A stretch of DNA of 64,000 bases from an uncultured Verrucomicrobiae bacterium (GTDB taxonomy: Bacteria > Verrucomicrobiota > Verrucomicrobiia > Limisphaerales > Palsa-1400). Position 1 is the first letter of the stretch. The number at the start of each line of letters is the position of its first letter. Below are positions 1 through 64,000 of this stretch, piece after piece. Position numbers and translations under genes: made by a program. The stretch is from assembly GCA_963702845.1 (NCBI GenBank), contig OY969763.1, positions 2,368,001-2,432,000 of the forward strand. The letters are read 5' to 3'. The notes under the pieces were generated by a model that saw only the letters and a program-made list of their open reading frames with translations, was not told where the DNA came from and searched no databases.

Positions 1-801
1 CGTGCTGGGTATCGACATGCCAACATACGCGACGATAAAGATCGCCAGTTGCACTTCAATCGGGAACTGAAATCCGTATGCCCATAGCACGACTAAAAAT
101 GCGAAACATTGAACGACGAACTTAAGTAGAGACACGGCTAGTGCGGCCACGAGGACATGCGACCGACCAATCGTACGCACCTCTTCGAGCATGTGAACGC
201 TCGACTCACGAAGTTTCTGAACCCACGTTGAACGATCGAGTCCGTGAGAAGTTTGCTTCGAAGTTCTACGTTTTCGAAACACGATCCATCCACCGATGAT
301 CAGCCCAAACACAATGATGCCCGCCCAAATTTCTGCCACCCGCGAGATATTCGCGGGCAACGGAAAAAATATCGCCGCAATTCCAATCCCAAGCGCCAGC
401 CATATCCCGTCCAGCAGCCGTTCAACCAGGAGCGACGGGACGACAGAGGTAAACTTTGTCTGCAGCCAGCGGGACATTAGAAATACACGCACAACATAGC
501 CGACGTGAACCGGCAAAACATCGTTCGCAAATCGCCCGGCAAATACCGCTTGAGTTGCTCGAGCAATTGAAACCTTGCCTACCGGTCTAAGTAACAACTG
601 CCACACCCATGCGCCACAGACGTAAACCAGAAGATCGAGCACGACTGCCGGCACGATCATCCACCAGCGCACCTCGTGCAGCGGTTCCAGCAACTCGCCC
701 AGATGTATGTCGTGAAATACCCAATACAAACAGACCGCCGCGATCCCGTAGCTGACGACCCAGCGAACCAGCGCGTTCGACCATTTGGTTTTATGATCCA
801 C
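1..801 (-). CDS. Lysylphosphatidylglycerol synthase TM-region / UPF0104 flippase-like membrane protein (3' end beyond window)
   Basis: Not in the ORF track. Manual translation from GTG at 801: VDHKTKWSNALVRWVVSYGIAAVCLYWVFHDI...GRFANDVLPVHVGYVVRVF...LLVERLLDG...VGMSIPST; open to base 1, multiple TM segments, N-x-LP and ER-x-x-D motifs. Confidence 0.8.
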   Translation of the reverse strand, partial: MDHKTKWSNALVRWVVSYGIAAVCLYWVFHDIHLGELLEPLHEVRWWMIVPAVVLDLLVYVCGAWVWQLLLRPVGKVSIARATQAVFAGRFANDVLPVHVGYVVRVFLMSRWLQTKFTSVVPSLLVERLLDGIWLALGIGIAAIFFPLPANISRVAEIWAGIIVFGLIIGGWIVFRKRRTSKQTSHGLDRSTWVQKLRESSVHMLEEVRTIGRSHVLVAALAVSLLKFVVQCFAFLVVLWAYGFQFPIEVQLAIFIVAYVGMSIPST

Positions 802-808
802 TCGGGTG

Positions 809-1762
809 TCAGCTTTTCGGTTTGCTGAAGACCGTTGGCACCCCTTCTTCGAGGATCCGCAAATGATGACTCAGATTATGAACAGCGGCGAGTTCGCGCA
901 ACCAGCGTGGCGGTTCGTCCATGTCTTCGAACGATAATCGGAACGCGCCGTAGTGCATCGGCACCAGCCACTGCGCCCGCAGGTCGCGAAATACTTTGAT
1001 CGTCTCGTCGGGCCCCATGTGCACGTGCCGGAACGAGTCAGGAAAATAGGCGCCAATTGGCAACATCGCGATCTCCGGCGGACAGAGGCGGCCAATTTCC
1101 TTGAAGCCGTTGAAATAGGCACTGTCGCCGGCATGGTAAAGCCGGCGTCCCTGATGTTCGAGAAGGAAGCCTCCGTAACCGCGGTGCTCATCACGAATGA
1201 CGCGGGCGCCCCAGTGCTTTGTCGGCGTCAAAGTTACGCGCCAATCGCCATGCGAAAAGCTTTCCCACCATTGCAACTCAATGACACGTTCAAAACCAAT
1301 GTCCGATGCCAAATCTCCGACACCCCATGGAACCACAGCGATTTTGGGAGAAATCAATTTGCGCAAAGTTGGCTTATGAAAGTGATCGAAATGTGCGTGG
1401 GTCAGCAAAACCAAATCAATTGGCGGCAAATCTTCAACCCGCAAACCAGCGCGCTTGACCCGTTTCAAAAAGAACAGCCAATTGGCAAAGTTCGGATCGA
1501 TCAGGACATTTAAATCCGTAAACTGCGCCAGAAATGACGCGTGCCCGATCCATGTTAACGCGACCTGTCCCTCTGTCAGTCTCGGAAACTTCGGTTTGTT
1601 ATGCTCTCCGGTGCGTGGAGTCAGCAGCGCTTTCCAAACCATCTCGTAAAAGAATTTGCTCGGTTTAAAATGACGGCTGGGAGTCAGGTCTTTAAACGAC
1701 CTGGGCAGCTTCTTGCGGACCTTCCCCGTTGGCGGGGAACTGATCGAATCTTTTTCAATCAT
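809..1762 (-). CDS. MBL-fold metallohydrolase (NAPE-PLD/RomA-like)
   Basis: TWIGHASFL, THAHFDH, YHAGDSAY, LPIGAY, HMGP, PMHYG motifs. Confidence 0.9.
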   Translation of the reverse strand: MIEKDSISSPPTGKVRKKLPRSFKDLTPSRHFKPSKFFYEMVWKALLTPRTGEHNKPKFPRLTEGQVALTWIGHASFLAQFTDLNVLIDPNFANWLFFLKRVKRAGLRVEDLPPIDLVLLTHAHFDHFHKPTLRKLISPKIAVVPWGVGDLASDIGFERVIELQWWESFSHGDWRVTLTPTKHWGARVIRDEHRGYGGFLLEHQGRRLYHAGDSAYFNGFKEIGRLCPPEIAMLPIGAYFPDSFRHVHMGPDETIKVFRDLRAQWLVPMHYGAFRLSFEDMDEPPRWLRELAAVHNLSHHLRILEEGVPTVFSKPKS

Positions 1763-1849
1763 TGCTAAACAATATAGAGCAGAGGCCGCGCCACACCAAA
1801 TTTGAGTGAGGCACTGGTAATTCCGCCATTTCTGGTTTAATACATCATC

Positions 1850-2401
1850 GTGTCACTCGAACAACAACTCGATAAATTTCTGCGTAAAAAACCGACGCTT
1901 GGCGAGCACGTTTATATCGCCTCGTCGGCCATCGTCGTTGGTGACGTCACGCTCGGTGAACATTCAAGCGTTTGGTACAATGCTGTACTTCGCGGTGACA
2001 TCAACCGGATTGTCGTAGGTCATCACAGCAATATTCAGGACAACGCAGTGCTTCACCTCGCCGACGATTATGCCTGCATTGTCGGCAATTATGTCACGGT
2101 CGGCCATTCCGCAATCGTCCATGCGTGCACCGTTGGCGACGAGTGCCTGATTGGCATGGGGGCGACGATTCTTGATGGCGCGGAAATCGGCGAACAATCA
2201 TTGATCGGCGCAAACGCACTGGTGAAACAAGGCATGAAAGTGCCGCCCGGGTCTCTGGTCCTCGGCTCGCCCGGCAAGATTGTGAAAGAGCTGACTGCCG
2301 ATGAACGCAAGCAACTGAAATATTGGGCCACGAAATACGTCGACAACGCTGCCTATTGTTTGAAGCACAAGATCAACGTCGGCGCGGCGCTCCCAAGCTA
2401 G
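1850..2401 (+). CDS. Gamma carbonic anhydrase family hexapeptide-repeat protein (YrdA-like)
   Basis: VLRGD, SNIQDNAVLH, VTVGHSAIVHAC, LIGMGA motifs. Confidence 0.92.
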   Translation: MSLEQQLDKFLRKKPTLGEHVYIASSAIVVGDVTLGEHSSVWYNAVLRGDINRIVVGHHSNIQDNAVLHLADDYACIVGNYVTVGHSAIVHACTVGDECLIGMGATILDGAEIGEQSLIGANALVKQGMKVPPGSLVLGSPGKIVKELTADERKQLKYWATKYVDNAAYCLKHKINVGAALPS

Positions 2402-2404
2402 AGT

Positions 2405-4969
2405 TTAGTCCAGTTGCAGAACGCGATAGTACCGTTGCTGATCGACCGATGGCAGGTTGGTGAAAGACAGCGAACTCCCGGACGCGCGGAGGTCCAGTCC
2501 AATCTCGCGCCACTTCGCGCCGTTTAAGTCGAACTTGTACTGCACGCGATACGTTTTTCCAGAATACGAAGACCACGATAAAATTGCGGCGCTGTTTGTA
2601 ACCGCCGCCGTGATTAACACGGGCGCGGCGACAGGCACATTGAACGGTACAACGAGAATGTTGTTGTTCTCGTTTCCCTCGGCGAACCGATTGATGTCAT
2701 CGACGTTTGCGATGAGTTGATGCGCCCCGGCAGTGCCTGGCCAATAATTGACGCCATTTGGCCCACCATCCGCCGTCACCGTGATCGTTGCGCCTGCGGC
2801 GACTGAAGTTGAATAACCCGACGACCAACTAACAACGCCCCCCGAATCGATTGAGTATCCAACGCCAAGCGTGATCCCCGACGGGGTTGCTGCGCCGCCC
2901 TGATTTTTCACGGTCGCGCGAAAAACCACATTGCTTCCCACGCCAAGGGTTGCGGGCGTCCACGACACTCCGGTAAGGATGACATCGGGCAGCGCATTCG
3001 TGGCCGTTGCTGAAACTTGCGCCGAATTTGCACTTTCCCCTGCTCCGTTCACCGCAGAAACAACATAGTAATAAATGCCCGCTGCGACCGAAGTGTCGAC
3101 ATAAAGGGCGTCAAAAATATTCGTCGCGATAACCGAATACGGCCCACCATTGATCGACGCCCGCTTCACCCGAAACTGTGTTGCGCCGCTCGGCACGCTC
3201 CAATTGAGCGTGATATTTCCAGGACCAACAGCCGCGCTTAATCCCGCGGGGGCTTCCGGAATCGAATTAGTTGGATTAGCGACGATCTCGATCCCATTGC
3301 ACGCCGCATTGTTTAGAACAGTTATAAATTCGATTGTGATTCGGCCACCCGCATCTGGAATGGCGTTGAACTCCTGAACGTTCGCTTTGAACTGGCCACC
3401 TGCGGCTGCAAAAATATCAAATGAACTCAATACCGTTGCGCCATTGATCTTCACATTGAAAAGTCGTTGACCAGAACTGGTAAAGTAGACCTCGGCAAAA
3501 TGCAGACGCACCTTGTAACTGCCCGGCGCGAGGTTTGGAATCGTATACATCATCGTCTGATATCGCTGGGTTTGATAGACCGCCATCGGCGCAGGATTCA
3601 CCACGCCGTTCGTATCAACGCTCGTGGCAGTTGAGAACGTCAGTCCTCCAACAAAAAACGTGTCATCGATAAATGCTCCCTCTGCGCCGCCTGAACAGTT
3701 GATCTTCGGTGGTGCCGCTGCGCCCGAGACTTCGATGGAATTATCGCTTTCGCCAAAAGCATTCAACGCGCTCACCACGTAATAATAGGTCGCTCCGCTA
3801 AGCGCGTTGGTGTCCGTGAAAATCACGTTACTGACACCTTCAGTCACATTTCTTGCAATGACGGAATATGGTCCGCCAGCGATATTGCTTCGTTTGATGT
3901 TGTAAGTCGTCGGATTAAGAGGCGCATTCGTCCACGTTAACATCAGCAAGTTCGCGCCGTTCGCGCTGAGTCCCAGCGGAACGGGTGGCGCGTTTGTTGG
4001 ATCCAACAAATAGCGATGAAACCATCCTGTAATCGGTTCCAATTCGAACGATGGCCAACCCGACGAATCGCCGTTTTCGAATAGCGTGCAACCGAGCAGA
4101 TACGAATCCTGGCGCATCTGATAATCGAACCAGTTCAGCCAACGCTCATATTGACCGGCAGTCCCTCGTGCCTGCCAACCGGACGTGAACGGATCACCTG
4201 ACTGATCAACTCCACCCTCCGTCAGGATGAGCGGCATGTCATTCAAGTCAGGAAAGTTCTGCGCGAAATACGAGTAGAACTGTCGGTAACGTAGCGACCA
4301 CCAAATTTCCGCAGCAACGTCAGTCGAATATTGCACGGTGTAGGCGTGATAACTCCAGGCACCACCCACCGCCTTCGCCTGCCGCAACGCCGGCACGAAG
4401 TAACCCAGCAGCGAGAAAGGGTCGATGTTTCCCACTGAAATGCTACCGATACACGGCTTGATTCCGGCAGCGACGACTTTTGGCGTTAGATTCGTCCAGA
4501 ATTGATTAAGCCACTGCGACGCCTGCACCTGCTGATCGAAAGGATAACCAATCGTTGGCGTCTGCCCCTCGTTCGGTCCTTCCATGTAATCGATCAGTGC
4601 GCGATCCGATGCTCCGATCGAATTCAATGCCGGCTGAATAATGGTGCTCCAAAAATCATTAGCGCTCGCGGTGGGATCGTTCGTCATGAAGTATATCTTG
4701 GGCGAATACACCCGGACGACGATTTTCCCGGTTGGCACTTTCGTTTTGTAATCGCGCATCGCCTGCACCATGCCCGGCGGAAACCCTGAATCGAGCGCGA
4801 GCACTTTGAGCAATCGCGGCTTACCCGACACAATGTTTGAAGAACCAACGGTATATGCGTTGATCAGGTGCGCGCTCAACTTGCTGGCAGATTGCCCGCG
4901 CGCACAAATTCCGAACACGCAAAAAGCAATCACAAGAAGAGTGCACAGGTTGGGTTTGCGCAGGCTCAT
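2405..4969 (-). CDS. Secreted modular protein: putative clan GH-A catalytic domain + FN3 + malectin + FN3 + CARDB + C-terminal RYYRV domain
   Basis: Signal peptide; GPNEG/YHAY/LTEGG; two FN3 (YYYVVSA-N-GES); malectin (YKVRLHFAE...GQRLFNVKING); CARDB (PDV...TVKNQG...EGNENNN). Confidence 0.8.
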   Translation of the reverse strand: MSLRKPNLCTLLVIAFCVFGICARGQSASKLSAHLINAYTVGSSNIVSGKPRLLKVLALDSGFPPGMVQAMRDYKTKVPTGKIVVRVYSPKIYFMTNDPTASANDFWSTIIQPALNSIGASDRALIDYMEGPNEGQTPTIGYPFDQQVQASQWLNQFWTNLTPKVVAAGIKPCIGSISVGNIDPFSLLGYFVPALRQAKAVGGAWSYHAYTVQYSTDVAAEIWWSLRYRQFYSYFAQNFPDLNDMPLILTEGGVDQSGDPFTSGWQARGTAGQYERWLNWFDYQMRQDSYLLGCTLFENGDSSGWPSFELEPITGWFHRYLLDPTNAPPVPLGLSANGANLLMLTWTNAPLNPTTYNIKRSNIAGGPYSVIARNVTEGVSNVIFTDTNALSGATYYYVVSALNAFGESDNSIEVSGAAAPPKINCSGGAEGAFIDDTFFVGGLTFSTATSVDTNGVVNPAPMAVYQTQRYQTMMYTIPNLAPGSYKVRLHFAEVYFTSSGQRLFNVKINGATVLSSFDIFAAAGGQFKANVQEFNAIPDAGGRITIEFITVLNNAACNGIEIVANPTNSIPEAPAGLSAAVGPGNITLNWSVPSGATQFRVKRASINGGPYSVIATNIFDALYVDTSVAAGIYYYVVSAVNGAGESANSAQVSATATNALPDVILTGVSWTPATLGVGSNVVFRATVKNQGGAATPSGITLGVGYSIDSGGVVSWSSGYSTSVAAGATITVTADGGPNGVNYWPGTAGAHQLIANVDDINRFAEGNENNNILVVPFNVPVAAPVLITAAVTNSAAILSWSSYSGKTYRVQYKFDLNGAKWREIGLDLRASGSSLSFTNLPSVDQQRYYRVLQLD

Positions 4970-4997
4970 TGGTTGCGTGCAGCTTACAGAGCCATTG

Positions 4998-7223
4998 CTA
5001 CTGCTTCAATGCGTTTAACTGCGCTTGCAATTGAGGATCGTTGGGGCGCAGTCGCAGAGCTTCGCGATATTCTGCTTCCGCTTCCGAGCGTTTGCCGGCA
5101 CGTGCCAAAGCCGTGGCGTAGTTCGCGTGAGTTCCGGAATCACCTCCGTGCAACTGCACTGACCGGGCGTAATGCTCGAGCGCCTCTGGCATTTTCCCAA
5201 GCTCCATATAAACATTCGCGAGATTGTTTTCCGTTTGTCCATCACTGGGGTTGAGCTTCAGAGCCGATTGATATTCAGCAACCGCCTCGTCTTTTCGGTG
5301 CAGCGCCGCGTAAACATTACCCAGACTACCGTGGCCGCTCTCATCATTTGGATGCTCGCTCACAAACGCCTGAAAATGCGGCAACGCATCCTCAAAACGT
5401 CCCGCCATCGCCAGCATCATTCCGCATTCGTAGTGCGCCAAAGCCAGATTCGATCGCAAGCTCAGCGCCGTTTCGAACTCCTTCTTCGCATGTTCCACGT
5501 CCTCCAAAGCATGATATGCGCTACCAGCGTTGTAGTGCGACTCCGCTGAATTTGGATTGATTTGCAACGCAATCAACGCCTGTTCCAGAGCCTCTTTCGG
5601 ACGGTTCGCTTTTAGCAAAGCGTTCGCGAGATTATTCCGGCAATCAGCGAATCCACTCCGAATTTGAATGGCCGCTTCATATTCCTTGATGCCTTCGTCC
5701 AAACGACCTTTATCAACCAATGCGATACCGTAGTTGAAATGGAAATTAGCCATTTGCGGCTGAATCTTAACAGCCTGTTGAAGATGATCGAGAGCTTCGT
5801 CCAATACTCTTTCGGCGCCCTGCTTGTTCGAACTTTTCCATTCCTCGTATTTCGCCACAAGAGCGTTTCCCAAATTGCTATGCGCATCGCCAAAATCAGA
5901 TTTGATGGCGACAGCTTGTTTATAAATCTTAATGGACTCGTCCGTCTTCTGCTTCGCACCAATTGCATTACCCAAATTGTTGTAAGCCATCCACGCGTTT
6001 GGATTGCGGGCGATCGTATCCGTCCAAAGCGTTTCCTCATTCTGATAAACCGACGCCCGAATCCAGGTCGACAACGACAAAAATGAGAGCACAGCAATGG
6101 CCATCCCCACCGAAACCGATGCTGGCCACTTCGCTTTCTGAACGAAGTAAGCGACGCTGCAAACCGCAAACGGAATACTCACAAGCAGTGCCAGATACTG
6201 CCAATGATCCGCCACCCGAGAGAACACCAGGAAATACATATTGAAGAAGCCCATCACCGGAAACAGTGTGACCATAAACGCCAACAGCGCAAAAACTACA
6301 TGCCGCCCCCATGTTCTCCGGAACCGCCATCCGACACCGAGCACCGCAACAATTACGAGCGCCGGGATGTATTCAACAACCGAGCGCCAGTCGATCGCCC
6401 ACTGCGGATAAATCACCATGATATTCCACGGTACCCACGCCTTCCACAGATAGAACCAAACCGCTCGCGTCGCTGCGGCGAACTGCCCTGCCCTATTCAA
6501 ATCTTGAATCATCTCTCCACCGATCGCGCGGTGATTCTGAAACCAAATCGCCGCCAACGCCTCCCCGAAGGCCAACACGAAAAAGGGCGCCAACCGAAAA
6601 AAGTCTGCGCGGGTTAACGTTCGATTCTTCCACCAAACCAGCAACAACAACACCGCCGGCAACACCACGACCGAACCCTTCGTTAACAGCGTAAAAACAA
6701 ACACAACGAGCGCCACCGCGTAATTTCGCGAACTCGGTTTTTCTTCGAAGCGCAAATAAAAGAGCAGCGTCCAAAGATAAAAAATAAGCGAAACCGTGTT
6801 CTTCTGTTCCGACACCCAGGCCGCCGACGCCGCGCAAACCGGATGCAGCGCAAAGACCGCCGCTGCAAGCCATGCGCCCGGCAATCGCAATCGCAGCAGA
6901 ACACGCCAAAGCAAAACCGCCCCGAGCGCATGCAACAACACATTGACGATATGAAACCCAACTGGATTATTCCCCCACAACTGCCACTGCAACCAAATGG
7001 CGCTCAAGGTTACGGGAATATGGTCCGCTGGCTTGTTGGTAAACCAAATGTCGTACAAGCCCGACGCCGTGCGCAGCATTTTATTATCCGTCACCATGAA
7101 GCTATCGTCCCAAATAAAAGTCGCATGCAACACCGGCAGGTAACAGACACAAGTCACCGCCACCAGCAGAAGTCCCCAAAACCATTGTTTTTGTGCAGGC
7201 CGCAAGCCATCCAGCATTCGCAA
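4998..7223 (-). CDS. TMTC-like GT-C membrane glycosyltransferase with C-terminal TPR repeats
   Basis: FIWDD in first loop, HIVNVLLH, FALHPV, about 11 TM segments, then NEETLW and many TPR repeats (AYNNLGNA, AHSNLG). Confidence 0.82.
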   Translation of the reverse strand: MRMLDGLRPAQKQWFWGLLLVAVTCVCYLPVLHATFIWDDSFMVTDNKMLRTASGLYDIWFTNKPADHIPVTLSAIWLQWQLWGNNPVGFHIVNVLLHALGAVLLWRVLLRLRLPGAWLAAAVFALHPVCAASAAWVSEQKNTVSLIFYLWTLLFYLRFEEKPSSRNYAVALVVFVFTLLTKGSVVVLPAVLLLLVWWKNRTLTRADFFRLAPFFVLAFGEALAAIWFQNHRAIGGEMIQDLNRAGQFAAATRAVWFYLWKAWVPWNIMVIYPQWAIDWRSVVEYIPALVIVAVLGVGWRFRRTWGRHVVFALLAFMVTLFPVMGFFNMYFLVFSRVADHWQYLALLVSIPFAVCSVAYFVQKAKWPASVSVGMAIAVLSFLSLSTWIRASVYQNEETLWTDTIARNPNAWMAYNNLGNAIGAKQKTDESIKIYKQAVAIKSDFGDAHSNLGNALVAKYEEWKSSNKQGAERVLDEALDHLQQAVKIQPQMANFHFNYGIALVDKGRLDEGIKEYEAAIQIRSGFADCRNNLANALLKANRPKEALEQALIALQINPNSAESHYNAGSAYHALEDVEHAKKEFETALSLRSNLALAHYECGMMLAMAGRFEDALPHFQAFVSEHPNDESGHGSLGNVYAALHRKDEAVAEYQSALKLNPSDGQTENNLANVYMELGKMPEALEHYARSVQLHGGDSGTHANYATALARAGKRSEAEAEYREALRLRPNDPQLQAQLNALKQ

Positions 7224-7344
7224 AGAATATCAGAGCCGCGCGCGTCAGCAAGCGGCTTACCACAGCCTGCTTGATACTCTGACAAAATCGCGCACACTAA
7301 GAGATTCGATAGACGAAACAATTTTTAGAATTACGTAAATATAT

Positions 7345-10300
7345 ATGGCAACAGCCCCTTCATCCGATCGCCCCACCAAACGCCGTGGAATACTTTTCAA
7401 ACTTTCGATGGTCCTGCTCGTCCTCGTGGTCCTGGTGATCGCGGCATTCTTCGTCGTCACCAGCAGCGCCTTCTTCAAAGGCGTCATCCTGCCGAAAGTC
7501 GGTGCGAGCATGAATTCGGACATCACCGTCAGCAGCGCCTCCATTGGCCTCTCGGAGGTGGTGCTCAACGATTTAAAACTCGTGCCGCACGGACACGATC
7601 AACTGCTCCAGGCACAACTCGTGCGCACCCGCTTTTCGCTGAGCGACATCATTGGAGGCAACATCGTCGTTCACGAACTGACGCTGCAATCGCCAGTTAT
7701 CAACATCGTCAAGGACGCCGATGGCACCAGCAATCTCGACCCGCTGACGCAACAAACGAAAACGACCACGGAAGAAAAGAAACCGTCCACCACAACTGAG
7801 ACCAAGGCGAAAAAAGAACAGAAGATCGACATCACCAACGTCTCCATCAAAAACGCGCAGGTCACGATGACCGAGAAACTCAAAGGCGGCGCGCAAAAGG
7901 TCACGCAAATTTCGAACTTCGATTTCGCCGTTGATAAACTCCAAAATGGCGCGCCCGGCAAACTCCAAATCAGTGGCGACGCAAAAGTCGATCAGCCTGG
8001 TGTTGCAGACAGCGAAGCCGGAGCGTTGGCAGCCAAACTCGCGGTCAATTTCAATTACAAACTCGCTAACGATCTCTCACCCCAATCCGCCGACGGCACC
8101 GCACAAGTCCAAATCACCAGCGCCACCGGTTCCATGGCCGAACTCTCAACCGCCGCCATCAACTTGAACTGCAATCTGACACCCACCGAGATCCAGAATT
8201 TTGCTTTGCAATTTCAACGTGGTGGAAACGCCCTGGGCGAATTGCGCGTTAATGGTCCATTCTCCGTTGAAAAAAAAGAAGGTCGCTTCAATGTGAGCCT
8301 GCTTGGACTCGATCGTCAGGTCTTGAATTTCGTCGGTGCAACGCACGGTATCGATTTCAATCAGACGAAAATCAGTTCGACAAACCAGGTTGAACTTCAA
8401 CAGGGCGGCAATACCATCGCTGTCAGCGGCAATTTTGATGCCTCGCAATTCAGCATCACCAAAAAAGCTGATAATCAAACGACTCCTCCGCTCGACCTGC
8501 ACATCGCTTATCAGGTCACCGTCGATCAAAACAAACAATCGGCGTTACTTCAAAAGCTGGAAATCAATGGTGTTCAAAACCAAAACGAATTTCTGACCGG
8601 CACATTATCTAAACCAATGCCGGTGAGCTGGGGCCAGGGCGCAGGCGTTCCTGAAGAAGCAGCGTTCAACTTGAAGGTCAACAACCTCAACCTCGCCGAT
8701 TGGAAAAGTCTCGCAGGCGACCTCGCGCCTTCCGGTGCCGCAACGCTCAGCTTGAACCTCGTTTCGCGCAATGCTGGCAAACAACTCACACTCGATCTCA
8801 GTTCGCACCTCGCAAACTTCGCCGCCAAATTCGGCAGCAACCAAATCGCCAACGCCGACATTCAACTCACCGCCAAAGGCCAGGTCGATGACTTCAAGAA
8901 GGTCAACTTGAGCGAATACCAACTGCAGCTCGCGCAAAACGGCCAGGCAGCGGCAACGATTGCCGGCTCAGGCACAGTTGACACTGCAACAAAGGCCGCC
9001 GACCTCAAAACGACTGTTCAAGCGAACTTGCCACAACTGCTCCACATCGCCTCCATTCCCGATCTTTCTGTGAGCTCCGGTGACGTAAAGTTCGACGGGC
9101 GTATCATTCAAACCGGCAACACACAATCGCTCGATATACAACTCGCTACGGTTAACCTCAGCGCCAAATCCGGCAGCAATCAAATTTCAAACGCCGACAT
9201 CCAACTCACAGCAAAAGGCCAGGTCACTGACTCCAAAAAGATCAATCTGAGCGAATACAAACTTCAGCTCGCGCGACAAGGACAACCCGCGGTCACCATC
9301 GCCGGCTCTGGCTCCGTTGATACGTCAACAAAATCCACCGATGTAAAAACAACACTGCAAGCCAGCCTGCCCCAGTTGCTACACATCGTCTCGGTTCCAA
9401 ATCTCGCCATCAGTTCTGGCGACGTGAACTTCGACGGCCACATCATCCAAAACGGAAACGCACAAACCCTCAACGGCAAATTCGGCCTGATCAATCTGTC
9501 CGGGAACTATGACAAAACGAAACTCGATCGCCTCGCCGTACAAATGAACGCTGACATCGCGATGACTGGTGCTGACGTGAATATCAAAAAACTGAACGGC
9601 AACCTCACTCAAGCCGATCAGCCAGCCGGCAACTTTGACGTCAGCGGCACCTTGAACCTCAGTAATAAAGTCGGCCAAATTACCGCTAAGCTCGCCGGCT
9701 TCAACGAACGTGCCCTCGGCCCATTCCTCGCCCCTTCACTCAACGGCAAACAACTCGTCAGCGTTCAAATCGACGGCAGCGCCGCGGCAAACCTGCAAAG
9801 CGCTAATTCCGGTTCAGTCAACGCTGACCTCACCGTGACAAACCTCCTCGTGCGCGACCCCGCCCACCCCAGCACCAACGCACCGCTGAACGCGCATTTT
9901 GCTGTCGACGGCTCAATGCAAGCCAACGTCTTCAATCTCAAACAAGCCCGGATCGCGCTCTCTCCAACTCAACGCGCCAAGAATGAAGTGGAACTATCCG
10001 GACAGGTTGACATCTCCAAAAGCAACAGCCTCATGGCCAATCTCACCGTAAAGTCAGACGCTCTGGACGTGACCGAATTCTACGATCTCGCCTCCAAGCC
10101 GACGACATCGACATCGGCCGAACACCCCAACGCGGCGCCTGCTCAACAAGCGGCCAGCGCTGCTCCATCAACAACCAATCCAAACGCCGAACCCGAGCCG
10201 GTCCACCTTCCAATCGGCCTGGCGACGGTCGACGTGAACATCGCCCATTGCTATGTGCATGACCTCGACGTAGCGGTCAAAGGAAACCTAAAGATCAGCG

Positions 10301-11175
10301 ACGGCAGCCATGTCGTTCTCAACCCATTCCAGGTGCTAATCAACAACGCGCCAATCAAAGCAAACGTCGACCTCAACCTCGGCGTCCCCGGCTTTGCTTA
10401 TAATCTAACCCTGAACATGGATCGCGTCTCAGTCGGCGCGCTGGCGGACACGTTCATGCCTGCCAGCAAAGGCGCATATCGCGGTGATCTCATCGCGAAT
10501 GCAAACTTCAAAGGACAAGGCACCACCGGCAAAAGCCTGCATGACAATCTGACCGGCCAAGCCAACCTGGTGTTGACGAACGCAAATGTACAGCTGAGTC
10601 TCAGTCGCTTTTGGGGAACAACGTTGAAACTAGTCGCGACCTTGCTTCAAACCCCGGAAATCACTCAATCGCCATTAACTCTGGTGAACGCGAACATCGC
10701 TGCCGGAAATGGACAAGTGAAAATCAACAACACATTCGCCCAAGGCCCTGCGTATCAGGCGACGGTTCAAGGAACCATTCAAATTGCCAATGTGTTGACG
10801 AATTCCCCGGTGAACTTGTCGGTCGATATGAGTCTGGCGAAAAATCTCGCGCAGCGTTCTCATCTCGGTTCTGCGAACTCCGGCAACGGTGCCTATGTTC
10901 CCTTACCGCAGTTTCTGACAATCGAGGGCACCGTTGGACAGCCGAAGGAAAAGATCAACAAACTAGCCCTCGCAGCAACGACTATCGGCGCTGTCACTGG
11001 ATTTATCGGCGGCAAGAACGCCGCTACCCTCCAAGGCGCACTAGATTCATTAACTGGCAACAAACAACAGCAACCCCAAGGCACAACCACCAACGCGCCA
11101 CCAGCCACAAATGCAAACAAACCTACAGTGAACGATTTGATCAAGGGCTTCGGCGGCTTCCTAAAGAAGAAATAA
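7345..11175 (+). CDS. AsmA-like (repeating beta-groove) envelope bridge protein
   Basis: N-terminal TM anchor, AsmA-type 'PVINIVKDADGTSNLD', long amphipathic beta-strand content, AsmA-like C-terminus (IEGTVGQPK). Confidence 0.8.
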   Translation: MATAPSSDRPTKRRGILFKLSMVLLVLVVLVIAAFFVVTSSAFFKGVILPKVGASMNSDITVSSASIGLSEVVLNDLKLVPHGHDQLLQAQLVRTRFSLSDIIGGNIVVHELTLQSPVINIVKDADGTSNLDPLTQQTKTTTEEKKPSTTTETKAKKEQKIDITNVSIKNAQVTMTEKLKGGAQKVTQISNFDFAVDKLQNGAPGKLQISGDAKVDQPGVADSEAGALAAKLAVNFNYKLANDLSPQSADGTAQVQITSATGSMAELSTAAINLNCNLTPTEIQNFALQFQRGGNALGELRVNGPFSVEKKEGRFNVSLLGLDRQVLNFVGATHGIDFNQTKISSTNQVELQQGGNTIAVSGNFDASQFSITKKADNQTTPPLDLHIAYQVTVDQNKQSALLQKLEINGVQNQNEFLTGTLSKPMPVSWGQGAGVPEEAAFNLKVNNLNLADWKSLAGDLAPSGAATLSLNLVSRNAGKQLTLDLSSHLANFAAKFGSNQIANADIQLTAKGQVDDFKKVNLSEYQLQLAQNGQAAATIAGSGTVDTATKAADLKTTVQANLPQLLHIASIPDLSVSSGDVKFDGRIIQTGNTQSLDIQLATVNLSAKSGSNQISNADIQLTAKGQVTDSKKINLSEYKLQLARQGQPAVTIAGSGSVDTSTKSTDVKTTLQASLPQLLHIVSVPNLAISSGDVNFDGHIIQNGNAQTLNGKFGLINLSGNYDKTKLDRLAVQMNADIAMTGADVNIKKLNGNLTQADQPAGNFDVSGTLNLSNKVGQITAKLAGFNERALGPFLAPSLNGKQLVSVQIDGSAAANLQSANSGSVNADLTVTNLLVRDPAHPSTNAPLNAHFAVDGSMQANVFNLKQARIALSPTQRAKNEVELSGQVDISKSNSLMANLTVKSDALDVTEFYDLASKPTTSTSAEHPNAAPAQQAASAAPSTTNPNAEPEPVHLPIGLATVDVNIAHCYVHDLDVAVKGNLKISDGSHVVLNPFQVLINNAPIKANVDLNLGVPGFAYNLTLNMDRVSVGALADTFMPASKGAYRGDLIANANFKGQGTTGKSLHDNLTGQANLVLTNANVQLSLSRFWGTTLKLVATLLQTPEITQSPLTLVNANIAAGNGQVKINNTFAQGPAYQATVQGTIQIANVLTNSPVNLSVDMSLAKNLAQRSHLGSANSGNGAYVPLPQFLTIEGTVGQPKEKINKLALAATTIGAVTGFIGGKNAATLQGALDSLTGNKQQQPQGTTTNAPPATNANKPTVNDLIKGFGGFLKKK
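8824..9470 (+). repeat. Intragenic tandem duplication, 339-bp (113-aa) unit
   Basis: AKFGSNQIANADIQLTAKGQV at 8824 and AKSGSNQISNADIQLTAKGQV at 9163; similarity continues to DGRIIQTGNTQ / DGHIIQNGNAQ. Confidence 0.9.
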
Positions 11176-11196
11176 AAGCAGCACAGGACTGTCGTA

Positions 11197-11237
11197 TTTG
11201 GTGCTTGGAGGTTGGAGCTTCTCTGGAGCTTGAATCT
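11197..11237. repeat. Short TTGGAGC-type heptamer repeat between convergent genes
   Basis: tttggtgc ttggagg ttggagc ttctctggagc ttgaatct. Confidence 0.6.
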
Positions 11238-11249
11238 CGACGCTTTTAA

Positions 11250-11930
11250 TTAGCTCCTCAACACCTCAGTCACACTAATCGCCGCCAAATCCTCCGCCGC
11301 CCAATCCGCCTCGTGCTCACGCAACTGCGCAACGCTGAACGATCCCGTAGCAACGGCCAAAACCTTAGCCCCAATCGACCGCGCGCAGCGAATATCCAAC
11401 GGCGTATCCCCAATCACCAGCACCTCATCGTTGCGCACTGGTTTCCTAAAATGTTTTTCCCCACGCTCCCGCGCAGCTGCCGCGATACCATTACGATCCT
11501 CATGATCATCCGCGAACCCGCCGAATGCGAACCGCTCCCATATTCCGAATTTGTTCAGCTTAATCTGAGCGCCTCGTTTAATATTGCCTGTTAACAATCC
11601 AACCGCCGGCTTCTCCTCCAGCAGCTGCATTTGCGCGAAAAAATTGTCCACACCGTGAAAGACGCCGCCATCGCAATCGGCGACCATCTTTTCCAGCCAA
11701 TGAAGATACACCTCGAAATAACGTGAAAAATGTTCCGGCGTCGGATCAATCTTGTGGAGATTGAAAAACTCACGCACCAGCGACACATCCGTGCGCCCGG
11801 CAAACTTCAAGTTTTCCGAACCGTCATGCAGTCCAAACTCTTCGGAAAACGCGCGCGCAAACGCCTTCACCCCTGCCCCACCGGTGTGAATGAGCGTGCC
11901 ATCGATATCAAAAAGAACTACTCGAATCAT
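11250..11930 (-). CDS. HAD family hydrolase (phosphoglycolate phosphatase-like)
   Basis: LFDIDGTL, LLTGN, VIGDTPLD. Confidence 0.9.
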   Translation of the reverse strand: MIRVVLFDIDGTLIHTGGAGVKAFARAFSEEFGLHDGSENLKFAGRTDVSLVREFFNLHKIDPTPEHFSRYFEVYLHWLEKMVADCDGGVFHGVDNFFAQMQLLEEKPAVGLLTGNIKRGAQIKLNKFGIWERFAFGGFADDHEDRNGIAAAARERGEKHFRKPVRNDEVLVIGDTPLDIRCARSIGAKVLAVATGSFSVAQLREHEADWAAEDLAAISVTEVLRS

Positions 11931-11964
11931 TAGTCAGGAAGAATTAATAAGTAAGCTGTAAGAA

Positions 11965-12765
11965 GTGCAACGCCAAACCAAAATCATTCGATGGCAAGAC
12001 GGCAAGGCTCCAACCGCCGAAACCGACGCCGTCGCCTGCGAAGAACCGTTGGAAATCCGCATCGATAACCAACCCGTCACCGTGACCATGCGCACACCAG
12101 GCCATGACGACGAACTCGCCGCCGGTTTTCTACTAACCGAAGGCATCCTCGCGAAACGCGAACACATTGCAAAAATCGAACCCTACCCGCGCAACCGCGA
12201 CAAAAACGTTCTCAACGTTTTTTTGGCTCCCGACGTCGAAGTCGATTTCAAACGCCTGACGCGCCATGTCTTTGTCTCCTCGAGTTGCGGATTATGCGGC
12301 AAGAGCAGCATTGAGGCAGTGCAACAACACTTCCCAAAAATCAAAAGCAAAACAAACGTCTCCGCCAAAATCCTTCAGGACCTTCCCGCAAAAATCCGCG
12401 CAAACCAGGTCACCTTCGACAAAACCGGCGGACTCCACGCCGCCGCGATTTTCGATAGCACTGGCAATCTCATCGTCATCCGCGAGGACGTCGGCCGCCA
12501 CAACGCCGTCGACAAAGTCCTCGGCCACGCCCTACTCAACAATCTCTATCCGCTCGACAAACATATCCTCCTCGTCAGCGGTCGCGCCTCCTTCGAAATC
12601 ATGCAAAAAGCATTAGCCGGACGCATCCCCATCATCGCGGCCGTCTCCGCTCCGTCCAGCCTCGCCGTCGATTTCGCGCAAGAGAGCGGCCAAACCTTAA
12701 TTGGCTTCCTACGCGAAGGACGCATGAACATATACTCCCACCCGAAGCGAATCGTTTCCCCGTAG
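11965..12765 (+). CDS. fdhD: Formate dehydrogenase accessory sulfurtransferase
   Basis: EEPLEI, MRTPG, SSCGLCG, TGGLHAAA, REDVGRHNAVDK, SAPSSLA. Confidence 0.95.
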   Translation: MQRQTKIIRWQDGKAPTAETDAVACEEPLEIRIDNQPVTVTMRTPGHDDELAAGFLLTEGILAKREHIAKIEPYPRNRDKNVLNVFLAPDVEVDFKRLTRHVFVSSSCGLCGKSSIEAVQQHFPKIKSKTNVSAKILQDLPAKIRANQVTFDKTGGLHAAAIFDSTGNLIVIREDVGRHNAVDKVLGHALLNNLYPLDKHILLVSGRASFEIMQKALAGRIPIIAAVSAPSSLAVDFAQESGQTLIGFLREGRMNIYSHPKRIVSP

Positions 12766-12789
12766 CAGCTTCAAATTTAACTTTCATTC

Positions 12790-12822
12790 CTTTGCGCCTT
12801 TGCCTCTTTGCGCCTTTGCGTT
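12790..12822. repeat. Octamer tandem repeat CTTTGCGC x4
   Basis: ctttgcgc ctttgcct ctttgcgc ctttgcgt between fdhD and miaB. Confidence 0.75.
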
Positions 12823-12837
12823 AAAGTTTCCGTCCCG

Positions 12838-14187
12838 ATGCCACGCGTATTTATCAAAACCTACGGCTGCCAGATGAACGAGCGCGACTCCGAAGCCGTC
12901 GCCGCTCAGCTCGTCGCCAAAGGTTACGAAATCGTCGCCACCGAGGCGACCGCCGACGTCATTCTGCTCAACACCTGCAGCGTGCGCGATATGGCCGAGC
13001 AAAAAGCCATCAACAAAATGGAGAACCTCGCCGGTCAAACGCGCAAGAAACGCGACGTCGTGTTGGGCTTTATGGGTTGCATGGCGCAAAGCCGCGGGCA
13101 ACAACTCATCGATCAACTGCCCGACGTTGATCTCGTTCTCGGCACACAAAAATTTCATCGCGCCGCTGAATATCTCGACGAACTTCTCGCCGGCAAACGC
13201 GACAAGATCGTCGACACCGCCGAAGAAGCCGGCAGCGAAGGCACGATTAAAGAACATCTCCTCCTCGGCAGCTCCGAACGCAAATCGGTCAGCGCCTTCG
13301 TCAGCATCATGCAAGGCTGCAACCAATACTGCACCTTCTGCATCGTCCCCTACACCCGCGGCGAAGAACGTAGCCGCACCATTGCCGACATCGTCGCCGA
13401 GTGCCGCAAGCTCGTCGAAGGCGGCGTGCGGGAAATCACGCTACTCGGCCAAATCGTCACCAGCTTCGGCAAGCGCGAAATTGCCGCCGTCAGCGGCAAG
13501 TCAGCTTTCGTCCAACTCCTCGACGCCGTTCACGACATCGACGGCCTGGAACGCATCCGTTTCACAAGCCCACACCCGAAAGGCTACGGCGACGATCTGG
13601 TCGAAGCTTACGGTCGCCTCCCGAAACTTTGCCAGAGTGCTCACATTCCTCTGCAAAGCGGCAGCGACCGCGTGCTCAAGCTCATGCACCGCAGTTACAC
13701 CCGCGAACGTTTCGTCGGCATCATCGAGAAGCTGCGCAAAGTCAAACCCGACATCGGCCTCACCACCGACATCATCGTCGGCTTCCCCGGCGAAACCGAA
13801 GAAGACTTCGAACAAACGTTGGCACTCTGCCGCGAAGTCGAATTCGACAATTCCTATCTCTTCAAATACTCGCAACGCCGCGACACTCCCGCCGCCGCGA
13901 TGCCCGATCAACTAACCGAGGAATTGAAAGAAGAACGGCACGCGCGCATTTTGGAATTGATCAACGACATCGGTGCCCGGCGCTATCGCGGGCATGTCGG
14001 CCAACAAATGCAAATTCTGGCCGAAGGCCCCAGCCGCAACAACGCCGAGCGGATGATGGGCCGAACCCGTTGCAACAAAATCGTGATCTTCGAAGGAAGC
14101 CCCCGCCATCAGGCCCAATTGCTCGACGTAAAAATCACCCGCGCCAGCCTCTTCACCCTCTACGGCGATCCGGCGATTTTGGGGTGA
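12838..14187 (+). CDS. miaB: tRNA-2-methylthio-N6-dimethylallyladenosine synthase
   Basis: TYGCQMN, NTCSVR, GCMAQ, CNQYCTFC radical SAM motif, IVGFPGETEEDF, TRAM domain; ATG at 12838. Confidence 0.96.
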   Translation: MPRVFIKTYGCQMNERDSEAVAAQLVAKGYEIVATEATADVILLNTCSVRDMAEQKAINKMENLAGQTRKKRDVVLGFMGCMAQSRGQQLIDQLPDVDLVLGTQKFHRAAEYLDELLAGKRDKIVDTAEEAGSEGTIKEHLLLGSSERKSVSAFVSIMQGCNQYCTFCIVPYTRGEERSRTIADIVAECRKLVEGGVREITLLGQIVTSFGKREIAAVSGKSAFVQLLDAVHDIDGLERIRFTSPHPKGYGDDLVEAYGRLPKLCQSAHIPLQSGSDRVLKLMHRSYTRERFVGIIEKLRKVKPDIGLTTDIIVGFPGETEEDFEQTLALCREVEFDNSYLFKYSQRRDTPAAAMPDQLTEELKEERHARILELINDIGARRYRGHVGQQMQILAEGPSRNNAERMMGRTRCNKIVIFEGSPRHQAQLLDVKITRASLFTLYGDPAILG

Positions 14188-14211
14188 GAAGGCATATCTG
14201 CTCTCCCAATT

Positions 14212-14553
14212 TCAGTCTGAAACCGCTGTCCGCTGCCCGCTTCGCCTCCACGATTCCCAAGCCAGAACGAGAAGATACTGAGCAATCCAGCCGAGCATTA
14301 AGGCAGGAACGGCGCTCCAAAACAAAGTCTCCACAAAGAAATTCCAGATGTCAGATGTGACTCTAAAGCTAGTCTGATGGAGGTAGTGAGTGAGATAACC
14401 CCAGTCTGATATCGTCCAGCCTTTGACATCGCGCGGTCTCACCCAACTATAGACAATCGGAGGCATACTAAGAACCATCCAAAGCCACCAATTAATTCTT
14501 AGTTTGCGACGAAGGTTCATATGAGTTGAAAGCTCCGGAGCTCTCACCATCAA
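14212..14553 (-). CDS. Small hypothetical membrane protein (start may be 14520)
   Basis: Trp-rich ORF with two hydrophobic segments; fills the gap between miaB and the S53 gene; lower GC by eye. Confidence 0.5.
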   Translation of the reverse strand: MMVRAPELSTHMNLRRKLRINWWLWMVLSMPPIVYSWVRPRDVKGWTISDWGYLTHYLHQTSFRVTSDIWNFFVETLFWSAVPALMLGWIAQYLLVLAWESWRRSGQRTAVSD

Positions 14554-14664
14554 GGCTCAAGCCCCGAAGCCACGTTAGCCTTACGGCGCGCAGTTGACGA
14601 CTATTTCCGTGGAGGTTTTCAGAGATAATAGACACGCATGGATCGTTTGGTTGAGCGTGTGCCC

Positions 14665-17442
14665 TCACGGCAGCGTCATCAGAACTCGATAAAACCGCGC
14701 CGGACCATTTAGCGGTAGTGAAACGTGCACGACATCGTTCGTCGCCAATATCGAACTGCCCACATTCCCCCAGCTATTCGAGGTCAGAGTAGTGGAAGAT
14801 TGGATTTGGTAAGAAGTATTCAGGAGGGCTGTCCAATTAAACGCTACGTTGCCACCGCCCACCGCTGCGGAATATAGAACCGGCGCAGGAAGCGCTTGCA
14901 CAGTCACATCATCGAGCCCAAATGCACCCGGCGTGTTGTTGAAATCAAATTCCAATGTCCCGCTGGTCCCCGACGGATAAACGATATACTGCATGTTCGT
15001 CCAACCGAACACCGCGAGATTCGTGCCCGTGAAAAGAGTCGCACCATTCCATTTCGCTGCGAAGCCGTTTGGCGTGGTATTGCCTCCATCGTCGGGAACA
15101 CCCGTCAGCGAGTACCAGATCAGCAATGGTTGGCCCGGAACCGTCGGAACGGTCTGCGACAATTTCCCATTATCAGGCCATTGCCCCAGGTAACCGCCAT
15201 AAAGTCCGGACCGAACGAACAACGTATCCGCCTTTCCCGGCAACGCCTGTTGTCCCGCAATTTCAGCATCATCGGCCGCAAGCGCGAAAGTAAGACTCGT
15301 ATCCCCAACGAGAGTCCAGTAATCAAGCGCGCCATTTTCAAATCCACCGTTGCCCACGTACAAATCAAATTGCCGATTCTGCGTCGTGCCGGCGGGGACG
15401 TTGTTGAAAGCAACGTTGCCGCTGGCGTGCGTGATCAAAAAGCTATTCGCATTCGCGTTGAGGCTCACCGTCACCGTCGTGCTGGCACCAGGATTCAACG
15501 TGCCGCCCGTCGCCGAAACATTCAGCCAATTCGCACTATTGTTCACACTCCACGTCAAAGCCGTCGAACCCGTGTTCGCGAGGGTGAAAGTCTGCCCCGT
15601 GACGCTAAATGGGCCGCCACTTTTGCCAAACGAAGTGAAACCTAGCGGAGACGTGACCCGCAATGTCTCCGAAGGCGGCGCCAGCAGCGCATTGAACAGA
15701 TTCGTGCTGATCGTTCCCAATCCCGTGCAAAGATCATAACCAGCGACAGCGGAATACTTCGTCGGGCTCGCTGCATTCGTGTTCCTACCGGTCGTGATGT
15801 CGTGGAAGCTCGAGAGATAATTCGTGCTCTTGCCGATCGCATAAAGCACCGGATTCATAAAGCCAATCGGCGGCTTACCGTCCGCCGCAGCCTGTTGATT
15901 CACCAGCGCCATGAAACCGGCCCACAACGGCGCGGCCAGACTCGTGCCCACCAGTGGAAAATCAATTGGGTCAAAAAACTCATAACCCCAGGTAACAGTG
16001 ATGTTGTCGGCTACCAATGCGACGTCCGGCACGTTGCGCATGGTTGAAGAACCTTGATTGGCCGCCATGTTGATACCTTGTTGCCATGACGGAATAGGGT
16101 AAGTCATGCTCACACCACCGCCCGATGCATACTCCGGCGAGCCCTGTGACGGATCAGCGGGTGTGAGCCAAACTGTTTCCGATTTGTAGAATCCGTTGGT
16201 ATCCGTCGTCAGTGAGGTTCCTCCGACAACCGTGATGTAAGGATCATCAGCCGGTTCATCAGTTGCCGACGTAAACGCACCGGAATCGCCGCTCGCCAGG
16301 AAAAAGCTCTGACCTTGCGCCGCGTATTGTTGGAAGATCTGCACTGTCGAAAGATTGATATCCATCCCGTACGAACAACTCAGTTGTTTGGCCTGATTAT
16401 CCGTAGCCATCCGATTCAGCACATCATTGATCTGGGCTGTCGTTGTCGGGTTCTGGATATAACCCGTCCCAAGCGGAGGCTCATCCAATGGGGTAGGTCC
16501 GATATACACCAAAACTTTGCTTAACGATGGCGCCATCGCGATCGCCATCTCGATATCGCCGGTGGTCTCCAGGGCATAAGACAGGTAACCATCCTGATCA
16601 AGCGCGTTCGAATCATCGTCCGTCCCGCCATCGACTAAAACCGATTCCACGGGGACGTACGGAAAAATAAAGGACTCATCTTCGTAAGCCTCGATATCCT
16701 GGATGGAGTAACCATAAAGTTCAAAAATCCCGACTGACTGTCCCTCGCCCTCCTGCGACAGGTCAGGCACGTAAGCGTCACGGAACTGATACCCTTGGTA
16801 AGGGCCGGTGTAAGTGCCGCTCCCGCCACCGCCTCCACCCCGCGGGCGGATTTTTGGAGACGTGCTCGACCGGTGTATCTTCGGACGCGGTGTCACATAG
16901 TTATCCAAACCACTGATCGCCAGCACCGGCGTCTTCAGCTCCAATGACGGCTCGACATCCGGTGAGAAGAATTCGCGATTCTCTTTCGGATGTTTGAACC
17001 TCTGCAAATGGACGTTAAACGCATTCTCGATGTCCATCACCGAACCGCTGACATCAACCAGCGTGCGGTTGGGATGCGCGTGGGTGACTTTCAGGTGATG
17101 GGCTTTCGCGAATTCAACCACCGACTGGTAATCCTCCGCGCTCGGCCCAAACGAAGCCGCAAACTCATTTGCTGTCAGAAAATGGCGAAAGTTCGGGCTG
17201 GACGGATTATAAACGTCTTCGAGGAGGTTTGTGAGCTGCTCCCGATTGCGCAACGGCAAACCGATCGTCACCTCCATGTGATGATTGGCCTCGAGCCTGC
17301 CCAGAGGGGAAAGTTTCTTTGTAATGTTGCGGACATGGCCGTGGAGCACCTGCGGTTGATCAGCCCCGGTTGCCGACGCGAATGGAACAGCCAGTGCCGA
17401 CAAAAGTGCTACGCCGAGAAGGATTTCTAATTTCATGTTCAT
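14665..17442 (-). CDS. Secreted S53 (sedolisin/kumamolisin) peptidase with prodomain, BACON-like and CBM-like domains and C-terminal RFYRV domain
   Basis: Prodomain (PSSPNFRHFLT..EFAASFGP), ETTGDIE, ASGDSG, RNVPDVA, GTSLAAPLWAG, GYDLCTGLG. Confidence 0.92.
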   Translation of the reverse strand: MNMKLEILLGVALLSALAVPFASATGADQPQVLHGHVRNITKKLSPLGRLEANHHMEVTIGLPLRNREQLTNLLEDVYNPSSPNFRHFLTANEFAASFGPSAEDYQSVVEFAKAHHLKVTHAHPNRTLVDVSGSVMDIENAFNVHLQRFKHPKENREFFSPDVEPSLELKTPVLAISGLDNYVTPRPKIHRSSTSPKIRPRGGGGGGSGTYTGPYQGYQFRDAYVPDLSQEGEGQSVGIFELYGYSIQDIEAYEDESFIFPYVPVESVLVDGGTDDDSNALDQDGYLSYALETTGDIEMAIAMAPSLSKVLVYIGPTPLDEPPLGTGYIQNPTTTAQINDVLNRMATDNQAKQLSCSYGMDINLSTVQIFQQYAAQGQSFFLASGDSGAFTSATDEPADDPYITVVGGTSLTTDTNGFYKSETVWLTPADPSQGSPEYASGGGVSMTYPIPSWQQGINMAANQGSSTMRNVPDVALVADNITVTWGYEFFDPIDFPLVGTSLAAPLWAGFMALVNQQAAADGKPPIGFMNPVLYAIGKSTNYLSSFHDITTGRNTNAASPTKYSAVAGYDLCTGLGTISTNLFNALLAPPSETLRVTSPLGFTSFGKSGGPFSVTGQTFTLANTGSTALTWSVNNSANWLNVSATGGTLNPGASTTVTVSLNANANSFLITHASGNVAFNNVPAGTTQNRQFDLYVGNGGFENGALDYWTLVGDTSLTFALAADDAEIAGQQALPGKADTLFVRSGLYGGYLGQWPDNGKLSQTVPTVPGQPLLIWYSLTGVPDDGGNTTPNGFAAKWNGATLFTGTNLAVFGWTNMQYIVYPSGTSGTLEFDFNNTPGAFGLDDVTVQALPAPVLYSAAVGGGNVAFNWTALLNTSYQIQSSTTLTSNSWGNVGSSILATNDVVHVSLPLNGPARFYRVLMTLP

Positions 17443-17600
17443 AGCAAAGCACGCTCGCCGCACCGCAAAAAGTCACTCCCGTAAATCAGCCTTGATGCTA
17501 CCCGCAAACCAAAAACGAATCAACGAATACACGCATCAGAAGTTGCTGATAGTTTCATCATTGCGAACACCCGCGTTTTATGTTCCCTTTCCGACGACTT

Positions 17601-18146
17601 ATGACAGTCAAACTGTCCATACTCGCAATTTGCCTGGGATTATTGGTGGCGCTCGTCAACCTCGCCGGACTCTTGATGCCCGCGCCCGTGACCGCGTTCG
17701 CGCGCAAATTTCCGCGCAACACCGCCATCGGTTACGTCCTCATGCTCATCGGCACCCTTTGGTTTCTCTACAACGTCAGCATCGAATCGCTCGCAGATTT
17801 CGAATCGATGAAGAAATTCCTTTTCGGCCTCTTCGTCGCCATCGCCATCGGCACCTGCATCTTCGTAAAAGATTTCCTGGCCGTGCGCGGGTTGGCGATT
17901 GTCATGCTGCTTCTCGGCAAGCTCATCGTCGACAGTGCGCGTTGGGTTGATTCTGATTGGCGATTGGTCATGGTCGTTTGGGCTTACCTTATGATCATCG
18001 CCGGCATGTGGCTGACGGTTTCGCCCTGGCGATTGCGCGACGCGATCAACTACAGCACCGCAAACGAAAAACGCCTTCGGATGTTAAGCGCTGCCCGGCT
18101 CGCCTTTGGCGTGCTCGTCGCCATCCTTGGTTTTGTGGTATTCTAA
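17601..18146 (+). CDS. Hypothetical integral membrane protein
   Basis: About six hydrophobic segments; first gene of a three-gene + strand run. Confidence 0.75.
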   Translation: MTVKLSILAICLGLLVALVNLAGLLMPAPVTAFARKFPRNTAIGYVLMLIGTLWFLYNVSIESLADFESMKKFLFGLFVAIAIGTCIFVKDFLAVRGLAIVMLLLGKLIVDSARWVDSDWRLVMVVWAYLMIIAGMWLTVSPWRLRDAINYSTANEKRLRMLSAARLAFGVLVAILGFVVF

Positions 18147-18155
18147 TGTGATTGG

Positions 18156-18941
18156 ATGTCCCTCTCATTCACTTTTCTAGGCTCAGGCACTTCGCAAGGC
18201 GTGCCACTCATCGGCAAAGAGTATCCACCTGAGTTTCTCGCCAACCCAAAAAACAATCGCCTTCGTCCGTCCATCTACGTCGCCAGCGACAAGACCAAAC
18301 TGGTCGTCGACACCACGCCGGAGTTTCGCATCCAAATGTTGCGTGAGAAAATCATGTGGCTCGACGCCGTCGTCTTTACCCACTCGCACGCCGACCACAT
18401 CATGGGTTTGGACGACTGCCGTCGGTTCTGCGATATCCGCGAAGGTCGCCTGCCGATTTACGCGAACGAAGCAACCATGAACGATCTGAGACGCGTGTTT
18501 CGCTATGCGTTTATCGACGAGCCCATTCCCAAGGGCTACTTCATGCCCGACCCGCACATCGTCGATGGTCCGTTCACGATCGGCGATTTAGAACTGCAAC
18601 CGCTCGTTTTGCCACACGGCCGCGCGACCACGAACGGCTACTTGTTCATTCAAAACGGCAAGAAACAGTTCGCCTACATGAGCGATTGCAAAGAAGTGCC
18701 GCCGGATGTCATCGAAAAAGTCCGCGGCTGCGATGTGGTGGTTCTCGATGCGTTGCGCCGCAACGTTCATCCAACTCACATGTGCCTCGACGAAGCGCTC
18801 ACCGCTGCACGCCGCATTGCGGCGAAGCGGACCTATTTCACTCACCTCACCCACGACTACGATCACGACCTCGCCCAGGCTGAATTGCCGGACGGGGTTT
18901 GGTTTGCCTACGACGGGCTCAAAGTGCAGATTGCGTCGTGA
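18156..18941 (+). CDS. MBL-fold metallohydrolase, PhnP-like
   Basis: [46 protein letters not shown]. Confidence 0.9.
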
Positions 18942-20488
18942 AATTTTGGACATTCCTATTTTCCACAATCGTTGCCCTTAGCTCGTTTGCAGTAAACGAC
19001 GGCAATGACGTTGTCGTCGTCTACAACTCGGCGATGGCTGAATCCAAAGACGTCGCCGAACACTACGCCAGCATGCGCGGCGTGCCTGCGTCGCAAGTGT
19101 TGGGAATACCACTTCCCCGCACCGAGGTCATGTCTCGCGCGCAATACCGCGAACAATTACAACAGCCATTGCTCAAATTTGTTGAGAACCAAAAGCTGTT
19201 CACGTTCGAGCGCTCGAAAGTTTCCGAAGCAACCGTGCGCTACATCGTCCTCTGTTACGGCGTCCCACTAAAAATCGCTGCCGATCCAACGATTACGGAA
19301 AAAATCGACCCGAAACTCAAAGGCGACCAGCGCAACAATGGCGCCGCCGTTGATTCCGAATTAGCAACCCTGCCTTCCGTCTATCAGAACCTTGTTCTAG
19401 CCGGACCGCTACAAAACCCCATTTATCGCACGACCAACTCAGCCGCGATCAGTCCCACCAACGGCATCATCATGGTCGCACGTCTGGACGGCCCATCCGT
19501 CGAGATCGCGCGCTCGCTCGTGGACAAAGCCGTGCAAGCTGAGCGCGACGGCCTGTGGGGTCGCGCTTACATCGACATGCGCGGAATAACTAACGGTCCC
19601 TTCGCCGAGTACGACACAAACTTCCTTGTCGCCGCCGAAGCTGCACAGCGCAGCGGATTCGAGACCGTTGTCGACAAAAGCCCCAACACATTCCCGGCAT
19701 CGTTTCCAATGAGCCAAATTGCGCTCTACGCCGGATGGTACGACGAAAACGTTTCCGGCCCGTTCACCCGTAAGAATGTTGAATTCATGCCAGGCGCGTT
19801 TGCGTATCATTTGCATTCCTTCGATGCCCAAACGCTACGTTCCACGAACACGCATTGGGCCGGCCCGTTTCTGGCCCAGGGTGTCGCGGCGACGATGGGA
19901 GCGGTCGACGAACCTTACCTCAGCGGCTTACCTGACGCGGCGGTGTTTTTCACCCGTTGGTTGCTGTTGCACATGACCTATGGCGAATCGGCTTACAGTT
20001 CGTTCGTGACCGTTTCGTGGCAAGGGACAGTCATCGGCGATCCGCTTTACAACCCGTTCCGCAAACCTGCTCAGCAACTCCACGAAGAACTCGCTAAACG
20101 CGGCAGCAAACTTCTCGAGTGGTCGCACCTCAGAGTTATCAATCTCAACACTGCAATGGGAACACCCGTGCGCGAATTGGTCCAATATCTCAATCAGGAG
20201 CCAACGACCAAAACAAGTGCCGTGCTTTCCGAAAAACTGGGCGATTTTTATAGCGATCAAGGCAAACCGGAATCGGCTATTTTTCAATATCGCCAGGCAC
20301 TAAAACTGAGTCCCTCACCTCAACATGAAGTCCGGTTGCGCCTGAACTTAATCCAGAAACTGATTGCTGCCGGCAAACACGATGAGGCGGTTGCTGAATT
20401 CGAAGAATTCCGCAAACACTGCCGCGACTATCCGGACATGGCCGCGCTGGAGCAACAGGTGCTCACAAAACAGAGTCCCGCGCGTTAG
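18938..20488 (+). CDS. TIGR03790-like exported protein with C-terminal TPR
   Basis: GTG start overlaps upstream [62 protein letters not shown]. Confidence 0.8.
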
Positions 20489-20571
20489 CAGGCAGCTGTT
20501 ACCCTTAGCTTCGATTCCAGCAATCGACAAAAACCGCTTGCTCACGCACGCGGCTCTGTTCCCGACTCGCC

Positions 20572-21603
20572 TTAAGCTCCCATGCCTTCTTCGAAGGAAC
20601 CGGCGGCCATCGGGAAGCACAGATTGTCGCGCACGAAGGCGATGCCGTTTGCGCTGGTCGCATCGAGATCGCGATAGGCGCTTTCGGCTTCGACGACGAG
20701 CGGCGCGGTCTTTCGTCCCATGATCTTGCAATAGCGTTGCACGAAGCCAGTGTGGATCAGCAGCTCAACGTAGCGACTCATGTTCAAATCGCCCGACGGG
20801 ATGTCCACAAATTGCATCGCGCGCTTTTGCCAGGACGGTTCCATCATCCGCAGCGGCAGTCCGGGACGGATGACAAAATTCTTCACGTGGCACGCGTAGA
20901 TGCGCGACGCGACTTTCAAGAAGCGCGTTTCCCACGATTCACCTTCCCAGCAGTGTGACGGGTCAGCATTCACGCCCAACACTTTGTCGCCGTCGCACGC
21001 ATCCACGAGCATGTTGAAATCATCGGCACACATCGCGGCGGTGCCGGGATGAATTTCGTGCGCGAGATAAATGCCAAGTTTCTTGGCGTGCGCGCGAAGC
21101 TTCGCAGTTTTGGTAGCAAAACGTTCTTTGCCTTCTTCGATCAAATCGTAATCGCCACCCTTCCAGAATCCCCACGGATAACCAGTCGCTAATTCCCAAC
21201 CAAATGCCACACCCCAGAACATTGGCATGATCTTCACGCCGAGCTCAGCGGAGAGATCCATCAACTTCAGCAAATAATCCTCGCTCCACTTTTCAATCGC
21301 CTTGGCATCCTTCTTCGCGACATCGGGCGGCAGGAACGGACGGACCGTCGGGCTGTTCGTCCATGCCGTCGTGTGAACCCAGAACGGGCAGTGTGCCGAG
21401 ATGCCGTCGAGGATCATGTGGCGTTGCGAGAAAGTCTCCTTGATTTCCTTCGCGCTCTTAAAACCTTTATCGCTTTGCAGCATGTAATTGGACGGCTGCG
21501 CGCCTTTGGCTCCGGAAACCCGGGCGTAGTCGAGGAAGTCAGCGAGAGACTTCGCGCCATGTTGCGCGCCTTCGATGCTTGGATGAAAAATTGTGTCAGC
21601 CAT
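20572..21603 (-). CDS. Sugar phosphate isomerase/epimerase (xylose-isomerase-like TIM barrel)
   Basis: AHEIHPG, NADPSH, CHVKN, VEAE motifs. Confidence 0.85.
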   Translation of the reverse strand: MADTIFHPSIEGAQHGAKSLADFLDYARVSGAKGAQPSNYMLQSDKGFKSAKEIKETFSQRHMILDGISAHCPFWVHTTAWTNSPTVRPFLPPDVAKKDAKAIEKWSEDYLLKLMDLSAELGVKIMPMFWGVAFGWELATGYPWGFWKGGDYDLIEEGKERFATKTAKLRAHAKKLGIYLAHEIHPGTAAMCADDFNMLVDACDGDKVLGVNADPSHCWEGESWETRFLKVASRIYACHVKNFVIRPGLPLRMMEPSWQKRAMQFVDIPSGDLNMSRYVELLIHTGFVQRYCKIMGRKTAPLVVEAESAYRDLDATSANGIAFVRDNLCFPMAAGSFEEGMGA

Positions 21604-21742
21604 AAAATTAGATGTTATGAGTTCGTTGTGTTGACAGTTTGCGAGCGTAAAGCCCTGTCTCGTAGGAGGCAATTGGATTTTTCAACGCAAAGACGCCAAG
21701 GGGGCAAAGATGCGAAAGTGGCGAGAACGGAAAAAATTCGTC

Positions 21743-21820
21743 GGAAAGTCGCACATTGCCGCACATTGTCACACATTCCCGCACATTGTGGCACTTTTGT
21801 GTAAAATAAGTGGCACTTTT
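21743..21820 (-). repeat. 10-bp periodic tandem array (GCACATTGCC unit)
   Basis: gcacattgcc gcacattgtc acacattccc gcacattgtg gcacttttgt. Confidence 0.85.
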
Positions 21821-22366
21821 TAACGTTACAGAGAGCATACCCGATGGGGAAAGTAGCACAGAAAGTGGATGGTTGATGGTCGACGGAACCGAAAATGTTT
21901 CTTTTTTAAAACCGATATTACCCGGCACTACTCGATACCATGCGCTACCCACCCGCGGACACGAATATGCAATTTTCGCTGTTTTTGAAGCGAAATTGAT
22001 CTTCGTTCGTGTTTTTGTTGCGGTTTGCATGGCGTGTTGTTTCCATTTTTTTCTTTTAAAGGGCTTGCTTGCGGCACCTCTTCCCTACCCAAGTAGAGCA
22101 TGCCGTAGTTTAACATGAAGCCACTGTTTGTTAACTATTACAGAATCGACCTATAGGACAGGAACTGGAGTAAAGGCATCGAAAACCAACTCAAGGTGGA
22201 AGCATCTGCAAACTAAAGGAAAATGGCGGCGTCTTTCCAAAAACGAACGATGTTAGGGAGTGATACCTTTTGGGCCCCGTTTGCCGACTTGAACCTGTGA
22301 GAGCCGATCACAGGCGCGAGCACCCAGACGAATGGAGGATCAAAGGTTTAAGAAAGGAGTAGTGTT

Positions 22367-22765
22367 GTGAATCAGACTGTGGAGGAATGGAACAAGACGC
22401 TGGTGCTAATGGCCTTCGACACCTTGTTTAACAAGCGGGACTACCAGGCGGCTGAGCGCTATTGGTCACCTCACTACATTCAGCACAGCGCCCATATCGC
22501 GCCGGGTCGCGAAGGCCTGTTTAATCTCGTCAAGGGCAGCCCGCCAACGCTCAAGTATGAGCCCGGCACAATCGTAGCCGAGGGAGATTTTGTAATCGTA
22601 CACGGCCGGTTTTCAGGAATCGGGCAGCCGGTCAACTGGATTGCCGCTGACATTCTTCGCGTCCAGGACGCAGTCTTAGTCGAGCACTGGGATGTGATTC
22701 AAGACGAAGCCAAACGTGAGGAATCAAAAAGCGGCCTTCCTATGTTCGGCGACGAGTTTGGTTGA
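22367..22765 (+). CDS. SnoaL-like / NTF2 family protein
   Basis: YIQHS, GREG, AEGDFVIVH, VEHWDVIQ; aaggag RBS. Confidence 0.88.
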   Translation: MNQTVEEWNKTLVLMAFDTLFNKRDYQAAERYWSPHYIQHSAHIAPGREGLFNLVKGSPPTLKYEPGTIVAEGDFVIVHGRFSGIGQPVNWIAADILRVQDAVLVEHWDVIQDEAKREESKSGLPMFGDEFG

Positions 22766-24334
22766 GTGAACGCTAAATCGCATAAGTATAGGCTGAACGC
22801 AGTTCTGGCTGCCACGATCCTCGGGTCGAGCATGGTGTTTATCGACTCGACGGTCGTGAATGTCATCCTCCCCCGGCTTCAAGTGGAACTGGGCGTCACC
22901 GGCGTCCAGATCCAGTGGGTGGTGGATGGCTATCTGCTCTTTCTCTCGGCGCTGCTCCTGTTGGGCGGGGCTCTGGGCGACCGCTTCGGGAGGCGCGTTG
23001 TTTTCGAGACGGGCATTGTCGTTTTTGCGGCGGCCTCGGTGGGTTGCGGGCTGTCCCGCAGCTTGTGGTCACTCACTCTGGCCAGGTGCGTGCAGGGAAT
23101 CGGGGGCGCAATGCTGACGCCGGGGAGCCTCGCGATCCTCAATGCGTGCTTTCCTGGCGCCGACCGCGGCAAGGCCATCGGGACCTGGTCGGGCTTCACC
23201 GCGATCACGACGGCTCTTGGCCCAATGTTAGGCGGTTGGTTGAGCGACAGCTTTTCCTGGCGGTGGGTCTTTTTCATCAACGTGCCGCTGGCACTGGTCA
23301 CGTTGTTCATTAGTCGCAAGTTTGTTCCCGAACTGCGCCCGGATGCCGCCCGACCCGCCCTGGACCTCAAGGGAGCCGCCGCTTCGATGCTCGGCCTCGG
23401 GGGTGTTACGCTGGGCCTGGTCGAGTCGGCGCGTGCCGGAGTGCAGAGCCCGTATGTCTGGACAGCTCTCGTCGGCGGTTTGCTCCTGCTGCTGCTGTTC
23501 CTTCGACTTGAAAGTACCTCGCCGGCCCCAATGCTGCCCTTGAGCCTTTTCGAGTCGAAAGTGTTTTCCGGGGCGAACGCTCTGACCTTGCTGCTCTATG
23601 GCGGCTTTGGCGCGGTCTTGTATTTTCTGCCCTTTAACCTGATTCAGGTTCAAGGGTTCACCGCAACCCAGTCCGGCGCTGCGATTTTGCCGCTCGTATT
23701 GATCATGTTCCTGATCTCGCGCTGGTCGGGAAGCGTATATGACAGGTTCGGGGCGAGGCTGCCCTTGACCATCGGTCCGCTCCTGGTGGCGTACGGATTT
23801 CTGTTGCTGGGCTATTTGCCGGGGTTCCACTCCCACTATTGGACGCAATTCTTTCCAGGGATCGCGGTGCTGGCGATCGGGATGGCCATTTGTGTTCCGC
23901 CGCTGACCACGGCGGTGCTGGCGGCGGCGCCGGATAAACGATCCGGCATCGTCTCGGGAGTTAACAACGCCGCTGCGCGATTGGGATCACTCCTGGCTGT
24001 GGCTGGCTTGACCCTCTTTGTTTTCTTTTCCTTTGCCCGGCATCTGCAAATCGAACTGGGCCCTCTGGCGATTAATCCGGACACCAAAGGCCAGCTCATG
24101 GCGCAGTCGCAAAGCCTGGCCGCGCCGAAGATTCCTAAGGCAGATCCGCGCGTGAAATTTCTACTGACGCAGGCGGTTGCTGAGTCGTATTTAAAGAGCT
24201 TCCGGGAGGTGACTCTGATTGCCGCGCTGCTGGCAGTTTCGGGCGCGGTGGTCGGCTGGACGACGTTAAAGGGGGTCGGCGTCGAAGCCGGCGGGAAGAG
24301 TTCCCAAAGGCAGATGCGTCAATGGACTTGTTAG
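22766..24334 (+). CDS. MFS drug-efflux transporter, DHA2 (EmrB/QacA-like)
   Basis: DSTVVNV, GALGDRFGRR, ARCVQGIG, GPMLGG, WRWVFFINVP. Confidence 0.92.
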   Translation: MNAKSHKYRLNAVLAATILGSSMVFIDSTVVNVILPRLQVELGVTGVQIQWVVDGYLLFLSALLLLGGALGDRFGRRVVFETGIVVFAAASVGCGLSRSLWSLTLARCVQGIGGAMLTPGSLAILNACFPGADRGKAIGTWSGFTAITTALGPMLGGWLSDSFSWRWVFFINVPLALVTLFISRKFVPELRPDAARPALDLKGAAASMLGLGGVTLGLVESARAGVQSPYVWTALVGGLLLLLLFLRLESTSPAPMLPLSLFESKVFSGANALTLLLYGGFGAVLYFLPFNLIQVQGFTATQSGAAILPLVLIMFLISRWSGSVYDRFGARLPLTIGPLLVAYGFLLLGYLPGFHSHYWTQFFPGIAVLAIGMAICVPPLTTAVLAAAPDKRSGIVSGVNNAAARLGSLLAVAGLTLFVFFSFARHLQIELGPLAINPDTKGQLMAQSQSLAAPKIPKADPRVKFLLTQAVAESYLKSFREVTLIAALLAVSGAVVGWTTLKGVGVEAGGKSSQRQMRQWTC

Positions 24335-24569
24335 GCCACGGTGGGTAGACGCGACTAAGGTTGTAGGATTGCCAGCTTCCCCAAGTATCCGCAGCGACAG
24401 AGCCTTGAAATTTCCGTCCCTTTGCGCCACGAGGCGAATTCCAACTGTGAGAGCAATACTGGAAATGGGTGCTTGGACTTACCTATCCAACTTGCTGAGT
24501 GCATAAGACAAAACCAACCGCGAACGACCGGTTTTGGACAAGGTTACCGAACCAGCATTGGCAAAATAA

Positions 24570-25736
24570 TCACACTGCCTTCGACAACGAACCTTTGAGG
24601 TAGCCGTGATAGGCGGAAATAAGGTCCTGCCTTTTCGTCGCTACGAGGTACGCGCATGCGCCTTTGAAAAATCTTTGCGCCTCGACCCTATTTCCAAGCG
24701 CCGCATTGATGATCGCCAACTTGGCATTCAGAAGAAGAATCGAACTCTCAAACACGTGATATCTGTTTTTCGCATTTTGAAGCACCCCTGCTAACGATTC
24801 GCGAAACAGGCGGTCAGCCGAAACAAAATCCTTTTCGCGATAGGCGATCATGCCACGAAGACGCGTGACCGCTGGGATTACGATTGCCGCGAGTGTTTTG
24901 CCTTCGACTTTTGACAATAAGACCTTTGCTTCTTCGACAAACTCGAAAGGGTCAAGCAAGTAACTGGCAAGGTCGATACATGCGATCGAATCCTCGTTGG
25001 ATGCAACAAACGATTGACGGCGATATTCAAGTGCCTTGTCGAATTGTTGCGCGACATTATACATCGTGCCGATGTGGGACAGTCGCAACCATTCCGGCAT
25101 ATTCGACGCTGCCGCCTCTTCGCTAAAAAGTTTCATGCCTTGTTCAACCTGGCCGGTGCCGGCCAAAGCTAGGCTCCAATAGCGTGCAACCTCCGCGCGG
25201 CCCATTCCGATTTTTGTGCGTTTGTGCGCCTTATTCAGCTGGTCGATGCATTGCAAAACCTCCTGCCAGCGCCACCATGTGCGCGCAGTGTTCAATCGTA
25301 TGAACAGTTTAGAAGGCGCGGCAAACCAGACGTGAATTACCGGAAACAAAAAGACCACGACGAGCAACAGCGCGCCAATAATAACAATGCCGACTGTTTG
25401 CTGGCGGTAAATACTCCAGGCAAGAAGCACCGCGCAAAAACCGATCGTTCCCTTTGCGTCGACAACGGAGGTCATCCAGCGTTGCCAGAATCCGGGCTGC
25501 TCTCCTTTGTGAAACTGGAGTTCCTCCTTCGGCGTGAGTTGTGGCTGATACTCCGTCGGCGTGACTTTCGCCATCGATTTGTGGATGTAATTCGCGATCT
25601 CTCCTGTGTGAAGTTGCAGTTGCGTCCAGCCTCTTCCTTCAAGAGTTGCTTTTGCTTCCTCGACGTTGGGAGCTTCGACGCGTTCAGCAGATTCCTCTCC
25701 GGACGGATTCTTACCGGACCAAAGGTAGGTTGGCAT
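24570..25736 (-). CDS. Hypothetical membrane protein: PilC/GspF-like N-terminal motif, two TM helices, TPR-like helical C-terminus
   Basis: MPTYLWSGKNPSGEESAERVEAPNVEEAKATLEGRG; hydrophobic hairpin; helical repeats. Confidence 0.65.
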   Translation of the reverse strand: MPTYLWSGKNPSGEESAERVEAPNVEEAKATLEGRGWTQLQLHTGEIANYIHKSMAKVTPTEYQPQLTPKEELQFHKGEQPGFWQRWMTSVVDAKGTIGFCAVLLAWSIYRQQTVGIVIIGALLLVVVFLFPVIHVWFAAPSKLFIRLNTARTWWRWQEVLQCIDQLNKAHKRTKIGMGRAEVARYWSLALAGTGQVEQGMKLFSEEAAASNMPEWLRLSHIGTMYNVAQQFDKALEYRRQSFVASNEDSIACIDLASYLLDPFEFVEEAKVLLSKVEGKTLAAIVIPAVTRLRGMIAYREKDFVSADRLFRESLAGVLQNAKNRYHVFESSILLLNAKLAIINAALGNRVEAQRFFKGACAYLVATKRQDLISAYHGYLKGSLSKAV

Positions 25737-25788
25737 GCGTTCGGGTATATCCGTCCTGACCACAGCCGTCAATTCTGACAAAAAACCG

Positions 25789-25837
25789 AAACGGGGTCAG
25801 TTTAAAACAACCGGCGCCCGACTGGGTGACCCCTTTT
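25789..25837. repeat. GGGGTCA-type inverted repeat (REP-like)
   Basis: aaacggggtca ... tgacccctttt. Confidence 0.6.
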
Positions 25838-26235
25838 CTTTTGCTGTCTAGTGATTTTTGATCAAAGCCAAGACAAGCCCAGAAGAGGCTAAAAGACATA
25901 GCGCCCCGACAAAGCGAATATTGATGATATACACGTTTGATTGCATGAAATTTCTTATGACGGTTTTATTCCGAGTTGGACCGCAATCAAATACCCGTAT
26001 CGCGAACGATTGAACTTTTCGCGGAAAGCATTAAAAAGTAATTCCCAAACCAAGGAATACAAATAACGCAGCTAACGGTCCAAAGAGCTCCATAAAAGGG
26101 TTATTGCGATTGTTCGTCGCTCGATTTGAATTTCTCCACATTGAGATGCGGTCCAAGGAGATGGGGGTTTCCAAGGTCAAATCGCAGCGCAACGTGCTAA
26201 AGCGCTTTTATTTGCTGCGGCTGGCTAACACCAGA

Positions 26236-26340
26236 CGAAAAGGGGTCAAACGCCAGCTCCGGGCGCGCACATCTTCCCCGGCCAACCGAATATTTTCTTC
26301 GAACACGGGTCAGTCCTAACTCTCTTTGACCCCTCTTTCG
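26236..26340. repeat. GGGGTCA-type inverted repeat (REP-like)
   Basis: cgaaaaggggtcaaa (26236) ... tttgacccctctttcg (26325), with an internal gggtcagtc. Confidence 0.65.
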
Positions 26341-26399
26341 AGTTTCGTTGACACCGAGTATGGCGAGTTTGCATCATACTATCGAAGTTCTGTCGTCTT

Positions 26400-28175
26400 G
26401 TGAATTTACTCGGAAAAACTTTCGGAGTGATCGTCGGTTCCGTAGCGCTCGCGGCGGCGACGCTCGCGCAGCCTGCTAATGATAATTTCGCGCAGAGACT
26501 GACTATCATCGGCACTAATATTGCCGTTTCCGGCTCTCTTTCCAACGCGACCGCCGAAGTTGGCGAACTGCTTCTTCCGGGGATTTCCAGCGGCCAGACC
26601 GCTTGGTGGACTTGGACTGCTCCATCAAACGGCATCGTCAACCTTTCCGTTTCTGCCACTAATTTCAACCCACTGCTGACTGCTTACACCGGCACCGATA
26701 TTTCAACTCTTCTCCTCGTCGCGAGTAACAACTATCAAATCTGCTATGCTGACGGCGCATGCGGGTGTCACTGGCGCGAACGCGACGGCACGACTTTCCA
26801 CGTCGCTCGCGGAGAGTCGTATCAAATCGCCGTGGATTCCGCGATTTGGACGGATGCTTCGATGGGAGAGCTGAGCATACCCGTAACCAACGACGAAGGG
26901 GTCGTGGATGGAGATTTGATGTATTGGGGGCCAAGCTTCAACACAAACGTTAATCCCGGTGGTGATTTGACGATGCAATTGCAGTTCACCCCCACGCCAC
27001 GGAACGATGACTTTGAAAATCGTGTTGCACTGTTCGGATCGCAAACCCGAACGCAAACGTCAAACGCTGGTGCGACAAAACAAGCAGGCGAACCTAATCA
27101 TCTTGGAAATCCGGGCGGCAGTTCCGTTTGGTTTTCGTGGACGGCACCGGCATCAGGGCGAGTGACCTTGTCCACAAATAACATTCCGCCCTATTTGCCG
27201 CCGTCTTGGACCGATGGTAACGGCGTCGACGTCATTGATGTTAGTATTGGGCCGCCGAGTTGTGGAGAAGCCATTGACCAAAACCCCCCGCCTGTTTTCT
27301 ATCCACTTTTGGCCGCTTATACAGGCATTGCTGTCGATTCGCTCGCATCGGCAAATTGCTTACCAATGTCACTCGAGGCATATCCCCACGCCGTGGAGTT
27401 CGATGCAATCAAGGGACAAACCTATCCGATTGCATTCGATGGCAATATGGGAACAACCGGCGACTTAACCATGTATCTCGCGCTGACTCGACCCGCGGTT
27501 AACGATAATTTCAAAGATCGCGTTCACCTCCACGGCGTTTATATCGCGGCCAATGGATTCAACGCTGGCGCAACACATGAAAATGGCGAGCCAATTGCGA
27601 ACCGCTCTACCGGCAAAAGTGTTTGGTGGTCCTGGACCGCGCCGGTCACAGGCACGGTCACGGTTAATTTAACCGGGAGTGACTATTCATTTCCTCTTGC
27701 TGTTTTCACGGGAAACAGCGTCTCCGATCTTACCCAAATCGCGACCGGGCAAGGCAACGCGTCGTTCAATGCCACTCAAGGAAAGGTGTATCAAATCGGA
27801 GTTTATGATGCTGCCGGATTGACGGGCCAAATTAAATTTACACTGACCGCCCCTGTAATTGAGCTGCCCCTTCTGCGCAATCAGAGCGCAAGTTGGATGA
27901 GACTTCTTTCCTTCAGAGCATCACCGGGACAAGTCGCACTTTTGCAGACACAGCGGGCGAACCGTTGGTGTAATGTAGCTGTCGCTCAATCGCGTTCAAC
28001 CGTGGTTTGGTTTGCTCTCCCCCGGAATAGCGATATGGGTAACTCTTATCGTGCCGTTGTTATCGACTACAATTCCGCCGCAATGCCTCTCGGCCATACG
28101 TTCGTGTCTGTTGATCACGCCATTCAACAAGGCGAGATCAATGCCGGTTACTTTCCCCCCGTGCCGTCGCATTGA
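26400..28175 (+). CDS. Secreted protein with three NDxF / WWxWTAP (PPC-like) repeats
   Basis: Signal peptide; PANDNF, PRNDDF, AVNDNF, each followed by W[WF][ST]WTAP. Confidence 0.8.
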   Translation: MNLLGKTFGVIVGSVALAAATLAQPANDNFAQRLTIIGTNIAVSGSLSNATAEVGELLLPGISSGQTAWWTWTAPSNGIVNLSVSATNFNPLLTAYTGTDISTLLLVASNNYQICYADGACGCHWRERDGTTFHVARGESYQIAVDSAIWTDASMGELSIPVTNDEGVVDGDLMYWGPSFNTNVNPGGDLTMQLQFTPTPRNDDFENRVALFGSQTRTQTSNAGATKQAGEPNHLGNPGGSSVWFSWTAPASGRVTLSTNNIPPYLPPSWTDGNGVDVIDVSIGPPSCGEAIDQNPPPVFYPLLAAYTGIAVDSLASANCLPMSLEAYPHAVEFDAIKGQTYPIAFDGNMGTTGDLTMYLALTRPAVNDNFKDRVHLHGVYIAANGFNAGATHENGEPIANRSTGKSVWWSWTAPVTGTVTVNLTGSDYSFPLAVFTGNSVSDLTQIATGQGNASFNATQGKVYQIGVYDAAGLTGQIKFTLTAPVIELPLLRNQSASWMRLLSFRASPGQVALLQTQRANRWCNVAVAQSRSTVVWFALPRNSDMGNSYRAVVIDYNSAAMPLGHTFVSVDHAIQQGEINAGYFPPVPSH

Positions 28176-28210
28176 TAAGGTCTGGAGCCATCATCGGCTA
28201 ATTCCTTAAG

Positions 28211-28241
28211 AAAAGGGGGCAGACCCGAATGGCCCCTTTTT
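28211..28241. terminator. Probable bidirectional intrinsic terminator
   Basis: aaaagggggca-gacccgaa-tggccccttttt between convergent genes. Confidence 0.55.
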
Positions 28242-28379
28242 CGTCGTCTGTTGTCTGTCGCGGCTTCCGCGATCACGAACCAATCGCAAGTTCGGCGGTG
28301 GGGAGTTGAATAGTGGGACGATGCGGAAATCGTTCCTACCATTTACCACGGTTGCGCTATTTGTGACAGCGACTATGTG

Positions 28380-30206
28380 CTACCTGAACTCCACGTCATC
28401 AATTTGGAAAACGAACTTTCCAGCGGGTTGGCCAGCGCCGAAGAAAAGGCCGGTGATGTCATGGCCGTCGAGTCCATCGAAATCGCGGAGTTTGAAAGTA
28501 AATTGCTTCCAGTCCGCGCCGGCTTTGAATTTTTGGATGGCAGGTGCAAACCCGCGACTCGTCGCAAAAAACATCACGTTGTAATTGCGTCCATCGCCTT
28601 TGGCCCAGAAACTCATTTCCTTTTTAGAACTAAGGTCAGCGGCGGCCATGGGATAGGAACCGGGAAAGAAAATCGCTCCAGACCAGGCATACGACAGGTC
28701 GCCGACAACAGTGCCTTTGATTTCGAGCGCGCCTTTGCTGTTGTGCGCGCCACCAGAGACGATGCGAAATTCGGACGTCGATTCTCCGCCGCGAAGTGCG
28801 TCAGTGGACCCTTGCCAACCGGAACCGAACTTCACGTCAGGTTCGGAACCCTCGAAGTCGCTGACTAATTTGGTTGAAGGTTGAGGGTTGAGCGTTGAGG
28901 GATTGGACGTGGATTCGTCAGACTTCGTTGTCGCGAATTTCTTGCGATATGTCGCGCGGTCGAGGGGGAAGCCTTCTTTCCAAACGCCGACGATGTGCCG
29001 CGTAGCGAGAATGTTTGCGGTGGGATCGCCGTCGACGAGCACAAGATCGGCGCGTTTGCCGACGGCGATTTGGCCACGGTCGTTCAGGTGAAAACAGCGC
29101 GCGGGAACCAACGTCGCGGCGGCGAGCGCTTCCGTTGGAGTGAGGCCGGCGTGAACGAGATTTTCAAGTTCCTGATGGAGGCTCGCGCCGTGTGCGGTGC
29201 CGGGGTTCGGGCAATCGGTTCCGGCAAGGATCGGGACTGAAGCCGACTTAAGTTGGCGCACGGCCTCCTCGGCAGCGGAGTAGTCGAGCCAGGTTGGAGT
29301 CCGCCATGGGAAAGTGCGCAGAAGTTGGGTTTTGTCACCAGCTGCGATGAACGGCCCAATGTTCGGGTCTTTCGCCAAAGCGTCGCCGCCGGATTGACCA
29401 GCGACACTGCGCAGAACGGCGAGGGTTGGGACGACGAAGGCGTGATGGTCTGCGACCAGTTTTGCGAATTGCGGATCGGGTTTGCGGTCCTGAAATAAGT
29501 GCGCGAGACCATCAGCGCCTGCTTCGATGGCGTCGCGAGCGTCTTGCAATGTTCCGATGTGAACGACGGCGAGTTTCTTGCGATTGTGCGCGGCTTCGAT
29601 AACGGCGTGGAGTGTTTCTTTGCTCAGCGTCGGAATGGTGATGTGATAAGCACTGCCGTTGTCGTAAACGATTTTGATGTAATCGGAGCCTTCCGCGATC
29701 CGCGCATCAACAAACGCCTGGGCATCGTCGGATGGGCGCAGCGTCGGAATTTTTCCGCCATATTCGGTGCCGTGACCGCGCGGTGCGGTCACGAGAATTC
29801 CAGCCGAACGCAAGTCGGCCAATTCCGAGGCGTGAGCACCCTTCAACTCGCGACGCATCTGCGAGAGAGAGTCGAGATCACAAAACATATCCAGCTCCGT
29901 CGTAACGCCGAACACCAGGGCCGCGCGCAGCGAATTGACGGAATGCGCGTGGGCGTGCGCATCGATCAAACCGGGCAGCAGTGTCTTGCCGGCGCCATCG
30001 ATAATTTCGGCATCGGCTGGAATTGGCCCGGTCCCAACAGAGCTGATCTGGCCGTTCTGGATGACAACGGTTGTTGGTGGAAGGGATTGGATGCCGTCAA
30101 AGACACGGACGTTTTTGAAAGCGATTGGGGCGGCGGTAGCGTTTGAGGCAGCAATTAGATAAACGAGCAAAAACGCTGCGATGGGTTTGGTGATCTTTGA
30201 TGGCAT
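28380..30206 (-). CDS. Secreted amidohydrolase with C-terminal CIA30/CBM11-like domain
   Basis: LLPGLIDAHAH, YIKI, AGTD, IAVGKRADLVLVDGDP; C-terminal VSDFE...FWAKGDG...FQIDDVEF. Confidence 0.88.
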   Translation of the reverse strand: MPSKITKPIAAFLLVYLIAASNATAAPIAFKNVRVFDGIQSLPPTTVVIQNGQISSVGTGPIPADAEIIDGAGKTLLPGLIDAHAHAHSVNSLRAALVFGVTTELDMFCDLDSLSQMRRELKGAHASELADLRSAGILVTAPRGHGTEYGGKIPTLRPSDDAQAFVDARIAEGSDYIKIVYDNGSAYHITIPTLSKETLHAVIEAAHNRKKLAVVHIGTLQDARDAIEAGADGLAHLFQDRKPDPQFAKLVADHHAFVVPTLAVLRSVAGQSGGDALAKDPNIGPFIAAGDKTQLLRTFPWRTPTWLDYSAAEEAVRQLKSASVPILAGTDCPNPGTAHGASLHQELENLVHAGLTPTEALAAATLVPARCFHLNDRGQIAVGKRADLVLVDGDPTANILATRHIVGVWKEGFPLDRATYRKKFATTKSDESTSNPSTLNPQPSTKLVSDFEGSEPDVKFGSGWQGSTDALRGGESTSEFRIVSGGAHNSKGALEIKGTVVGDLSYAWSGAIFFPGSYPMAAADLSSKKEMSFWAKGDGRNYNVMFFATSRGFAPAIQKFKAGADWKQFTFKLRDFDGLDGHDITGLFFGAGQPAGKFVFQIDDVEFR

Positions 30207-30340
30207 CGAGTTAGAGTGGTCGAATTGGACGAAACGTGACAATAAAAGAAGGAATTCTTCGGTTTCAAAAAAAATGTCACGTTTTGGACTCGGGCGGCCA
30301 TAGATAAATGCAGGAAACGGATGACTGCAATCTTGCGGGA

Positions 30341-30416
30341 AAAAAACATGTAGCTTTTCCAGGTAACGGAATCAACATAACAGCCGTCCGTTGAATTCAA
30401 GAGGAGGGTAACGCAC
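30341..30416 (+). promoter_or_regulatory. Conserved upstream region, copy 1 (possible ECF-type promoter GGAAT-N17-GTT plus RBS)
   Basis: aaaaacatg...ggaatcaacataaca...cgttgaattcaagaggaggg; near copy at 31092. Confidence 0.55.
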
Positions 30417-31082
30417 ATGCAAGTAACGCAAAAAAACTTACGCCGATGCGGTTTTACTTTAATCGAGTTGCTGGTCGTTATTGCCATTATTGCGATCCTG
30501 GCAGGTTTGTTGTTACCGGTGCTGAGTCGGGCAAAAGAGAGTGCTCGAACCACCGATTGCCTCAGTCGCTTGAAGCAACTCGGGATAGCGATGCAGGTCT
30601 ATAGCGACGACAACAAACAGTTGTTGCCTGTGGCGCATGAAGTCGTGTTTTGGGGGAACCCAACTCCTTGCACTATTTGCAATACTAACGTCCAGGCGTG
30701 GCTTTTTACGCTGCTTCCGTACTTTCAAAACAGCAATCTCGTCTGCTGCCCATCGCTCTCGAAGCAATATCAACACTCGCGATTCAGCTATTTTATGGGA
30801 GCGCGTGCGGTATGGGTGCAGACCCAAAAACATGGCAGTGTGTCCGTGCCGCAGATGGCGTCGCCGTCGTGCTACATCCTGTCGGGAGATGCCAATGTGG
30901 ATACGAGGCCAGATGACGCTGATCCAGACGATTACGCCGTGGATGTCGCCTTTGGGAACAAATCTCCAGTGCACAATTCGCGGGAAAACATTCTCTTCGC
31001 CGATGGCCACGCAAAGACTTGCCCGAAGTTTGATGTTGGCGAGATGACCTATTTTTATGCGGCCACCAATGCTCCCTTTTGA
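30417..31082 (+). CDS. Prepilin-type N-terminal cleavage/methylation protein with H-X9-DG motif
   Basis: [23 protein letters not shown]...[19 protein letters not shown]. Confidence 0.92.
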
Positions 31083-31091
31083 GTGGGTAAG

Positions 31092-31168
31092 AAAAACATG
31101 TCGCTTTTTTCACAGTAAAGGAATCAACATAACACCGCTCGTTAAATTCAAAGAGGAGGGATACGCGA
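31092..31168 (+). promoter_or_regulatory. Conserved upstream region, copy 2 (GGAAT-N16-GTT plus RBS)
   Basis: aaaaacatg...ggaatcaacataaca...cgttaaattcaaagaggaggg. Confidence 0.55.
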
Positions 31169-31996
31169 ATGCAACAAACCCAAAATAGCTGTCGTCGAGC
31201 CGCTTTTACTTTAATTGAGTTGCTTGTCGTTATTGCCATTATTGCAATCCTGGCTTTCCTGCTGTTACCGGTCCTCGGAAGAGCCAAAGTGTTCGCACAA
31301 CGCAAAGCGTGCATGGCAAATTTAAAGTCACTGGCTCTTGGCAGTAAAATGTATGCCGACGATAACCGCGGCAAGCTGGTGGCAAGCTGGCCGTTGGGGT
31401 GGAGCAATTATCCGGTCAATCCATATTCATGGTGTCCAGGCTGGGGCTCGACGGCGCCGCAAGACCTGACCTATGGGCCATCTCCGGAATATAGCTGCAC
31501 GAACGTTTACGCTATCCAACACGGTGCGATCTTTTCTTATGTCCAAAACGCCAAAGCTTTTCGCTGCCCAACCGACCAACGGCTAAGCGACGGCGTCCCA
31601 TTGGTTCGCAGCTACTCGATGAATGCCTGGATGAACGGGCGTAGCTCGGATCCTTCTGGAAATTCCACAACGTTTTTAACACCGGATGACGATGGCGATC
31701 TGACCTATACGTTTTTTCGCAAAGAAAACCAATTAACCAGCCCGTCGAAGTTATGGCTCTTAATCGATGAAGACGATAAGACGATCAACGACTCAATGTT
31801 CATGGTTTTTATGGGGGCGAACAATTACATCTGGGACCAGCCTACGCGACGACATGGCAACAATTACGAATTGGTTTTCGCGGATACGCATGTTGAGCCT
31901 ATGACGCTTGTGAATGGGACATCTGACTGGACAGGAGCCCCGACCAACAGGGACTGGGAAAATCTCAAGTCTCTCACCACGATTCCTCAGCAATGA
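31169..31996 (+). CDS. Prepilin-type N-terminal cleavage/methylation protein, H-X9-DT variant
   Basis: [42 protein letters not shown]. Confidence 0.92.
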
Positions 31997-32451
31997 AACA
32001 AGCTGGAGCATTTCAAAAGTTCGCAGGCATAGTGCTTGTCTTTTGTGCTGTGCTAATGGTCGGTTGCCATAAAAAATCGTTCTCCCCTCAATCGCGGTTC
32101 CTCGATAGTGACACGAGCGTTGTTCTGGTCGATGCATGGATACTCGATCATGCGCCACCGTTGTTCCAGGCGTTGGTCGAATACGAAGGGGCGAATCCGA
32201 TTCAAAAATATGACATGCGCGCCATCTTACGCTCAATGGATGGCCGTAATGGAAGAGGAAATCTTTGGAACCATCCAGTTCCAGTTGCACCAGGGAAAGA
32301 CGGGAAAGCGCGTGTGATTTGGGAATTTATCGATTTACCATCTGAAATAAAATCGATCAGCCTGCAAATTGATTTTACAGATAAACAAATCCACACGGTT
32401 CAATCGCTCAAGTTTGACCTCCCGTCTCGCAGCCAACTTAAGACAAAGTAG
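31993..32451 (+). CDS. Hypothetical lipoprotein
   Basis: ATGA overlap with the upstream gene; lipobox-like LMVGC. Confidence 0.7.
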
Positions 32452-32587
32452 TATTGGCATTTGCCTGGAAGAATCGGTCGATGTGGAAATCGTCCTACCC
32501 GGGATTGAATGCGCCTCATATCGTTTTCGTCTGCAACTGTGGACTTTTGCGTAACCGTTTTGTAGGATCACGTATCTATCCCTGTGC

Positions 32588-35035
32588 ATGTGTTGGATTG
32601 CTGTTCGTAGTGCTGTTGTCGCCGCGCTTTTTTGCGCGACGCTCACGCTTTGCGCCGCGAAAGAGAACAATCAATCCGACAAAGGCATCGAGTTTTTTGA
32701 GAAAAACATCCGGCCAGTGCTCGTGACGCAGTGTTACAAATGTCACAGCACAAAAAGTGTGAAGGTCAAAGGCGGACTCCTGGTCGATTCGCGCGATGGA
32801 TTGTTGAAAGGCGGCACATCGGGTCCGGCCATCGTGCCGAAACAGCCGAAGAAAAGTCTATTGCTCAAAGCGGTGAGTTATTCGGACGCCGATTTGCAGA
32901 TGCCGCCGAAGAACAAGTTGTCGGCGCAACAAATCAAAGATCTGGAAACGTGGATCAAAATGGGCGCTCCGAACCCACGTCATGCAACCGTCACCATAAC
33001 CCCCACCCCGCTCTCAACGAACCTTTGGTCGCTGAAACCAATCAGCAAACCAGCCCTGCCGAAAGTTCGTAATGCCGATTGGGCAAAAAGTCCCGTTGAC
33101 CTTTTCATTCTCGCGAAACTCGAAGACAAAGGTCTGACACCGGTCGCTTCTGCGACTAAACGAACGCTCATCCGGCGGGCCACGTTCGATCTGATCGGGC
33201 TTCCACCAACACCGGAAGAGATCGACGCGTTCTTAAAAGACAAGTCACCGCACGCATTCGAGCGCGTTGTAGACCGCCTCCTGGCGTCGCCGCATTATGG
33301 CGAGCGTTGGGGACGCCATTGGCTGGACCTGGTTCGTTACGCCGACACCTCCGGCTGCAACTCGGATTTTCCCGTGCCGTCCGCGTATCGTTATCGCAAC
33401 TACGTCATCGACAGCTTCAATTCCGACAAACCTTATCCCGAATTTATCCGCGAACAGATCGCGGGCGACTTACTCCCCGCAAAAAACGTCGAGCAGCGGA
33501 ACGAACACATTATTGCCACGGGTTATCTCGCGATTTCGCGCCGGTTCGGTTCGCGCGCCCAGGAAATGCATCTCACGCTCGAAGACACGATTGATAATCT
33601 CGGCAAGACGATGCTCGGCCTGAGCGTCGGTTGCGCGCGTTGTCACGACCACAAATTCGATCCCATCCCGACGCGCGATTACTACGCGCTCTATGGAATT
33701 TTCAACAGCACTCGCTACGCATTCCCTGGCACGGAAGTCTATCGACACCCGAAAAATTTCGTTCCGCTCAACGGTGGCACGAACATGGAGGAAATCGCGC
33801 AACACGAAACCGAGCTCAGCCAACTCGATGATGAGTTGGAAAAGCTTTCAGACGAAAAACGCGCGCTGCGCCGATTCGATAAGGCAAAGCATGACGACGA
33901 TAAAACTGAGGAAGCTACTCCCGAGCAAATGCAAAAGTTACTCGAGATCAAAGCGGCCATCGAGGACGTGCGCACGCGTCAGAAACTTTTGGAATCGGAG
34001 ATTCCCAATATCGACCGCGCCTACGCTGTTTCTGAAGGGACACCAGCGAACGCCAAAATTCAAATCAGAGGCATGCCATCTGACCCGGGCGCCGAAGCTC
34101 CGCGAGGTTTTCTGCAGGTGCTCGGTGGGCAAACAGTGCCGGCTGATGAAAAAGGAAGCGGGCGCCGTGAACTGGCTGAATGGTTGACCGCCACCCACAA
34201 TCCGCTGACATGGCGCGTGATGGCCAACCGCATTTGGGAATACCACTTTGGACGCGGGCTTGTGCAAAGCGCCAGCGACTTCGGCACACGAGGCAAACCG
34301 CCGACGCATCCGGAATTGCTCGACTATCTCGCGTCACGATTTTTAGAAAGCGGCGGCTCCATTAAACAGATGCATCGCCTCGTCATGCTGTCGCAGGTCT
34401 ATCAACTTTCTGCCGCCGAAAATGACCACGACTATGCAACGGATGTGAACAACGATTTTCTTTGGCGCTTCAACCGGCAACGACTCGAAGCCGAAGAAAT
34501 CCGCGACACCATTTTGGCGATCAGCGGTGCGCTGGATCTAACGCGCGGCGAGGGTCACCCTTTTCCGCCCGAAAGCGACTGGAAATACTCGCAGCACAAA
34601 CCGTTTGTTGCCGATTACGAATCGAACCGTCGCAGTGTTTACCTCATGCAACAACGGATTCGGCAGCAGCCCTTTTTAGCATTATTCGATGGAGCGGACG
34701 CCAACGCGACCACCCCCGAGCGGCCACTCAGCGCGAGTCCTCTCCAAGCGCTATTCCTGATGAACGATCCGTTTGTCTACGCGCAGGCCGACAATTTTGC
34801 CGTCCGGCTCGCCCTGGCATTCTCCAAAACCGCCGACCGTATCAACTACGCCTACCAACTTGCGTTCGGACGACCGGCCACACGCGCCGAAATTCGCGAA
34901 GCCCAAGCGTATCTCAAACAATGCGGCGTAGAATTAACTCAGGCCGGAACGCCCGTTGAGGAGCGATCGCGCGCGGCTTTGGCCAGTTTCGCGCGCGTGA
35001 TTTTCAGCAGCAACGAATTCTTTTTTGTCGAATGA
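32588..35035 (+). CDS. Planctomycete cytochrome c / DUF1549 / DUF1553 (PSD1) protein
   Basis: FFEKNIRPVL..CYKCH, MPPK, YGERWGRHWLD, CARCHDHKFDP, PTHPELLDYLA, NEFFFVE. Confidence 0.95.
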   Translation: MCWIAVRSAVVAALFCATLTLCAAKENNQSDKGIEFFEKNIRPVLVTQCYKCHSTKSVKVKGGLLVDSRDGLLKGGTSGPAIVPKQPKKSLLLKAVSYSDADLQMPPKNKLSAQQIKDLETWIKMGAPNPRHATVTITPTPLSTNLWSLKPISKPALPKVRNADWAKSPVDLFILAKLEDKGLTPVASATKRTLIRRATFDLIGLPPTPEEIDAFLKDKSPHAFERVVDRLLASPHYGERWGRHWLDLVRYADTSGCNSDFPVPSAYRYRNYVIDSFNSDKPYPEFIREQIAGDLLPAKNVEQRNEHIIATGYLAISRRFGSRAQEMHLTLEDTIDNLGKTMLGLSVGCARCHDHKFDPIPTRDYYALYGIFNSTRYAFPGTEVYRHPKNFVPLNGGTNMEEIAQHETELSQLDDELEKLSDEKRALRRFDKAKHDDDKTEEATPEQMQKLLEIKAAIEDVRTRQKLLESEIPNIDRAYAVSEGTPANAKIQIRGMPSDPGAEAPRGFLQVLGGQTVPADEKGSGRRELAEWLTATHNPLTWRVMANRIWEYHFGRGLVQSASDFGTRGKPPTHPELLDYLASRFLESGGSIKQMHRLVMLSQVYQLSAAENDHDYATDVNNDFLWRFNRQRLEAEEIRDTILAISGALDLTRGEGHPFPPESDWKYSQHKPFVADYESNRRSVYLMQQRIRQQPFLALFDGADANATTPERPLSASPLQALFLMNDPFVYAQADNFAVRLALAFSKTADRINYAYQLAFGRPATRAEIREAQAYLKQCGVELTQAGTPVEERSRAALASFARVIFSSNEFFFVE

Positions 35036-36411
35036 TTCACTCACCTTATTCCGTCAGTCGTCGACACATGATTCGCTCGCTCGTGAGTGGCTCAATTTTG
35101 TTGCCGGGAATCTTGTCACAACTGCTCGCGCAGGATGCCGACGATGATAGCCCGCTCGCGCCGCGCACACCGCATTTTCCCGCGCGCGCCAAACGCGTCA
35201 TCTTCCTCTACATGTCTGGAGGCACGTCGCACATCGATACGTTCGATCCAAAACCAAAGCTCATTGCCAGTCACGCCCAGCACGTTGATAGCAAGAAACC
35301 AGCGGGCCCGCGTTACCTTGCGCCGCTGTGGGATTTTAAACCGGGCGGCAAATGCGGCATTCAAGTCAGCGACCTGTTTCCCAACATCCGCGAGTGCGTG
35401 GATGACATTTGTCTTATTCGTTCGATGCACGGTGATGCCGGAGACCATTTTCAAGCGACACTCGGAATTCATACCGGTTCAGTGACGGTGAAGCGTCCGA
35501 GCCTTGGTTCCTGGGTAAGCTACGGCCTCGGAACCGAAAACCAGAATCTGCCGTCCTTCGTTGTGCTCGCCCCGGATTTGCCATACGCCGGCAGCCAGGT
35601 CTGGAGTTCGGATTTTCTGCCCGGCTACCATCAAGGCACCCGCATCACCAACGGACCCGAACCTATCCCCGACTTAAATCGCCGCGCGCCTTCCAAAGCG
35701 ATTCAGGAACTTGAGCTTTCTTTGATCGACCGTTTCAATCGCAAACATCAACAGACGCGACCCACGGATAATCTCCTCGCAGCTCGATTGAAATCGTTCG
35801 AAACCGCTTACGGCATGCAACGCGCCATGCCTGAGGTGATGGATTTGAGCAAAGAAACCGACGCGACGCTCAATCTCTATGGATTGGAACGCGGCAGCAC
35901 CAAAGGTTTCGGCTGGCAATGTTTGGTCGCGCGACGCATGGCCGAGCGCGGCGTGCGTTTTATTGAGTTGATCGACGTTGGTTCGCACGACAATTGGGAC
36001 GCGCATGCTGACATGAAATCGCACGAGCCCCTGGCTCAAAATGTCGATAAGCCGATTGCCGGTCTGCTGCGCGATTTGAAATCACGCGGCATGCTTGACG
36101 ACACGTTGGTGGTGTGGACAACTGAGTTCGGTCGCACCCCTGCCAGCGAAGGCCAGAAAGGTCGCGGACATCACAACCGCGCATTCACATCGTGGCTGGC
36201 GGGAGGCGGTGTGAAGGGCGGTTATGTTTACGGTAAAAGCGATGACTACGGCGATGGCATCGCGGAAAATCCCGTTCACACGCACGACTTTCATGCGACG
36301 ATTTTGCATCTACTCGGCTTCGACCATACGAAGCTGACCTTCCGGCACGCGGGCCGCGATTTTCGCCTCACGGATGTGGCGGGGAATGTGATCAAAGATC
36401 TGATTGCCTAG
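35032..36411 (+). CDS. DUF1501 domain protein (Tat-type leader)
   Basis: SRRHMI, AKRVIFLYMSGG.SHIDTFDPKP, WDAH, EFGRTP, GRDFRLTDV. Confidence 0.95.
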   Translation: MIHSPYSVSRRHMIRSLVSGSILLPGILSQLLAQDADDDSPLAPRTPHFPARAKRVIFLYMSGGTSHIDTFDPKPKLIASHAQHVDSKKPAGPRYLAPLWDFKPGGKCGIQVSDLFPNIRECVDDICLIRSMHGDAGDHFQATLGIHTGSVTVKRPSLGSWVSYGLGTENQNLPSFVVLAPDLPYAGSQVWSSDFLPGYHQGTRITNGPEPIPDLNRRAPSKAIQELELSLIDRFNRKHQQTRPTDNLLAARLKSFETAYGMQRAMPEVMDLSKETDATLNLYGLERGSTKGFGWQCLVARRMAERGVRFIELIDVGSHDNWDAHADMKSHEPLAQNVDKPIAGLLRDLKSRGMLDDTLVVWTTEFGRTPASEGQKGRGHHNRAFTSWLAGGGVKGGYVYGKSDDYGDGIAENPVHTHDFHATILHLLGFDHTKLTFRHAGRDFRLTDVAGNVIKDLIA

Positions 36412-36434
36412 TCAACTAGCTCAGTCAAAAGAAG

Positions 36435-36460
36435 AAGAGCCCTCGGTTTTCGAAGGCTCT
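36435..36460. terminator. Hairpin between convergent genes, probable terminator
   Basis: agagccctcg-gtttt-cgaaggctct preceded by an A-rich tract. Confidence 0.5.
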
Positions 36461-36567
36461 GGCAGGTGTCAGAGGGATAGTGCGTTTAGGATTCAGGTTT
36501 GATTAACCCTTGGCCTTACGCGGCTCGTTAATAATAGAAACACCGCGGTTTGGAAAAGTTTCGCGGA

Positions 36568-37545
36568 CTATTTCGCGAGATGGCAGGCAGCCCAGTGACC
36601 GGTCGAAAGTTGCCGCAGTTCAGGCACTTCTGTTTGACACTGCGACTGAGCAATTGGACAGCGCGGATGAAATGGACATCCGGAGGGCGGATTGATTGGC
36701 GATGGGATTTCACCGGCTAACACGATGCGCGCGCGCTTGGCGTCGGGATCTACAACCGGCACCGCAGAAATGAGCGCCTGGGTATACGGATGCTTCGGAC
36801 TGCGCACGACGCTTTTGGCCGGGCCGAGTTCTACCACGCGGCCGAGATACATCACCATGATGCGTTGACTGATGTGTTCGACGACGGCAAGGTCGTGCGC
36901 AACGAACAAGAAGGCGACGCCTCGCTCGCGTTGAAGGTCTTGTAAAAGATTGATGATTTGGGCTTGAACGGAAACGTCGAGCGCGCTGACGGGTTCGTCA
37001 CAAACGATCAGCTCAGGTTCAACCGCGAGCGCGCGAGCGATGCCGATGCGTTGACGTTGGCCGCCGCTGAATTCGTGTGGGTAACGTTGAGCGTGGATCG
37101 GGTCGAGTCCAACAGAGGTGAGTAGTTGCTCGATGCGTTTATTGCGATCGCCGTTTTGAGCAAGGCGATGGATATCCAATGCTTCCCCGATAATTTCACC
37201 AACCGTCATGCGCGGGTTAAGCGAATTGTACGGGTCCTGGAAAATCATCTGGAACTTGCGACGCTTCGCGCGTAGAGCGGCACCTTCGAGGTCGGCGATG
37301 TTTTGGCCGTCCAAAAAGATTTCGCCGGATGTCGGCTGGATTAATTTGACGATGGCACGACCGAGGGTCGTTTTGCCACAGCCGCTTTCGCCGACGAGTC
37401 CGAGAGTTTCGCCTGGGGCAACGTCGAAGCTGACGCCGTCCACAGCTTTGACGAATTGTTTCGTCTTACTGAACATCCCCTGCCGCACGGGAAAATGGAC
37501 CTTCAGGTCACGGACGCTCAAACCCGCTTCGTCGCCAACATTCAT
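36568..37545 (-). CDS. oppF: Oligopeptide/dipeptide ABC transporter ATP-binding subunit (OppF/DppF type)
   Basis: [42 protein letters not shown] coupling to pepF. Confidence 0.9.
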
Positions 37546-39275
37546 CAATTGAGTTTTTCGAGTTCGGTGCTGATTAGCTGGACCAACGGTTTCACCGTCT
37601 CACGGCTGAAATCAAAACGGCAGCCGGCCGCCTCGAACAACTCGGGCAATGGACGCGAACCGCCGAGTGCGAGACCGCGATGGTATTCGCTCAAGGCTTT
37701 CGCGCGGTCTTTGCGCGAGTTGGCCCAGATCTGTAATGCGCCGAGCTGTGCGATGCCGTATTCCACGTAGTAAAACGGATGCAGGAAAATGTGGAGTTGG
37801 CGATGCCACAAGTTCGCGCGCGCTTTTTCGTAACCGCTCCAATCGACGTCGCCGCCAAAGCGGTCCATCAAATCCATCCAGGCTTTCTGACGTTGATCGC
37901 GGGTGTGGCCGGGATGCGAGTAGATCCAATGTTGGAACGCATCGACGGTCGCGATCCACGGGAAGATTTCCACAATGCCCTCGAGATGATCGCGGCGGGC
38001 GCGACGCGCGTCGTTGGCATTGTAAAACGCTTCAATGAATTCGTTGCCGAGCAATTCCATGCTCATCGACGCGACTTCGCAGAATTCGATTGGGGCGCTG
38101 CGATATGGATAAATATCTTCTTCCTTTGTCGCGAGCGCGTGGAAAGCGTGGCCGGCTTCGTGCAAAATTGTTTCGACGTCGCGTTGGACGCCGATGGCAT
38201 TCATGAAGATGAACGGCAGGCGCGCTTCGTTCAGCGTCGATTGATAGCCGCCGGGCGCTTTGCCTTTGCGATTATCCAGGTCGAGCAAGCACTTGTTGTT
38301 CATGAGCGCGAACTCGTCGGCGAGTTGTTTGTCGACTTGATTGAAAATTATTTGGGTCTTGTCGACCATCGTTTCGACTTTTTCAAATGGCCGAAGCGCC
38401 GGACGATTCAACGCGTCGACAGCGAGGTCCCACGGGCGGAGTTTCTCGAGGCCGAGTTGTTTGCGGCGCTCGGCCTGGAGTGTTTTGAGAACGGGCATGA
38501 CCTCTTTCTCAATTGCTTCGTGGAACTTCAGGCAATCCTCGGGCGTATAGTCGAAACGGCCTTTGGCGCGGAACGCGTAATCGAGATAGTTTTTGAACCC
38601 GGCGTTCTTGGCGATTTGTTCGCGGATTTTGAGGAGTTGATCGAAGATCTCTTCGCACTTCTCCGCTTCCTGGAGACGACGGTTGGCGACCAGTTCCCAC
38701 GCCTCTTTGCGCAAAGGACGATCAGGTTCTTCTAAATAGCGCCCCATCTGCACAAGCGTCTGTTCCTTGCCTTGGAATTGGACGGTCAACGAACCAATGA
38801 GCTTTTGGTATTGTTGCGAGAGCTTGGCTTCTTCGGTTTCGAGCGGGACGTTTTCGGGACGATAGAGTTCGACGCTGACTTTGGTGTCGCGATCGAAAAC
38901 GAGGTAGCGCTCTTTCGGCAAATCTTTGCGCGCGGGACTGGCGAGATAGAGCTCGTTGAGCTTGAAACGGCGCGGCTTGATCTCGGGTTCGATGTGTTCG
39001 ACGAAATGGAGGTAAGCCTTTTCCGCGTCCGCGTTATCCGTGTGGCACGTCATGGCGATGTAACGGCGCGACGCTTCTTCATCGAGCGCGGCGAATAATT
39101 CGCTGCTATCGACCAGCCACTGTTCCAACTGCGGCACGGTTTTAGCGGATTGGATTTGAGATTCGAGTTCGTCGAACAACGGCGCGATCTGTTTCCAGTC
39201 GCCGAGATCGATTTCCTTCGGGACGAAAGAACGTGGCCGATATGGCGGCAAATTTTCGAAAGGCAACAAATTCAT
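37545..39275 (-). CDS. pepF: Oligoendopeptidase F, M3B family
   Basis: [30 protein letters not shown]. Confidence 0.92.
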
Positions 39276-39289
39276 AGGCGTAAGATAAG

Positions 39290-41134
39290 TTAAACGGATG
39301 CAGTTGTCGCCTTGGAAACTTTTCCGGGCGCAATCGGCGCCGCAGTCCACAAACGATTGACGGTCCAGACCAAAATTGCGGCGGTCACGACTGCGATGCA
39401 CATCAAGCCGATGGCGGCATTAGTGCGGCCGTAAAGGTAATTACCGATTGCAAACAACGCGGACCAAATCAGTGCGCAGCCGGAGCTCCAGCCAATCATC
39501 GCGAGCGGGATGTTTTCGCCACTGCTGGATTTGGGCAGGCCAGCTTGTTTGCGGATGATTTCCCAGCCGGGCCCGAACGGTCGGACGCGTTTGTAGAAGT
39601 CGATGAGGATGGCGCGGTCGGTTTGCGGGCCGACGAGCGCAGTGACAACCCAGCAAACAGTAGTGACCATGACGGTGATGAGGAGGGCGTGATCGGTGCT
39701 GAAGCTGATTCCATTTTTGTTGAGGATCAGCAAAGTGATGGATGCGCCGAACGAACTGATCATCGCAACGACTTCGCACCATGCAGTGATGCGCCACCAG
39801 AACCATCGGAGTAAATAAAGCAAGCCTGTGCCGGCGCCGACCTGGAGCATGATATCGAAACTGTTTTTAGCACTGTCCATGAGATACACGACGGCCGATG
39901 AGAACAGGAACAGCACGATCGTAGCAACGCGCGCGGTCATGACGTAATGCTTTTCGGATGCGCCGGGTTTGACGAAGCGTTGATAGAAATCGTGCACCAG
40001 ATAGGACGCGCCCCAATTCAGGAGCGTGAGAAGCGTGGATGAGTTCGCGGCGATGAGACCGCCAACCATGAGGCCGACGAAACCGACCGGCAGAAATTTC
40101 AGCATCGCAGGATAAGCGATGTCGTGGCCGAGCAACGCGGGGTCGAGATTCGGGAAGGCGGCTTTGATGTCGGACAGGTTTGGATAAACGATGAGCGAGC
40201 AGAGCGCAACGAGTATCCAAGGCCAGGGGCGCAGGATGTAATGGGCGATGTTGAAAAACAGAACTGCGCCGAGCGAATCTTTTTCGGACTTGGACGCGAG
40301 CATGCGTTGGGCGATGAAGCTTCCCCAACCCGGTTCGGAACCGGGATACCACACGGCCCACCATTGGACGGTGAGCGGCATGATGAACACGGCGACGGCA
40401 ATGTCCCAGTTGTTGGTGAAGTCGGGGAGAATGTTCAGGTAGTGCAAGGTGGTCTTACCGTCGGGCGCGGTCATCGGTCCGGAAAGTTTGTCGACGAGGA
40501 CGTGCATGCCGCCGACGTGTTTAACGGCGAAGTACGCGGCTGCAACCACGGCGGTCATCTTGATAAAGAACTGAATCATGTCGATGACGAGCGCGCCCCA
40601 TAGACCGGAGTAAGTTGCGAACACGACATTCAGAACGCCGACGAACAGGAGTGTTTCCCAACGTGGCAAACCGAAGAGGACGTTGGCGATCTTGCAGGCG
40701 GCCAGATTGACGGACGCGATGATGATGGAGTTGAAAAACAGCCCGAGATAAATAGCGCGAAAGCCGCGGACGAAGGTGGCGGCTTTGCCAGAGTAACGGA
40801 TTTCGTAGAACTCGAGATCCGTCATGACTTCGGACCGACGCCACAAGCGAGCGTAGAAAAAGACGGTGGCAACACCAGTGATGGCGAAGGCCCACCAGCA
40901 CCAGTTTCCGGCCACGCCGTTTTTACGAACGATGTCCGTGACGAGATTTGGTGTGTCGCTGCTGAAAGTGGTTGCGACCATGGAAAGCCCGGCGAGCCAC
41001 CACGGCACGCTGCGGCCCGAAACGAAAAATTCGGACATGCTCTTCCCTGCCCTTTTGCCGAAGAACAAAGCCGGCACGAAGCAGACGAGCAAGCTCGCGA
41101 TGATGATTATCCAATCTATAAATTGCAGGCGCAT
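39290..41134 (-). CDS. Sodium:solute symporter family protein
   Basis: SMVATTFSSDTP, IAQRML, RPWPWI, LRWFWWR; about 14 TM segments. Confidence 0.92.
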   Translation of the reverse strand: MRLQFIDWIIIIASLLVCFVPALFFGKRAGKSMSEFFVSGRSVPWWLAGLSMVATTFSSDTPNLVTDIVRKNGVAGNWCWWAFAITGVATVFFYARLWRRSEVMTDLEFYEIRYSGKAATFVRGFRAIYLGLFFNSIIIASVNLAACKIANVLFGLPRWETLLFVGVLNVVFATYSGLWGALVIDMIQFFIKMTAVVAAAYFAVKHVGGMHVLVDKLSGPMTAPDGKTTLHYLNILPDFTNNWDIAVAVFIMPLTVQWWAVWYPGSEPGWGSFIAQRMLASKSEKDSLGAVLFFNIAHYILRPWPWILVALCSLIVYPNLSDIKAAFPNLDPALLGHDIAYPAMLKFLPVGFVGLMVGGLIAANSSTLLTLLNWGASYLVHDFYQRFVKPGASEKHYVMTARVATIVLFLFSSAVVYLMDSAKNSFDIMLQVGAGTGLLYLLRWFWWRITAWCEVVAMISSFGASITLLILNKNGISFSTDHALLITVMVTTVCWVVTALVGPQTDRAILIDFYKRVRPFGPGWEIIRKQAGLPKSSSGENIPLAMIGWSSGCALIWSALFAIGNYLYGRTNAAIGLMCIAVVTAAILVWTVNRLWTAAPIAPGKVSKATTASV

Positions 41135-41258
41135 GGATTTGGGTGATTTAACTGGAAATGGTGGATGGGTTCAACTGTGGAGCGTGGCGTTCATGTCCGT
41201 ATTTTCAAGTTGTTCAGGTGTATTCATAGGTTTGGTAAAAATATTTTTTAGGGTTTTA

Positions 41259-41358
41259 GTGGACGCAGGTGGTCGTTGCTGGACGAAATTGGATGTTAAT
41301 GGGCGAAAGCGGGCATCCCCTTTGGTCGAAATTGGACGAAATTGGGCAGGCGTGGGTC
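41259..41358 (-). repeat. 10-bp periodic tandem array (TGGACGAAAT unit)
   Basis: ggacgcaggt ggtcgttgct ggacgaaatt ggatgttaat gggcgaaagc ... tggtcgaaat tggacgaaat tgggcaggcg. Confidence 0.8.
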
Positions 41359-41465
41359 GCCAGCAAGCCGGAGTCACCACCGACAAATCATTGTCGTGGC
41401 TCGCTTGATTCAGTTCGGGAATCCCCGCGTTGTCTTTATGTTGCTTGTTTCGCATAACGTGACGG

Positions 41466-41493
41466 ATGATGCCATAAAGGGGCTACTCGTCAA
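41466..41493 (-). promoter_or_regulatory. Possible sigma70-type promoter TTGACG-N16-CATCAT
   Basis: Minus-strand match 11 nt upstream of the small ORF start at 41455. Confidence 0.4.
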
Positions 41494-41499
41494 AAACTG

Positions 41500-41652
41500 T
41501 AGGGAAAGGAGGGAAACCAGGGAAAGAAACAGCACTTTTTCTAACCACCAAGTCACCAAGGCACAAAGATTGCTAGCCACGAATCGAACACTGATCGGCA
41601 AAAACCACAGAGACACAGAGGCACAGAGAGTTGCCGGAAAACACGCACTGAT
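41500..41652 (+). repeat. Cluster of different short 8-9-mer purine-rich tandem repeats
   Basis: agggaaagg agggaaacc agggaaag; caccaagt caccaagg cacaaag; cacagaga cacagagg cacagag; two copies of cactgat. Confidence 0.75.
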
Positions 41653-41796
41653 ATGAGCTCTGAGGTTCCTTTGCTTGACTGTCCATAGAATATGTTCAGG
41701 GTAATGCAAGAGGCCGGTAAACTTGGAAATGCGCTAATAAGCTTATCAGGTCAAATCGGCATAATAATCGATGATAAAACGCCTACACGCACCGCG

Positions 41797-42240
41797 ATGA
41801 GCAAGCCCAATCTCATCGCGATAGAACACGACGACTATCATGCCAAACACATTGGCACCCTGCCAGACGGTCGCCAGTTCTTCCTCACTAATCCGTTTGT
41901 CCCAGCGATGGGCGGCGATGCGGGCCGGGAGTTCGTCGCGTTGTATCTCTTCGACAAGCATGGACGCTTGATTGAAGCTCGGATTGATGACCTGGTTACG
42001 CGCGCAGAGTTGAACGAGCAGCGTGCTCGCAGCACGTTCGACCAGCGGCTCGCGGAGATTGGGCCGATTGAGTATGGCCGCATTGAAGTGCAGCCGTTCG
42101 ATGTTGTGAGGTTCGGCACGACGTTCGGTCTCGTGCCACGCTCTCCCGAGGAGGACCATGACGCGTGGGCGGTCGAAGCGCAGCCGGGAAATTACATGGC
42201 TTTCTTCGAGCCTTGGGACAGTGGAGACTATGATACCTGA
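41797..42240 (+). CDS. Conserved hypothetical protein
   Basis: Globular-looking acidic ORF (HDDYHA...GRQFFLT...EFVALYLFD...PGNYMAF..PWDSGDYDT). Confidence 0.75.
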   Translation: MSKPNLIAIEHDDYHAKHIGTLPDGRQFFLTNPFVPAMGGDAGREFVALYLFDKHGRLIEARIDDLVTRAELNEQRARSTFDQRLAEIGPIEYGRIEVQPFDVVRFGTTFGLVPRSPEEDHDAWAVEAQPGNYMAFFEPWDSGDYDT

Positions 42241-42263
42241 CGCCGCTGAGCTGAACGTGAGGC
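42235..42263 (+). mobile_element. Possible degenerate attC remnant
   Basis: acctgac-gccgctgagctgaac-gtgaggc resembles an attC right arm ending in GTTRRRY. Confidence 0.35.
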
Positions 42264-42275
42264 TTCAATCGAGTT

Positions 42276-42707
42276 ATGAACCAACTACCCCCAATACCAA
42301 GAGACCAACGCAAAATTGACGCGGAACATTTGAAGCTGCTTTCGATATTCCACTTCGTTGGGGCGGGCCTGGCTCTCGTTGGTTTATTGTTCCTTGTTGC
42401 GCATTTTGCGCTGTTTCACGCTTTCTTTGCTAACCCGAAAATGTGGGAGAACCACAAACAGGGTCCGCCGCCAGCAGAGTTGTTTGCGGTATTCAAATGG
42501 TTCTACCTGATCGTTGCGATTTGGTTTGTTGGTTCCGGTATTCTGAACCTGCTTTCAGCTTTGTTCATTCGCGCAAGAAAGCACCGAACATTTTCGCTGA
42601 TTGTTTCGGGAATCAATTGCTTACACGTACCGCTTGGGACGGTGCTTGGCGTATTCACGATAATCGTCCTCATCCGTGAATCGGTTCGAGAATTATATGA
42701 AGTTTGA
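42276..42707 (+). CDS. Hypothetical membrane protein
   Basis: EHLKLLSIFHFV...CLHVPLGTVLGVFTIIVL.R.SV; 3-4 TM segments. Confidence 0.8.
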   Translation: MNQLPPIPRDQRKIDAEHLKLLSIFHFVGAGLALVGLLFLVAHFALFHAFFANPKMWENHKQGPPPAELFAVFKWFYLIVAIWFVGSGILNLLSALFIRARKHRTFSLIVSGINCLHVPLGTVLGVFTIIVLIRESVRELYEV

Positions 42708-42815
42708 CAAAGTTGCGCCTAACGAGAGCGATGCCGAGTTAATTACCAGTGGCCGGCGAACAAGGACATTTTAACTCGTTCGTCGCCGCTTCTCGAAAGT
42801 GAAACTTCGTATATT

Positions 42816-42888
42816 GGGTTTTGCCCAGGGAAGCACCCCACTGCCCTCTGCATCCCCGGGCTGAGCGACTAAACCCCTTTGGGGGTTT
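42816..42888. repeat. REP-like imperfect palindromic element
   Basis: cccaggg...ccccgggctg followed by taaaccccttt-gggggttta. Confidence 0.4.
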
Positions 42889-42899
42889 ATTACACAATC

Positions 42900-42927
42900 T
42901 TGACACGCCGCCGCTTCACATTACAAT
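42900..42927 (+). promoter_or_regulatory. Sigma70-type promoter TTGACA-N16-TACAAT
   Basis: Near-consensus boxes upstream of the sulfatase leader. Confidence 0.6.
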
Positions 42928-42955
42928 GTCTTCGGCCGCCGACCGTTACCGGCTT

Positions 42956-42974
42956 CGGGTTGCAGTGCAACCCG
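42956..42974. promoter_or_regulatory. Perfect 9-1-9 palindrome, operator-like
   Basis: cgggttgca-g-tgcaacccg. Confidence 0.5.
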
Positions 42975-43024
42975 GAGATGAACTTTGACAAAAGTTGCAG
43001 GATTTCCCGCTACAAAAGCGCTCC

Positions 43025-43080
43025 ACTTGGCAACTAATTGCCGGAAGTAGGCGGAAGTTGCCAGAAGTTGCAACATTCCG
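43025..43080 (+). repeat. 10-bp periodic tandem array (CGGAAGTTGC unit)
   Basis: caactaattg ccggaagtag gcggaagttg ccagaagttg caacattccg. Confidence 0.75.
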
Positions 43081-43178
43081 ATGATATTTTTCGCAGGAAA
43101 AGTTGCGATGCCAACCGGGTTTGACAAAATGGTTGTAACTTCCAGTCCCACATGCACTGTCTGACATCTGAAACCTTT

Positions 43179-44570
43179 ATGCGATTATTCAAAAAAGCCG
43201 TTGTGCTGACGATTGCGTGTCTCAGCGTTTGTTCCCTCACGCAAGCAGGCCAGCAAGGAAAACCTAATATCCTTTTCATCGTCGCCGATGATATGGGTTA
43301 CTCCGACGTCGGATTCCAGGGATGCAAAGACATTCCGACTCCCAACCTCGATGCGTTGGCCAAGTCGGGCGTGCGTTTTACGAGCGGCTATGTCTCGGCT
43401 CCCTATTGTTCACCGACCCGCGCTGGATTGTTGACGGGGCGATATCAAGAGAAGTTCGGGCATGAATTCAATCCGTCGTCGCCCGGCACTGGATTACCGG
43501 TCGGCGAAACAACGATTGCGAATCGTTTGAAGACCGTCGGCTACCGCACCGGCTTGGTCGGCAAATGGCATCAGGGCAGCGAACCGAAGTTCCATCCGCA
43601 ACAGCGTGGGTTCGATGAGTTCTTCGGATTCCTCGGCGGATCGCACAGCTATTTCAAATACAACGGCATGTTGCGCGGCACCGAACCGGTCAGCGGCACC
43701 GAATATTTCAGCGATGCTTTCGGGCGCGAAGCCTGCGACTATATCGCACATCATAAAGACGAACCCTGGTTCCTCTATCTCGCTTTCAACGCCGTGCACA
43801 CGCCGATGGACGCGACTGACGACCGCCTCAAGAAATTTGCCAACATCGAAGACAAGAAACGTCGCACTTATGCGGCGATGATGTTGGGACTGGACGACAA
43901 CGTCGGTCGCGTGCTCAACAAATTGGCCGAGACGGGCCAGACGGAAAACACTTACGTCATTTTCATCGCCGACAACGGCGGCCCGGTCATGCCCGGCACC
44001 ACGATGAACGCTTCGCACAATGATCCGCTCCGTGGAGGCAAACGCACAACGCTCGAAGGCGGCATACGCGTGCCGTTCATTGTGTCGTGGAAAGGACACG
44101 TGAAGCCGGGCGTTTACGACAACATGGCCATGCAACTTGATTTGACTGCCACGGCATTAAACATCGCCGGAGCGGACACGAAAAATATTGATGGTGTCAA
44201 CCTGCTGCCGTTCATAACCGGCGAGAATAAAGGCAAACCGCACGATGAGTTGTATTGGCGTTTCGGCGATCAGATGGCGATTCGCGTTGGCGATTACAAA
44301 CTCGTGCGGTATGACAAGAACGCAGACGTGCGCGTCGGCAAGCGCCTGGCGGCGATCGGGCCCTTCCTCTACAACCTGAAAGAGGACATCAGCGAAACCA
44401 AGGACTTATCGGCGCAAATGCCGGACAAGATGCACGAGCTTCAGACGAAGTGGGACGCGTGGAACAAGACGTTGATGAAGCCGCTCTGGGGTTTCGGCCA
44501 AGGCGACAGCGACGGCGACCCAAAACAGCCGAAAGCTAAGAAGAAGAAAAAAGACGTTCCGAGCGTTTAA
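43179..44570 (+). CDS. Secreted type I (formylglycine) sulfatase
   Basis: KPNILFIVADD, CSPTRAGLLTGR, GKWH, DNG, EGGIRVP. Confidence 0.95.
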   Translation: MRLFKKAVVLTIACLSVCSLTQAGQQGKPNILFIVADDMGYSDVGFQGCKDIPTPNLDALAKSGVRFTSGYVSAPYCSPTRAGLLTGRYQEKFGHEFNPSSPGTGLPVGETTIANRLKTVGYRTGLVGKWHQGSEPKFHPQQRGFDEFFGFLGGSHSYFKYNGMLRGTEPVSGTEYFSDAFGREACDYIAHHKDEPWFLYLAFNAVHTPMDATDDRLKKFANIEDKKRRTYAAMMLGLDDNVGRVLNKLAETGQTENTYVIFIADNGGPVMPGTTMNASHNDPLRGGKRTTLEGGIRVPFIVSWKGHVKPGVYDNMAMQLDLTATALNIAGADTKNIDGVNLLPFITGENKGKPHDELYWRFGDQMAIRVGDYKLVRYDKNADVRVGKRLAAIGPFLYNLKEDISETKDLSAQMPDKMHELQTKWDAWNKTLMKPLWGFGQGDSDGDPKQPKAKKKKKDVPSV

Positions 44571-44668
44571 AGTCAGAGCCGGCGAGGCTGACGACTTGAC
44601 AGCCGGTTCGAAGTAGGCGAAAGGTTCTTTTGTCCTTCCCGCAACACGAACCTTAACCAAAACCAAGT

Positions 44669-47600
44669 ATGCATTTCGAGTGTCGTGGCCTCGTCCTTTG
44701 CGCGCTGCTGGCCCTGTTCGCTCCGGCGCCCGTGCTCGCGCAACATTCCACGACCGATTGGAGCATCGCATCACTCGACAAGATTCTCGCGGGTGTCGCG
44801 CCCGGACAGAAGACCGCGCTCGTCGGCGACATGGAAATTCTGGTCACCAATCTGCGCGCATGGCGCGATGAACTGGCCGGCGCGCGAACACCGCGCAGCG
44901 CATTCGATGGCGTCGCGCCGATCTGGACTGCCGGCAACGTCTACTACCAATTCAGCAACAACGTTTCGGTCGCGAACCAGAAACGGTATGTCGACGGAAT
45001 TGCGGAATGGACGATGTTCGCCAACCTGCATTTTATTCCGCGCACAATGCAGACCAATTACATCACCGTTTTGGAAGACCCGACGCTGAGTGGAGGTCAA
45101 TCCTCCGTTGGCATGATCGGAGGTCAACAGTTTCTAAAGATCGGACCGGACGCGTGGAATCGCCCGACGATTTGCCACGAAACCGGCCACGCGCTTGGCC
45201 TCATCCACGAACATCAACGTTCCGACCGTGACTCGTTCGTTGCTGTTCTGACCAACAATCTGGCCAATGGGTCTAACGACGGAAATTTCATCAAGCTATC
45301 CAATTCGAAAAACCAGGGTGCCTACGATTTTCTGTCAGTCATGCATTACAACCGGAATTCGTTTTCCAAAGACCAATCGTTGGACACGCTCGAACCACTG
45401 GCGCCCTACGTCCAATACATCGACATCATGGGACAAAAGTTTGATCCGGTGTTGAGCGTCAGTGATCGCGCCGGAATGGCAGCAATCTACGGAGCCGGCC
45501 CGACACTCAGCGCCGTTGTCACCAACACACAAGACAGCGGTGTGGGCAGTTTGCGGGCTGCGATGTATTACGCGATCGATCATCCCGGCACGACCGTCAC
45601 GTTCAACATTCCGACTTCGGATCCTCGCTACACGAACGGCGTTTATACGATCCAGCCGACCGATGGTTTCCCAAGCCTGCTCAACAACACGACGATCAAT
45701 GGCGCGTCGCAAAGCGGAAATCCGAGTGGTCCGTCGATCCAACTCAGCGGCGCACTCGCCCAGCCACCGGGAGTATTTCCAAACGGCCTCCATCTCGCCG
45801 GCACCAATTCGACGATCAATCACTTAGTCGTAAACGGATTCGCCGGGACTGGTATTCTGATTGATGGCACCACGGCTGTCGCAAACACGGTCACGGGCTG
45901 TTATCTTGGGATCGACCCCACCGGCTCGTTTCCAATCACAAACGGGTTATGCCCGCTGACAATCCAAAACGGTGCTCGTAGCAACATCATCGGTGGCCTC
46001 ACTGTAGCTGCACGCAATATTATTTCCGGCAGCCCATTTCAGGGCATGACCATTCGCGATCCCGGCACTGACTATAATGTGGTTGAAGGAAATTACATCG
46101 GCCTGAATAGCGTCGGCATCGGATCGTTGCCGAATACTTGGTCTGGGTTACAAATCTTCGGCGGCGCGCGTTCGAACATCATCGGCGGCGCGAATTTCAA
46201 CGCCCACAATGTGATCTCCGGTAACACCCTTCAAGGGCTCGTCATCTCCGACACAAACTCAGACGGCAACATCGTTATGGGAAACTATATTGGCCTCACA
46301 CCTGCCGGGACGTCTTCGATTCCAAATGGTTGGGCTGGCATCGATATCTTCGGCGGAGTTCGCGCAACTTTGATCCAGGGCAATTTCGTATCCGGCAATT
46401 CACTCCAGGGCATCGCTATCTCCGGCCTTGGGACGAGCGGGAATTTAGTCCAGGGAAATTACGTGGGCCTCGACGCCCTCGGCCAAAACGCGGTCCCGAA
46501 CGGCTGGTCCGGTGTGAACTTCTTCAACGGCGCGAAATCAAATCTTGTCGGCGGTTTGAGCCCCGCACTTCGTAACGTTATTTCCGGAAATTTAAATCAA
46601 GGCGTCGTCATGAACGATCCCGGCACGAGCGGGAACGTCGTTCAAGGGAATTACATCGGCGTGCAATCCTAACGGCACAGCGGCAATCTCCAACGGATGG
46701 GCCGGCGTCGAACTCTTCAACGGACCTGGCGGCAACTTGATCGGCGGCACCACGGCTGCGGCGCGAAACATCATTTCTGGCAACGGCATTCAAGGAGTCA
46801 GCTTCAACGGGGTGTCAAATAATGTCGTGCAGGGGAATTTCATTGGGGTGGACGTAAACGGGTCGACGCGGATTCCGAATCTTGCGCCGGGTGTCCTCTT
46901 ATATAATGGCGCGCAATCTAATGCCATTGGAGGTCTCCTCTCCGGCGCGGGAAATGTCGTTTCTGGAAACGCTAATCAAGGCGTTGCCATTTTTGATCCA
47001 GGCACGAGAAACAATCTCGTCGCCGGGAATTTGATTGGCGTCACTGCCAATGGCACGACAGCCCTTTCTAATAACTGGTCCGGGGTTGAACTTGGTAACG
47101 GCGCGCAATCGAATCTCATCGGCGGCGGGCCTGGCGCGCGCAATACGATTTCCGGCAACGGTAATTACGGCGTGCTCATTGGCAGTTCCGGGACGAGTTT
47201 CAATGTCGTGCAGGGAAACAGCATTGGCTGTGAATGCCACAAGCATGTCGGCGGTGCCGAATTCCTTCGCTGGCGTGATTCTTTTTGGCGGTTCTCAATC
47301 AAACCTCATTGGCGGCACAATTGCGGGCAATGCAAACATCATTGCGAACAACTTGTCGGATGGCGTGCAGCTTTTTGACGCGACGACAGTCGGCAACACC
47401 GTTCGTGGCAACTCAATCTTCAGCAATAGCGGCGCAGGTTTGAACCTTTACAACAACGCAAACAACAATTCCAGCACGCCGACGTTGACTTCGGCGATCA
47501 TCGGAACGAATACGACTATTCGCGGAACTTTATTCAGCTCACCCAACACAACCTATCATTTGGATTTTTATTCGAGTCCTGCGACATCGCCACAAGCAAT

Positions 47601-48157
47601 GGTCTATCTCGGCTCGCGTGACGCAACAACCGCCAACAACTCATCTGTCACATTCACAAATTCATTCTCCGCACTGATTCCCGCTCGGACGCGTCATCAC
47701 CGCCACTGCGACTGATCTTCAAGGCAACACCTCAAGTCTTTCTGCCGCGGTGACAGTCCAAGGCACCAGCACGGTGAACGACGGCATTCCCGACGCCTGG
47801 CGCACCCGTTATTTTGGCGGCAGCGGCACCACCACCAACAGTCAATCCTGTGCAACGTGCGATCCTGATCATGACGGGATGAACAATTTCCAGGAATTCG
47901 CCGCCGGCACGAACCCGACCAACGCGTCCAGCGCGCTCGTTCTCACCGAATTCAACACCAACCAACTCGGCGGCATCACCGCATTCAATTCGTCATCGGG
48001 CGTCGTGTACAGTTTGGAATATCGCAATAATTTTAATGTGCCCGGTTGGTCGGTGTTATCGGACCAACTCATCGGCACCGGCACAAATATCGTCGTCGTC
48101 GACCCCGCTTCCGCCACAGTCCGAAACCGATTCTACCGCGCACGAGTACTTTGGTGA
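44669..48157 (+). pseudogene. Secreted M12A (astacin) metallopeptidase + beta-helix repeats + Ca-binding-like motif + RFYRA domain; split by three +1 frameshifts (about 1161 aa repaired)
   Basis: HETGHALGLIHEHQRSDRD and SVMHY Met-turn; RNxISGN / VQGNYIG repeats continue across frames at about 46663, 47229 and 47686; may be intact in vivo. Confidence 0.85.
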
Positions 48158-48221
48158 TATTTAAAGTCAGCGCGAAGCCCGAGCCGTTTAAGCGGAATAC
48201 CCACGGCTAAATTCACGCGCA

Positions 48222-48249
48222 TTGACATATGCCCTTACAGGTATATGCT
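48222..48249 (+). promoter_or_regulatory. ars promoter TTGACA-N16-TATGCT overlapped by a CATAT-N12-ATATG inverted repeat (probable ArsR operator)
   Basis: ttgacatatgcccttacaggtatatgct directly upstream of arsR. Confidence 0.7.
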
Positions 48250-48258
48250 CGGGATGGA

Positions 48259-48645
48259 ATGAAGCTGCTGAAAATTTACAAGTGCCTCTGCGATGAAACG
48301 CGGCTGCGCATTTTGCACCTGCTCTCTCAAGGCCCCCTCTGCGTGTGCCATTTCCAAAACATTCTCCGGACGCCGCAGGTCGCCGTTTCCAAGCACCTGG
48401 CCTATTTGCGCAAACATGGTCTGGTAACAGCTCAGCGCCATGAGCAGTGGATGGTTTACCAATTGGCGGCCAAGCGCTCGAGTGAACTGCACCTGCAGTT
48501 GCGATGTTTGCAAGATTGCGTCCAGTCGCATCCGATATTTCGAGAGGACCTCAAACGGCTCAAAAAAATCCGGTGCGAGTGTGATTGGGTGAAAAAGATC
48601 GCCCCGACCAAAAAAACGAAAGTATCAAATTTAAAAACGGCATGA
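48259..48645 (+). CDS. arsR: ArsR/SmtB transcriptional repressor
   Basis: DETRLRIL, LCVC metal motif, VSKHLAYLR; heads the ars operon. Confidence 0.92.
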   Translation: MKLLKIYKCLCDETRLRILHLLSQGPLCVCHFQNILRTPQVAVSKHLAYLRKHGLVTAQRHEQWMVYQLAAKRSSELHLQLRCLQDCVQSHPIFREDLKRLKKIRCECDWVKKIAPTKKTKVSNLKTA

Positions 48646-49109
48646 AGTTATCTGAATTGAAAAAGGTGTTGGCGGAACACTCGACCAAAAACGTCCGGTT
48701 TGTATTGCCGATCGGCAGCAAGGTTCCCCCGCACGCCCATGTGACGGAGGTGGCCCGGATTGATAAGCGATTTGTGGACTGCGGCGGAACGTTTCGGACG
48801 GAATCGGTTTGCCGGCTGCAGACTTGGTTTCAAAATGATACGGACCATCGACTGAGCGCAGGCAAGTTGCTCGGGATCTTGGAAAAAGCCGGTTCGTTCC
48901 TCGGCGAAGATGATTTGGAAGTGGACGTGGAGTATGAAGCGCCGTTCATTTCGCAGTTCCCGATCAGTGCGGTCGAAGCTGACGAAGAAGCGCTGGTGGT
49001 GAACCTCGGGATTAAACGCACGGCCTGCCTTGCGGAAGACAGGTGCTTGCCCCCAAAGATCCGAACGTTCCAGCTAATCCCAAGTTTCAAATCCACAAAG
49101 TGCTGCTGA
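48642..49109 (+). CDS. DUF6428-like Cys-rich protein
   Basis: ATGA overlap; [21 protein letters not shown]-terminal CC. Confidence 0.75.
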
Positions 49110-49116
49110 CATATTT

Positions 49117-49563
49117 ATGACCAAGAAACCGACGGTGTTAGTTCTGTGTACCGGCAATTCGTGTCGGAGCCATCTTGCGGAAGGAATTCTGCGGGCTGCG
49201 GCTGGCGATATTCTCGACGTGCAGAGCGCCGGTTCAAATCCGGCGGGCTATGTTCATCCGCTTGCGATCAAAGTCATGACCGAAATCGGCATCGATATCT
49301 CGAAGCATCGTTCAAAGCACTTAAATGAATTTCTGAATCAGCCGATCGAAACGGTGATTACGGTTTGTGGAAACGCGGACCAGGCGTGCCCGATTTTTCC
49401 CGGGCAGGTAAACCGCCATCACTGGGGGTTCTACGATCCGGCAAAGGCCGAAGGGACGGACGAGCAGAAGTTGGTGGCATTTCGACAGGTGCGGGATGAA
49501 ATTCGCCGCGTTTTTGAGGCGTATGCGGCAGGGAGAAAAGATCAAAAGAATGGTTCGTGTTAA
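49117..49563 (+). CDS. arsC: Arsenate reductase, thioredoxin-coupled LMW-PTP type
   Basis: [22 protein letters not shown]. Confidence 0.93.
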
Positions 49564-49574
49564 GAACGAGATTT

Positions 49575-50669
49575 ATGGCGACCGAAATTGAATTTGCGAA
49601 CAAGCAATCCGAACGCCCTCAGTCGAAACGTCTGGGCTTTTTTGAACGTTACCTGACCGTGTGGGTATTGTTGTGCATGGTGGTCGGGGTTGCATTTGGC
49701 AAGTTGATGCCGGATGTGACGGCAGCGTTGAGTAAGATGGAGTTCGGACAAGGGTCGCGGGTAAATGTGCCGATTGGAATTCTGCTGTGGCTGATGATCT
49801 ATCCAATGATGTTGAAGGTGGATTTCGGCGCTATTGGCGGCATTGCACGACGGCCCAAAGGGTTGGCGGTGACGTTGTTTGTGAACTGGCTGGTCAAGCC
49901 GTTCAGCATGGCGCTGCTGGCGTGGGTTTTTATGAAGCACGTATTCGCGCCGTGGATCGATCCGGAAACGGCGAAGAACTACACGGCGGGATTGATCATT
50001 CTGGCGGCGGCTCCGTGCACAGCGATGGTGTTCGTGTGGTCGTATCTGACGGATGGCGATCCGGCTTACACTCTCGTCCAGGTGGCGGTGAATGATTTGA
50101 TCATGTTGGTGGCGTTTGCGCCGATCGTGATGATCTTGTGCGGCGTGGCGCATGTGGTCGTGCCGGCGAAAGTGCTGATAACTTCGGTCGTCGTTTTCAT
50201 CGTCGTGCCGCTGAGCGCCGGATGGCTGACGCGTTGGCTGTTGTTGAAGTCGCACGGTAAGGGTTGGTTTGAGGGAACATTCCTGCCGAAGTTTCATCCG
50301 GTGATGATCGGAGCGTTGCTGCTGACGTTGGTTTTAATATTCGCGTTTCAAGCGGAGAATTTGACGAAGCGTTGGTTTGCGGTCGTGCTGTTGGCTGTGC
50401 CGATTATCATTCAGGTGTATTTCAACTCCGGCCTAGCCTACCTGCTGATGAAGGCATTGAAGGTCGAACATAGCGTGGCCGCGCCAGGCGCTTTGATTGG
50501 AGCGAGCAATTTTTTTGAGTTGGCGGTAGCGGTCGCGATCACTTTGTTCGGATCCAATTCTGGCGCGGCGCTGGCAACGGTGGTCGGCGTTTTGGTTGAG
50601 GTTCCAGTGATGTTGTCGGTTTGTGGTGTGTGCAATCGAACGCGCGGCTGGTTCGTGAAGGAGGCTTGA
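49575..50669 (+). CDS. acr3: ACR3 family arsenite efflux transporter
   Basis: FFERYLTVW, MIYPMM, NWLVKPFSM, APCTAMVFVW, SNFFELAVA, VEVPVML. Confidence 0.95.
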   Translation: MATEIEFANKQSERPQSKRLGFFERYLTVWVLLCMVVGVAFGKLMPDVTAALSKMEFGQGSRVNVPIGILLWLMIYPMMLKVDFGAIGGIARRPKGLAVTLFVNWLVKPFSMALLAWVFMKHVFAPWIDPETAKNYTAGLIILAAAPCTAMVFVWSYLTDGDPAYTLVQVAVNDLIMLVAFAPIVMILCGVAHVVVPAKVLITSVVVFIVVPLSAGWLTRWLLLKSHGKGWFEGTFLPKFHPVMIGALLLTLVLIFAFQAENLTKRWFAVVLLAVPIIIQVYFNSGLAYLLMKALKVEHSVAAPGALIGASNFFELAVAVAITLFGSNSGAALATVVGVLVEVPVMLSVCGVCNRTRGWFVKEA

Positions 50670-50918
50670 ACGCTGAACCGGAAAAGGTTTCCTAGATGTC
50701 GGTCTAATTGTAGTGAATTCCCCCACAGCGGTTGCCGTCAAAAAAGCGCTCTTCCGTTTTTGCGATCGAGAGCGTGTCAAACAAACTTAAGCGCACATTA
50801 ATTTATCTTAATTGCATGGACGTATTGAGTCCCAATGTGTTATATTGACGGATAACTACTACGTAAGGCCGCCTTTTTTATGATTAGCTGCCGAACGTTG
50901 TGCCCGTTTTACAGCCGA

Positions 50919-53015
50919 ATGAAACCGATCCAGGCCGTTGCACTGTTGACTGCTGTCTTTTTGGCCGCTGTCCCTACTTTTGGCGCGCCGTCCATAATTC
51001 CCCTTCCCGTCACGATGCAGACGCGCCCCGGCGTGTTTACCCTCGGGCCGAATGTGGCGAGCCCAAATTCCAATTCGCGCGCCACGCGCAAGATCTTCGT
51101 CGATGCGGGCTCGGCGCAAACAGGCCAGTATCTCGCGATGATGCTGTCGCGCTCGACTGGTTATCAATTTTCAATCGTGACGAATAACGCGGTCGGTCCG
51201 GTGCACAATGTCATCCTGCTCACGACGGTCAACGCGCTCGGCACGCTTGGCAGCGAGGGTTACGAACTGACCGTTGCACCTGATTCGGTGGTCATTCGCG
51301 CGCCGCAACAGGCGGGAATGTTTTGGGGTGTGCAATCGTTGCTGCAACTTTTCCCGCCACAGATTTTATCTCCCCAGCCGGTGAGCAGTGTCGCGTGGAC
51401 TGCGCCGTGCGTTTATATCCAGGACTATCCGCGCTTTGCGTATCGCGGTGTGATGCTCGATGTCGCGCGGCATTTCGTGGACAAGCAGGAGATTGAAAAG
51501 ATTCTCGATGGGCTCGTCTTGCATAAAATTAATCAATTCCACTGGCACCTCAATGATGACCACGGTTGGCGGCTTGAAATTAAATCCTATCCATTACTCA
51601 CCGGCGACGGGCTGACGACAAACTCTGGTGCATTTCGAACAGGCATCGACTACGGACTTCCTCCCAGGTCGAGCACAGCATGGAATTCGGCCGGTAGATA
51701 CGGAGGTTATTACACGCAAGAGGACGTCAAAGAAGTTGTCGCCTATGCGACGCAACGGCATATCAATATCGTTCCGGAAATGGAATTCCCCGCCCATTGC
51801 AGTGCAGCGCTTTGGTCCTATGCGGAATTCGGATGCGGTAATGCGGCCAGTGCTTATAACATGGACAGCATTGTATACAGCAAAACGCTGTTCAGCATCG
51901 CGAATTCGTGGACGTTCTTTACCAATGTGTTGACAGAAGTCTGCAACCTGTTCCCGAGCCAATATATCCATTGCGGAGGGGATGAAGTTATTGCCACCGG
52001 TGATACGCAGTGGACGACTTACGGCCCTGATGCAGCGCTGATGACGTCGCTCGGCATCAGCACGAGCGGCGGACAACCCGCGCGACGCCAATATCAACGC
52101 TATCTGACAACAAATCTTGTCGCCTTCCTCCAATCGAAGGGCAGGACGATGGGTGGTTGGTCGGAAATTGAAGATTCGCAAATCGTTAACGGCGCCCTGC
52201 TCTACGAATGGGAAACGGATCAAGCCGCCGCCGCAGCCGCCGCCGGTAACGCGGTTGTGATGTGCCCGAACGGCATCAACTATTACGAAGTGTCATCGAC
52301 ACAAACAAATCCTTATGCAACGAACGTTGAACCTTACTTCATCGTCGGCGGCAATCCGTCCTACAAAACAGTCAGCACAGTCTATAACTACGACCCGGTC
52401 GCCTCATCAGGAGCGGTTGGAACGGCGACAAATAACATCATCGGTGGGCAGTTGAATCTTTGGACTGAAAATGTCCCGAGTCCAATGAACGTAGAATACA
52501 AGATGTTCCCAAGAATGTGCGCTCAAGCAGAGGCGACATGGACGCCGCTTGCACAAAAGGGTCTTAGCGGTTTCACAACCCGATTGGTTACTGACGAACA
52601 GCGGTTGGGACAGATGGGATTGAATTACAACAGGGAAAATATACCTCTGATCGGCACTTGGGGCCCGACCATCTCAACCAGCGGAACAAGTGCGACTTAC
52701 GATATCACCTCAAACGTGACCAAAGCGGGCGAAATCGATATCAGCTTCGTTTACCAATCCGGCAACAATGCCGCAACTGTCTCGAACGTCATTTTGTTCG
52801 AGGACGGTGTTCAAATTGATACCGATAGCCATTCAGGTCGTGCGGGCGCGAATTTCCCGAACGGCTTCGTGCAAAGTTCTACGTTAATTTTGCCGTACTA
52901 CATTTTTCACCTGAAAACTTACCATCCGGGATCGACTTATACGATCCAGTGCACTTTGACCGGCGTCGGTGGGACCGCTTCAGCCGGCAACGTTTACATG
53001 CCTAATTGGAACTAA
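50919..53015 (+). CDS. Secreted GH20 beta-N-acetylhexosaminidase with C-terminal beta-sandwich domain
   Basis: IIPLP, PRFAYRGVMLDVARHF, HWHLNDDHGWR, HCGGDE, LWTE, MFPR. Confidence 0.93.
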   Translation: MKPIQAVALLTAVFLAAVPTFGAPSIIPLPVTMQTRPGVFTLGPNVASPNSNSRATRKIFVDAGSAQTGQYLAMMLSRSTGYQFSIVTNNAVGPVHNVILLTTVNALGTLGSEGYELTVAPDSVVIRAPQQAGMFWGVQSLLQLFPPQILSPQPVSSVAWTAPCVYIQDYPRFAYRGVMLDVARHFVDKQEIEKILDGLVLHKINQFHWHLNDDHGWRLEIKSYPLLTGDGLTTNSGAFRTGIDYGLPPRSSTAWNSAGRYGGYYTQEDVKEVVAYATQRHINIVPEMEFPAHCSAALWSYAEFGCGNAASAYNMDSIVYSKTLFSIANSWTFFTNVLTEVCNLFPSQYIHCGGDEVIATGDTQWTTYGPDAALMTSLGISTSGGQPARRQYQRYLTTNLVAFLQSKGRTMGGWSEIEDSQIVNGALLYEWETDQAAAAAAAGNAVVMCPNGINYYEVSSTQTNPYATNVEPYFIVGGNPSYKTVSTVYNYDPVASSGAVGTATNNIIGGQLNLWTENVPSPMNVEYKMFPRMCAQAEATWTPLAQKGLSGFTTRLVTDEQRLGQMGLNYNRENIPLIGTWGPTISTSGTSATYDITSNVTKAGEIDISFVYQSGNNAATVSNVILFEDGVQIDTDSHSGRAGANFPNGFVQSSTLILPYYIFHLKTYHPGSTYTIQCTLTGVGGTASAGNVYMPNWN

Positions 53016-56000
53016 ATGAAAAAGTTTTTCTCCTTTTCCGTTTCCGTTTTGCTCGCGCTGTTGCCCACGGCAAAGGCGCAGAATCTGACTGTATCAACTT
53101 TAGGCGGGCAATGCCGGACAGGCTAGTGCCGATGGCACCAGCAGCAACGCCCGGTTCAATAACCCGTGGGGCGTTACCGTTGATGCCAGCGGCAACGTTT
53201 ATGTCGTCGATACTGACAGTCACATTATTCGCAAAGTGACCAGTGGCGGAACTGTCACCACCATCGCCGGCACACTCGGCGTTTCGGGCACGAACGACGC
53301 GACGGGCACCAGCGCAAAGTTCAATTCGCCTCAGGGTATTGTCGTTGACGCGGTCGGCACACTTTACGTGACAGATACTGGCAACCACACCATTCGTAAG
53401 ATTACTTCGGGAGGGGTTGTCACAACTCTGGCAGGCGCACCGACAATTTCGGGCACGACTGACGGCAGCGGTAGCAATGCACGGTTCAATCAACCTGAAG
53501 GCATCGCGATCAATGCGGCTGGAACGATTCTATATGTCGCCGATACCGGCAATCACACAATTCGCAGCGTGACGACCGGCGGAACTGTTACGACTTACGC
53601 CGGAATCGCCGGAACGCCGGGCAGCGCGAACTTAACTGGAACGAGTGCTTCGTTTAACACGCCTCAAGGTGTCGCAGTTGATTCGTCCGGCAACGTGTAT
53701 GTGGCTGATACGGGTAATCAATTGATTCGATTGATTTCTGCTGGAGCAGTCGTGTCCACGATTGCCGGCGTGTCAGGCACGATTGGCAGCACCGACGCTC
53801 CAGCGTCAGCGAACACGCTATTTTGGGATCCAATCGGCATCGCAGTTGATGGTTCGGGAAATGTGTATGTCGCCGACTCCTTCAATAATACGATTCGTAA
53901 GCTAACTTCAGGGACGAGCACCACGCCAGCCGGGTCCGCAGGAAACGTGGGCAGCGCCGATGGTAGCGGTGCTACGGCACGTTTTTGGCAACCGCAGGGT
54001 GTTGCAGTGGATATTTCTGGAAACGTTTACGTTGCCGATGGCGGCAATGGAACAATTCGCAAAATAGTTGGCACCACGGTGAGCACGTTAGCGGGCTCGC
54101 CAACGATTGGCAGCGCCGATGGCAACTCGACTACGGCGCGTTTTTTTTTCCCGTCAGGCGCGTGCATCGATAGCAGCGGCAATGTTTATGTTGCCGACAC
54201 GTTAAATCACACGATTCGCACGGTTACTTCTGCTGGCGTGGCCAGCACCCTCGCTGGAACAGCCGGTGTGTCGGGATCGACAGATGGCAGCGCTGGCTCC
54301 GCTCGATTCAATGCTCCACAAGGTATTGCTCGCGACGGCTCTGGGAATCTCTATGTAGCCGATACGGCCAATCATACCATCCGCAAAATTGTCGGCACAA
54401 CCGTAAGCCTGTTCGCTGGAACCGCTGGAACCAGCGGCGTAGCCGACGGCAACGTAAACGCCGCGCAATTTAATTTTCCGCACGACGTCGCGGTTGAGGC
54501 ATCCGGCAATGTTTACGTTGCCGATACCTGGAATCACACGATTCGTAAAATCACCACCGGCGGCGCCGTTTCAACTCTTGCCGGACAAGCCGGAATTTTC
54601 GGTGACAGTGACGGCACAGGCGCAAACGTAGGAACGAACGGCGCACGTTTTTATGCACCCGGCGGTCTCACCGTCGATGCTACCGGGAATGTTTATGTCG
54701 CGGACACTTATAATCATATCATTCGCAAGATTACTCCAGGCGGTGTCGTGAGCACTCTGGCCGGTTTAGGCGGTTTGCTTGGAACCGTCGACGGCACAAA
54801 TAACGTTGCTCGATTTTTCTTCCCGCAAGCAATCGCTGTTGATGGTAGCGGCAATTTGTTCGTGCTTGATTCAGGCAATCATACGATACGTAAATTGACG
54901 GCCTCGGGAACCAATTGGGTTGTAACAACGGTCGCGGGCGCAGCGAATCTGAGCGGAACCGTGGATGGGACTGGCCTCGGCGCACGTTTCTTTGCTCCCG
55001 CAGGATTAGGCATCAATTCCTCCGGCACACTCGCCGTTGCTGATCTCGGCAATAATACAATTCGCACCGCTTCGGCAGCATCTGGTTCGGCTCCCACTAT
55101 TACTCAACAACCGCAATCGCAGACTGTCATAAAGACGCAAACGGCGTCATTCAGTGTGACCGCGACCGGCACCGGACCGCTTGGTTACCAATGGTATTTC
55201 AACTCGGGCGTAATCGCGGGTGCGACGGCTTCGACTTACACCAAATCAAATATTCAAACGACGGATGCTGGGTCGTATTCGGTGACGGTCACGAACGCAG
55301 GCGGCGCCACGCCGAGCGTGAATGCCATTTTGACGGTCACCGTTCCGCCTTCCATTACAACGGGGCCGCAAAGCCAAACGGTCAGCGCGGGCGCGAGCAC
55401 TTTGTTTACTGTCACGGCGGCTGGCACGGTTCCGCTGAGTTACCAATGGTTTTTTGGGGCAGCAGCGATTTCGGGAGCAAACGCGTCCGCTTACACTCTC
55501 AACAACGCCCAAGCTGCTAATGTGGGCAGTTATTCAGTGGTGGTGACAAACATTGCGGGGACGACGACTAGCGGCAATGCCACACTGTCAGTGACTCCGG
55601 CTGGCCCGACAATCACCGCTCAACCGCAAAGCCAGTCTGTCGCTCAGAGTTCGACCGCGACTTTGAGTGTCACCGCCAGTGGAACTACTCCCCTTTCCTA
55701 TCAGTGGCGGTTTAATAATGTGACGATCGGCGGAGCAACGGGCTCAAGTTACACCATCGCAAGTGTGCAGCCGGCAAACGCAGGAAGTTATTCGGTTGTC
55801 GCGAGCAATGCTATTAACACCGTAACCAGTTCGACCGCGACGCTGACGATTTTGGTTCCACCGGTCATCAGCACCCAGCCACAAAGCCAACTGACGTTTG
55901 TGGGGAGCAACGTGACCTTCACTGTCGGCCTCTCGCAAGGAACGAATGTCACTTATCAATGGCAGCAGAACGGCAGCGCTATTTCCGGTGCAACGCTATC

Positions 56001-59000
56001 GAGTTACTCGATTTCGCCGGTCCAGTGGGCAAATGCTGGTTCATATTCGGTTGTGGTCACGAATGGCGCAGGGAGCGCGACGAGCACAACCGCGATGCTG
56101 GTGGTGCAACAAACGCCGCAAAATTTCTTCGACGGATTCGAAACGTATAACTTGGGTTGCATCGATAACAACTTCAGCGGCGGCCCCAATGCAAATCCAG
56201 CGACGGACCCTTGGTGGGGTTTGTCGACATCGGTACCAAAAGGCGGGGTCACGAACGCAAGCACTGGGATCACTCCTCACGCAGGCAGTCAGATGTTAGG
56301 CTTGGTGAATACCGCCCAAGCCGTCCAACAGGACTACATGAATCTCATGTCCCGACTCAATTCCGGATCCAATTATTACGGCAACATCCTGTGCGATTGG
56401 TGGTTTTATGATCCTTACGGTAGCGCTGCCAGCGGCGCAACCAATTACCAGGACTATCTCGCTCTCTACAATTCGCCCAATGCGTCGCCCACTTCCGATT
56501 ATACGACCCTGGTTCTCGGCACTCCGACTCAACGGATGTCTCTAGGAGCATTCAACCAGTCGACAGGATACAATTACTCAAATTACCAGGCGCGCATCAT
56601 CGGAGGCACCGGCGGCACTTTCGGTTCCGGCAACAGTTGGTATAACACCACCACTGTGCGCTCGGTTGGCTGGCATCACGCGCGAATTCTACTCGGTATC
56701 GCAGACGTCTCAAATAATGCGCCAGTTTGGATGTACATTGACAACATGACCAATGCAGCGGTTGCGTCGATTACCGACGGCGCTTTCGGTATCAATTTAA
56801 TCGAGTTGAACCACGAAATGTTCAAAGCTGGATTTTATGGTTACTTCGACGACTTAAACTTCCAGGTGGCAAACGATCCATGGATCGTTGAACAGCCTCA
56901 AAACGCGACGATCGTTGCGGGCAATTCGACAACGTTGACGACGGTTGCGATCGGCACGGGCTTTCAGTGGCAATTGAACGGCAATCCTATTTCGGGCGCA
57001 ACTAGCAGCGCATATACGATCCCTTCCGCCACTGCCAACGACTTGGGATCTTACACGTGCGTGATCACGGGCACGAACGGAACGATCAGCACGTCTGTAG
57101 CGGTTCTCACGGTGTTTGGGCCGCCAGTTATCAACGGGCAGCCGGCAAATCAAACGGTAAACCAGGGACAAGATGCGACATTCAATGTTTCGGCAATTGG
57201 CAACCCACCCTTGAGCTATCAATGGAGATTCAATACCACCCCAATCGGCGGAGCTAATTCGAGCAGCTACACGGTCCACGGTGCGACGAATGGAAACACC
57301 GGTAGTTACACAGTGGTCGTGAGCAATGGTTCCGGTAACACCACCAGTTCCACGGCGACATTGACTGTGATCATCCCGCCGTCAGTCACCGGCCAACCTT
57401 CGAGCACGACGGTCAGCCAAGGTCAGAATGCAATTTTCACAGCTACGGCAAGTGGCACGGCTCCGCTGGCTTATCAATGGCGATTCAACAACGCGGACAT
57501 TTCGGGAGCGAATTCCAGCAGTTACACAAAGACCAGCGCACAACCGGTGGATGCTGGCACCTATTCAGTTGTGGTGACGAATACAGCGGGAGCCGCAACA
57601 AGTTCCGGTGCGGTTCTCACTGTCATTGTGCCGCCTTCGATTACTTCACAACCCGTCAGTGTAGCAGTGATGGAGGGTTCGACCGCGAGCTTTAACGTCA
57701 CCGCGACCGGCACCAGCCCGAACTATCAATGGCGCTTCAACGGAACACCGATCGCCAACGCCACAGCGACGTCGTACCACAAGGTGGGAGCACAAGCCGG
57801 AGATGCAGGTAGTTATTCGGTGGTTGTTTCAAACAATGCCGGCACGGTAACGAGCGGTAACGCAATGTTAACAGTCGTTTCGACCGCAACCGCTTTGAAC
57901 AGCATCACAGCCAATCCAGACGACACCGTCAGCTTGGTTTGGCAGGTGACGGCGAACACAAACTACACGCTTCATTACAAGACCAATCTGTTGGATACGC
58001 AATGGAACGATATCAACAATTTTACGCCGACGGGATCGACGCTGACCGTGTCTGATGGGCCGGTCGCCGACGTGCAACGTTCATTTCAATTGGCGTCGGC
58101 CCAGGCGGTGAGCGAAATCGGTGGCTTGTTGCGACTGACACTGCTCGGCAATTCCGACAACATTGTTTCAATCCCATTCGGTCGCGCGCCTGCTATCTCG
58201 CTGCTGGTCGGATCGACTTCCGCAAACGTTATCACTGTCAGCAGTTCACCGGGTTGGACCGCGAACCAGTTCGTCTATTCTTCGGGAACGCAGTCGAACA
58301 ACTACTTTGTTCGTCTCACGTCGGGAGCCGCCGCTGGACGCATTTATCCGATCACCGCAAACGGCGCGAATACTTTAACGATTAACCTCGGCAACGATTC
58401 TTTGGCAGTGGTCGCGCAGAATGATGCGTTGTCGATTGAAGCTTATTGGACGCTCAACACGGTGTTCCCGAACGGCACTGGCGTAAACGTTTCGCCAACC
58501 GTTGGCAATCGTAACACCGAAGTTCTGATCCCTGACCTGACGTCGGCGGGAATCAATTTGAGCGCGTCGAAAGTCTACTTCTTTAACGCCGGAATTTGGA
58601 AGCAAGTCGGTGGGGGCGGCACGAGCCACAATGACGATGCGTTGCAGCCGAACACCTTCCTGATTGTGCGGCACAATGTCGCGACGAACACGGTATTGAC
58701 CGCGGCGGGGCGCGTGATTTCGTCGGCGCTTACCATGACCTTGCTGACGCAAACGGGCACATTGCAGGATAATTGCATCGGCCTGCAGCGACCTGTTGCT
58801 GTTTCGCTAAACAACTCAGGATTAATCAGCAGCGGCGCATTTAGCCAAAGTCCCACGCCCGGCAACAGAACAGATGAGTTGCTGACGTTCGACAACAGCG
58901 TTGTCGCTCGAAACAAATCCTCGTCGGCGTCATATTATTATTGGAGCAACGCGTGGCATCAGGTTGGGGCGGGCACCACAGATGTCGGCACGAATGAGAT

Positions 59001-59088
59001 ATTCCAACCCGCTACCGGAGTTATCATCCGCAAGGGAACCAACAATGTGTCGCCGGTTTGGACGAACTCTGCGACGTGGACGCAATAA
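53016..59088 (+). CDS. Giant surface protein: 12 NHL repeats + 8 Ig domains + unknown domain + TIGR02597-like C-terminus; one +1 frameshift at about 53103 (about 2023 aa repaired)
   Basis: ATG 53016 gives signal peptide MKKFFSFSVSVLLALLPTAKAQ; removing one G at 53103 joins it to ORF 53236..59088. Confidence 0.85.
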
Positions 59089-59148
59089 CGCGCGGTTAGG
59101 AGCTTGAAACCCTACCCTCCAACTTCTAACTTCTAGTTTCTTATTTAT

Positions 59149-59667
59149 ATGAACTGGCTCGTATTTGCATTGATGACCGTTGTGTCGTGGGGATTGTATG
59201 GAATCCTGCTCCACTCCGGCCAGGTCGCGATGGCTGACAAAGCCAATGGACTTTACAAAGCATTCCTGTTTGTTGGACTCGCGTATTTTCTCACAGCCGT
59301 GCTTGCCCCACTCGGAATGTTGGTCACGCGAAAAGCGGATTGGATCTTTCCAGCGGCGGGCATGGGATGGTCGCTGGTAGCGGGAATCGCGGGCGCGATT
59401 GGCGCGTTTTGCGTGTTACTCGCATTTGCTTCCGGTGGTAAACCTGGAGTGGTGATGTCGATTGTTTTCGCCGGCGCGCCAATTGTGAACGCCGTTGTAG
59501 CGATATTTATGAATCCTCCGGAAGGTGGCTTCGGCTCGATCAAGCCACAGTTTTATCTTGGAATCCTTCTCGCAGCGCTCGGCGGCTTTCTGGTGACATT
59601 TTACAAACCCGCTCCGCCGAAACCGGTACCCGCAGCGATAACAGCAGTGAAACAAGCGCCGCACTAA
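59149..59667 (+). CDS. Small membrane protein, DMT/EamA-like
   Basis: Five TM segments; SWGLYG, GAIGA, APIVN. Confidence 0.65.
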   Translation: MNWLVFALMTVVSWGLYGILLHSGQVAMADKANGLYKAFLFVGLAYFLTAVLAPLGMLVTRKADWIFPAAGMGWSLVAGIAGAIGAFCVLLAFASGGKPGVVMSIVFAGAPIVNAVVAIFMNPPEGGFGSIKPQFYLGILLAALGGFLVTFYKPAPPKPVPAAITAVKQAPH

Positions 59668-60938
59668 TGGCGAACGCCTTCCCCACTCGCGACGAAATCG
59701 AGTCATTACAGCTCGCTCAACTCCGCCGCGTTTTGGAGCAGATTCAACCGGCCAATAAATTCTACGCGCGCAAGCTTTCCGGAATCGACACGCGCATTTC
59801 GAGCCTGGCCGATTTTACGCAACGGTTTCCGTTCACGACAAAACAAGAGTTAAGTGCGGACCAGGTGGCGAATCCTCCTTTCGGCACCAACCTCACCTAT
59901 CCCGTTGAAGAATACACCCGCTACTGCCAAACGAGCGGCACCACGCGCGAGCCGTTACGATGGCTCGATACGAAAGCCGATTGGCAATGGATGGTCGATA
60001 GTTGGAAAACAATTTTTCTCGCCGCGGACGTCACGGCTGTCGATCGCGTTTACTTCGCATTTTCCTTTGGACCGTTCATCGGATTCTGGCTCGCCTTCGA
60101 CGCCGCTCAACAGATCGGATCGATCTGCATACCGGGCGGTGGCCTGAGCAGTCCAGCCCGCTTGCGCGCAATGCGGGACGCAGGCGCATCCGTGCTTTGC
60201 TGCACACCAAGTTACGCGATTCGTCTGGGTGAAGTGGCGCTGGAGGAAAATATTTCGGTCACAACAATCAAGGTTCTAATCGTCGCGGGAGAACCAGGCG
60301 GCAGTATTCCGGCGACACGTAAACGAATGGAACAGCTTTGGCCAACGGCTCGCGTGTTCGATCATCATGGCATGACAGAAACCGGCCCGGTCACGTTTGA
60401 ATGTCCGGTCCAACCGGGAATTCTGCACGTCATCGAGACGGCGTACTTGACGGAGATTCTGGACGCGCAGGGCAACAGGGTAGAACCCGGCGATGCCGGC
60501 GAATTGGTTTTGACCCCACTCGGACGCGCCGCCTCTCCCCTGCTCCGCTACAAAACCGGCGACATGGTCAAAGCAGTCGTGCAATCCGAATGCAAATGCG
60601 GTCGATCCCTCCTCGCACTCAACGGAGGAATTCTCGGCCGCATCGACGACATGGTGGTGGTTCGCGGTGTCAACGTTTACCCCAGTGCATTTGAAGATTT
60701 GTTGCGCAACTTTTTGCAGGTGGCGGAGTATCAAGTCGAGGTGGACAAAACCAAACCTCTGGCCGAGGTGCATTTGCAAATCGAACCGGTCGATGCAGGT
60801 GCGAACTCAAATTTAGCGGACGAAATCCAGAACGCCCTTCAAGACACATTTCATTTGCGCGTGCCGGTGACAATCGTGGCTTGTGGCTCACTGCCGCGTT
60901 TTGAAATGAAAGCCAAACGCTGGAAGGTCAGAGTCTGA
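59667..60938 (+). CDS. Phenylacetate-CoA ligase family (PaaK-like) adenylate-forming enzyme
   Basis: PFTTK, TSGTT, AGEPG, HGMTE, LRYKTGD, GRIDDM..VRGVNVYP. Confidence 0.88.
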   Translation: MANAFPTRDEIESLQLAQLRRVLEQIQPANKFYARKLSGIDTRISSLADFTQRFPFTTKQELSADQVANPPFGTNLTYPVEEYTRYCQTSGTTREPLRWLDTKADWQWMVDSWKTIFLAADVTAVDRVYFAFSFGPFIGFWLAFDAAQQIGSICIPGGGLSSPARLRAMRDAGASVLCCTPSYAIRLGEVALEENISVTTIKVLIVAGEPGGSIPATRKRMEQLWPTARVFDHHGMTETGPVTFECPVQPGILHVIETAYLTEILDAQGNRVEPGDAGELVLTPLGRAASPLLRYKTGDMVKAVVQSECKCGRSLLALNGGILGRIDDMVVVRGVNVYPSAFEDLLRNFLQVAEYQVEVDKTKPLAEVHLQIEPVDAGANSNLADEIQNALQDTFHLRVPVTIVACGSLPRFEMKAKRWKVRV

Positions 60939-61101
60939 TGACTGGCTACAAAATGAATTTGCCGACAGTGCTGATGCTTTGAATCTCCGAAAACTATTTG
61001 CAGGACATTGCGACAGCGCAAGATGACACTCGGTGAATGTTGTATTTTTCAATCCTCCAATTGGCGCATTGAGGAAGTCACACCCGTGGATAGATTTCAC
61101 C

Positions 61102-61272
61102 ATGTTAAGATGGGCTGTCATATTTCTAATCGTCGCTCTGCTCGCAGGGATTCTCGGTTTTTGGGGTATTGCCGGAACGGCAGCGGCGATTGCGAAAGTG
61201 CTGTTCTTCATCTTCATAGCGTTCTTCCTGCTCATGCTCCTTCTGGGGCTGTTTGTGGGTAGTCGAGCATGA
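61102..61272 (+). CDS. DUF1328 (UPF0391, YtjA-like) small membrane protein
   Basis: [38 protein letters not shown]. Confidence 0.9.
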
Positions 61273-61396
61273 CGATGAAAATTCGAAGTGTGGAGTGAAA
61301 GCGCTGGGAGGCAGGGGCAAATGGGCCGCTCAAGTTTTTATTCTGCACCCTTTTTATTTTTGGACAGGCGATGCTGGTTTACGTTAGCCTCGCAGC

Positions 61397-62242
61397 ATGA
61401 GAATCGGCATCAACACGTTCCTGTTCACTTCTCCATTCAACAACGAAAGCACGCGCCTGTTCCCGAAGTTCAAGAAATGGGGTTTTGAATCGATTGAAAT
61501 CCCGATTGAAGATCCATCGCACATCGACCCAGCCCACGTGAAACGTGAGTTGGATAAAAACGGTCTTGTTTGCGGTTCTGTTTGCGCCTGCATGGGACCG
61601 GATCGCGACTTACGCGGAAATGTGCAACAGCAACGCACCGGCCTGAAATACATGATGAAGGTGCTGGACCAAATGGTGGTGTTGGATTGCCCGGCGTTGA
61701 TCGGCCCGGTTTATTCATCCGTTGGCCGTGCCGACGCTGTTCCCGCGAAAGAATACAAACAGCAATGGCGCACCGTTGCTGGCCATCTCAAAACGTTGTC
61801 GAAGTATGCTCGAGATCGGAAGAAATTAGTCTGTCTCGAACCTCTGAATCGTTTTGAAACAGATTTCATCAACACGTGCGACCAGGCGATCAACATGGTT
61901 GAGGCGGTGGGGAGTCCGGCGCTGAAAATCCATCTCGATACCTTCCACATGAACATCGAGGAAAAAGACCAGGCTGCGGCCATTCGCAAAGCCGGAAAGT
62001 TGCTCGGCCATTTCCACGCCTGCGGCAGCGACCGCGGCACGCCGGGCAATGACCACATCGATTGGAAGCCTATTGCCAGGGCGCTGAAGTCGATCGGATA
62101 CAAGGGTGACGTTGTGATTGAATCATTCACCACCGATGTCAAAGTCATTGCGAAAGCTGCGGCGATTTGGCGTCGCATGGAGCCGACCCGGGATGAAATC
62201 GCCGTCAAAGGCATCAAATTTTTGAAGAAGAACCTGATATAA
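61397..62242 (+). CDS. D-psicose/D-tagatose 3-epimerase-like sugar epimerase
   Basis: EPLNRFE, HLDTFHMNIEE, HFH, DRG.PG, IESF. Confidence 0.9.
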   Translation: MRIGINTFLFTSPFNNESTRLFPKFKKWGFESIEIPIEDPSHIDPAHVKRELDKNGLVCGSVCACMGPDRDLRGNVQQQRTGLKYMMKVLDQMVVLDCPALIGPVYSSVGRADAVPAKEYKQQWRTVAGHLKTLSKYARDRKKLVCLEPLNRFETDFINTCDQAINMVEAVGSPALKIHLDTFHMNIEEKDQAAAIRKAGKLLGHFHACGSDRGTPGNDHIDWKPIARALKSIGYKGDVVIESFTTDVKVIAKAAAIWRRMEPTRDEIAVKGIKFLKKNLI

Positions 62243-62268
62243 CCGCAGACAACGCAAAGAACACAAAG
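62241..62268 (+). repeat. Short 9-mer repeat (CGCAAAGAA type)
   Basis: aaccgcagac aacgcaaaga acacaaag. Confidence 0.55.
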
Positions 62269-62272
62269 ATCA

Positions 62273-63886
62273 ATGAACAAACTATTTCGTTTCCTGACCG
62301 CATTCACCTTGCTTGCGGGCACTTCGTTGTTTGCCGAAATCAGCGAAACATTGCCGACGCCGGACGATGATGCGGGGTTCGTGTCGATCTTCAATGGCAA
62401 AGACCTCACCGGCTGGGAAGGTCTGTCCGAGTTTTGGTCTGTTAAAGACGGAACGATCACCGGCCAAACCACGGAAGGCCACATACCCAAAGAAAACACG
62501 TTTCTTGTTTGGAAAGGCGGACAACCGGCGGATTTCGAAATCCATTGCCAGTTCAAACTCGTCGCGAACAATGATCAGGGCTTCGCCAATTCCGGCATTC
62601 AATATCGCAGCAAGGTTTTGAAACCTGATTACTTCGTAGTCGGCGGTTACCAGGCTGACATGGAAAATGGGCCAACTTACTCCGGCATTTTGTACGAAGA
62701 AAAGGGCCGTGGCATTCTGGCGCAGCGCGGTGACATGGTGGTCATCAATCCTAATGGTAAAAAGGACGTTGTCGGTTCGACTGGCAAATCCGCGGAGATC
62801 CAGGCGCAAATTAAAAAGGGTGATTGGAACGATTACGTCGTTATCGCGCGCGGAAATCATCTACAGCATTTCATCAATGGACATCAAACCATCGACGTCA
62901 TCGACCAGCAGGCCGACAAAGCGGCCAAGACCGGTGTGATCGCGCTGCAGATCCACAGAGGTCAACCGATGCTGGTGCAGTTTAAGAATTTCAAAATAAA
63001 ACAATTTGAAACACCTTCGAAGAACCAAACAGGGACGAAGAAGATCGTCTTCATTGCTGGCAAACCGAGCCATGGTCCCGGTGACCACGAATATCGCGCT
63101 GGTTTTCTGCTGCTACAAAAATGCCTCGCGAATGTTTCTGGCATCACTTCGGTCGTTTACTCGAATGATTGGCCGACGGAATCACACGCTCTTGATGATG
63201 CGGCGGCGATTGTAATGTTTAGCGATGGCACGGGCAGACACCCTGCTTTGCAGGATGATCGGCTGCAACAGCTCGGCGAGCTGATGAAAAAGGGCGTCGG
63301 ATTCGGCTGCATTCATTACGCTGTCGAACCCGTCCGGGAAAAAGGCGAAAAGGAATTTATCGATTGGATGGGCGGCGCCTTTGAAATCTTTTGGTCGGTG
63401 AATCCGTTTTGGACTGCCGACTTCAAGCAATTGCCACAACACCCGGTCACTCGCGGAGTGCAGCCATTCAGCATCAATGACGAATGGTATTTCAACATGC
63501 GCTTCCGTCCGAACATGGAAGGCGTCACGCCCATCCTGACGGCTGTTGCGCCGCCTGACACAATGAGCCGTCCCGACGGAGATCATTCAGGGAATCCCGC
63601 GGTGCGCAAACTCGTCGAACAGCAAATTCCCCAGCACGTGATGTGGGTGGCTGAACGTCCCGATGGTGGCCGTGGATTTGGTTTCACCGGTGGCCACAGG
63701 CATACGAATTGGGGCAATGAGGATTTCCGCAAAGTGGTCCTCAACGCCATTGTTTGGATCGCAAAAGTCGATGTGCCGGAAAACGGTGTTGCGAGCACGG
63801 TCACACCCGATGACCTGAAGCAGAACCTCGACATTAAAGGCCAAAAAAAAACCAAAAACCAAAGCAAAAGCCCAAGCAGTAAGTAA
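62273..63886 (+). CDS. Secreted DUF1080 (3-keto-glycoside processing) + ThuA-like fusion protein
   Basis: FNGKDLTGW, NSGIQYR, GYQAD, GVIALQIH; then IAGKPSHGPGDHE, DEWYF, FTGGH. Confidence 0.88.
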   Translation: MNKLFRFLTAFTLLAGTSLFAEISETLPTPDDDAGFVSIFNGKDLTGWEGLSEFWSVKDGTITGQTTEGHIPKENTFLVWKGGQPADFEIHCQFKLVANNDQGFANSGIQYRSKVLKPDYFVVGGYQADMENGPTYSGILYEEKGRGILAQRGDMVVINPNGKKDVVGSTGKSAEIQAQIKKGDWNDYVVIARGNHLQHFINGHQTIDVIDQQADKAAKTGVIALQIHRGQPMLVQFKNFKIKQFETPSKNQTGTKKIVFIAGKPSHGPGDHEYRAGFLLLQKCLANVSGITSVVYSNDWPTESHALDDAAAIVMFSDGTGRHPALQDDRLQQLGELMKKGVGFGCIHYAVEPVREKGEKEFIDWMGGAFEIFWSVNPFWTADFKQLPQHPVTRGVQPFSINDEWYFNMRFRPNMEGVTPILTAVAPPDTMSRPDGDHSGNPAVRKLVEQQIPQHVMWVAERPDGGRGFGFTGGHRHTNWGNEDFRKVVLNAIVWIAKVDVPENGVASTVTPDDLKQNLDIKGQKKTKNQSKSPSSK

Positions 63887-64000
63887 ACCGCAAGCAGCGA
63901 CGAAACCGGACGCTGCCCGGCCCGTCATCACAGAAGCCGCCGGAAGTGATTCAGTCAAACCGATTTTCCGCAGCGGCGTTATTCGTTCCGGTCGGACTAC

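Follow-up and report, generated by a model that had tools for sequence, protein, structure and literature searches.

A C-terminal FN3-like tail on exported-type proteins of an uncultured Verrucomicrobiae bacterium and its predicted strand-donating partner

Introduction

In the cellulosome, many enzymes carry a C-terminal dockerin, made of calcium-binding helical repeats, by which they are bound to a common surface-anchored receptor, and tandem receptor domains form scaffolds. Like the system proposed here, chaperone-usher tips as described in PMC3960871 combine a payload with a C-terminal sandwich in which strand G is missing and its place is taken, antiparallel to strand F, by a strand from the N-terminus of a second secreted protein; in FimH, for example, the N-terminal extension of FimG completes the pilin domain. 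The account of the Enterococcus Elr/WxL pilus (10.64898/2026.10.17.759780) likewise presents an invariant C-terminal attachment module with variable payloads, donor-strand chemistry and an anchor that is processed by a sorting enzyme, LPxTG/sortase there and PEP-CTERM/exosortase here. The type A CTD of type IX secretion (T9SS; TIGR04183/PF18962) shares with our case an about 80-residue C-terminal sandwich on unrelated signal-peptide proteins and a single receptor; it is described as having seven strands and being cleaved by PorU after passage through SprA (PMC12618676).

Here, we analyse a window of 64,000 nucleotides of DNA from an uncultured Verrucomicrobiae bacterium (contig OY969763.1, positions 2,368,001 to 2,432,000), together with the genome it comes from. 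Verrucomicrobiota are major polysaccharide degraders in soil, peat and water, and the papers searched gave no explanation of how they retain their many large enzymes on the cell surface. An earlier note on this DNA had pointed to a C-terminal domain of about 70 residues on unrelated secreted proteins and suggested a lineage-specific tag for export or surface attachment, by analogy with the T9SS CTD. Our main reading, to which we assign a probability of roughly 0.6, is that about 140 enzymes and adhesins dock by donor-strand complementation onto an exosortase-anchored PEP-CTERM protein for surface display. The strand-complementation step taken by itself, which is common to three of the four models weighed below, we hold to be highly probable. 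A snap-on arrangement of this kind that keeps enzymes on the cell surface would likely be undescribed: in open full text (subscription papers and supplements lay outside the scope of the search), neither the tail, nor its partner, nor their pairing was found described.

Results

The tail domain in the window and in the genome

The source genome has 6.03 Mb in a single contig and is 89.8% complete. Its relatives are labelled Verrucomicrobiota, many of them Limisphaerales or Pedosphaera. All five segments which the earlier note had reported as shared by secreted proteins were found at their positions. The features of the window are:

2414..2650, minus strand: tail domain at the C-terminus of a GH-like/FN3/malectin/CARDB protein (854 aa, 2405-4969), iE 3e-17
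14677..14907, minus strand: tail domain at the C-terminus of an S53 (pro-kumamolisin/BACON) peptidase (14665-17463), iE 6e-17
27858..28076, plus strand: degenerate tail of a PPC-repeat protein (26400-28175), recognised via homologues, not by direct detection
47918..48148, plus strand: tail domain at the C-terminus of an astacin/beta-helix/TSP3 protein (44669-48157), iE 5e-10
57859..58095, plus strand: internal tail domain of the NHL/Ig giant (53016-59088), iE 5e-13
58096..59064, plus strand: TIGR02597 domain, homologue of the free-standing strand donor, fused directly behind the giant's tail
58105..58131, plus strand: stretch behind the giant's tail that, by prediction, takes the place of the absent FN3 G strand in cis

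A profile seeded with the five segments was iterated over the 47,959 stop-to-stop ORFs of the genome (iE<1e-3). It grew from 39 over 88, 147 and 156 to 160 domains in 159 ORFs and thereby levelled off, while the best match among reversed ORFs had an iE of 0.85. The shared domain thus stands, with its length corrected to about 75-80 aa. The segment of the 26400 protein alone does not score with this profile, and the copy in the window runs on for about 30 additional residues past the motif. It is nevertheless assigned as a degenerate copy, as the earlier note had proposed, because 90 of the 120 homologues listed end in a tail domain and the family profile aligns with the tail (hhalign 90%, E 1.4e-6).

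The position of the domain is strongly biased. In the genome, 135 of 160 copies end at most 5 residues before the stop and 138 at most 15, while 20 are far internal (more than 30 residues from the stop). Of 117 public proteins found with the profile, 109 carry a copy that stops at most 15 residues before the C-terminus; the public proteins also gave 20 internal matches, and many of these are classical FN3 domains with their own G strand next. Ordinary FN3 domains of the same genome gave 7 matches, of which 6 were mapped and none lies within 100 aa of a protein end. The proposed ending R[FY]YR[VA] is too strict, as it occurs in only 24 of the 138 terminal copies, but the looser [FY][FY]R is found near the end of 96 of them versus 18 of 4,217 other genes. 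The three positions of this F/Y-Y-R motif are conserved in 72%, 77% and 81% of the copies, and in 129 copies the motif arginine stands 2-10 residues from the protein end.

The tail belongs to no curated family that we could find. In a Pfam scan of 42 aligned tails, none passed a cut-off and no family matched more than one member; FN3 (PF00041) matched a single tail with E 0.055, below the Pfam cut-off. An NCBIfam search with four window segments gave no model above cut-off, and the best named cluster in the ESM Atlas (0.82) is a lead only. Nevertheless, the profile cross-matches FN3con and natural FN3 domains. The T9SS models PF18962/TIGR04183 matched none of the 42 aligned tails or four window segments; their genome-wide search was blank, with controls likewise silent.

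Two crude signal-peptide heuristics were positive for 126 of 159 tail ORFs versus 709 of 1,247 comparison ORFs, and for 109 of 159 versus 594 of 1,599. All five window proteins had been said to carry N-terminal signal peptides. By eye all five begin signal-like, but for the astacin and the giant the link from N- to C-terminus is inferred only, because of frame breaks: the astacin gene is split into four frame pieces (44669-48157), and the giant has a break near 53105, with its signal peptide at 53016 in another frame than the body. These breaks are probably assembly indels. Among the signal-peptide-negative tail ORFs, 20 of 50 overlap an upstream ORF on the same strand, as expected of frame-broken genes. 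Taken together, the terminal bias, the exported-type cargo and the lack of a curated family speak in favour of a sorting or attachment tag.

The tail as a predicted FN3 fold without its last strand

The tail of the GH-like protein (2414..2650) was used for structure and complex predictions. AlphaFold2 models it alone as a sandwich of six strands (pLDDT 91.6). This model is best matched by the structures of FN3 domains (Z up to 7.9, rmsd 2-3 A, about 70-77 residues), and the FN3 chains align to it only as far as strand F, where the conserved F/Y-Y-R motif lies. The 2-10 residues that follow the motif arginine leave no room for a G strand. The tail is therefore predicted to be an FN3-type sandwich which ends after strand F. 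It would share the sandwich topology of FN3 (PF00041) and would not hold the complete set of strands A-G in one chain. The possibility, raised in the earlier note against its own proposal, that the segments match an FN3/Ig family with no terminal bias thus applies by half: the fold is FN3-like, yet apparently truncated and terminally biased.

A confident model of the tail alone, together with the cross-matches to ordinary FN3 domains, would also fit a self-sufficient module, i.e., a stable six-stranded FN3 derivative which binds a surface glycan or lipid and is linked to the partner only through descent of both from one ancestor that was divided. We consider this very unlikely, for reasons that come from the fusions and the distribution given below.

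In the genome, 13 of the 20 far-internal tails lie 324-331 residues from the protein end and are directly followed by a TIGR02597 domain, whereas the remaining 7 have no partner domain behind them. Of the 14 TIGR02597 copies, 13 thus sit directly behind a tail; the fourteenth is preceded by an FN3 domain that appears complete by eye. The copy fused in the giant scores 262.7 bits against a cut-off of 50. When the giant's tail was modelled with its TIGR02597 domain (pLDDT 79.6, pTM 0.78), the FN3 alignments lengthened by 13-18 residues through the G strand, at model residues 75-86: the aligned range of 4u49_A changed from 22-94 to 22-107, and the range ends moved from 692 to 707 for 1cfb_A, from 280 to 294 for 5z06_B and from 404 to 417 for 4yfe_B. 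By prediction, the start of the TIGR02597 domain hence provides in cis the strand that the tail lacks; this is a reading of strand counts and aligned ranges at Z 7-9, which is middling on the tool's scale. The TIGR02597 part of the model has no clear fold match except for an insert (residues about 105-191). This insert resembles phage tail-tip domains (Z at most 8.1), and the missing match elsewhere is not evidence of a new fold.

A free-standing candidate partner

When the genome was searched by motif for a signal peptide followed by this strand, one clear find resulted, the free-standing gene G000:C1:353834-354472, with the mature protein encoded at 353897-354469. Its product, called the partner in the following, carries a signal peptide and a near-invariant N-terminal VYSxNxVGY, which is its most conserved stretch, with V25, S27, N29, V31 and G32 near-invariant. 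Homologues numbered 1,974 among 2,509 candidates, the family comprises 4,486 clusters at 50% identity, and the donor strand is present in 117 of 120 short representatives. The partner had no match in Pfam and NCBIfam, including a direct comparison with TIGR02597, none among PDB sequences (best E 0.87) and none in the phage collection searched; its ESM Atlas neighbours are all hypothetical proteins.

At the level of profiles, the partner family and TIGR02597 are homologous (hhalign 99%, E 2.5e-18), a result obtained only with more diverse alignments, the first ones having given a probability of 0.2. Two ORFs are matched by both profiles, and 15 of 18 free-standing TIGR02597 proteins have a similar N-terminal strand. 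No function in print was found for TIGR02597, which is known as a Verrucomicrobium paralogous family, nor was a link to the tail or to PEP-CTERM genes. Verrucomicrobium spinosum is known to carry an array of TIGR02597 copies. Transposon and targeted mutagenesis are in use in this species according to PMC12283558.

In models of the partner with the GH tail, the ipSAE was 0.87, 0.89 and 0.88, against 0.13 for the best of three controls. The calibration counts for this score, only roughly valid with the alignments used, are 116 solved complexes at the mark out of 157, and 2 mismatched pairs out of 215. The runs agree in at least 95% of contacts, with a partner pLDDT of at least 79. In the predicted complex, partner residues 24-35 insert between tail strands F and A; they run antiparallel to tail residues 72-81 (strand F) and touch strand A. 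Y75 and L43 of the tail, both conserved, would pack on V119, P140 and Q141 of the partner, of which V119 and P140 are conserved. PDB searches found no similar complex. The model is not independent of the fusion evidence, because it may have learnt the pairing from natural fusions.

Natural fusions and distribution

Among the 150 best partner representatives, we found 25 multi-domain proteins with 65 internal partner domains. A tail precedes 25 of the 30 internal domains that have the donor strand and 2 of the 35 that lack it. These counts include repeats from the same protein, which are not independent, and a few automated miscalls (P0128, P0148, P0174, P0193). The donor glycine follows the F-strand motif at a distance of 15-24 residues, in most cases 16-17. 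In P0131 and P0198, tail and partner alternate three or four times. The strand is mostly gone where no tail precedes an internal partner domain, and it is most conserved in free-standing partners, which have no tail in cis. Both observations argue against the self-sufficient module.

Tandem partner domains occur in P0122, P0126 and P0138. They could be taken to suggest a pilus-like fibre, in which the partner polymerises as the shaft, the tail proteins serve as its alternative tips and the PEP-CTERM protein forms its base, in the style of chaperone-usher and WxL pili; the logic matches FimH and WxL tip adhesins as they are described (PMC3960871; 10.64898/2026.10.17.759780). However, the tandem repeats are devoid of the donor strand, so that the partner seemingly does not accept its own strand, and the operon described below has no conserved chaperone or usher gene next to it. 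We regard such a fibre as even less probable than the self-sufficient module.

The earlier note had supposed a lineage-specific domain. Instead, it is phylum-wide and patchy, being detected in 80 of 200 sampled Verrucomicrobiota genomes. The partner or TIGR02597 was found in 62 of the 200, i.e., in 54 of the 80 tail-positive and 8 of the 120 tail-negative genomes. A wider partner profile added 9 of 26 tail-positive misses and none of 34 re-searched tail-negative genomes. The final co-occurrence, in a sample whose kin are not independent, is 63 of 80 versus 8 of 120 (34 of the 120 re-searched with the wider profile), and the matches in the 8 tail-negative genomes are weak. Among close relatives, 23 of 30 have the partner.

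Within families, tail and partner presence is matched, which again speaks against the self-sufficient module: in family f5 the tail and TIGR02597 are both found in the same 5 genomes out of 15, and in family f6 in the same 1 out of 17. The 17 tail-positive genomes with no partner at E<=1e-3, of which G062, G089 and G092 are tail-rich, count on the side of that module. Exosortase occurs in 78 of 80 tail-positive versus 64 of 120 other genomes, with two in the source genome.

The PEP-CTERM neighbour

A PEP-CTERM gene lies directly downstream of the partner at 28 of 30 loci of the phylum sample, and the other two stop at contig edges. In a GTDB scan of 74 loci (9 with no room, 5 fusions), the same holds for 55 of 60 free-standing loci with room. 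Pooled, this amounts to 83 of 88 loci with room. The downstream genes have about 180-250 codons and encode a PEP motif, a transmembrane helix and a basic tail; PF07589 scored above cut-off in all four that were scanned. They belong to several families with no alignment between them.

In the source genome, two PEP-CTERM genes follow the partner, with no terminator-like site between the partner and the first and one after that first gene; the anchor domain is placed at 354423-355058. A pattern search found just four plausible PEP-CTERM genes in the whole genome, and their adjacency to the partner is hence not due to abundance. No third gene, including chaperone, usher or barrel, is conserved within about 2.5 kb of the operon across 104 loci. 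A GspC-like gene behind the operon of the source genome was considered as part of the system and dropped, since it is not conserved at other loci.

Gene order and one fusion protein suggest that partner and anchor bind each other. In this fusion, P0226, the anchor domain stands between partner domains in alternation (E 2e-25, 2e-23). Two further genes combine an anchor-type domain with a tail, or an end resembling one, where PEP-CTERM would otherwise stand.

For PEP-CTERM proteins, exosortase processing has been proposed to serve extracellular placement, according to PMC1569441 and PMC12188702, and MYXO-CTERM and GlyGly-CTERM proteins are described as reaching the surface via type II secretion (PMC11980579). 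In Akkermansia, PEP-CTERM proteins are reported as more abundant in intracellular than in outer-membrane fractions (PMC4960237). The source genome has four clear secretin loci, of which two are flanked by tail genes, and GspK-like genes lie near two of the four. Profiling of type II secretion with PF03934 was uninformative, as it matched in 9 of 14 controls. Pilin-like genes were tried as partners and rejected: 15 of the 72 have a tail gene at a distance of 300 bp or less, compared with 4.5% of other genes, and this link is only modest because the shift null has a mean of 7.4 and a maximum of 17.

Discussion

A model of surface docking

The tail at its terminal position, the fusions that join it to the partner family, an operon of two genes and the co-occurrence can be read directly from the sequences. 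That a strand is missing and that the partner fills the gap comes from structure prediction. Implementing these observations, we propose the following course of events. A cargo with a signal-peptide-like N-terminus, ending 2-10 residues past the FYR motif of its F strand, would receive the donor strand of the free-standing partner, and 13 cargoes of this genome bring a partner homologue along, fused behind their tail. The partner would bind a domain of roughly 130-160 residues in the PEP-CTERM protein encoded directly downstream, and exosortase processing, judging from PEP-CTERM biology, would anchor the latter in the envelope. The parts may cross the outer membrane via one of the type II-like secretin systems of the genome, which is the weakest step.

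A broader version extends this to the phylum as a plug-and-socket display, in which split FN3 tails, a TIGR02597-family adaptor and an exosortase-anchored PEP-CTERM base are extended or branched by tandem-adaptor scaffolds and base-tail hybrids; we give it an even chance.

Several observations weigh against docking, among them the Akkermansia fractions, the tail-positive genomes in which no partner was detected, the far-internal tails with no partner domain behind them and the lack of alignment between the families of downstream PEP-CTERM proteins. In addition, to serve about 140 cargoes from a single free gene, the partner would have to be highly expressed, and a codon-bias proxy gave no sign of it (partner rank 359 of 3,596, anchors low). 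The same ratio resembles PorV, which according to PMC12618676 serves all type A CTDs, and the tail may accordingly be read as an export signal with a periplasmic escort. The partner would then be a chaperone or shuttle like FimC or PorV, which delivers its cargo to an outer-membrane translocon and is released, while the PEP-CTERM protein holds the partner at the inner membrane. The structural and co-occurrence evidence fits this model equally, and so do the secretin loci with their flanking tail genes. Permanent fusion to the partner in 13 proteins and the tail-partner chains found elsewhere, however, suit a retained adaptor better; no barrel gene is conserved near the operon; and the predicted strand, antiparallel to F, corresponds to donor-strand exchange, unlike the parallel strand of a chaperone as described in PMC3960871. 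We judge the escort to be unlikely. Between the two functions left open in the earlier note, surface attachment is better supported than an export signal.

From a biological point of view, docking onto an anchored PEP-CTERM protein would provide a candidate two-gene machine for surface enzyme retention, with an interface proposed at residue level. It would also assign a function, proposed here for the first time, to TIGR02597 and to one conserved PEP-CTERM class. The tail profile would mark the surface proteome of uncultured genomes, and the natural split-FN3 pair is a possible protein-docking tool.

Comparison with known systems

The new element here is the predicted partner for the tail. The resemblance to the T9SS CTD, as drawn in the earlier note, holds for the shared C-terminal tag and does not extend further. 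The tail is predicted to have six strands and to be completed in trans, by a partner that is soluble rather than a barrel. PorV was not found in the genome (89.8% complete), with a match in the control genome; a search for SprA in the same genome gave no match, its controls being silent too.

By the models, the tail qualifies as a donor-strand acceptor, i.e., a domain which lacks its last strand and is completed by the terminal strand of a partner. It differs from chaperone-usher systems in its fold, which is FN3-like here and a pilin Ig fold there. Moreover, one acceptor is shared here by about 140 unrelated enzymes and adhesins genome-wide, with a PEP-CTERM anchor, no conserved chaperone or usher beside the partner and no evidence of a polymer. 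The Elr/WxL pilus, following its description in 10.64898/2026.10.17.759780, is Gram-positive, with a WxL fold, the membrane chaperone ElrE and operon-linked tips of which about 1% are catalytic, whereas our case concerns a diderm with cargo that is scattered over the genome and often enzymatic. We file the tail system under neither chaperone-usher/WxL nor T9SS.

With the cellulosome it compares in its layout, and beta-strand complementation would take the place of the dockerin-cohesin contact. If the proposed docking is true, the tail, the partner and the PEP-CTERM anchor would be this lineage's counterpart of both the cellulosome and T9SS surface attachment, built without any of their parts.

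Candidate scaffold and possible branching proteins

Four representatives of the partner family, P0122, P0126, P0132 and P0138, comprise 4-6 partner domains in tandem without a donor strand, and each has a tail or tail-like segment as its C-terminal end. We regard them as candidate scaffolds. Two further proteins, encoded on the genome's single contig (G000:C1:3511786-3512607) and at locus L149 (L149:3061-3723), carry an anchor-type domain in which a tail or tail-like end replaces the PEP-CTERM, and possibly represent an extension or branching subunit.

In the region G000:C1:353834-355678 (L061:9834-11724), two close PEP-CTERM paralogues lie downstream of the partner gene. After each of them stands the same 22-nt GC-rich, terminator-like hairpin. 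In the homologue listing, many partner homologues are located on contigs of 1.0-1.4 kb, approximately the size of the two-gene operon, as would be expected of assembled transcripts.

Secretin, type II secretion-like and prepilin-motif genes

The following regions were found:

G000:C1:205018-220654 (locus L044): pilin-like, PilN/PilO-like and secretin operon with three flanking tail genes
G000:C1:3972113-4000367: second secretin region, also containing tail genes
G000:C1:1053946-1065921 (locus L045): type II secretion-like operon
window 30417-31996: two adjoining prepilin-motif genes

The L044 secretin is frame-broken in the present assembly. At L045, two neighbouring genes both match GspD models, one over the N-terminal part and the other over the secretin part. 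Including the window pair, the genome holds 72 prepilin-motif ORFs, 15 of which have a tail gene within 300 bp.

Other window genes

Two further features of the window are:

window 18899-20488: TIGR03790 family protein with a TPR end
window 48585-50669: genes for DUF6428, a low-molecular-weight phosphatase (ArsC-like) and an SBF/ACR3-type transporter

The TIGR03790 family is known only from exosortase-bearing genomes. The second entry is an arsenic-resistance-like cluster, flanked on both sides by secreted-enzyme genes.

Frame breaks occur in the astacin gene (window 44669-48157) and in the NHL/Ig giant gene (about 53105); since similar breaks are numerous genome-wide, this suggests assembly indels.

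The TIGR02597 insert domain (residues about 105-191 of the predicted model for window 57859-59088) structurally aligns with phage tail-tip or baseplate domains, with middling scores (Z 8.1 against 8gtc_P, Z 7.6 against 8vjh_D).
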